Shown here piece after piece: positions 1-64,000 of a DNA stretch of 64,000 nt. The stretch's first letter is position 1; each line of letters starts with the position of its first letter. The notes below the pieces were generated by a model. It was not told the origin of the DNA. It made no database searches and saw nothing but the letters and a program-made list of their open reading frames with translations. The position numbers and the translations under genes are program-made. Origin of the DNA: Rhina ancylostomus (taxonomy: Eukaryota); contig JARFYF010000036.1 in NCBI GenBank assembly GCA_030265395.1, forward strand, positions 13,965,928 to 14,029,927, given 5' to 3'.

Positions 1-150
1 ACTGAATTGAAAAGGAGGGCAGGAATGGGGCCCAGTAAGCTTGAAAGGAGCATGGAAAATCAGCCCTGGAACACTTAAAGGGAGTGTGGGAACAAAGCCC
101 CAGTGAGTTTAAAGAGAGCTCAGGAAACAGAACCCAGTGAGCCAGATATT
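1..150 (+). repeat. Degenerate ~33-bp tandem repeat (about 4 units, truncated by the window edge)
   Basis: Recurring 'ggaaca/ggaat...gccc/cag...gag/ttaaa' units; similar to the array at 34555-34985. Confidence 0.55.
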
Positions 151-204
151 GAAAAATCAGGATTTCCGAACAATAAGATAACTGATTATCAAACATTTAC
201 TGTG

Positions 205-880
205 TAACAGAGGATTCTCTGACCTACGAGCTGTTCCCAGGGACGCACACAGAGACGGGCATCAACTGCTGCTGGAAGGTCATCAACTCGGTGAAAGACG
301 CCCTTTGGTCTGCCAAAAACTTGTTGGTCTCCCAGCACTGCGAGGTGCTGTAGGGGAATGCTGCCAACTGGCACATTCCAGGCTGCAGGAGTACGTGCTG
401 AGGGATGCACCGAAGCTGGGTGCAGCCAATGCAAGGGCTGGGTGGGGAAGAACGACAGTTTAAGGTTCTTCTGCCACTGGAGAGGGAGGGGCAGGGTCAG
501 GCAAGGAAGCCCCTTAAGTGGTGTGAATATGGGATTGGGGCAGCCCCCCAGGGAGCCACACAAGTGGCATCAGTGCTGTGGGATTAAAAAAAGAGGTAAC
601 TCTAATGATTGATTTATACACGAATGTAAAGGTTTGCACTGTTTTATTGTTGTATATAGTTTGTTNNNNNNNNNNNNNNNNNNNNNNNNNNNNNNNNNNN
701 NNNNNNNNNNNNNNNNNNNNNNNNNNNNNNNNNNNNNNNNNNNNNNNNNNNNNNNNNNNNNNNNNAATAAAAAGGTAACACTAATGATTGATCCATACAC
801 GAATGTAAAGGTTTGCACTGTTTTATTGTTGTATATAGTTTGTTTTTTTATGATGAATAAAGTTTATTTTGTAATTTAAA
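205..880 (+). mobile_element. Tx1/L1-like LINE, ORF2 C-terminus and 3' UTR
   Basis: Reads DSLTYELFPGTHTETGINCCWKVINSVKDALWSAKNLL...HSRLQEYVLRDA; AATAAA near 856; homologous to 9705-10090. Confidence 0.8.
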
Positions 881-1779
881 ATAAATTTACTGTGCTGGGA
901 GTTCAACATCGAATGTTTTTATTGTTTAAAAAAATTATTTATAAAATTTCAATTTCTCCATGTGGGTATGTTTCAATATATTCTAAACTGTGAATTATTC
1001 TGAAAAGTTAACTTAAAATTTTAGGATTTTTTCATCTCTTTCAGTTCAGAATCTGTTACAATTCTTCTATCTGATTGAATCGTCAGCTTCTCAACCATTT
1101 AATGACATCGCAGCTACTAGCATCAGAAACCCAACTGAATTGATACCTGACAGAAACAGACATTGGATAAAGAAGAAATTCTCATCTTGGAGAATGCTTT
1201 GTCGTTGCGGGAAACTTGCTTCAAAACAGGCAGCAAGTACTGTAGATTCTATCCTTACACAGGGCTGAGATGTACATCTAATAAATGCACCTGGAGCTGA
1301 AATCACCAGTGATGTTTGCACAGCTGGCAGGCAATGAGTATTTACAAAAGCAGAGTGGATCGAACCACCGGACAGTCAGCGGCAGTACAGGTCTGCCCTA
1401 GTTTATAAAGGCCCAACTTATGTACTGCCTGTACATATAAATATGCATTTGGGAGACAAGTGGAATGGATTTGCCTGCTGTTGTGGGGCTGCAGGCATCT
1501 TCTGCCACGTAGGAACTCAGTTTGCAGCTACATTTCTGATTCGCAGAATGCTCGGGTTATGAACAGTTCACAGGAACAGAACCCTGCTGTAACCTGGGGA
1601 GGACCTGTGCCATCACTGGTTCCTTCATCAACATCATGAGGGACAACATTACCCAGAAACTTAACTGGACCAGTCATGTAAATGCTGGTCCAGAATGGTG
1701 AGTGACCCTCCTTCTGAATCCCATCTTTCCGTCACCTGAAGGAACAAGTCAGGAGTGTGATGGAATACTTAAATCAAGA

Positions 1780-2420
1780 CAGTAAATGCCTGAGATATTC
1801 CAGAGGTCAGGCAGCATCTATGGAGATTGAAACATAGTTAACATTTCATGTGAGTGACTTTTCATCAGAACAAGAAAAGTGAGTAAACAAGTATGCTATC
1901 AGTTGCAGGGCAAGGGATGGGGCAGGTAGAACAAAGAGGATGTCCATTGACAGAGTGGAGACCAAGAGAATCCAAGTGACACAAATGCTGTTGATGCCAT
2001 CTAAGAAAGAAGATGAATGCTTGTTCATTAGAGATGATCTTTCTGGAGAAGGTCTAAATATCAGAAGATGAATGAGGATAGAGGGATAAAACAAAGAAAG
2101 AAAGCTGGAACTCTGAGTGCAGAACCTCACAGTCGCTGGAAATCAGAAATTTTTAAAAAATGGCGGTAATACTCAGCAGGTCTGATGGTATCTATGGAGA
2201 AAGGAAAACTGGTGTTACAGCTGGATAACTTTACATCAGAGCTGGTCAGTTTTGATGCAGAAAGGAGAAGTTGGTCATCTAAAACTGTTGAGTTCAATAT
2301 TGAGCCCCAAAGACTGCAGGGTGCCCAGAAAGGGACAAGGTGGTGTTCCTCAAGCCTGCGTCATAGTATGCACCTGGGTGAGTACAGCTCCCAGGTCACT
2401 CAAGAAGCTTGGCGCCATTC
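1780..2420 (-). mobile_element. Penelope-like element-derived repeat fragments
   Basis: Two copies of the 'cagcaggtcaggcagcatct.tggaga' pseudo-LTR motif that recurs across the window. Confidence 0.55.
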
Positions 2421-2867
2421 AGATAAAGCAATCCATTCGATTGACTCCTCATCCACCACTTTAATCGTTCTCTCCCTTCAACACTGGTCCAGACTGGTTG
2501 GAGTGTATATCATCTACTACCATTTTCAGGTGACCTTCAAATGGATCACTCATGTGATTCAATAATAGTAAGTTCTCTAAACTGTAGATGGATGTTTATT
2601 TAAAGGAGCTGAAACAGTAATTCATGTATTAGTCTCCCAAGGATCACCCATCCACTTTGGATTCCACAGCATCACACTCAGGAATTGTCTCACTGATATT
2701 ACGCTACTCAGAACTAGCCAAGATCAACGAACTCACGGATTTCAATGGGCATTCCCCTCCCCTTCTAAGGCAGTCCTTTGACAATGAGGACAACTCGGTT
2801 CCACTCCAGTTCTCTGGCTTCAGAAGTGAATGAGGCCAATGTGGGATCTGCAGACTTTGCCACAGAT

Positions 2868-4272
2868 AGACAATAGACAATAGGAGCAGAAGTAGACCAT
2901 TCGGCCCTTTGAGTCTGCACCACCATTTTGAGATCATGGCTAATCCTCAAAAATCAATATCCTGTCCCTGCCTTGTCCCCATATCCCTTGATTCCCCTAT
3001 CCATAAGAAACCTATCTAGCTCCTTCTTGAAAGTGCCCAAAGAATTGGCCTCCACTGCCCTCTGAGGAAGTGCATTCCACAAATTCACAACCCTCTGGGA
3101 GAAGAAGTTCCTCCTCACCTCTGTCCTAAATGGCCTGCCCCTTATTCTTAAATCATGCCCTCTGGTCCTGGACTTCCCCAACATCTGNNNNNNNNNNNNN
3201 NNNNNNNNNNNNNNNNNNNNNNNNNNNNNNNNNNNNNNNNNNNNNNNNNNNNNNNNNNNNNNNNNNNNNNNNNNNNNNNNNNNNNNNTCCTGCCCACATC
3301 GTTAGTCCCTACATGGATCACAACATCTGGGTTCACACCCTCCCTCCTGAGAATAACCTGAACCCGATCTGAGATATCCTGGACCCTGGCACCAGGGAGG
3401 CAACAGACCATCTGGAATTCCTGATCTTCCCCACAGAATTTCCCATCCGTGCCCCTGACCATAGAATCCCCTATCACTACCGCTCTCCTCTCTTCCTTCT
3501 TCCCCTTCTGAGTTGAGGGTCCACTCTCGGTGCCAGAGACCAGACCTCCGCAACTAGTTCCTGATAGGTCATCCCCACCAATAGTATCCAAAGCGGTACA
3601 CCTATTATTGATGGGGACAGCCACAGGGGTACTCTGCTCTTTCTGCCTGCTCCCCTTCCCTCTCCTGACAGTTACCCAGTTACTCTCCTCCTGTCTTATC
3701 GGTGTGACTCCCTCCCAATAACTCTTATCTATCTCTGCCTCTGCCTCCCGACAGATCCGTAGTTCGTTCAGCTGCTGCTCCAATTCCCTAACTTGGTCTG
3801 CCAGGAGCTGCAGCCGGACACACCTTTTGCAGGTGTGGCCATCAGGGGCAACCGTGCTGACCCTGACCTCCCACATACCGCATACGGGGCACATCACTGC
3901 TCGAACTGTCTATCCTATATCCTGCTCCCAGATTAGTTGCAACAAACCAAGATAAAAAGTACCTACCAGACCTTACCTTAGGTCTCAGCAGCACGTACTC
4001 AGGCTCACCATCTTCCTCTTAGCGAAGTCCCTGTGCGCCGAAGCCCCTTGTGCCAAAGCCCGACCACTCTGCTTCCCTCTCACTCCACTGCCTGCTCTAG
4101 AGGCTGTTTGCCTTTTAAGCTGCCTGCTCCACGCCTGCACAGTCCAGCCCCCCCACTCAAGCACTTAAAAACTTTTACAACCCTACTAAAAACACCTTAA
4201 GACAACAAACTAACCCTAGTAAATTACTCCCCTTTTAAAAACTAAGCTCTACACTTAAAACCCACTAAAAAA
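2868..4272 (-). mobile_element. Probably full-length CR1 LINE with the middle collapsed in an N gap
   Basis: 3' (CTATTGT)n tail and ORF2 C-terminus (RTRGHDLRIRGRPFRTEVRRNFFSQRVVNLWNALP) at 2868-3187; ORF1 and 5' UTR at 3288-4272; AGAT direct repeat at 2864-2867 and 4273-4276. Confidence 0.85.
3288..3897 (-). CDS. CR1 ORF1p (CxxC...CxxC zinc finger, coiled coil, SGNH/GDSL esterase), partial
   Basis: Uninterrupted frame up to the gap: CPVCGMWE...CKRC, LADQVRELEQQLNEL, AVVIGDSMVRG, CLPGARVQDI, PDVVIHVGTND. Confidence 0.85.
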
Positions 4273-4721
4273 AGATTGGGTAAGATGGTAAGATGTAGTT
4301 AGCAGGGTGGATGGGTGGGTAGTTTGCGAGATGGTGCATCCCTTCGGCATGCAATTAAGGTCTCAATGCTGAGATGTCAGCCTGGAAGAAGACACTGAAA
4401 TGTCCCACCAGTGGATTTGCAAGATTTTATGGAGACAACATTGGTATCTCTCCTGTTTTTTAAGGTGCTGTCTGCAAACAGTCTGAATATTGCAGCTCCC
4501 ATCGGTTTATAGGAAGGCAGGGATCACTGCTGCCTGGTAGGCCATGAGCATTGTGCCAAGTTTAAAGGTTTGATCTTCAAATATCCATTTGTTCAGGATG
4601 AAGTTAATCTTGGTGCATTGAAGGAGGTGGTGAATTGCATCATCAATGTGCGTCATTAATAAGTAGCTCCTGAGCTATGGCAAATGATCCATGTTTTCCA
4701 GGGCCTTGTCATGGAACTTTA

Positions 4722-5465
4722 GTCATAGAGTAATACAGCACAGATGCAGGCCCTTCAGCCCAAATGGTCCATGCTGACCACAGCATCCTCCCTTCTAGTC
4801 CTAGTTTCTTGCGTTCAGCCCATAACCCTCCAAACCCCTCCCTTCCATGTATCTATCCAAATGCCTCTGAATGTTGCAATTATACCCGCATTGACCACTT
4901 CCTCTGGCAGCTCATTCCAGGTTTCTTTTAAATCTTTCCTTCTTATCTTGCCTCTGTGCCCTCTAGTTATGAACTCCCCAACCCTTGGGAAAAGACTATG
5001 ACTGTTCACCTTATCCATACCCCTTATGATTTTATAAACTTCTATGAGGTCACCCCTCATTCTCCCACGCTTCAAGGATTAAAAAATCCAGCATGGCCAA
5101 CCTCCCCCTATAACTCAGGACCTCCAGTCAGACAGCATCCTCGTAAATCTCTTCTGCACCCTCTACAGTTTAACAATGTCTTTCCTATACAGGGGGACCA
5201 AAACTATACACAGTACTCCAAGTGCGGCCTCACCAACGACTTATATGACTGCTACATAATTTCCCTACTCCTACACTCAATGCCCTGACTGATGAAGGCC
5301 AGCGTGCTAAGCATCTGTTTAACCACCCTGTCTACTTGTGCAACTGCTTTCAGCAAACTGTGCACTTGTACTCCCAGGTTCCTCTGTTCCACAGCACCCT
5401 TCAGTGCCCTTCCATTCACTGTACAAGTCCTACCCTGGTTTGACTGTCCAAAATATATCACCTTA
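4722..5465 (-). mobile_element. CR1 LINE 3' fragment
   Basis: RGDLIEVYKIIRGMDKVNSHSLFPRVGEFITRGH and EQRNLGVQVHSLLKAVAQVDRVVK. Confidence 0.85.
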
Positions 5466-6504
5466 CGCTTCATTGTTGTAAGGAAGAAATGCATAGCAGG
5501 GGCAGTTTGATAGAGGACCTGTGATTTGCAGATGTTGAGTGGAAGGTCCATTCTGTTGTATGCTGCAGCGAATGAGTAGACGATGACTTGGAGCTTGACT
5601 TCCCAACACACACTGCATACTGCAACTCCACTATTGAGTTTGGGGTGACCTTGGCTCATGAATGGAGGCAATATAGGTTGGACAGCTTTCCAATCATCCT
5701 ATGAGAAGCTTGTTGGAGGTGAGTTGTAACATAGTGATGAGAAAGGTTTTATAAACTCTTGGGCAATGATATAACCTTGCTTGACACCTGTGTGCACTGA
5801 GATTCGGTATATTGTCAACCCATTGGTTGACCTCTTGCATTCTATCATTAAGCCAACATAAGAGAGAGATAAATTTTTAGGGGCAAATAAATTTGAGGTG
5901 AGTGTTCATGGTCCCGACTAGCTGATAGAGTCGAAAGCTTTAGAGAGGTTGGAAAAGGTCCTGTATACAAGCTGATGTTGCTCTTTATATTTCCCTTGAA
6001 ACTGTCAAGCAATGAAAATCTACAGATGGCTGGAATCTACATCATGATTCAGTCAGCTGTCCTTCACCCAGTGGAAGAAGGCACTTGAGAACTACCCTGG
6101 AGATAACTTTTCCTGTGCCAGATGGCAGGGAGACCCCACTGTAGTTAACATAATCACATTTATCTCCTTTCTTGAAGATAGCAATAATTACAGCATCTCT
6201 GAGATCCCCTGCCAATTCTCTTCTTCCCACATGTAGGAGGCATGATTGAAGATTTGTGACAAGTTCATCACTGCCAAGTTTTAGAGCTGCACAAGGATAT
6301 AATCAGCTCCTAAGGCTTAATGATCATCAGTGAAGAGACTCTTGGCTTTCCTACCAGAAAGATACCAGGACTAGTTTGATACTCCAAAGATCCTGAAGCA
6401 TTTCTGGATTGGAAGGTCCACCATAAATCAAGAGAAAAGTGCCTCTTTAGGCTCCTGAAGGCTGAGGTCCAACAGAAAACTGATGATCTTAAAGAACATA
6501 ATAC

Positions 6505-6820
6505 TGGAGGCATGCACTTAAGGTGAGGGGGATAAGTTCAAAGGAGATGTATGGGGCAAGATTTATTTTTTTTTACACAGAGCGGTGGGTGCATGGTGTG
6601 CGCTGCCAAGGGTGGCAGTCGAGGCAAATACAATAGAAGCGCTTAAGGGGCTCTTAGATACACAAGTGAATGTGCAGAGAAAGGAGGGATATGGACATTG
6701 TGTAGGCAGAAGGGATTAGTCTAGTTAGGAAATTAATTTCTAGTTTAATTCGTTTGGCAAAACATTGTGGGCAGAAGGGCCTTTTCCTGTGCTGTACTGT
6801 TCTATAGTCTATGTTCAATG
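6505..6820 (+). mobile_element. CR1 LINE 3' end
   Basis: Typical CR1 ORF2 end/3' UTR finishing in 'gaagggcc...cctgtgctgtactgttctat' plus a short repeat tail. Confidence 0.75.
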
Positions 6821-7615
6821 CTCTAACAAATTTAGGTGGAAATAGCATAGGAGTTCCAGCAATTCACTAAAACCATGATGGATTCTTCTGCAGTGTCAAG
6901 GCTATCCTTGGCCCTAACACCTAAGGCTCTACTCCACTGAGAGTGAAGAATGGAGTTGAGCTTATCAAGCAGAGAGGTAGTTCCACCCTCTGAAAGGATT
7001 ATTTCCTTGACGTGAATGCTCTTGGCCCCATTCCACAGCAATTTATCCAGTCCAGGCTTGCTGCCACCCCCAACCCACATGAAAATGCCACATATGCAGA
7101 AAGTAATGGGGATTGGCGGTCTGTGAATCAGTAGGCAAAAAGGAAGATAAGTGGCTCTAAATTAATGTTGTTAATTATTTCACTGTTTTATGTGATTTAA
7201 TTAATTCTTTTCCCTAATAATTGTAATTATTTTAAGTCCTTCCTTCAATATTAAATGTTTTAAATTTCACCAATTGTCAGCAGCGTTTACAAACCAATAA
7301 ATACCCCAGAGCTTTTACAGAAGTTCTGCCCTTGGCTTTCTCTTGGCAAGGGGACATTCTGTGCCCAGTGTCCCTGCATTGCTTCTTTGGATGTCTCCTC
7401 ACCACTGCGACCTTCTACCCTGACTCAGAGGTATGGAAGGCCAGCCAGATTGGGCATCCTTCTCCGGATCAGGTGAAGCCTGGGACACCATGTGGCAACT
7501 GTGGGCACTCAAGCAAGTCCAGCTAGACCTGACGTACATTGTAAATAATTGCTGGAAACTATGTTCCTTGTTAAAAAATAATTTTGTTTAACATTTCTCA
7601 ATTCGCTCATCATAC

Positions 7616-7651
7616 CTTTTAAGTGTCCTTTTCATGGAAATGTAGAGTCCC
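7616..7651 (-). pseudogene. Possible 36-nt exon
   Basis: ttaattttcag acceptor and AAG|gtatga donor; reading frame ambiguous. Confidence 0.3.
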
Positions 7652-7786
7652 CTGAAAATTAAATGGTAAGAGAAATATGAAGGCATTGGCTAATACAAAG
7701 CCCACAGAACACACATCTTAAAAAGCACAAGAATGGTGTGTACATTGAGAGAAGCATCAATTAATAGATTAGGCAAGCCATCTTAC

Positions 7787-7916
7787 CAGTGATACCCAAT
7801 ATGAGTTTTATTGGTGCACTTGTATTTAATGGTGCAATAAAATATTGAATTTTAACTTTGAGTTCTTCTCTCCATGAAATGGTATTAGATGCAAAATAAA
7901 ATATTACATTCCATTA
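7787..7916 (-). pseudogene. Decayed exon: NGM*YFILHLIPFHG / frameshift / EELKVKIQYFIAPLNTSAPIK
   Basis: tttctag acceptor, CTG|gtaaga donor; phase-2 start matches the preceding exon; stop and frameshift. Confidence 0.5.
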
Positions 7917-8017
7917 CTAGAAAGATTTTATTCATGTAAACAAATTTTGATACCTTGAATTAAAGGTCATATTCACCAACAACTTGAGCTGAGGAACACA
8001 CATCAACACATTCTTAC

Positions 8018-8071
8018 CTGCTGGAAAATCTTTTGAAGGTTACAGTCTTGCATTTTTCTGCTTGCTTCATT
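8018..8071 (-). pseudogene. 54-nt exon: MKQAEKCKTVTFKRFSS
   Basis: Pyrimidine tract with ataag acceptor, CAG|gtaaga donor, open phase 2-2. Confidence 0.6.
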
Positions 8072-8639
8072 CTTATCAAGGGAAAGAATAAAATAAATAT
8101 CAGTGGATATGAAGAGAATTCAAACAGTCAGTAATAAATACTAGGAGATAGATACAGTGTGGTGGATTTGTATGTAAATATGTAAATGAGTTATGTGTGC
8201 ATGTGATATAATGATATTGTCACATGTGTGATTTAAGAATCCATAGTGGTTGTTCTGCAATGAAATATATATACATATTCTGAAAGAGATTATTTTCAGA
8301 CTGGATCAAACACACCTCCAAATACACGAGAACTGATGACACAGATGGCCAGAACAACTGAGGCTCCATATAAGAAACAGTGGTCTGAAGAAACTCTTCA
8401 AAGCACCTACTGAGCATTGCTGATTGAAGGCAATGACCACAGGATCTCAAAACTTCACAGTTGGAGAAGAGAAAACAGCTCAGGCAATGAAGTTTTCTTG
8501 GTCCACAACGAGTCAGTAATCAGCTCAGGCAGTGGCAAATTAAAAATAGAAAGACAGCAATAGTCTATAACACTGTCTGAGAGAAGCACTGATAACAAGA
8601 GAATTAAACACACGGGAGCATTGTGCATAATGCAGAAAA

Positions 8640-11160
8640 GCTTTGAGAACAGCTGTGTTACTGTTTAGGCGGGAAATGGGTCAAAATGGCACATATAGAT
8701 TAGAGAGACAGCCTTGACATGTACAATCAAATGTGAGTCCTTCACAGTATTCATGGAGAGGATGGATTTTTTTTTACTGCTGGTAATATTCTTTAAGTGA
8801 ATCATATTGAAAATGCACAGGCACTTAATACTGCTATAAGAGACTATAAGAAGGTGATTCTATTAACGGAGATTGGCTGAGACCAATTGTACGTTTACTA
8901 ATCTGAATGGCAAAGATATTCCATTCACAGTCATGTAGTAATTGGAGAATTATATCAATCGACAGCCTTTTGAAATAGCAGGTTATAAGTTTGGCGCCAG
9001 GAATCAGACAAGAAGAATCAGACAATGGCTGTATTGTTGCATGAAAGGATTGATCCAAATATTGTAACTTTGAAGAAATAGATTTGCATATTGCTTAAGT
9101 TATGAATGAATTCAAACCAAATTTTTAAGCACACAAATATTATACCTACAACATGCTTGCAAGATTGCAAAGTAAATCAAGAGGTGCCAAGGAATTTCAT
9201 TTGTGCCAGACACAAATATAATGGTAACTTAAATTCAAAAGGCTGCAGTGAATGCTCCATATCTGATAAATTCTATGTTAGCACCATGTGAGGACAAGTG
9301 GTGCAAATTCTTGCTGAAGAACTTCAAAACTTTCTTCCAGAATAACACCCTGGACCATAAGTCCATCGGGCAGTAGTCTGCACGAAACATCCTGCAGCCA
9401 CTGTGGGACAAGGACAGGATGGATCCTGTGAGTTGGTTCCTGTCCAGGTCATCTGGCAGAATGTCTCATCACCGAACTCACCAATAATCACCAAGACCTC
9501 CCTTGGCTGGCAGTGAGAGGGAGCCCTCCCTCTTGGATCTTTACTGTACAGTCAGAATTTCCCTCCCAAAGCACACTGACCTCAGGTACCACTGAAATGC
9601 CTGTGCATTTTCAATATGATTCACTTACAGAATGTTACCAGCAGTAAAAAAAATTCCATCCTCTCCATGAATACTGTGAAGGCCTCACATTCAATTGTAC
9701 ATGTGGTGAAGAGGAGATGGTCACCCACCTCTTTGCAGTTTTGTTCATTGGCAAAGAGGATCTGGAGAAGGATGAAAGGAGTCTTGCCACGGTTCATCCC
9801 AAGCAGTTGCATAACAGAGGACTCTCTGATCTATGGGCTGTTCGCAGGGATGCACACACAGATGGACATCAAGTTCTGCTGGAAGATTATCAATTTCGTG
9901 AAAGACACGCTTGGTCTGCTCAAAACTTGTTGGCCTTCCAACACAATGAGATATCCCTAAGGGAAGGCTGCTGATTCCAGGCTGCAGGAGTACGTACTGA
10001 AGGACACACTAAAATTCGGTGTAGCCAATGCAAAGGCTTTGTGGGGAAGAACTGCAATCCAGAGTCCTTCTGGCTCTGGGCACTGAGGGGCTGAATCCAA
10101 TGTGGAAGTTCCTCAAATGTCCAAAGTTTGTATTACACCAGGAGTCACTTGAGTGGCAATGGTGCATTGTACAAAAGAAATGTGCTAACACTATTAATAT
10201 TTGTAACCAACGACATGGAATGTATAAACTGAAAGACACTACAAATACAAAGAGGCATATGTGTTTTTTTTTCGGCGAACAATTGACCAGAGCAGTCCTA
10301 CCAATGGAACCCCTTTACAAAGACAAATTTGGTCCCACAGGAAAATATAGAGAGGGGTAATGTCAAGACTGATGCAAACAGAGCAGAAAGAAACTTGTAC
10401 AGAATCTGTACAACTACTGGAAATAGCGGGAAGAAGAAAACTTTCAAGAACAAATAAATGTCTAGGCTATGTGTACAGTAGTGGATTGGAGACTCCCAAG
10501 GTGTTTTTATTCATGTGGATTCTTTATGCAGATTACCAAAACAAGGTTGTTATGTAGATGGAAAAACACAATTTTTACCTTACAACTTTTGGATGATGAC
10601 TTTCCAGTCACAACTGCACAGATCATCAAGAGAACACAGATGATACTACTGAAGAGAGTCTATGAGCACGCTGTCAAAAACTGGATGAATTCAGATATGT
10701 ATCCAAATGGAAATCTGCATGCATTTTACAATGGAAAAGTACAAAACAAAACTACAACAATGCTCCTACAGACATGGAAGAGGCCGACAAATCCATTTCA
10801 GAGAGATCACGTTGATTGTTGTCAAATAAACAATGACAAGAAGCTTGCCACAACAGCGGAACATACAACTGAGAAGGAGAGATTGAATTTTATAAATCCT
10901 GGTTAACCTGAAGGGTTGGTGTCAGGTAATGGATTCAATTCACGTCATTTTTTCAAATATTTTATGAGCAGTAATAGTATCAATCTTCATCAACTCCCCC
11001 ATACCAGCCAGTCTCGAACAGTGCAGCTAAGATATCTGTACATATTCTCAAGGAAGTTTTACAAGGTTTCGTGAGCTTAACCATGAATCACTATTAAACT
11101 AACCTTTTATTTAAACCACGTTCTACCACAGGATTCTTCCCAGAGAATTCACATCACAAG
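8640..11160 (+). mobile_element. Highly degraded Ty3/Gypsy LTR retrotransposon (gag and integrase remnants)
   Basis: gag-like ESFTVFMERMDFFFTAGNI at about 8735; integrase-like FPVTTAQI...TWKRPTNPFQRDHVD...TTAEHT...PEGLVSGNG at 10560-10950. Confidence 0.7.
9300..10090 (+). mobile_element. Tx1-like LINE 3' portion nested in the Gypsy fossil
   Basis: zf-RVT-region ELTNNHQDLPWLAVRG...CGEEEMVTHLF...EDSLIYGLFAGMHTQMDIKFCWKIINFVKDTL; same family as 205-880. Confidence 0.8.
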
Positions 11161-11470
11161 ATTTGCTGCCTCACAGTGTCAGTGAGCTGGATTCAGTCCT
11201 ATGCTGTCTGCGTGGAGTTTGCATATTTTCCCTGTGACCACATGGGTTTCCTCCGAACTCCAGTTTCCTCCAAGTCCCAAAGACTTGGAGGTTGGTAGGC
11301 TCAGTGGCCAGTGGAAATTGTCCCTACCATGTAGGTAAGTGGTAGAATTCAGGGGTGTTATGGGGAAGGTGCGGAAGGTGAGGAGAATATTGTAGGATTA
11401 GTGTAAATGAGTGTTTGGTGGTTTGTGTGGGCTGAGAGTGCTGAAGGGCCTATTTCCATGTGTTTGTCTC
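11160..11470 (+). mobile_element. tRNA-derived V-SINE (HE1-like)
   Basis: gctgcctcacag head, V-domain 'tgtctgcgtggagtttgca.attttccctgtgacc', CR1-like tail 'gaagggcct.tttcc'. Confidence 0.75.
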
Positions 11471-11499
11471 TATCTCTTTATCAAAGGCGATGAACACAT

Positions 11500-12085
11500 T
11501 TGGGTCAACACACAAAAAGTCTTGGAGGAACTCAGCAGGTCAGGNNNNNNNNNNNNNNNNAAATAAACAGTCAAGGTTTCGGGCCAAGACCCTTCATCAG
11601 CATTGGAAAGGAAGAGGACAGAAGCCAGAATAGAAGGTGGGGGAAGCGGGAGGAGCACACACAGGCAGGGGATGGTTGAGTTCAGGTAATAGGCAAGTCC
11701 AGGTGAAAGAGAGATGGTAGGTGGGTGGGGGAGGGGGAGAAGATGTAATAAGCTGAGAGGTGATGGGTAGAAGAGGCAAAGGGCTAAAGAAGAAGGAATC
11801 CGGTAGGAGAGGGCAGTGGACCATGGAATGAAGGATGGGGGAGGGGAGGAGAGGAGATGGGCTGGTCATCAAGATGGGGGAAGGGAGCCATAGGAATAAG
11901 GAAGACAAAGAAGTAGGGGAGAGAAAAAGAAGGGATAGAGTTACTGGAAATTAGAAAAGAAATCGATGTTGAGACCATCAGGTTGGAGACTCCTAAGGCA
12001 GTCTATGAGGTGTTGTCCCTCCAACCTGAATCTCACCGTGGCATTAGAGGAGGCCATGGATAGACATGTTAGCATGCAAATGGGT
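11500..12085 (-). mobile_element. Penelope-like element 3' region and pseudo-LTR
   Basis: GIY-YIG C-terminal remnant near 11950-12080, purine-rich tract, and CTGATGA...GAAAC motif at 11575-11600. Confidence 0.7.
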
Positions 12086-12803
12086 TTTCTACAATCCACC
12101 TTGGAAGAGGTTGTGGAGGGGCAGCAGTCAAGCCAAAAGTAAAATCATGATTCAAAATCATGATTCATATCCCAACAGAGGGGCAAAGGGAAGCAGTGCA
12201 AAGAAGCAAAATAGTTTAGAGCGACGATTGAGTCGTCAATAGCACTGAATTACATTTTGTTCCAATTGGAGGTGATGCTAAACGTGGCCAAGTTGCAAAA
12301 TGATTGCAGCAAAAATCAAGCCAAAACTTTTGAATAAGTATGAGATAGACAGAGAGCAACCTCACTGACACCAGAGGGAGTTCAGACATGTCGCCACATC
12401 TGTATTTAATGATATTTTTTAGCAACATTAGTGGTTGCAAAATGTTATCAGTTCTGTGTCCACACTCACTAATGATTGAATTCTAACTTTCATATAGTTC
12501 CTGTCGGCAAATAATGGAAAACAATACAGTAATCTGACATGAAACCCCCAAAAGTTGGAATTAATCAGCAGATCAGGCAGCATCTGTGGAGAAGGAAATG
12601 GAGGAAATGTTTCAGGTTAATGACCTTTCATCAATAAGTTAAACTCTGCAACTTAAAGCCTATTTAGTTCTAGTTTTTCTAAGTCCCAATGAAGGGTCAA
12701 TGACTGAAGCATTTTTTTATTTGCCTTTATAATGGAAACTATCTTCTTGTTCTGGGCTGGGTTTGAATCTGGCATATGAGATGAATGGGACAGACAGGAA
12801 CAC

Positions 12804-13010
12804 CTAGATTGAATATTGACATATTTTTGAACTGCATTCAAAATTGCTTCCGGCTTCCACAAAACACAATTAACATATGGTGTTACATATGCTTTAAATG
12901 ACAAATATTGCTGAAGAAGTTACTGCTCATGGCACTGGTGAATACCTTCTGGATGAATATAACAACTAACCGTATTAAAAAGTGCCATCACCAAGGATCG
13001 ACAGTTTACG
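12804..13010 (-). pseudogene. Decayed 207-nt exon: VNCRSLVMALFNTVSCYIHPEGIHQCHEQ*LLQQYLSFKAYVTPYVNCVLWKPEAILNAVQKYVNIQS
   Basis: 68 codons with one TAA; acceptor appears mutated (tttcgg for tttcag); phase 2-2; weak donor gtgttc. Confidence 0.6.
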
Positions 13011-13180
13011 CCGAAATTCAAATTTCATTATCTTTATTACACGCAATTTTTTTAGCTATGATTTATTACCCTAATTTGTACAAACTGATAGTGTTACTGT
13101 TTGTCCTGCAACGATATAATTCACTGACTGTAATGTGATACTTTTTTTTTATCTTATATTTTTACCGGTCTGGATCATAC

Positions 13181-13210
13181 CTTTTGTTGTCAGCAATTGT
13201 AACCATCAGC
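13181..13210 (-). pseudogene. 30-nt exon: LMVTIADNK (alternative donor at 13166)
   Basis: ttttttttccag acceptor, AAG|gtatga donor, phase 2-2. Confidence 0.6.
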
Positions 13211-14996
13211 CTGGAAAAAAAAATTAGAGTGCAGACAATAATTATTGCATTATTTTTTTTGTTTGGTTCTTGGCACCAGAATTATGGAATCCCAGTGGAA
13301 TGCAGCCAGAAACCGTGCTTAAGAGAAAGTTGAATATAAAGTGTGCTAATCTGAGGATGTATTTGCCATGTGCTTGAAAGCCCTGAGTTTTATTGAGTGT
13401 GTTAGATTTCACTCTTGTCTCTATCCAGCCATGACTGTCTTTCTTCCTCACTGACAGTGACTGCAGGACAAAATTGACAGGCCTTTAAAGCCAGCTGACG
13501 AAAACCAGCATTAATTAAGTCATTGCCGGACTGTAATTTTGTTAAGAAGTAAAAATCTAATACGAGGAAAGGTTACCGAGTCCTTTCCTGTGTCAGAATT
13601 TCTACACAGCATGAATATTAATATGTCTAATGAAGACAGTCTTTGCTTCATCAAACATCATTCCAAGCACAGGTGCCAGCAGCAAACTCCATTGATTTGT
13701 GCCGAAGACAAATATGTCAGGACAGAGTGACTGTCCTACTCCTTATCTCGGATTCCCAACCTCTTTTTTTTTGTTTACTAATGGACTTTTGTTTAATAGA
13801 TCTTCCCGGGATGCTTGTAGCATAGGGACATTAAATTTACAGGTTTTAACAAGGAAACAAGTCAGTACAAATGATCTACTTATGGGTTGTCTAAATCATT
13901 TCAGTTGCCATCTCTGGTTCTGTCGCTTCATCCCACATGCAGTTTCAGGACTACTGATACAGAAAAACAATTAAGTGATAAACTTAGAAATCCTTATGTT
14001 TATGAGGCATTATGTGGCTCCTGTGCACTGAATAGATGTACTGGTAAGGTGTTTATTAGCTTGCAGCAGCCATTTATTGTTGAGAACACTGTGGGGTTTC
14101 TTGGTTTATCACAATTATAGTAAATGTTTGAGGTTTTTTTTAAATTAGAAAAGCAGTTTGACAAAAACATGCACTAATGACATTGTTTTCAGCTTAGGAT
14201 TGTGGAAGATGTACCATGGAGGACTGCTATTTTTTGTGTTTAACTGCCGTCATGATGTGATTCTCAATAAGATCATCACAGTCAAAGTTTACGTGACGGA
14301 AGTGATTTTATATCTTATATTCAGCTAAGTATTTTGCACTATTTTCTCCACCAACAACTTTAAGAATGATATACTTGCCTTTTAAAATTAGTAGCAATAG
14401 CATAATATGATGACTTAGAAAGCTGAGAATGTGATTTGAAGTTGTTCTGTTTACAGGATTCAGAAACATTAGTGGGAAAATAAGGATTGGAAACAAAGGA
14501 ATGAAATGTATCTAAAGGACAGCCACACATGATTGAATTTCCATTAAAAATGGGGTTATTTTCTTCTGCACAATTAGAAATTCACCCTAGTCAGTAGCAA
14601 TAAGTATGTTATTGGGTAGCTGCAGAACTATGTGCTTTGCCTCAGAAATTCACTCCAATAGAATGAATGATGGATGCAGAGTGCAACACACTCCCATAAC
14701 CAAACATCGTACTATGGGTACGAATGAGCTTCAAGGCAAACGTACTTGGCAGCCTGCAACAATATACAAGATACTGTCTGATCAAAACTCATTTATTTTT
14801 GGATGTGCACTGGACATACTGTAATCTATAAGGCTACCAACCATCAGGTGGGAAATGGGATTCAGCTGAACAGTAGTTTTTAAACCAGTGTGCACATGAC
14901 GAACTGAACTGACTCCTGTATTAAGTTCAATGGTTTCAGGAGAAATGGCTGTTGAACATCTAGGCAGATATGTACACCTGCTGGAAATGCCTTTAC

Positions 14997-15153
14997 TTCC
15001 TCCTTCCCTCTTCCAGTAGCTTGTCCTGATCTCTGCACATTTTGTCACTGATGCACTCAAATGTGGGACCACCATGCTTGTGCTGAAGCCTTAAAGCCTC
15101 AAAGGGACTTTCAGCACCTGAGTTACTGTGGTCCTTTGCAACTTTAAGAAATT
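14997..15153 (-). pseudogene. 157-nt exon: EFLKVAKDHSNSGAESPFEALRLQHKHGGPTFECISDKMCRDQDKLLEEGRR
   Basis: ttcttgtttttttag acceptor, GAA|gtaaag donor, open frame, phase 1-2 compatible with both neighbours. Confidence 0.7.
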
Positions 15154-15723
15154 CTAAAAAAACAAGAAATACTTGCAGAATCACAACAGCAGCAAAAAGA
15201 AATCAACCAACAACCAATCTGCAAGTAGCGGATAAACATTAATAAAGTCCCATTGGGAGTTCCTTGCTGTTGCTTATCACATGTTCAGCTCTGAAAAGCT
15301 AAAAGTGGAGATTAATTGGGCTCTGAAATGCTCATGATGTTCATTAAATCATTTGCTGTTCCATCGCTCATGGTGTTAGTAATACACACAAATCACCCAA
15401 CAAATGTGCAACTGGGGGTGCCAGTTTGAAAGGCACTCAAGCCTAACAAATGGGCACCACTGATCCAAAGCTCAATGTGGCACAAAATCTGGTGCAGAAA
15501 GTCAAACGGTGAGGAGAAAGAAATAATAGAGTGAAAAGAAAACCTTAAAAAGTGAAACATATTTAAAATTTTAGACATCTCCAAAAATAACTAAATTCTG
15601 AAAGAATGAGATTCCATATTTGCAAAAATAGATTTCCAATGCTAAAGAGGTTGTTGGATAGTAATGAAGACCCATCATACAGGTGAAAAATCAGTAAGAT
15701 ATAGATGTTTAGTGCATACTTAC

Positions 15724-15768
15724 CCTCTTTGCATATTGGTGAATCTCCCAGGTAATTACAGCAAACAA
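15724..15768 (-). pseudogene. Short exon: VCCNYLGDSPICKE
   Basis: Strong donor GAGG|gtaagt, phase-1 end matches the next exon; acceptor uncertain. Confidence 0.5.
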
Positions 15769-15804
15769 CTAGTAATGTAGTTATTAGTGCTGTGTAATTT
15801 TATT

Positions 15805-16150
15805 TTATTATTCATTTATGGGATGTAGATGCTTGAAATGCCAGCATTTGTTATCTGTTCCTAATTGGCCCTGAAATATAGAGACAGTTAAGAGCTGACC
15901 ACATTGATGGACCTGGAGTAACATACAGATCTGGTAAAGACAGAATATTTCCTTCCTTGAAGGTTGATAGTGAACCAGATGGGATTTTGTGATTACAGTT
16001 ACTAAGATCGGCTTTTTTAGATTCCAGATTTATTTAATTCTTTGAATTTATTTTTCCCAGTTGCCATGTTGTGATTCAAGCCAGTATCTGTGGATCAATG
16101 GCCCAGAAATGTATTTGCTAGTTCCATTGCTTCACCACTAAGTACCAGAG
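15805..16150 (-). mobile_element. Old SINE with LINE-derived tail
   Basis: Reverse-complement similarity to 26555-27050. Confidence 0.5.
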
Positions 16151-16520
16151 TACATTGGACAGCTTTCCAAATGAACTCCATATTTGCAACCTTTGAAAAT
16201 TGCTGTGTGTTTTATGTCAAAAAATAATGAACACTCTTCCCGATATACTTGCAGGTCAATGCAAAAAAAACAATAGATGGCACTGAGGTCTCAAGATATG
16301 ACTAACACATGCCCATTGGTCTTGCAAAACCCTTGCTACAGCTTCATTATTGTGACTGCTGTAACCATTCAGTGCTCATTATGTTGTTAGTGGCCCTAAC
16401 CCATAACCACCAGCCTAATGTTATGCAACTGGGACCAGCTGTGATTGAAGTTGTGCATGCCCCTTTAAGGGGGAAATGTTTCTGGTTGTAATTAATCATG
16501 AGCATGTTTTGCAAACTTAC

Positions 16521-17105
16521 CAGAAGACATAGTAGAAGAGAGGCAGTAACTGATCTTCATACGTAACTGTGAATGCTTTTGTTGGGATTTGGAAGTCCTT
16601 GTCAGAGAAGTACAGGCGCAGCCTTTTTTCCCTCCGACTCTGGGTCTCCTTGCTGCTCTTTCTTCAGTATCAGTTGCCATCTACTGTTGGCTAGGTTCTC
16701 TGGCATACCACACTCACTGATGAAGTCTGTGTGCCCAATCTCATTCAGGCACATGAATCTCGTCTTTGGAAGACTGATGGCACTTTTTTAGTACTTGTGT
16801 AGTTCTTGTAATGTTAATAAAGCTTCCCAGGTAGCACTGTGAATTAGCATGAAGAGGAAGGCAAGATTCATGTGCCTTCCTCTTCATGCTTCTTCTTCCT
16901 CTTCATTTGACCCTGTTCCAAATTCCACTGAACCATCCTGATTGACAAAAGCCATAACAATGCCTGCAGTAGAGGAGTTCTGCCAGTGGTGTCGCCACTG
17001 AGGTACCCATGAATCAAGTGCACTCGATGAACTTCCAGTGTTTGAGCTGCTTGCAGTCACTTCTAAAGCTGTCCAGTCAATTTCCCTTATGTTGAAGAGT
17101 ATTCC
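16521..17105 (-). pseudogene. 585-nt decayed exon: E*LFNIREIDW...GIVMAFVNQDGSVEFG...A*RGRHMNLAFLFMLIHSATWEALLTLQELHKY*KSAISLPKTRFMCLNEIGHTDF...WQLILKKEQQG / +1 / RLRLYFSDKDFQIPTKAFTVTYEDQLLPLFYYVF
   Basis: tgttttaag acceptor, CTG|gtaagt donor; about 160 codons in one frame with 3 stops, then a frameshift in an A6 run at about 16625. Confidence 0.75.
16846..16890. repeat. Perfect 18-bp inverted repeat with 9-nt spacer
   Basis: AGCATGAAGAGGAAGGCA-agattcatg-TGCCTTCCTCTTCATGCT. Confidence 0.95.
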
Positions 17106-20100
17106 TTAAAACACATAAATTTGACGAAGTACAGCAATAGGCTTTTAGCTGCAATGTGGCTGTTCAAAGGTTATTAGTATCACCTTAACGCTCTAACTTC
17201 TGCTGATAAGGGTGAAAATAAATGCCGCAAATATAATGATATCATTAGTGTGAGTCTATTGCCAGATCAGTGGCTCTAATGTGCAGAGCACTTGGAAGTG
17301 ACCAGTCCAATTTCCCAATGGGTGCTATTTGTCCAGGAAATGATCACAAACATAATCTAACCTGGGTTAAGTCACCTTAATACGTGATTTGTGCATGAAA
17401 AGAAAACATTCTAATAGATTCAGTTCCTAGACAAGTGTCCCAGTCAGATTGCTTTGGTTTGTAAAATAATTAAGTACTTTCAGTTGAGATTATGTTTTAC
17501 AATCCACAAGTGCAAGCAAAATGCAAAGATAATGTTAATGCTCTGATGTATTTACTGATATTGCAACTGGCAAAGAGTCTTTGACTTAAACATTAACCCT
17601 GTTTCTCTTTCCACAGATGCTGGCTGACCTGCTGAGTATTTCCAGCATTTTCTGTTTTTATTTCAGATCTCCAGCATCTGCAGGTTTTTTTTTAATTTTC
17701 AAAGATTGATGGGTTAGGTCAACAGTAAAAAAGAAAGTGCCAATGCACTCACTTGGAACACTGTGTCCTGGTTTTAAAAAAAGAACTGGGTACCATTTCT
17801 GTCAATCATAATCCCAAAGTTATTTCAGAGATTTTCACTGGATGTGCAAGGGTGATTAACAGTAGACCCTGATATTGCACGTCGTTTGACCCCATTTGTA
17901 TTTTTGTAGGTCAATTAGTCACTGATGCAGCGATATTACAAAGCTAAAAACAGAACTGTTTTCACTTGTCTCTAAAATTGTTACAAGCAAGGTTATACTT
18001 CAGAAGTCCTGCTTTTCACTCTTTGGTTTCTTTTCTCTTTCTCACCTGAAGATCATAACTTTTGCTGCTGTGTAGATTCACTCAGGATCCCTACAACTCT
18101 TAGGAGAAAAACTGAAGAAGAACCCCAGCCTCTAAAACCACACAATCATGGAACAAAAACAAGGAGATGACACATTCTCAAGATAATTAAGTTTCATGTT
18201 GCAGAAGTGAAGATTGAAATGTAGAATGTTATGTCTAAAAGGAAATGTGGAAGGAAGAGCATGAATGCAAACTCCAGCCAGCACTAAGGTACATCGTGGA
18301 GGGAGGGGAGAANNNNNNNNNNNNNNNNNNNNNNNNNNNNNNNNNNNNNNNNNNNNNNNNNNNNNNNNNNNNNNNNNNNNNNNNNNNNNNNNNNNNNNNN
18401 NNNNNNNNNNNNGGAGAAGTTATCCTGCTTGACATTAAATTGGTTTGAACCTCATAAAGGGGAGTTACATTCTGGCTTCAAGATCGGGTGGGAGTGAGTG
18501 CTATGCCAGAAGCAAATTGGACAAGAAGTCCTAGTGGATAATTAAAAAAAGATCACTCTCCTTCCTCTTCCTTTCTGTGATTGGAGCCAATCACCAAGGA
18601 GCTGAGAAAGGTGCTTGTAAAAGTGTCACAAGCTCTTGGGGTCAGTGAATCCATCTTGAAATATTGTATTCCATCAGCCACAGTGCTTGCCTCACACATT
18701 GCTCCATACATCACGTGCCATCACTCACCAACCAAACACGTCAAATTAATCAAGACCCATACCAAACATCCATAACATCACAGTCTCACAACCCAATCAC
18801 TGCTGCAAGCCACCCAGTCCCATTCAGCCATCTTAACCAAGGAATGTCCACTGCACCCACCAAGTTCATCAGACCTGCATTCTAATAGCTGATGTGTGGA
18901 TCTCCAGCTTATTTATCTATAGTTGGCATAACCATAAAATTTAGAAGGGTGTTCACATTAGTTGTTGACCTTGGTGCACTCTGTGTTGGTAAACGATCTA
19001 TCATTGCTCCTTTGTATTGTTGGAAAATAGGGATTCCTTTTAGGTTTTCAGCACAAATTCATTTGTGTGCCATTGTTGTTTCTTTATTCACGCCCATGTT
19101 TAAGTTCCCCTTGTCCAGATCAATATTTCACTGACAGATTTGAGGCTGAACCTTTCAAGATAATTTTAATCTTTTAAAGATATTTGCATTATACTGTTAC
19201 TGTGGAACAAATTTAGGATTCTAAAAAAAGTTATATTAATAATAAATGCAATATTTTCCCTATCTACAAGAAAGTGTTGTACCATGTTTTCTGAAACCTC
19301 TTCAAGGCATACCTTTCTGAATTCCCATTGTTTATGAAACAACTAATCTTGTTAAATCATTGGGATTACGATTGTTTGGTGCCTATGGATAAATTTTGTC
19401 CTGGAATAGGGTTTAAAGTGGATGTTTTGTGTGACATATTTGAATGGCCTGAATTGAATGGGCCTGGTTTTTGCAAGAATCCAAAACAACAAGTCAGATA
19501 GCCAGACAGCGAAAAGTTGCAAAGGTTTTTGACCAATGATAACCACCACTCTAATAAATCTGACACCATCACGATGCTGAGCCTGCTGAAGTGGCAGACA
19601 TCTGAGATATTACATCGATACTCAGCAGACCAGTGGACACAGGAAAAGACGAGCATAAAACACAATAGAAATTTCATTCAGAAACAACGAGCATTAAATT
19701 TACTGTCAGCACACAACCTCAGTGAAAAGATTGCAGCAGAAACATCTGTAGTAAACATTAATCATGACTGGCAACATCAGGAAACTTATTCAAGAAGAAA
19801 GAACGACATTTGATCTGTTTAAAATCACAAGGGCAAGGTGCCGAAGTCTAAATCTCTCTAAATGAAACATCAAAGCCTGGGCAACAGAGCAGCAGGTGAA
19901 CTGTAACGGTTCAGATACTCAGTGTACAGTTTAACATTATTGTCAAAGGAGATGTAACAAGGAAGTAGCCAAGGACTAAAATGGCAGTGCTGGTGACAGT
20001 GGCAAGGTAGCACAGTACAAAGCTAACCCAGGCACTGCAATTATAGGAAGCTTCTCCAGTGACACATAATACACATATATTTGTAGAAAACTGAGAGGAT

Positions 20101-20392
20101 TTTCATTGAATGTATAGGTTACATGATTTTATTTTAAATAGACTATGATTATTATATTATCTACTGTTGTCTTGTAGCAACTTTGAGGTGTTGACCAGAA
20201 GGGGGTTGAGATGTGGCAGCTGAAGGGAGATGTGGCTGCAGATTCCTAGAAACATTGTCCTGTGAGGAGATTTCTGCTGACAGAGTCTAAGCAATCTAAT
20301 GGTGTCCCATTGTGCCATTAACAGGAAGCGCAGGGGGAAAAGAAATCACATCCCTGGGAGACACCCAAGAGCCAACAAAAGTCTGTTGCTAC

Positions 20393-20538
20393 CTGATGCA
20401 GATGTTCCTCAGAAGATGTGCCTTTGTCTGAATGACACTTGTCAAGGCTTGCATTAGATTTCAAAGCCTCTGAAGAGTTTACTGGTGGAAAGTAGCCGTC
20501 TTCAACAATTATCACTCTGAACCATCTGAACCATAGCC
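20393..20538 (-). pseudogene. 146-nt exon: LWFRWFRVIIVEDGYFPPVNSSEALKSNASLDKCHSDKGTSSEEHLHQ
   Basis: gctttctcag acceptor, CAG|gtagca donor, open, phase 1-0; internal 9-nt tandem duplication. Confidence 0.5.
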
Positions 20539-23519
20539 CTGAGAAAGCACAAATGCTTGCAGAGTAACCCTAGTTTTTGCAATGTGTATTCAGAATCATC
20601 AAGTGTTGGAAGTCTTTCAGAGGCAGGGTGGCCTTTTCAGACAGGAATTTGAATTGAGTACAGGCTAGCTTTAACATTGATCCTGGAACCCATGAAGTCT
20701 CATAACATCAAAACAAATATGGGGAACAAAACCTCCCAATTATTGACAACCCACCTCCTCCTCAGCCGATGAACCAGTATTCCTCTTGTTGAAGAGAACT
20801 TGTGTATAATACGAGTTGTGAATAATGATTATTACTTTAAAACTGTCACCTCTTTAAAGGTATTAGCATGTGACTAACTGCTCTCTGGGTCACAACAATG
20901 GTTTGTAAAAAGTTCAAAAGACAGCCTATGAAGAATTATATCCAAACTATGAGCCTTTCATCTCACAGTGTAAGACTGCATCTTTTGCCACGGAGGTTTA
21001 AAACGCACTGAGCTCACACAGTTTGTACTTTGGAAGAAGTCCTGAAAGCAGCTCTGGGACAGAGTGTACTCTGGGCAGGCGCCTTTAGTGCCCAACATGA
21101 AAGAACCAGCATAGCCTGAACCGACTGAATCATGAAGGACATAGGTGCCAGACCATTTGGAATATCCTCTCCTTTCCCACTGATTCCACAGATGCCACCC
21201 ACCTCTCTCTCTCATGGGGGAGCAGCTGCAGTCCTCATCACTGAAATTTACATCTCTCAAGTAGCCTTATTTTGAGAAATTTCTATTAAAATGTGGAAGT
21301 TATAGAACTGTAGTCGGTCCTGGCCTTCTACATTTACAAGGGCCAGTCATATCANNNNNNNNNNNNNNNNNNNNNNNNNNNNNNNNNNNNNNNNNNNNNN
21401 NNNNNNNNNNNNNNNNNNNNNNNNNNNNNNNNNNNNNNNNNNNNNNNNNNNNNNCAATTTCCTCAAAAAATAGAGGCATTGCTGTGCCTTCCTAATGACA
21501 GCTGAGGTGTGTATTGCCCAGGAGAAGTCCTTGGTGATGTATACACCCAGATTTACCCATACTTTTCCAATAGTGGAAACCTTTATTTGAAGTCGAAAGA
21601 TTATAGAAATCTTAATTTAACAGCTGACAAGAGAATCCCTTCTCTGCCTCTCTATTCCTCCTTGCTAAGAGCTAAGATCTGCATTATACTTACAAGCATA
21701 TGGGTGGCCAATCTAGCAATGATCCCATGAGAAACAACTTCCTGCAACTTCCAGTCCAGATGAATGGTCGCGACCCAAAACATCAACTGTCCACTTCCCT
21801 CCATAGATGCTCCCTGACCTGCTGAGTTCCTCCAGCTTTTTGTGTTTTGCTTCAACTTCCTGCATATGACCAGTTATTTCTCAGACTGCAGCTCCAGTCA
21901 CAGTGCGGCTCCTGTCTTAGAGGTTTTGGGGATCAACTAGTTTCCCTCTCCTTGACTGCAGTAACTTTGTGACTGAGAGGTCCAACTTTAAGTTTGCATC
22001 CCAATACTACAAACAATAGTTTTTCCTTTGACCTAAGGCTACTTTCCCACTCTCCCTCCCCTCTCGGCCTCAGCGAGCAATTTGCTTCCCTCACTTTTCC
22101 ATCTCAGCTGTTTTTAAATTTTAAGAACAGCATTGTAATGTTAAACTGCAAGGTAGGTGATCAACAATTTCAGCAGTTGCAGTGGGTTACTCTGCTTCAC
22201 TATCCTAGTGGGAAAGAATTGTTCCATAGAATTATGCAATTGCAAAGGTTTTGTGATCAGACAACTTCAAAACTTCAAACATCTTTGTTGGAGCAAGCTA
22301 GTTCATGTCAATATTCATGTCAAGCTTGTGAGGACAAAACCAAGGAGTCTCTGTTTTACTACAGTATTGTCAAGGCTAATTCTTTGAATACACAACTTCC
22401 CACATGCCCAGACTTGCCAACACCTCACTGCCACACTGGCCTTTGTTTTGTAAGCCCACAGGCTACATTCACTGTCTTTAAAACCACGGTACTCAGCATG
22501 ATGAGAAGGGAGCTTTGTGGTTAATTTCTGAATTGTGGACACAAGCTCTCCTTTATTGCACAATGCCTGTACAACCATTCGGTTCCATTAATGTTGGCAC
22601 AGTCAGCCACTTTTCTTGGAGGAGACACAAGAGACTGCAAATGCTGGAATCTGGAGCGATACACGAGATGCTGGAGGAAATCAGCAGGTCGGGTAACATA
22701 TATGGAGGAAAATGGACAGTTGATGTTTTGGGTCAAGATCCTTCATCCTGCAGGTATTGCCACAGAGTTTAGAGACTGGAAGTACACTTTCTGGTGTATT
22801 TTACAGTGTTTTGAACTAATTAAATATTATAATTGATTTAAAATGACTTTAGGCATAACTGGTGTTATGGCATTTGCCCAGTGTTACAAAGCCTTACAGA
22901 CTGTATCTGTTCAGAACATTTTGATAGTGATATTGGTCATGTTTTGAGACAAGTCACTGGATGTGCCATGCCTAAAGTTAGCACTTTTTCCACGATCCCG
23001 ACTGTTAAATTACCATTCTAGCAAATTGCAGCACTTCTTCTCCAGAAAATTGGGGTGGAACACTATTTTAATTTGTGATATGTGTCACTGATCGTGCAAA
23101 TGCAACACATTTGGGCTCTAGATTCCTTCTTAATGTTTCCATTTATTATCAGTTATTATCTGCCATTTTCCTCCTCTCTGAAACCTAGTTTGTGTTTTAT
23201 TCTGCTCCTCCTGGGAAATGCTTTGTACCTGATTTACACAGAAATCTATCATAACTGCTTTTGAAATGGAAGGTGTATATAATTAACATGCAGTTGCAAG
23301 AATTTTTGATGGAATGTCACAATTTTCAGGGATCCCTTTGAATTTTGCGAATTTGTTGTACCTGAGCTGAACATCAAATAATGCAATAAAATTGTAACAA
23401 TAAATTTCAAGCTAAGGTTCAGGACATTAATAGATGAACACAGCAGGGCCCATCCAGGCTTACCTCCCCAGAAAGGACAGTAATTCACAGTTGCTATTTA
23501 ACTGGATCTTCATTCATTT

Positions 23520-23694
23520 GCAGAAACAAAGAACTGCGAATGCTGGAATCTAGACGAAAAAAGAACAAGACTCTGGAGGAACTCAAAGCAGACTGTCAAC
23601 GTTTCAGGTCAAGACCTTTCTTCAGGACTGCAGATAGGAAAAGGGGAAGCCCATTACACGGGGGGAGAAGCAGAGCAGTGTTAGGTGGACAGAA
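23520..23694 (-). mobile_element. Penelope-derived pseudo-LTR with hammerhead-like core
   Basis: Minus strand GTC-CTGAAGA-A-AGGTC-TT-GACCT-GAAAC-GTT-GAC at 23595-23628. Confidence 0.65.
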
Positions 23695-23814
23695 GAGGGG
23701 AGGCGGGGTGGGCANNNNNNNNNNNNNNNNNNNNNNNNNNNNNNNNNNNNNNNNNNNNNNNNNNNNNNNNNNNNNNNNNNNNNNNNNNNNNNNNNNNNNN
23801 NNNNNNNNNNNNNN

Positions 23815-24065
23815 CTGTACGATCGGTATGCAAGACAAGTTTTTCACTGTACCTTGGTACAAGTGACAATAATAAACCAATACCAATACCAGTACCACTA
23901 ACCCCATATCCCTTGATTCCCCTAACATCCAAGAACATACTCAATGACTGAGCCTCCACAGATCCTGTGGATTGAGAATTCCAAGGTTTCACTACCCCAG
24001 GGATAAAGAAATTTCTTCTCTTCTTTGCACTGAATGGCTGACTCCACATTTTGAGACTGTGACCA
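23815..24065. mobile_element. Rex1/Babar 3' tail (+) abutting a CR1 3' fragment (-)
   Basis: 'tttcactgtaccttggtacaagtgacaataataaaccaatacc' then KRRNFFIPGVVKPWNS...VEAQSL on the minus strand. Confidence 0.6.
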
Positions 24066-24624
24066 TATGGAGCAGCAGACTCCTGCAGTCATGAACTGGA
24101 ATTAGTAGCTTCATCTTAAACTGGAGAGATTACATTTTTGATGAGCAACTGAGAAACCTTGAATACTATTTGGTGGAAAGGGTGTGGCAGAGACAGAGAA
24201 GCCATTCCTAAAGTACCAATCATAGCAACAAATACAATAGGTAAGGATATGTTTGCGGTATTAGGTTTGACACACTTCACGATGCTAAAACCTCTTGAGT
24301 GGTCATCTCATGGGTCTCAATGTGTAGTGCAATCTCTCTAATGCAAATATATTATCAAAATATTTTCTTCTGATTCCCAAAATGTTACTCTACTCGGTTT
24401 GAGGTACATGAATCATTACATGAAGACCTTTTCTAAGAATTGCTTATCCTTTACATTTATAGATTGGGAGCTTGGTTCACACAGGAGCCCATCTATTTGA
24501 CTGACCTTTCATGGATAGCCACTACAGAACTTCACTGGCCATTATTTGCACATTCCACACAAATTGAAAAGTCTTCAGCCATAACCACTCTTTGGTCAGG
24601 TCAGGCCACTGACAGGAATTGCAT

Positions 24625-24810
24625 TCACCTGCAACAAACAGAGAGATTTAGGCACCCACCTACACTAGGTGCATTTACAGTGGCAAATTAACCTACAACC
24701 AGCAAGTCGTGGCATGTGGATTGAAACCAGAGCACCCGGGGGAAACCCATGCAGTGACAGAGAGAATGTGCAAACTCCACACAGACAGCACCAAGAGTAA
24801 AGGTCAAACC
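24625..24810 (-). mobile_element. V-SINE fragment
   Basis: 'gagaatgtgcaaactccacacagacagcac' is the reverse complement of the V-domain. Confidence 0.7.
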
Positions 24811-24994
24811 TTTTAGGGAAGCAACATACACTGTTTATGTATGAAGGCAGACATTAAGGACTTTCTCCAAGAGAAGGATCTTGAGAGCATTTATGGAGTT
24901 GACCCCATTTGCAAACAGTGTAGGCCACCACTTTACTCTCACCTCCCTATTGTTGGTAGGTTGGTACAATCAAGAGCCAGTTCTCTTGCATGCT

Positions 24995-25335
24995 GGCAGG
25001 GTGGTCAGTGCTGCTGCCTCACAGCTCCAGAGTCCTGGGTTTGATCTTGAACCCTGGTGCTGTCTGTGTGGAGTTTGCACATTCTCCCTGTGACCACGTG
25101 GGCTCCCTGTGTGTGCCAGTTTCCTTCCGCATGCCATAGACTTGCTGGCTTGTGGGTTAATTGGCTACTGTAAACATCCCTAATGTAGGTAGGTAGGAGG
25201 AGAATCGGGGGGAGGGTGGGGTGATGGGGATGGGAAATGAAAAATGAGGTTAATGTAGCTCGTACTGGGTGCTGGCATAGGCATGGATGTGAAGGATTGA
25301 AGAGCTTGTTTCTCTGCTGTATGATTCTATGGCTT
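24995..25335 (+). mobile_element. V-SINE (HE1-like), near full length
   Basis: tRNA-like head, V-domain, CR1-like tail 'ctgctgtatgattctatg'. Confidence 0.75.
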
Positions 25336-26554
25336 TATAGCACTGGAGAAAAACAATGAATTTCCCTCCTGTACTTTCTTCTCATAACATGCCAAATACA
25401 ATTCATTAGAACTAGAAAATAATCTCAAATATTCCTCTGTCTAAAACACCATTGACTTTCAATACTAGCTGTGTTTCTCTCTCTGCAGATATTATCTGAC
25501 CTATTAACCATTTCCAGCATTTCCTACTCCCTGCTTCCAGCATCCAGAACATTTCAGATTATTGTTGAATTTACGGTCAGGAAGTGCTTCCATTTATCTA
25601 GCCTTTTACTATCTTGAGAAAAGGCTGAAGTTCTTCCTTTGCAGTGAATTCTCAGAGATCCAAGGAGTGTTGTGTGAGGCATCCAGGTCAAAATAAACTC
25701 TTCTTCATTAGTTCCTTGGGAAAACATAGTGAAAGGTGAAACAGACATTCCAGACAGCTGGCCAATAAAATAATGTACCCTGTCATTTACATGGAATAAT
25801 GAACCTATGTTTATTGCTGCTGCTTCCTTGTGTGGGAAAATAGACACATTTTGATCACTCTCAGCAGAACAATGACAACCTGGATGACCCAGCTTTTGAA
25901 TCATGGCTAATGTGTGCAGGGACAAGCTGCAGGGTCTGTCGAACAGCTGTCAGTTTTAATGTCAGCATTAAAGTTGGGCTCATTACACGTAAGTCAAACT
26001 CTGCTTTCTGGGAGAATTGCAACTGTTTCGTTAGTTTGAAATCCACAGCTCATTAATGGTTAACCTAATTGTTATAGAAGGAACTTTCCCCAAAAGCACC
26101 ATTTAACATAATGCATTTCATTTTGTGTGTTAATTTGTTTGACCTCAGCTACAAGAAAAGTACCATAGCAACATAGATATGATAAACAGACTGGTAATCC
26201 AAAGGCTCACTCTTTCTACCTATATCAGAACTGTCCATTTCTGCCAGTTAGCCATCTGTGACTTTGACTCAGTTTTTCTCTCCCCATAGGTATATCCAGC
26301 CCTGCTATTAACAACACATAACAAAGACAAGCATCATCTAATTCTAACTGTCCTTTGGTCTCACCTTACCAGAGGTATTCTCTTTGTTCTAGCCATCTCT
26401 TCCCCCAGCTTCTTGTGACTGAAAACTAAGTAGTTTTCTCTCTTTCTCTGTTCTGACGAAGGATCCTGGACTTGTTTCCCTTTCTACAGATGCTGCTTGA
26501 CCTGCTTAGTGCTTCTAGCATTTTTTGGTTTTTTTCAGATTTTCAGCATCATTT

Positions 26555-27050
26555 ACTGGCAATCCAAGGGTCTGGAGACATGAGCTCAAATCTCACCAAG
26601 GTAGCTGGGAAATTTAAATTCAGCTCATTAAATAAATCTAGCATTGGTAATTACTGGACTGTCACATATCTTATAAAAGCCCCTCCAGTTCACCAGAGAG
26701 TCATATAGCTCGGAAGCAGGCCCTTAAGCCCAACTCGTCTATGCCAACCCAGGTGTCTTCCTGAACTAGTCCCATTTGCCTACATTTGGCCCATATCCTT
26801 CCAAACCATTCCATCCATGTATCTGTCCAAATGTCTTTTGAACATTGTAATTGTACCTGCCTCTATCACTTCCTCCGGCAGCTCGTTCTATATGCCCACC
26901 ACCCTCTGAAGGAAATAAGCTATTCCTACCTGGTGTTGCTTATATGTGGCTCCACTCTGAATTAGCCTTGCAAGCCACATGGGGAATTAGGCATAAACAA
27001 TAAGTGCTGGCTTTTGCAGTGAATCCCACATTCAATGAATATATTAACAT
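26555..27050 (+). mobile_element. Old SINE interrupted by a CR1 3' fragment (26695-26908, minus)
   Basis: SINE halves flank CR1 sequence 'cccatttgcctacatttggcccatatcc...cactt cctccggcagctcgttc'. Confidence 0.6.
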
Positions 27051-27589
27051 TAAAACAGCCATTTTGGATTAGATTTGAATTTTCTAATTGATCCAGTTCA
27101 GATCCATTGAGGTTGCACATGGATTAGAGGAAAGGGACTTGTATAGGAGGTTGCAAAGTTCTGTAGTGCATTCATAGTGCTGGGGAATATATCAAAAGTG
27201 TCCGAAAGGTGGGAATTTTTAATTTTTGAAATTAAAATTTGGTGGGAATTTTTCCCATTCTCATTATTTTCCCATTCACAGATGTCTAATGCTATAAACA
27301 TTTTGATAACTTAGTTAGAGATATACTAGATAAAAACAGATATTAAATCATGATCAGTTCACAGTATGCTTTCGTTAAAAGTAATTCTTTTCATATCTCT
27401 TTGGATTTCAAGCATTATATTTGAGTTTTCACAGAAATACTGAATTATGTAATCTGATCCTATAAAGTGCTGTAATCTGTGGATAAACTATTGTTTAAGT
27501 TATTCAGTTCTCTTGAAACAGTGCCCTTAGTTGAAAGCTACTTTAATAGCCTTATTGTTTAATCTATGGCTCAGACTTGCTGGATTTTC

Positions 27590-27880
27590 AAAGTCGAAGT
27601 TGAATTTGTCATATGCACAAGTACAATGAAAAACTTACTTGCAGCAGCATCGCAGGCACATTGCATCATATAAACAGCATTCACAGGAAAAACAGAAATT
27701 AAACAATTTTTACAAGAAAAAACGATTGGAACAAAAAAAAACAAAGACCATTTTAGTGCAATGTGATCAGAGCTGTCATAGTATTGCCGAACTGCAGTGA
27801 TGATTAGGGTTTTGCCATTTGGTTCAAGAACCAAATGGTTGAAGGGAAGTAGCTGTTCTTGAACCTGGTGGTGTGGGTTT
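27590..27880 (-). mobile_element. Rex1/Babar LINE 3' end
   Basis: 'gaagggaagtagctgttcttgaacctggtggtgtgg' and '...cttacttgcagcagcatc.caggcac' 3' UTR pattern. Confidence 0.6.
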
Positions 27881-29254
27881 TCTATGTGGCCATGTGTTTT
27901 CTCTTTTGTCAGTGGTCACGATTACATTTCAGAAGGTGTGATTTGGGTGCCTGAAGAAGTTTTTACTAGGGCCTTGAGAACCATGGTGGAAAGTCATTAA
28001 TTTTGTTGTCCAACTGAGCTGTTGTTCATGGGTTTGTCCTTCAACATGAATACTGACTGTCCTGACCACTCCCTTCCTTTGTCTTTTGGTGTAGGCTGAT
28101 TGAAACCAAGGCCTCCATCTTCTACCTAATTCATGCCAGCAGCATTATAGCACAAATCCTGAGTGCCCAGAACCAGATCTCTGCATTCTCAACTCTGCCT
28201 TCAAGCTGCACATTTAACCATGCTGTCTGGCCCTTTAAAATGCCTCAGCCATTTCAAACCAACCGATGTGAACCATTACCTGACTCCTACAGATTGGTCT
28301 TCAGCAATGTCCCCAGTTTGACTGCGGTCTTTAAATTAAACTGACCTCTGAATGTTCAGCAGTGTTAATCTTGTGGGCCTTGGATAATCCACTGTCACAC
28401 ATTTAGAGAAAAAGCTGGACTAACTAGACTTCTTGAAATAAATGTACCTGCCAAAGCAGTTGAGTGCTAAAACAACACAAGTAATTTGCCTTAACAAAAA
28501 GTGCTTCTTTCCTAAGCTAATGCAGTGTCCTTTCCCAAAACAAGAGCTCAAAGGTGGTCCGTGCAGAGTGGAATCATATCCAGGTAAAAGCAGCTGTGAA
28601 CCGTGAGGTTTCTTTTATCAGGATATTGTCAGTAAAATGGCAATGGATGCAGTTGGCAGGCCATCAGCCAATCATTTGTTCCTTCTAGAAGCTTTACCCC
28701 CCCCCCCACCCCCCAACCCCATAAAAAGGTTTTTTTTTAAACAGTAAAAAAACAGGTTATAATTGTAGACAGCCCAGTAGGAAAGCAGCTGTGTAGTGAG
28801 TTTTTAACATTCCGGCATAATAATATTGGCAGAGGTCTTTCTTTAAAGCGTCTTCTTTAAACTTATCAAAGCCATGTGACTGAACTGAGGTTGGAGTCTC
28901 TTTCATGGTAATTGGTGCAGCACAGGCTGTCTGAGCATTCCAGGAGTAGGCAAGGGAGGAGATGGAATCCCCCCAGCAGCAGTTTTTGGGTGGGGTCAAA
29001 CCTGCTTAACACCACAGATTTGTTTTTCTTTTAAAAATGTTTTCACAAAATCTGATCCCCCTTCTGATGTGTTTGTAATGGGTGGAAAATATGTGCTGGT
29101 AAAATAGCTAGGAAACTAATTACTGCAAGATGAACAGGCATCTATGAGCAATATTTGACACACTGTATTCCTCATTTGACCTGTTTTGAAGCTAGTTTAT
29201 ATCATTATCCTTTTTATATAAAATTGTTTTGAGTTACCAGATAATATATAAAAA

Positions 29255-29475
29255 AACCTAAAATAAAAACTGAAAATGCTGGAAACACTTAGCAGGCCAA
29301 GAAGCATCTGTGGAAACAAAAAACAATCCGTGATTGAACCATTCTGACAAGGGCCTTCAACCTGAAAAATTACTAGATAATAGTTCTCTCTCCACAGATG
29401 CTGCTCAACCTGCTGAGTGTTTTCAGCATTTTCCATTTTTATTTTTATATTTCCAGCATCCACAGATTTTTTGAT
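29255..29475. mobile_element. Inverted (palindromic) Penelope pseudo-LTR pair
   Basis: aaatgctggaaacacttagcagg...gcatctgtgga and tccacagatgctgctcaacctgctgagtgttttcagcattt arms. Confidence 0.7.
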
Positions 29476-31414
29476 CTCTGTTCAACAGCTCATCTTATAT
29501 TGTGTGTCTGTAAAATAGCAGCAGATGGATCAGGACACTGTTCTCCTTTGAAGTTAATCTTCCGAACTCGATCAAGTACCTCTGGATAAACACGGGGATG
29601 AGAAGCTGTAAAACAAAGCAAATGTAAGCTTAAATCATAAAAGTCATTGTTCAATTCCCTCCATGGAAATCTCTGTGGGAAATTGGCTGCCATATCTGTC
29701 TGCACTACAGAAATACAAATTCCTTCTTTACATGCACACCACTTGCATTTTACAACCTTAGTTTAACATCCACCGAGCAGCAGACAGTGCAGAGAACTGG
29801 GTGGGTAAAGCTGTACCAAAAGCCTTGGCAACTCCACAGTTATGTTTGGGTGTTGCCCATTCAATTGCTTACACTTTGCATTCCTCAGTTCTGTGAGTGT
29901 GTCAGGTTGTAGGAAGAACCAGCAGAGCAGGATAAAACTGCTTGGGTTATAATGAATAGAAAGCAGTCAGTGTATTTTGTAAAAAGTGGGATGAGCCCTC
30001 TTTATCTGTCTATGTAAATGCCCAATATTATCATATGAAGGAGAATCATTAACTGGGAGTTGTTTCAGGATGTGTTTAAGATGATCATAGGATTTGTTAG
30101 GGTAAATAGAGAGAAGCTATTTCTTCTGATGGGTGAGGATACAGGACATTGAGCCAATGGCCTGTGATGTCTAGAAGCAAAAGCAGAGTAGAGAACTCTC
30201 TGTGCATAAAACCTGTAAGGTACAGCATCAGTTAAAAGCTTCAAAAACAACATTGACAGATTGTTATCAGGCAAGTGTATTGAGTTAGGGAACTACAGCA
30301 GGTGAATGAAGCTTCACTGATCATCCATGATCTGATTGAATAATGGAACAGGCTCAACCGGTTGAATGGACCACTTCTGTTCCTATGAGTCACCAAAGGG
30401 CAAGAAAGCTAACTGAAAAAGGCATTTCACAGCCATTATCACAATACCAGTACAAGATCCTGTCATCTGTTACGTTTGTAATTTGCATTTTAAGCAGCCA
30501 TTTTCATTTTTGGCAGTATGAGAACAGCCATTATCTGTAACCTGGAGAATGACTTCTGTGCAAAGTGAATGATTAGAATTGAAACATAACCTGAGACATG
30601 TTGGAAACCCTGAATTAGGCAATGGTTTTGGTCAGTAGGACCAACCGGCAGAATTTATACAATCTGTCTTTTAATGCCTGACTTATTGTTGGTTCTACTG
30701 AAGTCATTGGAACTATACCAACCACTTTGTTCATGTACTCAAGATGCATTTTTTTTCTTCCAAACTGCCATCCACAAGATATACAATCCTAAGTACAATA
30801 AAAAACAATCCTCAAGGATAAATGAACATGAGCTTGTCAACACTGCTGGTCCATTTCAGATTGATTTTCATTTCATTTTATCCCTGCAACCTTCGACGTA
30901 TTGTTTAGTGTTTCTGACAAGGTGAATGTTCCTCAGGAAAATGGGATTAACCCATTTCAAGGGCTCAGATCAATCAGACTAGCACTTCCTGATTCCTGTT
31001 CTCAGCCATTTATTGGACTGATTTTCATGGGTGTGGTTCTTAGTCTGACCATGAACCACACAATTAGAACCTGTCCTCTCTTCATTACTGTTGTTCATCC
31101 TTCGACACACACTACACCATACATACACTCAGCACGCGCACACGCACACACACATAGATGTAATATTTTGTGTGTGTCCTTTAAGAACTGTAATGTGTGC
31201 CGATTTGTTCACCTGCTCTCAATGTGGACAGTACACTGTATAGAACTTGCTGAAAGTCAGTTCTGATGACCTGCGAGGTTAACTCTTGTTACTCTTACCA
31301 TGGATGCTGCCTTACATATTGAGTATTTCTGTTATTTTCTGTTTTATTTCACATTTCTGGATCTGCAATTTTTTGTTTTTCAATTGCTAGCAAGTCTAAC
31401 TGTCTCTGTAGAGA

Positions 31415-31620
31415 AGGCACAAGAGACTGCAGATGCTAGAATCTGGAGCAAAAAAGCAAACTGCTGGAGGAACTCAATGGGTCAGGCAGCATCTGTGGAG
31501 GCAGGAGGATGGTCAATGTTTCGGGTTCTGATGCAGGGACTCGACCTGAAACATCGACCATCCCACTGCCTCCACAGATGCTGCCTGACCTGTTGAGTTC
31601 CTCCAGCAGTTTGTTATTTT
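31415..31620. mobile_element. Palindromic Penelope-derived mini-element
   Basis: About 70-bp inverted arms around a CTGATGC...GAAAC centre. Confidence 0.75.
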
Positions 31621-32744
31621 CTATCTGAAGAGAAGGCTATTGTCAAAAATCCTACGTTGCACAATGTAAGTTCTTTTGTTCACTAAAGTACCTTTGTTTG
31701 TTAATTTAATTTACAAGCTATACTCCCATACCTTGGTGAGTGAAGGAAAGATACTGAGACACACACCACACACATCGCATCGCACACATCACCTCCATTT
31801 CATACTCCCGCACATGCACAGACATCCTGCACCTCAGTCCATGAACGTAGTACCTCTGTGCTACCTACCAGATACAGACACATAAAAACAGTGTATACAC
31901 AGCACAGACTATGGCCAAGAGAGACTGGGAACATGTGACCTGCTTTGAGACCACTAACAATATTATGAGTTCATGAGAGGCTGAGAATTGTCCCGGATAA
32001 CTGGCATCTTATTGGTGTTGCTCTGGGAAAAGAACACCTCGGCTCAGTGCCAAATCCCCACTTCCCATCAGTGATGCAGATAAGGGTGCTTACTGAGTGG
32101 GGACTCACAGACAGAATCTTCATCCTATCACCCCTGGATCACTGAGCTGTCTGGTCAGTTCCCAAATGTAAAGCAGCTTGGTGATCCTGCTCAGTTAGTG
32201 CTGGGTACAGTGACTGGCTTCCAGCTCATCATATCTGCTGTTGATCATTCAAACTCAAAAAAACCCAGCAATTAGCAAAAGGGTGAAAAATAACGAATTC
32301 TTTACAATTGGTCCTCAGAAACTCATCAGTACCAGAACTCTTTAACTATTGGAAGTAAATTTAACCTAAATACTTCCCATTGAGTTTTAAGGTTAAGGTT
32401 AAATTCACCCAGTTTTACTGCCCTTTGAGGTTAAGTGAAAGTAATATTGAGGGAGGTATAATGTCAACATCACTTCCACTCCCTTGGGATTCCCATCCAG
32501 TGAGTCACATTAAAATTACTCCAGATACTCACTTTTCCTTGGGAGCAGTTCCAGGATCTGTGCTGTGATGAGGACAGAAGACCCATCCTCTCCATTGTAA
32601 AATGTCATCTAAACCATGCAAACAAATCAATTCGAAACACAGGCACTTTGCGTAGCTCTGTAGAGCCCAACCAGGCAGCACCCAATGAGTTTAGTGTATG
32701 TGAACTTTGTGGTTAGTGTGTTCCCAATTTAGTGTTTTACAATT

Positions 32745-33490
32745 CAGACTCACAAGGTGATCTCCTCTACATTAGAAGATCGAAATACGGGTTGGGGACT
32801 GCTTTGAAGAATATCTCTGTGAAGAACATCAAGGGTTACCCTGAGCTACCAATCGCCCATCATTATAATTCTCCATTCCTCTCCCACTCTGACCTCTCTG
32901 CCTTTTGGCTCCATCATTGTTTCAATGAAACTTGAGGAACAGCACCTCATCTTCCCAGCAGCCCCAGGTCACAGTGCTGAATTCAATAATTTCAGATAAC
33001 CAACCTTTCCTCTTTGTCAAAACTGGCCAGTTCTGGCATGAGGTCATCCACCGGTCATCAACTCAGTTTTTCCCTCTCCACAGATACCACCTGATCTACT
33101 GAGTATTTCCAGCATTCTCTTTTATTTCAGGTTTTCAGCAACTGCGAAGTTCTACATCTCATGATTCCATCAATTAATTGGCTTTTCATTTAATTTCCAC
33201 CGGAGAGATCAATTATGATTTAAAACATTCATTTTCCTTTCTTAGATGGCATTGTAAGTGATTGTGCCATGTCTCCACCCTATCACAGTTGCTGCCTTTC
33301 TTCTCTCCAGCTCTACCCTACTAATTAACGTCAAACATGCTTGTTTTCTTACATTTCCGATGCTGATGAAGGTCATTAATATCACGGTTAACTCCTTCTC
33401 TCTCCACAGATGTTGCTTGACCCTGATGAGCATCTCCAGCATTTTCCATTTTTATTTCAGGTTTCCAGCATCTGCAGTTCTTTTGCTTTT
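32745..33490 (+). mobile_element. Penelope GIY-YIG remnant and tandem pseudo-LTR fragments
   Basis: DLLYIRRSKYGLG...PELPIAHHYNSPFLSHSDLS followed by two pseudo-LTR motifs. Confidence 0.65.
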
Positions 33491-34302
33491 CAGCGGCCAT
33501 AGAACTGTGGATCATTCAAAGTATAAAATTCTTCCTGTAAGTTATACAGAGAGATTTTTGAGACACATTTATCAATATACAAGCCAAAACATCATCTCCA
33601 ATACTGAGATAATCTGCAGTGTTCTTCTATTCTGTATGGGACCAATACTGTCCACAATGTTGGCAACAGTGACTGGGCCTTCCAAATCTACTCAATTACC
33701 TATTGAGAAATGGTGTTTCCAGGACTTTTCTAAAAAAAAACCTGACTGTCTGTTACCCACTGCCCTGTTGTTAACAGTGGGTATATTCAGAGGTCTAGTA
33801 ACATGGCTATATTTATAGTTATGGACTGATTTTGTGGTTCAACAGTTGAAACCTGCTTTATTTCTAAAGTTCAAGTTTATTGTCATGGGTGGGCATACCT
33901 ACCCAGGATATAAATGTCATGAAAGTTAGTTTTTTTTGCGGGAGCAGCATAGTACATTACAAACATGACAAACCTAAATTAGCAGGTTAATTTAAGTAAA
34001 ATAAAGTCCAATAGAAGAATAAATTCCAATAAAAGACTTAGCTCTTTTTTGCTATAGTGCAAACCTATGCCTGAAGGTAGCAAAATAAAGTACTGTTTTA
34101 AACAGGCTTTACCTTTACAGAGGGAACTGTATAATTGCTATTCAAAGCCACAGAGAAATGTGACTTAGATGGCCCTTATTTTAGGAATGAGGTGGGTATT
34201 CCAAAACACACATGTCCTCTAGGCACCAGATGGGTTCCACCTGCCATATTGAGGAAGACCATTATGAATTATAAGGCTCAAACCTGAAAAAAAATGTTAG
34301 GC

Positions 34303-34554
34303 TGTGGCGACTTACCTTTCACGAACCGGCTCCCACGATTGCGAGCGTCGTCGGAGGCTCCGACACAAGATGGCACGGGGCACTCCTTCTTTGTGGGCTA
34401 GTGGAGCCCGTGCGCGGGAAGGTCACGTGACCTGCGCGTGACGTCAGCGTGGGAATGGTGTTTATTAAAGGGGCAGCACACCCCAGTCGTGCATTCGACT
34501 CTTGGACTCCAAACAAGTGTCCCGTGTCTTTATTCAGTGTAGCTAGTCGCTACA
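34303..34554 (+). mobile_element. Solo LTR (252 bp, TG...CA), CpG-rich
   Basis: Terminal inverted repeat TGTGGCGACT / AGTCGCTACA (1 mismatch); sharp GC/CpG contrast with the flanks; no clear target-site duplication. Orientation is inferred. Confidence 0.7.
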
Positions 34555-34985
34555 GTGGAAACCTACACCCGTGACAGTTTAAGTTAAGTGGGAGCGGAAC
34601 CCTAAGAGTATAAACACAGTAGGAACAGAGGCCCTGAGACATTAAATGCAATGGCATCTTGGGCCCCATGAGTTTAAGTTGAGCAGGAACGGAGTCCCAA
34701 GCATTTAAACACAGTAGGGACAGAGCCCAAGGGTGTAAACATAGCAGGAAATAACTTCAAGAATTTAATTGCAGAAAGATAAAAGCTCTGAGTATTTTGA
34801 TACAACAGGATGAGCCTTGTGACTATAAACACACCAGGGACTGAAACCCTAAGTGACTAAAATGAGCGGAAACAGGGACCCCCAAGAATTTAACCACAGA
34901 GGCATTAGAGGCCCTGAACATTTAAACACAATGGAAACAGAGGTCCCAGTAAAAACAATGGGAATACCTACACCAAGAGAATAAA
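34555..34985 (+). repeat. Degenerate ~31-bp tandem array (about 13 units)
   Basis: Units resembling 'tttaaacacagtaggaacagaggccctgaga' repeated with high divergence. Confidence 0.75.
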
Positions 34986-35519
34986 TGTAACGATATCTTT
35001 AAATGGCCACGGCCGGGATATCTTTCCTATGGTTGAATGCAAAGTCCTCAATTGCTGCTTAGTAGATGGGGTGTTAGCTTCATTAGTCAGCACTGGTTAA
35101 GCAACATTGGTGTTGCTTAACACCAGAATGTTATCTGCATCATAATCTGTCAATTATGCACATTTTCATTAAGCAGGACTATCATGTCCACAGGTACCCT
35201 CCCCAGTCGTTCAGCCAATACAAGTCACACTGCTAGGTTGCATATGATGGGCATCAGATGACAAATTGGAGGCCAAATTTATCAGCCATTTCCCTCAGAG
35301 TTCCATTATTGTTCATACTTCTTCTAAAAGTACATTAATTTTTCGCATTGCAAGTCCTTTCTTCTTAAATTCCTGTGAATAATTAAATGTTGATTCCACC
35401 ACATCCTTGATATCACTAATAGGACTTTGTAGGACCTAGCATGTATTAAGTAATCTTAAAAAGACTTCTCTNNNNNNNNNNATGTAGGTCAGCCTATGAA
35501 TTACTATTGGATGTGAGTC

Positions 35520-35830
35520 ACTGGTGTAACCATAGGGAACACAACAAGTAAATTACAAATGGTATATATTCAAATGTCAGTTTGATAATAACCTCATGAT
35601 CTGTTTCAGTGATGTTGATTGACAGATAAATATCGGCGTGGATACCAGAGGTATTTGCACAGCTCTTCTTCAAGTAGTCTCTTTGGATCATTTTATATTC
35701 ATCTTTTACATAACTCTTTTCTGAAATTAACCACCTCATCAGAAAGAAAGCACCTTTGACAATGTAGCAGTCCCTGTTAATAAACTCAACTGTCAGCCTA
35801 GATTTTTGTGATGTTACATTATGAGGCACA
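35520..35830 (-). mobile_element. Deu-domain SINE (SacSINE/AmnSINE-like), old
   Basis: Reverse complement contains 'cacaaaaatctaggctgaca...gggactgctacattgtcaaaggtgc...ttgaagaagagc...atatttatc..tcaatcaacatcact'. Confidence 0.65.
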
Positions 35831-38800
35831 GAATGAGGCCTATAAATCAGAATCTTTCCCAAGGATCTCGGCTTCTGAGATTTTGTTTATATATGATTTC
35901 CCAAATCAAATGAAGAGGTTTCTAATTACCATCCTACATTTTAAAGTACTTGAAATGGAAAGTTTGCAATAACTTTATGGGCAACTGTAATATTGATTTA
36001 GGGTCCTAGCTAACAAACTTGCTGCACCTAAATTTCTGCTTTGAGGATTTAAAATGCCACAGAGGGATTAGACATGTATCCAATCAAAATATTATTTCTC
36101 ATGCTTTGGAATACTGAAATAACGTTTTAACACCATTGCTTGAAGGCCCTGTTGGTAATATAAACACCAAAGGTTTGACAGTGTTTGCCAAGTTCAATAA
36201 TATTAGCAACTATAATAGCCTTGTTGCAGTTATCAGTAAAGATCAGTCCTTGTGACTGACTTTTTGACTAAACTACATTAACATATTTTATTTAGAGGTA
36301 AAACATAAAATATCCATTTTAGAGAACATCATTATTTTTAGTTAGATTTTTATTTTCAGGTGGATTTTGTCAGTGATTAGTCCATTATTTAGTGTTCTAA
36401 GTGGTGAAGTTAGTCATTACATTTGCCATGCTGGCAGGGATCCACTGGTTATACTTTGGGTGTGCTAACTGGGATCTTCTTCTGTATAGTTTGTTCATCA
36501 GTATCCTGGCTACATGTCCAACTGCCCTTTAGAAGAGTGATCAATACACGTGGCTGATTATCCTCCTCGCCATTGACTGCAGTTTGAGAAGACAGGACCA
36601 GTTAGCTTAAAATACTAATTTCAAATTTGAAAACTAAAGTGTGTATATATTTCTATAAATAGACTTGGCAAAAATACTAGGCAGCAGAAACATAGTTCCA
36701 GAAAATAAATAAAATGAGAAGACGCAGGAGAGATGTAAAGGTAAGAACATAAATGATAAGCAATCACTCCTAACTTGGTCTTCCACACTCCTACAATATA
36801 TTGGCACCAAATGTATCAATGGGAATCTTTTCTGAGTAAAACTGACAACTGTGAATTGAGGAGTCAAAATAATTTAGTACATCACGTGCTGTTGGACAGA
36901 AAATGTACCGTTGATTATTAGTTGTAGAATTCTACAGAAAAATATGACATTAATCAAAATGGAAACTAACCTTAAAGGTTGGCTTACACATTATCAGCAG
37001 ATGTGAAATTTAGAGTGGTAGAAATAATGTATAAATTGCCAGATTTATTATGTAAACTCGCAGCAGATATTCTAGGGAAGCCAAAGATTTCCTCAGTTTG
37101 GACGGCGTAAATATACTAAAGACAGGTAGGACAGAAGTAATTGCATCTCCCATTCATTGGCCTCTTGACATTTATCTGGGGCTAGGGGTGGGGGAAAGAA
37201 CAAAGCAAAACCTCCCGAAAAGATATTGTCCACATAATTGAAGTTTTATCTTCTTTTCCATCTCCTAGGGGATCGATAGGCTGACTGGTGGAGTATGTAA
37301 TGGAACAGAGAAACATTGGACACAGTTGCACCAATGTAAGTCTGGTGTGGATGATGAACCATTCAGCTTTTTCTTTTGGTTATGTTCCTACTTCCCTCTT
37401 TTTAAGGTGCCTGCATCTGATTGAGAGTACATTGCAGTATCTGATGTGATAAAACACTTGGTTAATCTACACTCATTTGGAACAATCAGAAGTAGTTACT
37501 GTCAAAAGTATTAACATTTTCCCAACCTGACAGCAACATCCTGTAGCTTCCATTACTCAACCCAACTATCTGCTGCATTTCTGATCCAAATTATTTTTAA
37601 AAAATACTATCTCAGCAATAAGGAGATTTTGTTTGTTATTTTTGGTCAGTTTTTCTTGCTTTGATATCTTCACGAGCATTTTTCCCCTCTTATCACATTG
37701 ACATTGGTGACCAATAACTTTGCTAGATCTTCAAAATGAGTCGGTCTTCCAAAATATTAGCCTATTTGTTCCCTGTGGATCTTCTGCAGACGCTATTAAC
37801 AAAGAGTTACCACATGATTATCTTTCCAAATTAAACACAGTTAGATCTATTTATAATGTAAATTCAACTTAGTCAAATGAAGTGCCTCTCTAATGTTAAT
37901 GTTATCTCTAGCATGTCCTATTAAATTCTGGTCTGCATGTAGGAACTCAACATAATATTTATGTTGTACAATTGCATATGTCCAGGAAAAAAAAATTGAA
38001 CTGAAAAGTGATTTTTTTATTAAAATGTTTTCAGTTTACATAGTGAGATAGTTAACTGACATAGCTAACACAGACTATTCTACTCTTCGATCAAAGCCTT
38101 CTGATCAAGAACACATAACAAACCTATGTTTTATGGCTATAAATCTAAGTAATCAATATTTTAAGCACAAGAAAATATCATCTTTCAAGTCTCACGTCAT
38201 GTTCTGACTACCTGGTCATAACCATTTTAATCATAATGTGCTGCAGGATTTGTCAACAGTAAGCTGGTATTGCATAAAGCTTCTCCTGATATTAATGATC
38301 CTTGGGAATACTCAGAAATGAATTCTGAGCACTGTGCAACAAACATACTCTACTCATTACTTGCAAAGTAAAGGAACCTACATACCATAGATCATAAATT
38401 AACTGCCTAAAATGAAATATTGTAGCATCCTGCCTTGTAAAGCACAATTTGAATGTTTCTACCACACCCATGAGATCAGACCAAGAGAAAGAAAAATCAG
38501 GAACTGGATCAGCTTTCAGTTAGGAAGTTAAAATGTGACCTTGCTTTCAGAGTGTTGTGCAGTTTAAAACTAGTTCTGCCATATTTTGCAAGTTCTTAAA
38601 TCAGTCTTCAAAATTAGAAAGTTTCAGTGGACTTCAGCACTAAACTATGAAAAGCAAACAAAAATTAACCCTTCCGCTTCATTCCTCTTCACCATTGGAG
38701 GTGGGTGACAAGCAAACTCACCTCTTATATAACCAAGCCCGCTTTCACAAAACATATTTCAACCTGTTTACTTTGTCTTATGGATCCATCGCTATGGTGG

Positions 38801-39429
38801 AAATTCTAGGAATCCATTTGACCTTGAATGCTGAAAGTTCAGCTTAGATTGATGGAACATTTCTAAAATTGGCTATATTTGCTGTATTTGCTTATGCTGA
38901 GCTCATACATCTTTTAACTAAATGCAGTAACCTTTCAATGGAACTATACAGAGACTAAGTTGATTGATTAACTATTGTTTTAATAATTTCCAATCAATTT
39001 CCAGCTTGTTAATATATAATAACTAAGATATTTGAAATCTTTGGGTCAAGTGTTGTTGAAGATGTTGTGGTGCTGAATGATACATACCATTATTAATATT
39101 CAGATCACCTTCTAACCCTTAGTTGGGGAACCTCTAGCATTGTGAATCATCATTGTTTATTGGCCATTTTAATCCAATCTGCCATTAGCTTTGTGAAAAC
39201 AGCACCAGGACTTTAATTTCCCAGCAAGTTTCTATAAATTGCTGTATTTGCATATTAACTTCCCATTAAATTCATCATAGAAAGTAGTTAACAGTATGCA
39301 CTTTTTAACAATATGATAATTGTTAATGTCTAGCAATCAATTTCTCTTGCCCAGAAAGTGAGCATTTAAGTGGGGAGTCATTTTCCTTCAATGTGTAAGG
39401 TGTTATCGGAGATTGTCAAAATGTCATTG

Positions 39430-39735
39430 AACCGTAGAATGATACAAGAAGAAAATAGGCCCTTTGGCTCACTGAATCTGCACTGACTTCCAAGCACCCA
39501 TTCACATTAACCCGACACTGATCCCATTTTTATCCTCCCGACTGTTCCATCGACTCCCTCCAGATTCAATCACTCAACTCTGGGATGTGGGTCAAACACA
39601 AAGCACCAAGGGGAGACCCATGTCGTCACGAGAAAAACATGCAAACTTTTCACAGATAGCAGCAGAGGTCAGGATTGAACCTGAGTCACTTGGAGTAGTG
39701 AGGCAGCAGCTCTACTAGCTGTGCTACGATGTCAT
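39430..39735 (-). mobile_element. V-SINE (HE1-like)
   Basis: Reverse V-domain 'catgcaaacttttcacagatagcagcagaggtcaggattgaacc...gtgaggcagc'. Confidence 0.7.
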
Positions 39736-40399
39736 CCAAATTTAAATAATTTTGAAATTTCTTTCCTTGCTTTTGTCCATCAATTTTTTGATGCCTCTTT
39801 TTTTATTTTTAATCTGTACTGAATTGTCAATGAATTCACTCAGTCTAATTGAGTTCCTTCTCAGAGCTTCTTATTTTTCATTACTGTGACCTCATTGGCG
39901 ATCTAAGGCAGATAATTTGCTTGCCTTGTTGTTCACAAAGTCACCCATTGCCCAACTTCCCAAAAGTGCAGCATTATAAGCTCACATCTACAGCAACACA
40001 AGCACACCTGATCTATCCAAGCAATCTATGAGATTCCTCTCCTCCAGAAATATTTAGGTAACTCTTTAAACTTTTCTTTATATTTCTGTCTCTTATATTA
40101 CCATTTCCTAGAGAGATCATGATTGATTTGTCATCTTGCAATTCATGACAGAGTAGAAACACTATTGCCCTAGATTTATCATGATATCATCTGCTTTAGT
40201 TCTGACACCCACAGAAAGTTCATGCCCTTGATTATTTTGATGCAAACCTAGTCAAGGTTAACCATTTTATCTCATCTAGGTTGTCAAGGCATTTAATTCA
40301 AGTATTAGCCATTTGTTAAAACTGGCCAACTGTAGACACAGAATGCATAAACTTAACTAATATTTACTTAAGTGCATTTGGTACCATTATTTTCTGGAA

Positions 40400-40690
40400 A
40401 GAACTGGTGAAATTCAGTGGCACCAGACGATGACTGACCTCAGATAACAAGGCTGTTTAATATGGGAGTAAGATGATCCCGTCACTGCATGAGATACACA
40501 CATACTTGCTTTCCAGAATTAGATCACTGAACAGTAATGGGGAGTGGCAACTTAGTTCTGGGAAATGTTTAAGCCAATATTGCTGGCCAAATTTTTATGT
40601 ACCTGAGATCAGTTAGCTCAATACAGACAGTGACAGTGGACCTGACGTTTTACCTGATCAGTATGATGAAGCACCACATTGCACTGAGCA
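40400..40690 (-). mobile_element. Ancient LF-SINE-like fragment
   Basis: 'ctgagatcagttagctcaatacagac...gacctgacgttttacctgatcagtatg' resembles a reversed LF-SINE-type head; recognised from memory. Confidence 0.35.
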
Positions 40691-42464
40691 AATATCCTGC
40701 GATCTTTATATTGACTTCCTTTTTAAACTTTTTATCCACCAAAACAACAACTGTATGTTTGCCACACCACCATTTTATAGTCTTGTAACCAGTTATGTTA
40801 TACAACAAAACTACCAAATGTATCTTGAAATATGACCAGTTTCTTCATCGCTCTGGGGAATATTATGAGGTTTAATTGCCTACCTCCTGTGGTTGGATCG
40901 GAAAATCTGCTAGTTATGCTTATTTACAAGTACGAAAAGTATCATCTCTTGCTGGCTTAACTAATAACTTATCAAAATGTCATTAACACCCGGCCAAGAA
41001 GAAATGGAAACAATTACTTGCCATATATTCATGCAAATGTTTACAAATAATCTTTTCTTTGTGCCATGTCCATTGTTAAGTGTACAGATTTACACTTGGA
41101 AAATAGGCATTACATGATGCTGTGTAGTTGCAACAACCTTGGTTGTAATTTAACTATGGCTACACTGATACAGCTGTTACCCAGCCTTGCTGTTTAATTT
41201 TGCTTCTGGTCTCTTTTTATTAAGCAGGAACAACATGTACATTGGATGCTGCATTTCAGCAATATTCTCTAAGCAATATCTTGGACAAATAAAACAGAAG
41301 CCCACTATATTGTGCGATGATTCCATTCCTCATTCTAAAACCCAATTTAAGTTTTAGCACTGTAGAGATTACATTCAGTTTGGGGTCATAATGACCAGAA
41401 CTGAATGTGATCCCCTGGGACACAGAGGGCTGCTCGAGGTCAGTTTCTACACTGGGATGCTTTAAATTACCTGCCCAATATATCCACTAAATTTTGATTT
41501 CCAGCTGCAATGAACAAGAGATTAGCATCAGGCATTTATTCAAGACCCAGACAACACTGAGGTCAAGCAGTGGGAGTTTTAACTCTGAAATCCAATTGAC
41601 TAGATAAGACTGTACTCTTGTACTTGACCACTTTCTGCAAAGCTGCCTCAAATGTAAGTTTACAACACAAATACACAGGGGCATAATTCTTATATTTAAG
41701 ATGTAACATTAGGAATGTACATATAATCAATTTTGCAAATGTTACATGACAGGAAATGCAAATAGTTTGGGAGCTACAAAAGAAATTCAGCACTAAGTCA
41801 GTTCAGTCAAGCTCTCCAGAGGTGAAAAGTTATGGCTGAGCACAGTCTGCTAACTGTATCAACAAATCCACAGGAATGACCTTACTTTCAAAACACATTC
41901 AAACTTATTATTCAAACTATGTTGTGGTTTGAAATCTTTAAAAAAAGCAGACAGAATTCTCTCAGCAGCTTCATATGTTTGGAATATTGCAACACACTGA
42001 AAAACTTCAACTCATTTTGCAAAGCACAGGACCTATAAGGACTACAATGTCAGTGCGCTTTGGAATATAAGTATTAATTAATTGAAGTGCTACTTCAAAC
42101 GTGGATAGGGGTCTCACTGGATAACCCTTCAAAGCTCTCCACTTATAATAAATCCATATTAATCCAGTGTTGGGAATATTTGAGGACAGGTATTTATCAG
42201 ACAAAAATATTTAATTTGGATCACCCCACTCTTCCACCTTAAACCCGGCCAAATTAATTGCATAAACATAGAGCCGGAGTTCTGGCTTGTGTGCATCAAG
42301 TTGGAAGATGACTTGCATTTATATAGTTCCTTCAGCAAGGTGAAGGCATTCCAATGTGCTTCATATTTTTCTATTTGCCCCAATCATTATTTTATTCAGT
42401 TCAAAATTTAACAGTATACATATCTTATTGGAACTGTGAATTGCTTTTAATAATAATTTTCTCT

Positions 42465-42975
42465 AATTTCTCTCAGCTGCGCAGCTGTTCATTTTCAATC
42501 AACTTTAAGGATTGAGGATCTTTTTACAGTCATAAAATTTTACAGCACAGAAACAGGCCTTTTGGCCCATCATGTCTATGCTGACCTTTTTGCCCATCTA
42601 CACTAATCCCATTTACCTGCATTAGGGCAGTATCCTTCCATGCTTTGCCTATTTATGCACTTAAATATCTTTTAAATGTAGTGATTGTATCTGATTCTAC
42701 CATCTCCTCTGGCAGTGACTTCCAGATATCAACAATTCTCTATGTAAATAAAATCCCTCATATTCCCTTTAAAACTCCTTCTTTTCACCTTAAACCCTAT
42801 TGTATTTGATACACCTCCCATAGAAAAAAGATTCTGACTATCTACCTTATCTACACCTCCAATAATATTATTTATCTCAATCATGTTAACCCCCACCTCC
42901 TCTGTTCAGGGAAAAAAAGCCAAGCCTGTCCGATCGCTCCACATCACTAAAGTCCTCCAATGAAGGCAACATCCT
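42465..42975 (-). mobile_element. CR1 LINE 3' fragment
   Basis: 'tacagcacagaaacaggccttttggccc...ctaatcccatttacctgca' CR1 3' end in reverse. Confidence 0.75.
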
Positions 42976-43357
42976 CATTTTGAGTACTTTTTTTTTTGCT
43001 GTGCAGAGTGATCCTCTCAATGTGAATCTGAGTTTCTGCTTCATTTTCTAGTCATTTCTCCTGGGCTATTTCCTGGGTTATTAATATTTCTCTCATCTGG
43101 TATCATTGTGCTGGAGTTAGCTTGTCCTCTTTAGACCAGTTGACATGTTCTTTCCCAAGTATTTTATCACCACCTCCCTACATACACAGCCATTGAATTT
43201 CAAGAAAGAGGTACCAAATTAAGAAGAACTGTGTTTGTTGCAGTCATCGTTCATATATGATTTTCTTTAATTGGACTATCTTCCATACAGCAGGTATTAT
43301 GGCTGGTACCATTGACATAGAAAGCCTTGTTATTGCTGAGATAGGTGGAATACTCAC

Positions 43358-43451
43358 CAGCCAGTTGAAAATTCAGTCTTAAATTTTTTTTAAACTTTCT
43401 TGTTTCAGACCTGCTTTCAGCTGATCCATTAGAATAAAGGGTAACATGAAA
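43358..43451 (-). pseudogene. 94-nt exon: FHVTLYSNGSAESRSETRKFKKNLRLNFQLA
   Basis: tttccttgtcag acceptor, consensus donor CTG|gtgagt, open, phase-1 end compatible with 20538; may start further upstream at 43497. Confidence 0.6.
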
Positions 43452-45479
43452 CTGACAAGGAAATATGTCAAATATCCTGGAATTTACAGTGCCCAAACTA
43501 GGTAATGATAGTTTCAGACAGCATTTTACAGTCTAGTTTTTCAGTATTCTGCAGTAGACATTACTAGACTTTTTATTTTCCTGAGCAGTAACTATGATTA
43601 CATTTTAAATCATAACTTCTGAACCATCTTAGTCATTTGTCTTTGATTTGACTGCCCAGCCTCAAATATGCATTTATAGCAATTAATAAGGTTGCTATGT
43701 AGACAAAGATGTTTAGATATATCTGTCAGACTTTAGATCTCATACTCTCTATAAATAAGATTAAGAAAGACAGCTACTTCCTGCTGTTATCTCATCCTTC
43801 GAAATGATCTGACCTCTCCCCCAAGGACAGGGTCCAAGAAGTGGTCGACCTAAAGAATTTCTAATTGCCTTCANNNNNNNNNNTCTCATGTTGTGCCTAT
43901 TTAGACCCAACTTTCTTTTGAAGTGATGGCTATAAAGGGATTATCCAGGCCCATGGCCAAACACTTTGACTCTACTGCAGACCCTGGCTACCAATGAGCA
44001 ATTTCACAAAGGATCAGCCAATATATCATTCTTTTCAATTTGATCCACTTTCCTGTTTCATATACTTCTTTGTTATTGCTTTGAGTTCAAGTTGAAAAGC
44101 TAATAAACCTTACTTTTTTATACAAATCTCAATAAATTCAAAACAGTGATTTATACAGCAGATTGAGTAAAGGGGAACGTGTTGATAATTTGCAAATTCT
44201 TTGATAAAAATGCAGAATGAAAAGTGTCATTTGGTCCTAATGTCATCAGAATATAAGTTCCACATGATAAATTCCAAATGGCCTACATTAAAGGAATTCA
44301 TATATGATATGAAGAATCGCTATCACTACAGTTTGGTCAAAAGCATTGAACTGGATGCAGCAATGTCACTTTTATCCAGGTGCCAGTGTCAAAGTAGGAG
44401 CCCTTTCAGATTTGTTATCCTGAAATTTCTGGTGCGGTACATTTGATCTAACATTTTTCCTAACAAAAAGGGAGACAATCATTTCTTAGCTTAACTAACA
44501 ACAAGCAAACAAAATCACTTATATGTAGCTCTGACTCACACAGTTTCTAACACTACAAGTTCACTAGCCATCTGTTAATTAAAGAAAAGGCTTTTCTTTT
44601 GCTTATTATTATGTTTATCTTGGAATCAATAAAAAAGAAACAAAATATTTAGTTGTTAACAATTTAAGCAGGTCCAAAACATATTCACAGTTCTTTTTTT
44701 TTATTTGGGTTCTTCACAGAGCTTAATAAATGAGAAGTATTAAGTAATTTTTATTTATTTTACTTCCATTATATTATATATAATGTAATAATATAACTCT
44801 ACTTTTGATCTTTAAATGCAGTGACTGAAATGTAGATAAGAATAAGAGTACTTTTACTGCTCCCAAGAACAGATTACCTTTTAATAACAAATAATCATGA
44901 CTTAAACTTGTTTGGAAAAGTGAGTTGTATTTGTTTCTCTCAGACTTGGAACTCAAATTTTGATCCACATCAATGGGTTGTTTGTTACGTTTGAACAATT
45001 TAACTTTATTCATGATTTATAAATGTGATAATTGAAATTGCCCTGTTTGACATTAGTAGCAAATCATTCATCAGTGTTATTTCAAATTAGTCAATTTGTT
45101 TTGTAATATCTGTAATATTAGATGAGTACCCCTTGAATTGTATCAACTGACAAACTGTTCTCTAAATGTTTCTCCAAATGTTTCACAAAGTGGCTTCCAG
45201 AAGCTGCCTGGCTCTGCAGAGAAAAGTCACTATAAGATATACAACACTGTACATTATATCCTTTTCTATAAATAAAGTACCTCTGTCTGTCAGGTTATGT
45301 TATCAGTATTTCTTCCATATCTAATAATCTGAATGAGAAAAGATATTGAGAAAATTTAAAGAGTTAAATTGTGAAGACAGTTTGAATGACAAAACCTTGT
45401 GATATCTTAATGTGGACATCTGGGCTATGACTTAATCAAGATGTTTAACTTGGTAAATGTTTTGAATATAGTTAGTTGA

Positions 45480-45845
45480 GGATAAACTTGCCTCTAGTAC
45501 ACAGATCCAGAACATGGTTCTCAGAAAATAAAATCGAGTAGCACCAGCTGTTTGGGCACTACAGATGTTGACTTCACTTAAATTTTATACATCATGTCTT
45601 TGGAACCATTCAAGGAAAAATCAAGGCGTCACTTTTCACATCAAGGAATAGGGATCTAGAATTCTTTTCCCCAAAACTCTGTGATTGTTGGGTAACTTGA
45701 AAATGACTGTGATCATTAAACTTTGGTTAGCTAGATTATCAAGGGATGTGCAGTAAAAACATGTAAATGGAGCTGAAGTACAGATCAACTACCTTGTGGC
45801 TGAATATCGAACCATTTCACATAACTGAATGGCTTACTCCTGTCT
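45480..45845 (+). mobile_element. Old CR1 3' fragment
   Basis: Degenerate CR1 ORF2 end/3' UTR ('gaatggcttactcctg'). Confidence 0.5.
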
Positions 45846-48800
45846 GTGCAAGAATAACCATTTAAATGGCAATTGCAAAGTGAGCTACTTATCTTACTAA
45901 ATTAAGTACATTGCAATTTGTTTTATTGACATTTGAGTTAAAATTCAAATTATTTATCAAATAATTTAGAACTAGGTTTTCTTCTTTTTATCTGTAAATG
46001 CCAGGAATGAAAAAAAAGCAAGGAATATGGAATTATTTTATGTTTTTTAAAGAATAATGACTGCCTCCAGCACGTTCTCAGAAACGCAAAATACACATTT
46101 CACTGTGTGTTTCGAGGTACATGTGACTAATAAATAAATGTCCTACGTCACCTTTCTTATAATGAGTATCACCTTCAAGACAATGCTAATGTCATTAAAT
46201 TGCATTTCAAAACACCAGTTTTAATGCTTTTAATTCAAAGATTCGAAGCAGACTTTGGTCTAAGCTTATGGAAGGATTGAATATAACTGTATAAACTTGA
46301 TTTTACATGAAATAATTTAATTACACTATGCGAGTTGAGTCTGGATAGCAGCTGCAAAAAAAAATATATTCCACTATCAAAAATTCCAATGCTTTACATA
46401 ATGGCAAAAAGGAAAAAAGATCGGAAGCATGAAAATCAGAAATCCACAAAAGCTAGAAAGGAATGTTGGTCAAAATGTTGGGTGTAAGTTTGAATCCAAA
46501 GCAGCTCAATATGTTGGCTCTGGTCTTCTCTTTTACACAAAAATGTTAGAAGGGTGCATGTTTTCAATCAAAATTATTAAGACAGTTTGGCTCCTGCATT
46601 ATTTTTAATTACCTTGAAGTAAGATATTTTGCTAGTACTTTCATTTAATTCTAAAAGGCTTCAAATGAAGTAGAGGCAGTTTCTTTGTTAACTTTGCCCC
46701 ATCTCTTCTGCAATAATACACTTCCCCTTCATTAAGGCAATGTCCGATGTGCTACATTCTCTAATATTCCATACATTGTTTATGGCTCCCTGATTAATAA
46801 GGGAAGTATACAAAACATCCTCATTATAATGCCAGCTTCAATACAACATGTTTTTATATGGCTCCCAAAGGAAGCATTATATCGAGGGGTTGCTGTATTA
46901 TTCATTAACTGTTTAGTTATTCATGTTTCTTTTTTAAAAAGTGCTTTCATAAAATTATTTGTTACTAACATTTTTGACTTCATGGATGGCCACACTAGTA
47001 CAGTGAAATTATTATTGCAAGGAAACAGATCTTAAAAACATTGTTGAAACAGGAAATTAACTTGCTAGCAATACTGGCTGAAAAGGATTTGTATGTTGTT
47101 GAATTGCTATAGTCATAGAGCTTTGAAATCACACCAGACAGCCACAATATGAATTCTAGTCTGCCTGCACGTGAAGTTTTCAACCCCAGATAGGTTTCAT
47201 TGATGTTAAACCAAGCAAGTGGAATTCAGATGAATTAGGAAGAAAAGTGAATGAAAACCAGCATCACTAGCCTCACCTTAGAAAACAACTTACTAGAGAA
47301 TCATTGCACAAAATTTTCATTGGTATAATTCTCTTTGGCTACCAGTATTTTCAAAAATGAGTATAAAGAGCAGACAGACCTTAATCAGATGTCACAATTA
47401 ATACCTGATATAAAACACCATCATCATCATTCCTAATGTGTGAAATACTATTTCATTGCTTTGAAGTGAAGATAATTTTAAGGCCCATTTTAAAACAGAA
47501 TTGAAATTTGCTTTTTAAATAAATTGAAAAAATGAAGTAATAATTAAGGACATTATTGACGACTGAAAGTTTGATTTGGTAGCTGGTGGAATTTCAGACC
47601 TGAAAATAACTCAGTTGATACATCTGTTCTTCTGCCATTGCAATAGCACAGAATCAAGCTTCAGCCAAGAATCACAAAAGAACAGTTAAAAATGCATGTT
47701 ATTAGTATTTTAATGAATGGTACCTGAAGTACTGGGAGAGGGAGAATTTGGTCTCCTGAAGTTAATATTAGAGGGAAGATGCAACACCATTCTAGAACAT
47801 GTAGCTTTCTTTCACTTGGGCAAAAATATTTATTTTACTGGGATTTTCTGGATGTCACTTGCTTATTCATATTTATTGTTAATCAGATTCAAAATTCCAT
47901 AAATTGCCATTCTGGATAGTAATCAAATATTACAATTCTTCTGCCACCATGAGATGGTGTCAGGTTGAGACACTCAACTTTGAGATCAGATGTGTTGCTG
48001 AAATAGCTATCGAGCTTTTCTCCTAAGTCTTTGCTACTTTGCATAGTGCTTGAGGACACCCATTCTCGCTCCCAAAATCAATATTGCTTTGGATCATTTT
48101 TTCTGTTATGACTGATGGTTTGACTGAGTGAAAGCAAGCAAATACAAAACTAAATTTGTGAAGTGATAATTGCTTGTCTATAGAACGAGCTCCATTACTT
48201 GAATTCTTTTTGAATTTTTGTAGAAAATAAAGCAACAGATTTGTTGTCAATTTAACTGACCCCCTGAAGCTGCTAAAATTTAATTGGTGATAAAACAATT
48301 AGCAGGAACTACGCAGTAGCATACATCAATTAGCATCAGTACAGAATTTCTTGGATTGTAATATGATGCTTATTTAGACACTGATGCCTATTTTAAATTT
48401 CAAGCAAATTGTTAAAGGTTGCCAGAGAAACATGGAAATTCTGAAATCAACACAAATGTCTTTTTCTAACTGCTTTGGCTCCTGGTGTTTCATGCAAATC
48501 AAAGCCTGAGCTCAACCAGTTATGACACCAAACTGACAACGAAATTCCATTTCAAGAAGAATTTTCAGATTGGTCTGTAAAAGAAACAGCCAGGTGGAGA
48601 TTTCTGGTTCCAAGTTGCATTTACATACGATGCTGATTTAAATATATAGTAGCACCCTTCTGGCATAATTTCAAGTTTTTTACAAAGTTATTTTTTTCTT
48701 TCAGTGGTTTCATAGTAGTTCCCAAAAGCAGATGTCTCCTACTAATTAGAAGTAATATGTTTTTTCAGTAATCTTCCCTCACTGAGTGGTGGGTCCTGAG

Positions 48801-48899
48801 AGCTAGCAATTATTTTATTTGCAGTAATCTGTTTACACATCCTTGTGCCACTTCAAACTCAAACCATGTTTTACTGCTACCATTCTGACAACAAGTTAC

Positions 48900-49140
48900 A
48901 AACACACAGGAATGGAAGCAGGGTAGGTTATATAGCCCTTCAAGTGTGCCACACAGTTAAGTATAATCTGCCCCGTGCCTCAATTATTGTGCCAGTTCCA
49001 CATAGCCCCCAATTCCTTAATCTTTCGAAAATGTATATACCTCCTTCCAAATACCTCCAATGACCCAGCCTCCGCAACACTTTAGGGTAGAGAATTCTAG
49101 AGATACACCATACTCTGAGAGTAGTAATTCCATTTATACA
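48900..49140 (-). mobile_element. Old CR1 3' fragment
   Basis: 'aatgacccagcctccgcaacactttagggtagagaattc' CR1 pattern in reverse. Confidence 0.55.
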
Positions 49141-49278
49141 GCACTTTTAATGCTGCAAAACACATCAATTGATTTCGCTGTATGGAATCAGAATAGAGCA
49201 GATGAAGGAAAGGACTGAAGTTGGTATTTGCCTGTAATATGTTGTCCATCCCAATCATTGTTTCCTACTTGCAGTTGT

Positions 49279-49326
49279 GTGGTTGCCAGCTCTTACTAGG
49301 TGTTGTTAGTAGGAGCTGGCAACCAC
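49279..49326. repeat. 20-bp inverted repeat hairpin
   Basis: GTGGTTGCCAGCTCTTACTA-ggtgttgt-TAGTAGGAGCTGGCAACCAC, one T/G mismatch. Confidence 0.9.
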
Positions 49327-49560
49327 CTATGTTAACTAGTAGTCAGAGATGACTTATTTAACTCTTGAAATATCATTGCCACATCAGAAGTGCAAAATGT
49401 GTTACAACACTCCTTGCAAGAAAGCTGTAAACATATTCAAGTAACTACCAGTTGGTCTTTTCCTTAATATTGTATCAAAGAATCATTACAGATGTATGCC
49501 TAGAAATGATTTAGTACTGAAAAACCAACACAGCATGGATTGCCCACTTTCAGTTTACAC

Positions 49561-49860
49561 TAAGAAACAATCTGCTGGAGGAACAGTGGGATAAGTAGCA
49601 TCTGTGGTAGGAAAGGAATTATCAACATTTCCGGTTGAAACCCTGCATCAGGACTCAGATGCCAGGACACCATTCCTGATGCAGGGTTTCAACCCGAAAT
49701 ATCGGCAATTCCTTTCCTCCCACAGGTGCTGCTCGACCTGCTGAGTTCCTCCAGCAAATAACCACTTATGATAATAAGATAAATAAAAGGAAAAATGTTA
49801 GAATGTTAGAAGTAAAAATGTTAAACCCCAAACATTCACCCCCAAAACTAACTAAACGTG

Positions 49861-49905
<45 letters not shown>

Positions 49906-50128
49906 NNNNNNNNNNNNNNNNNNNNNNNNNNNNNNNNNNNNNNNNNNNNNNNNNNNNNNNNNNNNNNNNNNNNNNNNNNNNNNNNNNNNNNNNNNNNNNN
50001 NNNNNCACACACACAATCTTAAAGGAACCTCACTAATTGTAACCTAGTCCGTAACACTTAGTGTAAACTGAAAGTGGTCAGATTGTTAGTTGCCCCAGAT
50101 TCCAGCATCTGCAGTCTCTTGTGTCTTT
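49561..50128. mobile_element. Palindromic Penelope-derived element with an internal insertion
   Basis: Inverted arms at 49570-49757; resumes at 50079; flanked by AGTTTACAC direct repeats (49552-49560 and 50129-50137). Confidence 0.7.
49863..50015. repeat. (TG)n and (CA)n microsatellite flanking an N gap
   Basis: Seen directly in the sequence. Confidence 0.95.
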
Positions 50129-51039
50129 AGTTTACACCAGGCAGCCAGCAACAATATCTTAACATATGAGGCCCAAGTCACACAAAAAAAAGTCTTTCCT
50201 TTGCTACCTCCACCCTTGAAATCAGATTGGGTGTTGCCTGGGTCTGGGCCCAAATGGCATCAGCAATAAGGAGAGATGTTGGGATGAACACTATGAAACA
50301 TTATTAAAGCAGCCTTACCCGGGAGAAGATCCACATCTTGGGGTCTTGGATAAAGTTGATTCCCTCTAGCAAAAGAAGAAGCTGACCTGAACTTTGCTGC
50401 TATAGCCAGGGTCCCAAGTCATTTGCAGGTCTTAAGTGGGATGCACAAAAAAACTGCATGAGATATCAAAATGGGTGTTTGAAACTGCTGCAGATGTTGA
50501 GTGGCCTCTGGAGGATCCAAAATAAATTTACGAAACTGTGCAACCCACACATATCAAAACCCAGCTGCAATTAATGATCGGCTGTTTGATTAAATTCCTC
50601 CCACGGCAGACAAAAATGCTGCAGTATGTAAAAAAACAATCAGGATCTTAGTTTTATGATTTAAAACAAGAAAAATGTCTCATCCAACACAAAGAGAATT
50701 TGGAAGTAATCAAGAAAATGGGAACAAGATGGATAAAGACCTAGGCATTTATATTTTAGAAGTGTATTTTAACCACCTGGAGAGCCAGCAAGACTCACCT
50801 CCATAGATAGGACTCCATTGGGATGTTTCTGTACAAACAACTTTGTTGGCTCAGGGTATAAGCAATAAAAGTTTAATAATTAACTTCTTAAGAATGCCAG
50901 GTTTAATGTCAATTCAGATGTAAGCAACTGATCCCAGTGAACCTTTCTGATTTAGATGTGAAAAACTCAATCATCTTTATTGAAAATAAAAAATAAAGTT
51001 TTCAAACTTTATGAATTTTTCCTGTATAATTTGAGTCAA

Positions 51040-51600
51040 GTAAAAGCATTGGTGAGAACACACCTGGAATATTGTGTGCACTTCAGGTCGCCACACTATA
51101 GGAAGGATCTGATTCAGCCAGAGAGGGTTCAGAAAAGATTCACAAGGATGTTGCCAGGACTGGAGGGCTCCACTTCTGAGGAGAGACTGGACAGGCTAAG
51201 ACCGTATTTCCTGGTACAAAGCAAGGGTGACCTCACAGAGGTTTATAAAATCATGAGGGACATAGATAAGGTGGATGATCACAGTCTTTTTTTCCAGGGT
51301 ATGGAAGTCTAAAACTAGAGGACATAGGTTTAAGGTGAGAAGGTAAAGATTTAAGTGGGCCCTGAGGGACAAGTTTTCCACACAGAGAGTGGGGGGTATA
51401 GAGAATGAGTTGCCAGACGAAGTGGTAGAGGTGGGTACAATTGCAAAGTTTAAAAGACATTTAGACAGGTACATGAATAGGACATGTTAAGAGGGAATAT
51501 GGGCCAAATGCAGGCAAATGGGGCCAGCTCAGGAATGCACCTTGGTCAGTACGGACAAGTTGGACAGAAGGGCCTGTTTCCATGCTCGAAAACTCTATGA
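51040..51600 (+). mobile_element. CR1 LINE 3' fragment
   Basis: KALVRTHLEYCVHFRSPHYRKDLIQPERVQKRFTRMLPGL...GDLTEVYKIMR, with 3' UTR. Confidence 0.9.
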
Positions 51601-52999
51601 ATAAACTGTACTTGCTGGAATTAAACAACTTTAATGAAATATTGCAAATATAAATTTATAATTAGGTAAGTAAACTGTGCTTGCAGTTGGATAATTGTTT
51701 CAAAAAATCAATAACACAGTAATGATGACTAAAATAATTAAATTATACACCTGAAGGTATCTGTTAATGTTGATAAAAGGTAATTAAATGTTGAAGATCA
51801 TATTTAAAAAGGAAAACACCTTTAATAAATTATTAATCAAAATAAAGATCATGTTGGTATCATAGTGGTTAAAATGACACAGAATTGTTCCACCTGTTGA
51901 GGATGGAATCTGAACGTCTGAGGTATCAGACAGCAATATTCTATTCAATTGTCCCTTCAAACAGATTTCAATCCAAAAATGGAAACAACATAATTATTAA
52001 CTTACATGGACCTTATCTGCAGGTACCTGTAGCTTTCTCTGATATCCAGTGCTCTGCCACATTTATTTACAAATGTTTACAAAAAGTTTAATTTGAGAAA
52101 ATAATTTATATGCTCATAGCTGGTAGTTAAACTTGTCAGAGATCTACTACTTTCAGCATTTTTCAATCAACCAAATTGTTGACACTTTCATCATATTTTC
52201 TTTCTAATTTTGTGTACTCTGAGACGATTTTACACAAGATTTGTGACAACATGAAGTTGATTCTGTATCAAGAAATATACCTAACTAGTGCAATAAAATA
52301 AATTTCTACTATGGGTAATGATCTGCCTAAAAAAATCTTTCAAACTTCTTCAAATTGCAGTACATAAACATATATGCATCAAACACCAACAAATTGAACA
52401 AAGTCAAAAATAAACCCAACACTTAACAGCAAACACTAATTTGAACCACGTTTAAAATAAATCATTCCAAAGAATTATTGTAATCTCATTTTTGTATTTT
52501 TTTACATGTTTGTGTTTACTGGTGAGTGATGCTGAAAACATTGAGAACTGATTCCTAGAACCTGCAATGGAAACTATATCTTATAACCAGAGATGCAATG
52601 ATCAACTCAGGACTACTTAACACAAGATGTTAGGTGCTAATCCAGCTCACTGGTACTGTTGTGCTCAGTAACTGTTCTCAGCCAGAACCTTGCTAATGTC
52701 TTGCATGCATTTCATTAAAGTTAACAACCATGGACACAAAAAAGGGAAAGACGTTAAAAGTTAATTAAAATGCTGTCTTATATTTGATTTTTACACTAGA
52801 TGCTGATGCTGAAGCTGCTTAGAGCTGGCATTTGAATGTTGCATTAAAAAATTTACAAGCTCCTCTGATAACTTAATGTGACACTGAGTGATATTGCCCA
52901 CAAAATTCCCAACTCTGGATTGTGCTGCTGTGGTCAATTTTAGCTATGGTATCAGTTCAGACACAAAAACTGATGTTAATATATCTGGGCTAGAAAGAG

Positions 53000-53155
53000 G
53001 TTAAAAAAATGTAGCAGGGGTTCCTCCAGATCACTGGTCCTGCTAAATACGTAGAACTGGGTCAGTTTAAGGCATAGATATAGTACAGGCAGATGAAAAA
53101 TAGTCTCCGCATCGAGGCATCCAAGAAATCACTGGTTCTTATGAGTTTCCATCTT
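53000..53155 (-). pseudogene. Possible decayed exon (DGNS*EPVISWMPRCGDYFSS...TDPVLRI*QD)
   Basis: Strong pyrimidine tract and ttcag acceptor; stops in all frames; donor unclear. Confidence 0.35.
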
Positions 53156-54905
53156 CTGAAGCAGAAGTAGGAAAATTGGAAGAGGAAGAAAACTGTATAT
53201 TGTATGTATATATGAGAAAATATAACATCAAAACAGACCAAGTCTATATGTGTCAAATGTGAGAGGCAGGGAATGAGTAGTACAATCTATTTGTATTTAT
53301 ATTGCAATTATGCTGGGTAGGGTGTAGTTTATTGCAAATATATTTTGTGAATAGTGAATTACTATTCTTGCAGAGCTTTCCAACTAGCATATACTTATTG
53401 TCCTAATTATAACTGTGGGTTACTGAAAAGGTCACCTGCACTCATGGTCAATTTTCACTTCCAACTGAGTAATGCATCTGGCATTATAAAGTGTAAGGAT
53501 TTGCCAGAGCTGCTGGAAAAACTTCTTCCTGGAATCCAGTCATGTAACCATAGGCAGAAATTTCTAGGTGTATGCAATTCCTGTGTGCAATAGAATGGCC
53601 ATTTATCATATCTGTTAGAAACTAAGTCACCCTGTACATCAGACTAGCTCCATTAAGACAGGTCCATTGGGACTTGATTTAAATACCTTGGAGATCATTG
53701 AAACGGAGAACTCTTCCTTGAAAAACACATCCCTCATAAACAAGTCCATATTAAAAGGAATCAACTTTCTCTAAATAAGAGCGTAAGGCAGTTACTGATG
53801 CTTTAATCAGTTCCTAAAGTTTTCAAAATCTAAATTCAACAACAGAGCTGAGGATTTGTATTTAATCTGAATTTATGGTTCTTTTTTTTATTTGAAGCCT
53901 TGGAATGTACTCAGAACTTTTTAAGTGATTCGAGTACCAGTTTTGTTTTCTGAGGGTTTTTTGTGTTCTAATTAGCTGCTGCATGCAAATCTCATGCCTT
54001 AGGAACTCTGTGAGATATATTTCAGAATTTGGAAAGGAAACTAATATTGACAAGTAAATTCAGGACTGGCCTGGAAGCTGAGAGAACAAGAATGGAATTC
54101 TCAGATGCAGAATGATGCAGATTTAAGTCCAGGTTTCTACCATCACACTCATTATCATTACATATCCAGTTTGTGCTGGTCTAATAACATTTAAAGTTTG
54201 CATCCAACTCAAAGAATGAAGCCACAGAAGAACAAGAAATCCCTGGACTTTTGTGAATACTGGTATAAATTACAACTGCAGTGTGTAAAGCTGTTTCCTT
54301 TACAGCTCATGTACGATATCAGTTAAACCTCAAATCCTTATTATATCTCCTTGTGGCACACTGCTTTTTTTGCACTCCCTATGAGAAGGTTAAACAATTA
54401 CATGCTACTAATTGGTGTATGTCAAGACTGATGAGGAGGCAAATAAACAACGAACAAAAGACTGAAAGAAATGCTGGCTAATTAAATAAGTTTATGTTAA
54501 AAAAAATTAAGGAAATCTCAGAAAAGGACCAGCTATCTCTGATGGTTTCATGGCAATGAATTCCTCGTTATAGCACTTACTGTGACAGGGTGAACAACGT
54601 AAATTAGATACAACATATACATCCTTAATTTAATTCTTCATTCTAATAATTATTCAGCCAATGTTATGCAGCAATCCCAGCATGAAAAATAAAACTGGTG
54701 TATATATCACAATGTTTTCCAAATAAAAATGGAGAGTAAAGGTCTTCTTCTGAGTCAAATTTTGTCCCTTGGTATTTTACTGGGTAAAAATAATCCTTTC
54801 ATTCTGTCCAAGACGTATAGAAATGATGAATTCCTACACAGATGTGGGTGATAACTGTATTTCTTAACTGTCAGGTCTATGAAGGTTGTCCATGGGTTGT
54901 CTTAC

Positions 54906-54959
54906 CACTGTCGAAATATCCGACGTGACATTCCTCCACATCTTAGCCCCAAAAAGCCC
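54906..54959 (-). pseudogene. 54-nt exon: GFLGLRCGGMSRRIFRQ(W)
   Basis: attaag acceptor, GTG|gtaaga donor, open phase 2-2, retained CpGs in AT-rich surroundings. Confidence 0.55.
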
Positions 54960-56904
54960 CTTAATCACAAGGGAGATAGTTAGCTTTATGTAAGGATTAT
55001 TAAAATCAAAGAAAATTTATGGGTATCACTTTGTAATAATTAATCAGAAGCTGTTGATTAATAAAGTTCATTTTTTATTCTCGATGATTCAGTTATATAA
55101 GAAGGGTATTATCAAATGGATATTGTCCTTGTCATTTTGATTAACAAACCAGTTTTCATAACCAAAGAAAATATTTTCAGCAGCATCCTTTTCTGCCTTT
55201 AAAAAAATAAATATTGAATGAGAATATTAGGCAGTTAACCTTGACTACAATTTGTAATTTTCATGGGGGAAAACTTGCATATTCAGCAAATAAATTGCTG
55301 CGGGGATTTAAAAACAAATTGGAGCTGGTGAAGAATGCTACCGTATGAATCCTGTCATTTTTATGGGTTGAAATGATTAATTAGTTTGTTTAGCTCTTCA
55401 ATTAAGCCAAGGAAAACTGCAGAGGCTGGTGAACACAAATGTTAGAAACAGGCCTGGTACATGGGCTTTTTAAAGCAAGAAATATCTAAGGTCACCAGCT
55501 CCTTTTTGTCACCTTCTCCAATTTTCACCACCTCCATCTTTTCTTTGCCATTTAGTCTCACAAGCCATCAGGATAAGAGTGATGGGTTCCTGTCATAGTG
55601 GAACATCACAGGAACAAATCTGGTCAGCATTGGCATTGATATGTTAACTGGAACATGCAACATTGCCATGAGTCCACATAACCTTAACTCTTCTGGATAT
55701 ATTTTGAGTTGTAGGGTGAGACAAAGTCCAAAATGGCCAGAAGGACAATGGATTTTCAACAAATAACCTACCACAATCTGCATTTTTATCCTCAGTACCA
55801 GCAATGTCTGAAAATTCTGAAACCCTGATCTCATTGTTTAATCTCATCTGTTATTTAACAATGAAGCAAATTACTATTACTTTGCATTCAAAAACCTAAT
55901 CCACAGATTGCATACCTAGTTAGCACGACAATTGGCTTAATTGTGGGGTTGGATTTAATCATCAGTCTTCACAGGCATTTAAACCTGGTGGCAATTGTGT
56001 TTAATTTTATGATAAGGTCCCCCAAGAAGGATTTCTTTCAAAGGAAAAGAAAATTAAAATGATTTCTACCTAATGGGTAACTGCAGAGTGACATTGATAG
56101 TTTCCACAAAATCGAGTGTCAAATTCCACAAAATCTTCAAATCCTGAAATAAATGAAGAGGAAGATAATGAAAACAAAATTAAAATGGTGGGCAAGATAA
56201 CAATCAAACATCTAACCGAAGTTAGAGTACATCTAAGAATTAAAATTTAAAATTTATCTTAACTTTAAGGCAGGACAATTTAACTATTAATTACAATGTT
56301 AACCTCCTTTGACATTTTGACTACTTATCATTCCGTTCCTATTTTAATTCCCCCATGTGATGCACCATACCACCAACAGACAGGTGAGCAGGTAATCAAG
56401 CTTCTATAGATGTCATTCTCTAAACAACCTCTGAGGGATTTCATCAGCTTCCATTTTTTGTTCCATTAACTCTTTTCATTGCCTTGCTCACGCAGAGATT
56501 GTAATCGAGAACTCAATGTCTGAAGACACTGTTTTGCCACCCTATAGAGAGGCAAGTAAAAATGCAATGCATTCCCGAATTAGCTACATCATTCTAAATT
56601 TAACATTTTTTAATCTATCAGATATTTGACAAGTGAGGAAACTGAGTAGTGCATTTGATAAGAACATGTTCACAAATTCAAGTTGCTGCTTGAAGACTGG
56701 TTTGACAACTGTAGTATAAAAAAGATTCTCACAAAGGACCCAGATGTAGTATCTCCCAATAGCATAGCTGAAGTAATTGAGGTCTGATTCATTAATGTCC
56801 TTCAGTAAATATATTTCATGTCAGCATGTTACAGAGACACCAAAGCAGGTCCTGGCTTTTACCAGAGCCCCATGTCTCTGTGGCAGGAAGGTGATTACTC
56901 TTAC

Positions 56905-56993
56905 GCATGGAAAAGGTGAGGTAATCCACTAAAAATTGAGTGAGAGGGACATAAACAATAGCAGCCAATGCAAAGAATGTCAGCATAGGCAAT
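56905..56993 (-). pseudogene. 89-nt exon: IAYADILCIGCYCLCPSHSIFSGLPHLFH(A)
   Basis: tttcattttgcag acceptor, TGC|gtaaga donor, open phase 0-2, compatible with 54959. Confidence 0.5.
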
Positions 56994-57079
56994 CTGCAAA
57001 ATGAAATAACAAACAATAGTTCCAGTGAATGAAGCAGATTAAATGCAAATTGATCACTGCATCCTAATTCATTTTTATT

Positions 57080-57270
57080 TGGCATGATCTGGGGCTTTCC
57101 AGCATCCCTGTTTGGCCAGCATAGTTCATTGAGCACCATACAATACTGCCTTTCACCCTGACCAGGTGTCCTTTCCATGTCCATAAAGACATGTGAGTTG
57201 GGATTGTTGCAGATAAGGACAAGGTGCTCTTTCATAATATCCTCCAGCAATATTTAACTCTCTGAGGTCC
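57080..57270 (-). pseudogene. Possible exon: LLEDIMKEHLVLICNNPNSHVFMDMERTPGQGERQYCMVLNELCWPNRDAGKPQ
   Basis: Protein-like 5' part of ORF 56816-57250; splice sites not clearly preserved. Confidence 0.35.
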
Positions 57271-57578
57271 TCGATAGGGAAATGATAGCAACCAACTTAA
57301 TTGATTGAAACGTGAGATATTTACTTTCCAACTCTGTACTTTTTAAATTATTTTACCAGCTGACTTTTGCCAAGGAAAGACATTTTTGTTTAAAAGGTAG
57401 TTAATCAAGCTTAAACTTGACAACCTGGAAATTCAATCATGCAGTTCATGATTTGTATGGGCAGTGCTAAAGGTCCCAAAACTGCAGTGTACATGTGTGT
57501 GAAGCCCTGCAATACATTTCTGCAGGAGTAGAAAACAATGTTCAATGACTGACTTATTAGGTATGCATAATAACTCTA

Positions 57579-57618
57579 TGGGCTGGGCTGGGCTGGGGTG
57601 GGATGGGGTGCGATGGGG
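57579..57618 (+). repeat. (GGGCT/GGGAT/GGGGT)n pentamer repeat running into a long N gap
   Basis: Seen directly in the sequence. Confidence 0.9.
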
Positions 57619-60600
57619 NNNNNNNNNNNNNNNNNNNNNNNNNNNNNNNNNNNNNNNNNNNNNNNNNNNNNNNNNNNNNNNNNNNNNNNNNNNNNNNNNN
57701 NNNNNNNNNNNNNNNNNNNNNNNNNNNNNNNNNNNNNNNNNNNNNNNNNNNNNNNNNNNNNNNNNNNNNNNNNNNNNNNNNNNNNNNNNNNNNNNNNNNN
57801 NNNNNNNNNNNNNNNNNNNNNNNNNNNNNNNNNNNNNNNNNNNNNNNNNNNNNNNNNNNNNNNNNNNNNNNNNNNNNNNNNNNNNNNNNNNNNNNNNNNN
57901 NNNNNNNNNNNNNNNNNNNNNNNNNNNNNNNNNNNNNNNNNNNNNNNNNNNNNNNNNNNNNNNNNNNNNNNNNNNNNNNNNNNNNNNNNNNNNNNNNNNN
58001 NNNNNNNNNNNNNNNNNNNNNNNNNNNNNNNNNNNNNNNNNNNNNNNNNNNNNNNNNNNNNNNNNNNNNNNNNNNNNNNNNNNNNNNNNNNNNNNNNNNN
58101 NNNNNNNNNNNNNNNNNNNNNNNNNNNNNNNNNNNNNNNNNNNNNNNNNNNNNNNNNNNNNNNNNNNNNNNNNNNNNNNNNNNNNNNNNNNNNNNNNNNN
58201 NNNNNNNNNNNNNNNNNNNNNNNNNNNNNNNNNNNNNNNNNNNNNNNNNNNNNNNNNNNNNNNNNNNNNNNNNNNNNNNNNNNNNNNNNNNNNNNNNNNN
58301 NNNNNNNNNNNNNNNNNNNNNNNNNNNNNNNNNNNNNGTCAGACACAATGGCAAATAGGGATGAAGGACAAATGCTAACTTCTTGATAAATCCCAGGATC
58401 CATGAGTGAGAATAAATAAAGACAAATCCAGCTGCCAACATGACATTAAGGCACCATTCTGGTTAATGATCAACTCAATATTCCCTTCCACACAAATCAT
58501 GAAAGCAGAACCATGCAACTCAACTCTGAAGTTATTTATACATTCAGTTAAGAGAAGAACCAAACTATCATTGATTAATCACCGTTATACATCATGTGGT
58601 GTCAGCTGTCTGCATGCCTTTGCCTGCCTTGCTACTTCTACAAAGATCCTCATATGTTTACAGTCAAACCGGTGGACTGTCAAACCTGCTGACCTGGAGA
58701 AGGAGATGTTACTGACGTCATGAAGGGTAACTACAAGTAGGTCTTGGTCTGGATGTCCTGACTGCATCTCAGACTTTACCACCTCACTGTGATCAACAGT
58801 AAAGCCAGAGCAGCCTATTGCATGACCATGAGGGCACTTTTGAAGTTCCAGTGTGGCAGCATGAATGCTGTTACCCCAAGAAAAGGACAATGCATTCATA
58901 ATTGATGCATCTAGAGATAATCCCCCCGGGTGAGGCATTGGTTGGCCGAGCAACCAGTGACTGTCAGATGACAGCAACTTCATTCTAGCTTCAAGGCTCC
59001 TGCCAATGGTGGAACTCTGTGTTGGCTGAATTTGATGGAAGAAGTCAGAACTTCCAGTGCTGTGCTCCTACCTTGGGTGGTTGCTGCCTGGGCTGTATGG
59101 AGACTGTGACTGCTGCAATCAGATGCCATATGATGGCTCAGCTCACGTGTAGTGACATGGTATTAGTCAGCACTCCCATGCTGCAAATGATAGGCTCCAG
59201 TCTCTGAGCAAAACCACATGAAAGGTTGATGCCAGGCTCCTTCACACTTGAGAGATTTTCAGGTTGATATAACAATTCTACAAGTGTCTGCATTTGTAGG
59301 CTCACCAACTGTTGCCTAAAAGCTGCCCCTTGGTAGTCCTCATCTCAGTCCTCAACACCAGAGCTGCTGTGCAACCTTGCCCTCTGAGACATGAACTGCC
59401 CTTTCTCCTAAGTCTGGTGGCAGTCCACCTGTACCTGCTGATTCACCGCATCCCACCTCTGCACTACCTTCTATTGTTCCTGAAGTGCCGAGGTTTGAAG
59501 GATGTGAGTGTAAGCTGTAGATCTCCCCAAGCTTATTCTATGATCTACAGTTGGATGTTGTACTTCTCATTCCCTGAAGGAGGTGGAGGCAAGACATTAG
59601 TCAGCACTGGTCAGCTTGGGTAGGTTTATGGCACTCCTGAAATTACTTACATTCAGCAAGCTCGAATGGGAAAGATCATGATTGGCTACTGCAAAGTGCA
59701 CAACTGCATGTGAAGATGCACAGAAGAAAGTCATGCACTAATGGCTCTGGGAAAATTTGTACAGGTCATCACACAGTGCCATTTTGGCACATGCTTTAAT
59801 GGGCAGAAGTGTTTCTATTCCAATTGTATAAAGTACGTTTTTCTCCCTATATACAGAAACGTCAATTAACATCAAATTACTCACTATCAACAGGATAACT
59901 GGCAGCAAATCAACAGGATAACTTTTAGAGATGAGATAGAGCATGGAATGGATATCACAATAGTACAATGAGTCATTGTGGAACTCATCACTAAAGCAGC
60001 CAGGCATCAGATAGCTGCTACAATAACATACTTTACAATAATGTCAGCCTGTTTTTAACATAACCACGATTGATAGGCAAACATTATACAGCATGAGCCA
60101 AATAACCACCTACACTTTATTAATATTTCCAGAGTTTCCATTTTGCAGGTGTACTTGGCATCATATGTTGGTTTATATTAGTTATTTTGATAATCTATGA
60201 GAACTGCAACTTTAAATAAACAATGGTCATGAAGGAACATTATACATTAAAATATCAGATAATCTCTTTTTCTATTTTTTCAAATGAAAGTGACAGTAAA
60301 AAAGTGAACTGGCCTCTATAAGATTTAATGGACTGTAATATACAAGTTACTTAATTAACCAACGATCTGACAAACTCATTTACTATCAAAACCATAGCCC
60401 GTAACTGAGCTACAGTTAGAGATCACTCTGCCACATCATCAACAGTGCTACACACACCTGCACCACCCACAGTTCTCTCGGTCCATTACATTGGAGGTAG
60501 TTATAAGAAAGCTGTTTAAACATTGCCTCGAATCGCCAGTTATCTGCAATAAATTACTGCTCAGAACAATCTTTCTATTAGTTTGAATGGAATTTAGCCT

Positions 60601-61599
60601 TGCTAATGGAAGCTCTAGCTTAATGCTTTTGCAGTTGACATTTCTTAGCTGGTTACATTTTGGAAAGTGCCTGCACATCATTTCTCTCTTCAACTGGGTG
60701 TCTCATTCCGCTTCTGTTGATTGACAGGTTGCAGATCAATTGTGTTTTTGAGGAGATTATATTTGAAACCGATTTCAGATATACACTGTGTTGATTAGAT
60801 AACCCTTTTTTTTCTTTTCGGTGAAAGGAAAAGAATGCCAGGAATATGTGGTAGGTCACAATATCCAAAGAAAAAGATAGATTAATGTCTTGTGAAAGAG
60901 GTAAATTAAACAAAGAAGGTGTAACCCTTCAGTTGAGCCAATCAGTTTCATTTTAAANNNNNNNNNNNNNTTTTCCCTTTCAGTGAGCTCAAAGCCAAAG
61001 AGCTCTGTTGCTGAAAGTCTGACACTAAAACAGATCATTCAGCAGGTCAGGTAGGATCGGTGAAAATGACAAGTAATCTTACATTTCAGGTGGGGAACTT
61101 GTATAAGCTACAGCTGAAATGGTTGTTCAACCAGCATACTCCTGTTTGCAGTTATTAGGGGGAGCTAGAAGAAGCCAAATTAAGGCACTTCAGTATTTGC
61201 AAGATGTGCTGTGAGGGGTTTTGGGAATTGAACAAGAGAGGTCGCCAAAGGATCTGAGGTCAGCAATGATCTGAGAGGAGATGGAAGGGAAGGGATGCAG
61301 AGGAGGAAGAGTTTTCGGGGTTGGGTGTTCAGCCTTGATCTGGCAGGGATTCTTCTGCTAGAAAGTCCTTTTCTTCAATGAGTGTGTCTGAGTGATCCAG
61401 AGAAGGAAGAATCAGAGGTGGGCTATGTAAAAGTAAGAACAGGGGGTGAAAAGTAGCAGCAAAAATTTTCAAGTTCTGCCTGAGTTCAGGAAGCAGCACC
61501 ATGCAGTCATCAAAGTATCAGAAAAAGAGTAGGACTTCAAACAAAGATTGTTCCATGCAGTCCATAAAATGCAAGGCATTGTTTGAAACCATTCTTAGA

Positions 61600-62480
61600 T
61601 CTGGAGAAATTTTGGTTATACTTGCAACATCCACCATACGCTCACAGACTTCCACAGCTGCCTTGATTATACTTCTTCCCATCCTGCATCCTCTAAGTCC
61701 TCCACGCTGTTCTCTCAGTTCCTCCATCTCTGTAGCATTTGCTCCGATTATGAGACATTCCACAGAGTTGCCTAATCAATGTCTTCCTTCTTTCTTGACC
61801 ATGGTTTCCCCTTCAACACAATTTATAGACCCCTTGACGACATCTCACCTATTTCCCACACTGCTGTTCTCACCCTTGCACCTCCTAGACAGAGCAAGAA
61901 CAGAGCTCCCCTTGTCCTCCANNNNNCCTCCACCCCACCAGCCTCCACAGTCAATGAATTGTCCTATGTAACTTCCACTATCTCCAACAAGATTCCACTG
62001 CCGGGCACAGATTCCCCTCCCCTTCCAGCATTCCAAAGGGATTGTTCCCTTCACTGGTTCATCCATCGCTGCCTTCTACTCCCAATCACACAACTCTTTG
62101 CCTTGCAACTGCATGAGGTGCAACACCTGTCCTTTCAAGTCTTCTCTTCCCACCATCTAGGGACCCAAACAATCATTCCAGATGAAACAGCACTTCTACT
62201 AATCTAACGTACTGCATGGGATGTTCATAATATGGTCTCCCTACATTGGAGAAACCAAACATAGATTAGGTGATTGCCTTGCTGAGCACCTCCACTCAGT
62301 CCACAGGAGTGACCCTAAGCTTGTACTTGCCTGCCACTTTAATTCTGCATCCAATCTAATGCTTGTGGCTTCCTGCACTGTTAAAATGAGGCCAAACACA
62401 AACATTATCTTTTGTCTGGGCACATTGAAGATCGTAGGACTTAATATTGAATTCTCCATATTAAGATAATTCACTCCTTC
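61600..62480 (+). mobile_element. Penelope-like element, RT C-terminus and GIY-YIG endonuclease remnant
   Basis: MSSFFLDHGFPFNTIYRPLDDIS...RQSKNRAPLVL and SPYIGETKHRLGDCLAEHLHSVHRSDPKLVLACHFNS...IIFCLGTLKIVGLNIEF. Confidence 0.85.
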
Positions 62481-62740
62481 TTTCTGTTTGTATGAGAACT
62501 TAACATTTTTGCCTGCTGCCCTTTTTTCTTTATCTTTCCTTTGTATAATCTTGGCCTACTGGGCATGTCCCCACAGGCCAGACTATGCAACATTTACAAC
62601 CCATTGTAGAGACAGAGAAACTTAATCTGTTTTTAACTGTCCATTAATTACCATGTAAAATAATCTACTTTCCTTCTATCAGGTAAATTCCCTTTGTTCT
62701 ATCCATCACAATCCCCACATTCACTGCGACCGAGACTAAT

Positions 62741-62780
62741 CTTCTCTCTCTCTCCTCTCTCTTCCTCTCTCTCTCTCTTC
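62741..62780 (+). repeat. (CT)n imperfect microsatellite
   Basis: Seen directly in the sequence. Confidence 0.85.
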
Positions 62781-64000
62781 TGATTCATATATACAATTCA
62801 TTAATTTCATTGTCACTGTTATTGAACTTGCTTTTCATTCCAGTTCATTGAATTTAAATTCTTCACCTGCCATTGTGGCATTCAAAGTCATGGCTCTTGA
62901 TCAACAATGCAGGCCTTCAGGTGCTAATCCAGTGACATAACCTCTATGCCATTGCTCCAGAATAAAATGTACTTGCAAGAGCATTGAAAACCCATGGCCT
63001 AAAGTACAATGGTTGAATACAATGAAGATGGTGGGCCAATTGGCTTCCTTCTGTGCTGTAGGCTTCTAAGATTCTCCTAGGGTTGCAAGATGCATGTAGA
63101 ATTATGCTAGAAATTGAAGCTATATTTTTTTAAAGGAAAGAAGTTGTTATTTTCAAATCCATTATAATATAATATACTTATTTCAATGAATAACAATCCA
63201 CTTATATAGAATGAGTTTGTTAAGGCAAGAAAATTTTCCAAGCAGTAATTCAATGCATGACTGGAATCATGTCTGTAAAAAATCAATCAGCAGGGGAGGT
63301 TGGGAGTAGGAGGTAACATCTTCTAGAAAAGTAGAAGGCTTCACCTTCAAAATTCTAAGAAATCTGGGTCATTGCTCTTTCAGAGCAGAATCTATGACTG
63401 AAAATCAAAAATTGAAATCTGCCAACTAGAATCTATTATTGTCTTCCAAAGTGGACTACAAGAACTGTGCAGGTGGGGTCTGTTCCTTCAGTTTAGGCTG
63501 ATCTGCTTCCTTCTGTCAGGACCCGCTTTCCTGCTTGAGACACGGGCTATTTTCTGGTCATGTATCTACATTCAGATCTTGCAGTAATGACATCAAAAGT
63601 GGTACATGCTAATTGGTATCACTGGTTAGTGCCCAGCGTCATTTGTGCAGTGGTGTATCACAGGCATGTGGAAATATATGACTTAATGTCACAATATGTG
63701 CACCAGGAAGCCCTAACTGAACTATGCTATCAATTTCAGATCTCAATTCAATTACCTGGCTTGTGTATACCAGGTGATTAAACCTTTGAGTACTTAAAGT
63801 GCTTATCAATTTGATTGACTTTCTTTGATTCCAATTGAGTCTCTTTTCAAGGGCTATTGAAGATGAGCACTAAATCCTGGTCTTGCCAATGATGCCCTCG
63901 AAATACTGATGTGGGTGCTGAATTACTGGCAAGCAGGCTTGGGGAGACTGGCTGGTCTGGGGATCAGGCTTTCACATTAAGTTGGAAATTGCATTTACAA

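Follow-up and report, generated by a model that had tools for sequence, protein, structure and literature searches.

The question raised by this locus is whether the minus strand of the window, the 64,000 nucleotides of Rhina ancylostomus DNA analysed here, holds the remains of a multi-exon gene, and if so to which family that gene belonged. The locus lies in a gene desert flanked by PFDN4 and a Teashirt gene; the Teashirt-type gene is found about 340 kb to its right, an exon of PFDN4 about 504 kb to its left. An earlier note had read from it a fossil gene of some 50 kb, possibly a lost member of the GREB1 family. The reading that we consider somewhat more probable than all others together is that of a unitary pseudogene, not placed in any family: what is left of a single-copy, spliced protein-coding gene that has died. 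Within it, the block of 585 nt is former coding sequence which in the assembly carries disabling lesions, and a decayed coding remnant is plausible for its neighbours between 20538 and 8018. That these belong to the same gene we infer with less confidence, and the distal blocks at 43–59 kb may or may not be part of it. The GREB1 story, from which the locus derives its appeal, is not supported.

Exon-like blocks, splice sites and lesions

All eleven blocks of the earlier note were found where it had placed them, and their translations reproduce the peptides it quoted. Together with three further blocks they are, from the upstream end:

58694–58867, minus strand: further upstream candidate exon, overlooked by the earlier note, within a single-copy open frame of 160 aa
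57060–57269, minus strand: coding-like block absent from the earlier list, upper bound of the finding; p=0.042 for 57232–57062, acceptor in the top 14.7%
56905–56993, minus strand: candidate distal exon; acceptor top 0.2%, donor weak; not coding-like in the earlier note's frame (p=0.80)
54906–54959, minus strand: candidate distal exon; donor top 1.8%, coding p=0.52
43358–43451, minus strand: candidate distal exon; donor top 1.2%, acceptor top 9.3%, coding p=0.55; possible frameshift within its A-run
20393–20538, minus strand: probable exon without stops; acceptor top 1.0%, donor top 7.8%, coding p=0.23
16521–17104, minus strand: large decayed coding exon (the 585-nt block), core of the remnant; coding bias, donor top 0.1%, single copy
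15724–15768, minus strand: small candidate exon; donor top 0.7%, acceptor weak; not coding-like (p=0.93), frame fits the next exon
14997–15153, minus strand: probable exon, no stops, single copy; acceptor top 0.1%, coding p=0.40, frame fits on both sides
13181–13210, minus strand: probable exon of 30 nt; acceptor top 0.1%, donor top 1.1%, frame fits on both sides
12804–13010, minus strand: candidate exon; acceptor GG instead of AG, one stop (12922), coding p=0.17
8018–8071, minus strand: candidate exon; donor top 0.1%, in frame, coding p=0.19
7787–7916, minus strand: doubtful AT-rich exon with stops in every frame; donor top 0.5%, acceptor weak; not coding-like (p=0.85–0.99)
7616–7651, minus strand: doubtful short exon, lower bound of the finding; donor top 1.1%, frame continues only after a one-base shift

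Every one of the eleven blocks is followed by GT, and nine are preceded by AG. Block 13010 indeed has the GG that had been reported as a mutated acceptor, while the block starting at 17105 is preceded by AA, its true AG start being 17104. Scored with matrices built from 42 introns of GREB1 and GREB1L of the same genome, seven of the eleven donors and four of the acceptors rank among the best 2% of minus-strand sites in the window. The block at 58867–58694 has an acceptor in the top 2.6% and a donor in the top 0.2%, joins 57269 in the coding-like frame of the latter with one stop, and is one of the 12 best coding windows.

The claim of phase-compatible junctions and continuous peptides stands in two stretches. 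Between 15768 and 7916, five successive junctions keep a single frame, with one stop in 13010–12804 and another early in 7916–7787, and the last part of 56993–56905 through 20393 reads in one frame without stops, 20538–20393 being in frame with 43451–43358. It fails at the 20393/17104 junction, which is out of frame when the canonical acceptor at 17104 is used. Moreover, where two frameshifts had been counted, the quoted peptides require at least four frame changes: near exons 1–3, entering and within the 585-nt block, and in 7916–7787. In-frame stops lie at 16886, 16790, 12922 and 7906, with further, frame-dependent ones in the last exon; the first two of these fall in the large block, whose frame also changes near 16625. 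Overall, the earlier observation is partly confirmed.

Could the gene be alive or only recently broken, unannotated elsewhere, with some of its lesions being assembly errors? The assembly does have gaps and misplaced pieces, since GREB1 exons absent at a gap of 4412 N on contig C2 appear on C17, with a last-exon match on C1, and one possible frameshift falls in the A-run of 43451–43358. However, the lesions (four stops or more, several changes of frame, the GG acceptor) all sit in gap-free sequence, and this assembly gives clean reading frames for the exons of GREB1 and GREB1L, which makes this explanation improbable. For the unitary pseudogene, about five stops in 530 codons match a substitution level of about 10%, at which simulated decay gives 5.8 per 530 codons. 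The gene would first have lost its function, after which stops, frameshifts and the broken acceptor would have accumulated through neutral decay; presumably, then, no protein is made from it today.

Coding signal and copy number

Under a coding model whose training set was just 10.3 kb of sequence from two genes, and in which true exons reach 1.1–1.8 bits per 100 nt and background −12, the 585-nt block scores +3.0 bits per 100 nt in one frame versus −7.8 and −8.9 in the other two. The score of 17105–16626 is equalled by one of 5705 non-repeat background windows, and by none when score and frame bias are taken together. Among the 12 segments of the earlier note, only 17105–16626 (p=0.020) and 16624–16523 (p=0.012) beat background matched for GC and stops. 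Combined, all 12 are not significant (Fisher p=0.064), and exons 20538–8018 reach p=0.009, a value driven by the large block. It should be noted that the blocks had been picked for open frames and splice sites, and these statistics are therefore inflated. The segment ISW...YFS...LRI.QD, which had been quoted as an echo of the GREB1 family, lies at about 53135–53040, outside the listed blocks, and is not coding-like (p=0.25). Stop-free entries that have good sites and could pass for exons number 95 in the window (58 on the plus strand and 37 on the minus strand, each boundary or frame variant being counted), and an ab initio exon-chain score leaves the region outside the 22 best of 278 windows. 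Taken one by one, the remaining blocks are weak, and pseudo-exons are frequent by chance in the window, so that the 50-kb chain is plausible yet unproven.

Genome searches with three queries, including the 585-nt block and 15153–14997, returned self-matches only among the best candidates scored, and no intact second copy. The block at 57060–57269 has two other weak matches in the genome (E 0.004 and 0.057), each with stops. Repeats identified in the analysed DNA overlap none of 13 blocks.

These results bear on a second explanation, in which the large block, and perhaps also 58867–58694, is a piece of an old, now single-copy transposon or other inserted element, with the small blocks being chance pseudo-exons strung on by selection. 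The desert carries many element remnants of similar coding score, chance exons are plentiful, most of the small blocks are not coding-like, and no cellular relative of the large block was found. Conversely, both the large block and 58867–58694 are single copy, no element domain was detected in Pfam, NCBIfam or PHROG, and the large block ends in a top-0.1% donor followed by five in-frame junctions. We regard this as a possible but doubtful origin. A likeness of 15153–14997 to KDZ transposases, in the form of a faint motif echo, was not borne out by the KDZ profile (PF18758), which matched none of the exons and nothing in the genome, but controls also gave no match.

Searches for relatives

In the large protein searches the query was the 585-nt block in its first frame alone. 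It found no relative among 1,835,955,588 representative proteins at E<=0.001, nor in a word search covering proteins of 343–2000 aa, and no intact orthologue emerged. With Pfam, the 16 exon translations gave nothing relevant (two weak unrelated matches), and 85 of the 211 minus-strand open frames likewise gave two weak unrelated matches. NCBIfam gave 0 of 10, PHROGs nothing better than E 0.065, and PDB and Rfam no match. A window exon was not found in the Atlas, and a GREB1L query led there only to unnamed and helicase-like clusters. A single-sequence fold model of the large block has a mean pLDDT of 33.4. The likeness to cnidarian and amphioxus proteins that had been suggested for the middle part was not found in these searches. 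Since a gene dead for only about 10% of substitution should have left intact orthologues, and annotated shark and ray proteomes are present in one of the collections searched, the failure to find any tells against this reading.

Is the remnant a GREB1-family gene?

That the locus is not a GREB1 or GREB1L orthologue was confirmed; both genes, intact-looking, sit on other contigs. A Pfam profile search of genome contigs also bears out that there is no TAGT exon near the locus: all seven genome matches of PF20691 (TAGT) belong to GREB1 or GREB1L. In the 120 kb left of the window no family protein matched, although gaps or heavy decay could hide a TAGT there. None of the GREB1 Pfam domains matched the locus's own contig. 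PF20692 (cpSF2-GREB1) had no match on the 16 translations, 85 of the 211 open frames or contig C36, and for PF15782 (GREB1_N) and PF20267 (GREB1_C) the genome matches with E<=0.1 were confined to C119, C2 and C1. An extra TAGT match on C17, considered as a third gene, proved to be two exons of GREB1 that the assembly had put in the wrong place.

What would remain is a third gene of the family, of invertebrate type and more divergent by far than any sampled member, in which a circularly permuted SF2 helicase would be combined with TAGT; it would have reached the cartilaginous fishes beside Teashirt-2 and died in the ray lineage. Several short echoes seen by eye follow the family order. Furthermore, exons 15153–12804 match one family block at 24.7 bits (shuffle maximum 24.6 in 30; z of about 6, for a block picked afterwards), and exons 56993–54906 score 24–26 bits against the motif-V region of one clade. 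These two best matches, however, are out of order both mutually and relative to the earlier assignment, and they are without the residues that are invariant in 13 of 13 aligned members. The helicase motifs GR.GDTFP and Q..GR (invariant in all 13) and GKTG (in at least 90%) do not occur in the locus exons, and three of the motif patterns that the earlier note had put forward are, as written, present in none of 120 GREB1L proteins. The motif-chain score is not above shuffles, and permuted exons score as high in 50 of 60 and 9 of 60 cases. By-eye motif matching was dropped as evidence, because the same exons suit different motifs equally well.

Profile searches point the same way. No signal came from a vertebrate GREB1L profile run against the joined exons with flanks, or from profiles of 50–70 diverse family members, and spliced profile alignment gave 22.1 bits versus 22.8–30.0 on control strands. 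Twenty long metagenome family members, 29 further proteins and 15 reconstructed genes, used singly and as profiles, yielded nothing significant, and block-by-block best matches seldom landed on exons. A query of the invertebrate type retrieved no such gene from the genome, and phage and viral collections contained no GREB1-like loci. As a positive control, family members decayed to equal stop density scored at least 41.6 bits in 20 of 20 cases, whereas the real exons score 23.2, within shuffles; decayed true members were detected in 20 of 20 cases at 10% and again at 15% substitution. The proposed membership is not supported: profile, spliced-alignment and motif-order tests are all at shuffle level, whereas true members at the matching level of decay never escaped detection. 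It is unlikely that the locus was a GREB1-like gene of great divergence, and the full history of a third gene lost in rays is highly improbable.

Implications and comparison with known systems

If the chain is real, a gene was once present in jawed vertebrates that is no longer visible in any annotated proteome searched, and in sharks or chimaeras an intact, as yet unannotated orthologue might still sit in the interval from PFDN4 to the Teashirt gene. Were the GREB1-like reading true, it would add a vertebrate gene loss not yet recorded, in a family linked to the glycosylation of DNA and proteins. So far, the locus says little about biology.

With GREB1, GREB1L and the GREB1-like proteins of invertebrates and protists, the likeness amounts to the short by-eye echoes and the two marginal local matches of 24–26 bits, and the exon sizes of GREB1 and GREB1L are unlike those of the locus. 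Spliced transposase genes of the KDZ/Zisupton type are multi-exon and have relatives that are common in invertebrates. The locus would share with them its multi-exon, decayed state and the faint motif echo in 15153–14997, but differs in being single copy and in having no Pfam KDZ match on its exon. Unitary pseudogenes of vertebrates are normally proven by an intact orthologue, and none could be named here. They are present in single copy and keep their exon-intron layout while carrying stops, frameshifts and a broken splice site, and all of these features are shared by the locus.

Exon-like blocks and their coding signal

The earlier note had proposed a decayed minus-strand gene of about 50 kb, possibly a lost extra member of the GREB1 family. 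Its eleven blocks (56993-56905, 54959-54906, 43451-43358, 20538-20393, 17105-16521, 15768-15724, 15153-14997, 13210-13181, 13010-12804, 8071-8018 and 7916-7787) all lie where it had placed them. GT follows all 11 and AG precedes nine; scored with matrices built on 42 introns of the same genome, seven of the 11 donors and four of the 11 acceptors rank in the top 2% of sites. As to the supposedly phase-compatible junctions, the five from 15768 to 7916 do share one frame, and the junction into the 585-nt block at 17105-16521 (the large block) breaks the frame if the canonical AG is used; between the tail of exon 56993-56905 and 20393 the reading is stop-free, in another frame than the 15768-7916 run. 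Where two frameshifts had been counted, the quoted peptides require at least four frame changes.

The window has 95 candidate exon entries that lack stops and carry good sites (58 on the plus strand, 37 on the minus), so neither sites nor frames count for much by themselves. We scored coding potential with a model built from 10.3 kb of GREB1/GREB1L exons of this genome, under which true exons lie at 1.1-1.8 bits per 100 nt and background at -12. Segment 17105-16626 reaches +3.0 bits per 100 nt in its best frame, the other frames lying near -8; one of 5705 non-repeat windows scores as high, the Teashirt exon and a Gypsy remnant having been masked beforehand. Three of 16 segments exceed GC- and stop-matched background: 17105-16626 (p=0.020), 16624-16523 (p=0.012) and the previously unlisted 57232-57062 (p=0.042). 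The note's 12 segments combined give p=0.064 and those from 20538 to 8018 p=0.009; by ab initio chain score the region is not among the 22 best of 278 windows. On these statistics, a single block can be called a real remnant of coding sequence, the near neighbours of the large block are plausible as exons, and the distal blocks are unproven.

Search for relatives

The large collections were searched with one query, the large block in its first frame. It found no match at E<=0.001 among 1,835,955,588 representatives, none in PDB or NCBIfam, and PHROGs only at E 0.065 or worse; a word search limited to proteins of 343-2000 aa gave no relative among 960 candidates. Pfam gave no relevant match in 16 translations or in 85 of 211 open frames. 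Within the genome (2.2 Gb searched), three protein queries returned self-matches only, and 0 of 13 blocks overlap repeats found among the fetched DNA.

We lean towards reading the locus as a unitary pseudogene with no family recognised. Judging from the stops, frame changes and GG acceptor in the assembled sequence, the remnant would make no protein today. At a decay of about 10%, annotated sharks would be expected to retain intact orthologues; none turned up, because of which three rivals stay alive. An old single-copy element plus chance exons is possible but less likely than the pseudogene. A live gene, unannotated or mis-assembled, is improbable, and so is a very divergent GREB1-like gene, on the membership tests described under the GREB1 family.

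Genomic setting

Features in and around the window (window coordinates; L, fetched locus)
58867-58694, minus: further candidate exon with strong splice sites; joins 57269 in the coding-like frame of the latter, with one stop
3148-3909 (minus), 2954-3301, 9580-10360, 50962-51605: retrotransposon remnants, most also repeated in the flanks; presumably LINE ORF1-like, ORF2-end and Gypsy-like pieces
-54000 to -51800 (L007:6000-8200): GC-rich decayed element, which we take to be Gypsy-like (reverse transcriptase, RNase H and integrase-like frames)
about 99,000 (L017:4945-5157), minus: well-bounded exon-like block, its start SH3-like by eye; no Pfam match
about +340 kb (L212:6092-8962), plus: Teashirt-type zinc-finger gene, top PDB match Teashirt homolog 3 (E 4.5e-51); presumably TSHZ2
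about -504 kb (L231:5609-5716), minus: PFDN4 exon (E 3.6e-13)

At 58588-59067 (minus) lies a single-copy, coding-like open frame of 160 aa, with a donor at 58694 in the top 0.2%; it could be an additional exon of the remnant on the upstream side. A 719-base N gap at 57619-58337, just upstream of the finding, could hide an exon.

Exon scans of 610 kb to the left and 410 kb to the right of the window edges, which small or gapped genes can escape (N makes up 39,711 of the leftmost 200,000 bases), found two clear genes, the Teashirt-type gene and the PFDN4 exon. These point away from each other, some 840 kb apart, and the same scans saw no ZNF217, BCAS1 or CYP24A1 between them. The arrangement, which we take to be unlike human gene order, suggests an inversion. 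No paper was found that treats GREB1 together with elasmobranchs and pseudogenes, or the synteny of tshz2 and pfdn4, and among the further papers listed none reports this locus or a third GREB1 gene in vertebrates.

Relation to the GREB1 family

The GREB1 family was reportedly first described by Iyer and colleagues in 2013. Both known genes are present in this genome, GREB1L on C119 (one exon 95% identical to a Mobula protein, which marks the genome as ray-like) and GREB1 on C2, and the window's own contig, C36 (the window spans 13965928-14029927 of it), matches none of the four Pfam models of the family (PF15782, PF20692 cpSF2-GREB1, PF20691 TAGT, PF20267). Stray GREB1 exons occur on C17 (two TAGT exons at 1471716-1474419, off the scaffold of the gene's remainder) and C1 (an apparent last exon at 57201308-57201481); the C2 gene is interrupted by a 4412-N gap where they belong, and they are misplaced assembly pieces.

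The proposed GREB1 membership of the blocks did not survive testing, as profile, spliced-alignment and motif-chain scores stayed near shuffle or control level while decayed true members were detected. A profile of 18 GREB1L proteins scored negatively on the joined exons, and a 23-sequence profile gave 20.6 versus 16.2-22.3 for 30 shuffles. We also aligned the window's minus strand with a spliced, frameshift-tolerant program of our own, by which GREB1 is recovered at 1836 bits; the strand reached 22.1, versus 22.8-30.0 for nine control strands. A larger profile reached 24.7 on exons 15153-12804 (shuffle maximum 24.6), where the matched block has z of about 6 if picked post hoc, and the motif-V region of one clade matched exons 56993-54906 at 24-26 bits (shuffle maxima 22.5-26.6); these two best matches are mutually out of order and unlike the note's assignment. 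Motif-chain scores of 43.6 and 46.4 were reached by 36/60 and 6/60 codon shuffles and by 50/60 and 9/60 exon permutations. As positive controls, 1590-nt pieces of ray GREB1L and a held-out member were decayed by 10% substitution, which put 5.8 stops into every 530 codons. On a non-vertebrate profile of 60 sequences they reached no less than 41.6 and 81.1 bits, respectively, in 10/10 cases each, the GREB1L control having the advantage that the profile's columns were first set with vertebrate members included; detection dropped only at 25% substitution (4/10 and 8/10). The real exons scored 23.2 bits, with shuffles up to 25.5.

According to PMC7968844 and PMC6163654, GREB1 carries a zinc-binding domain at the N-terminus and a glycosyltransferase at the C-terminus, together with a circularly permuted SF2 helicase that is inactive, and has relatives spread across eukaryotes. 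Our scan of metagenomes for distant GREB1-like members, made with a family motif, yielded 41 open frames that match the family; Pfam confirmed cpSF2-GREB1 in all seven tested, and 29 more proteins came from searching with their alignment. The assembled set includes no identified amphioxus or lamprey member. Two metagenome loci (L043, L077) hold long open frames with cpSF2-GREB1, TAGT and ankyrin. The family is diverse in metagenomes, where helicase motifs lost from vertebrate GREB1 are kept.
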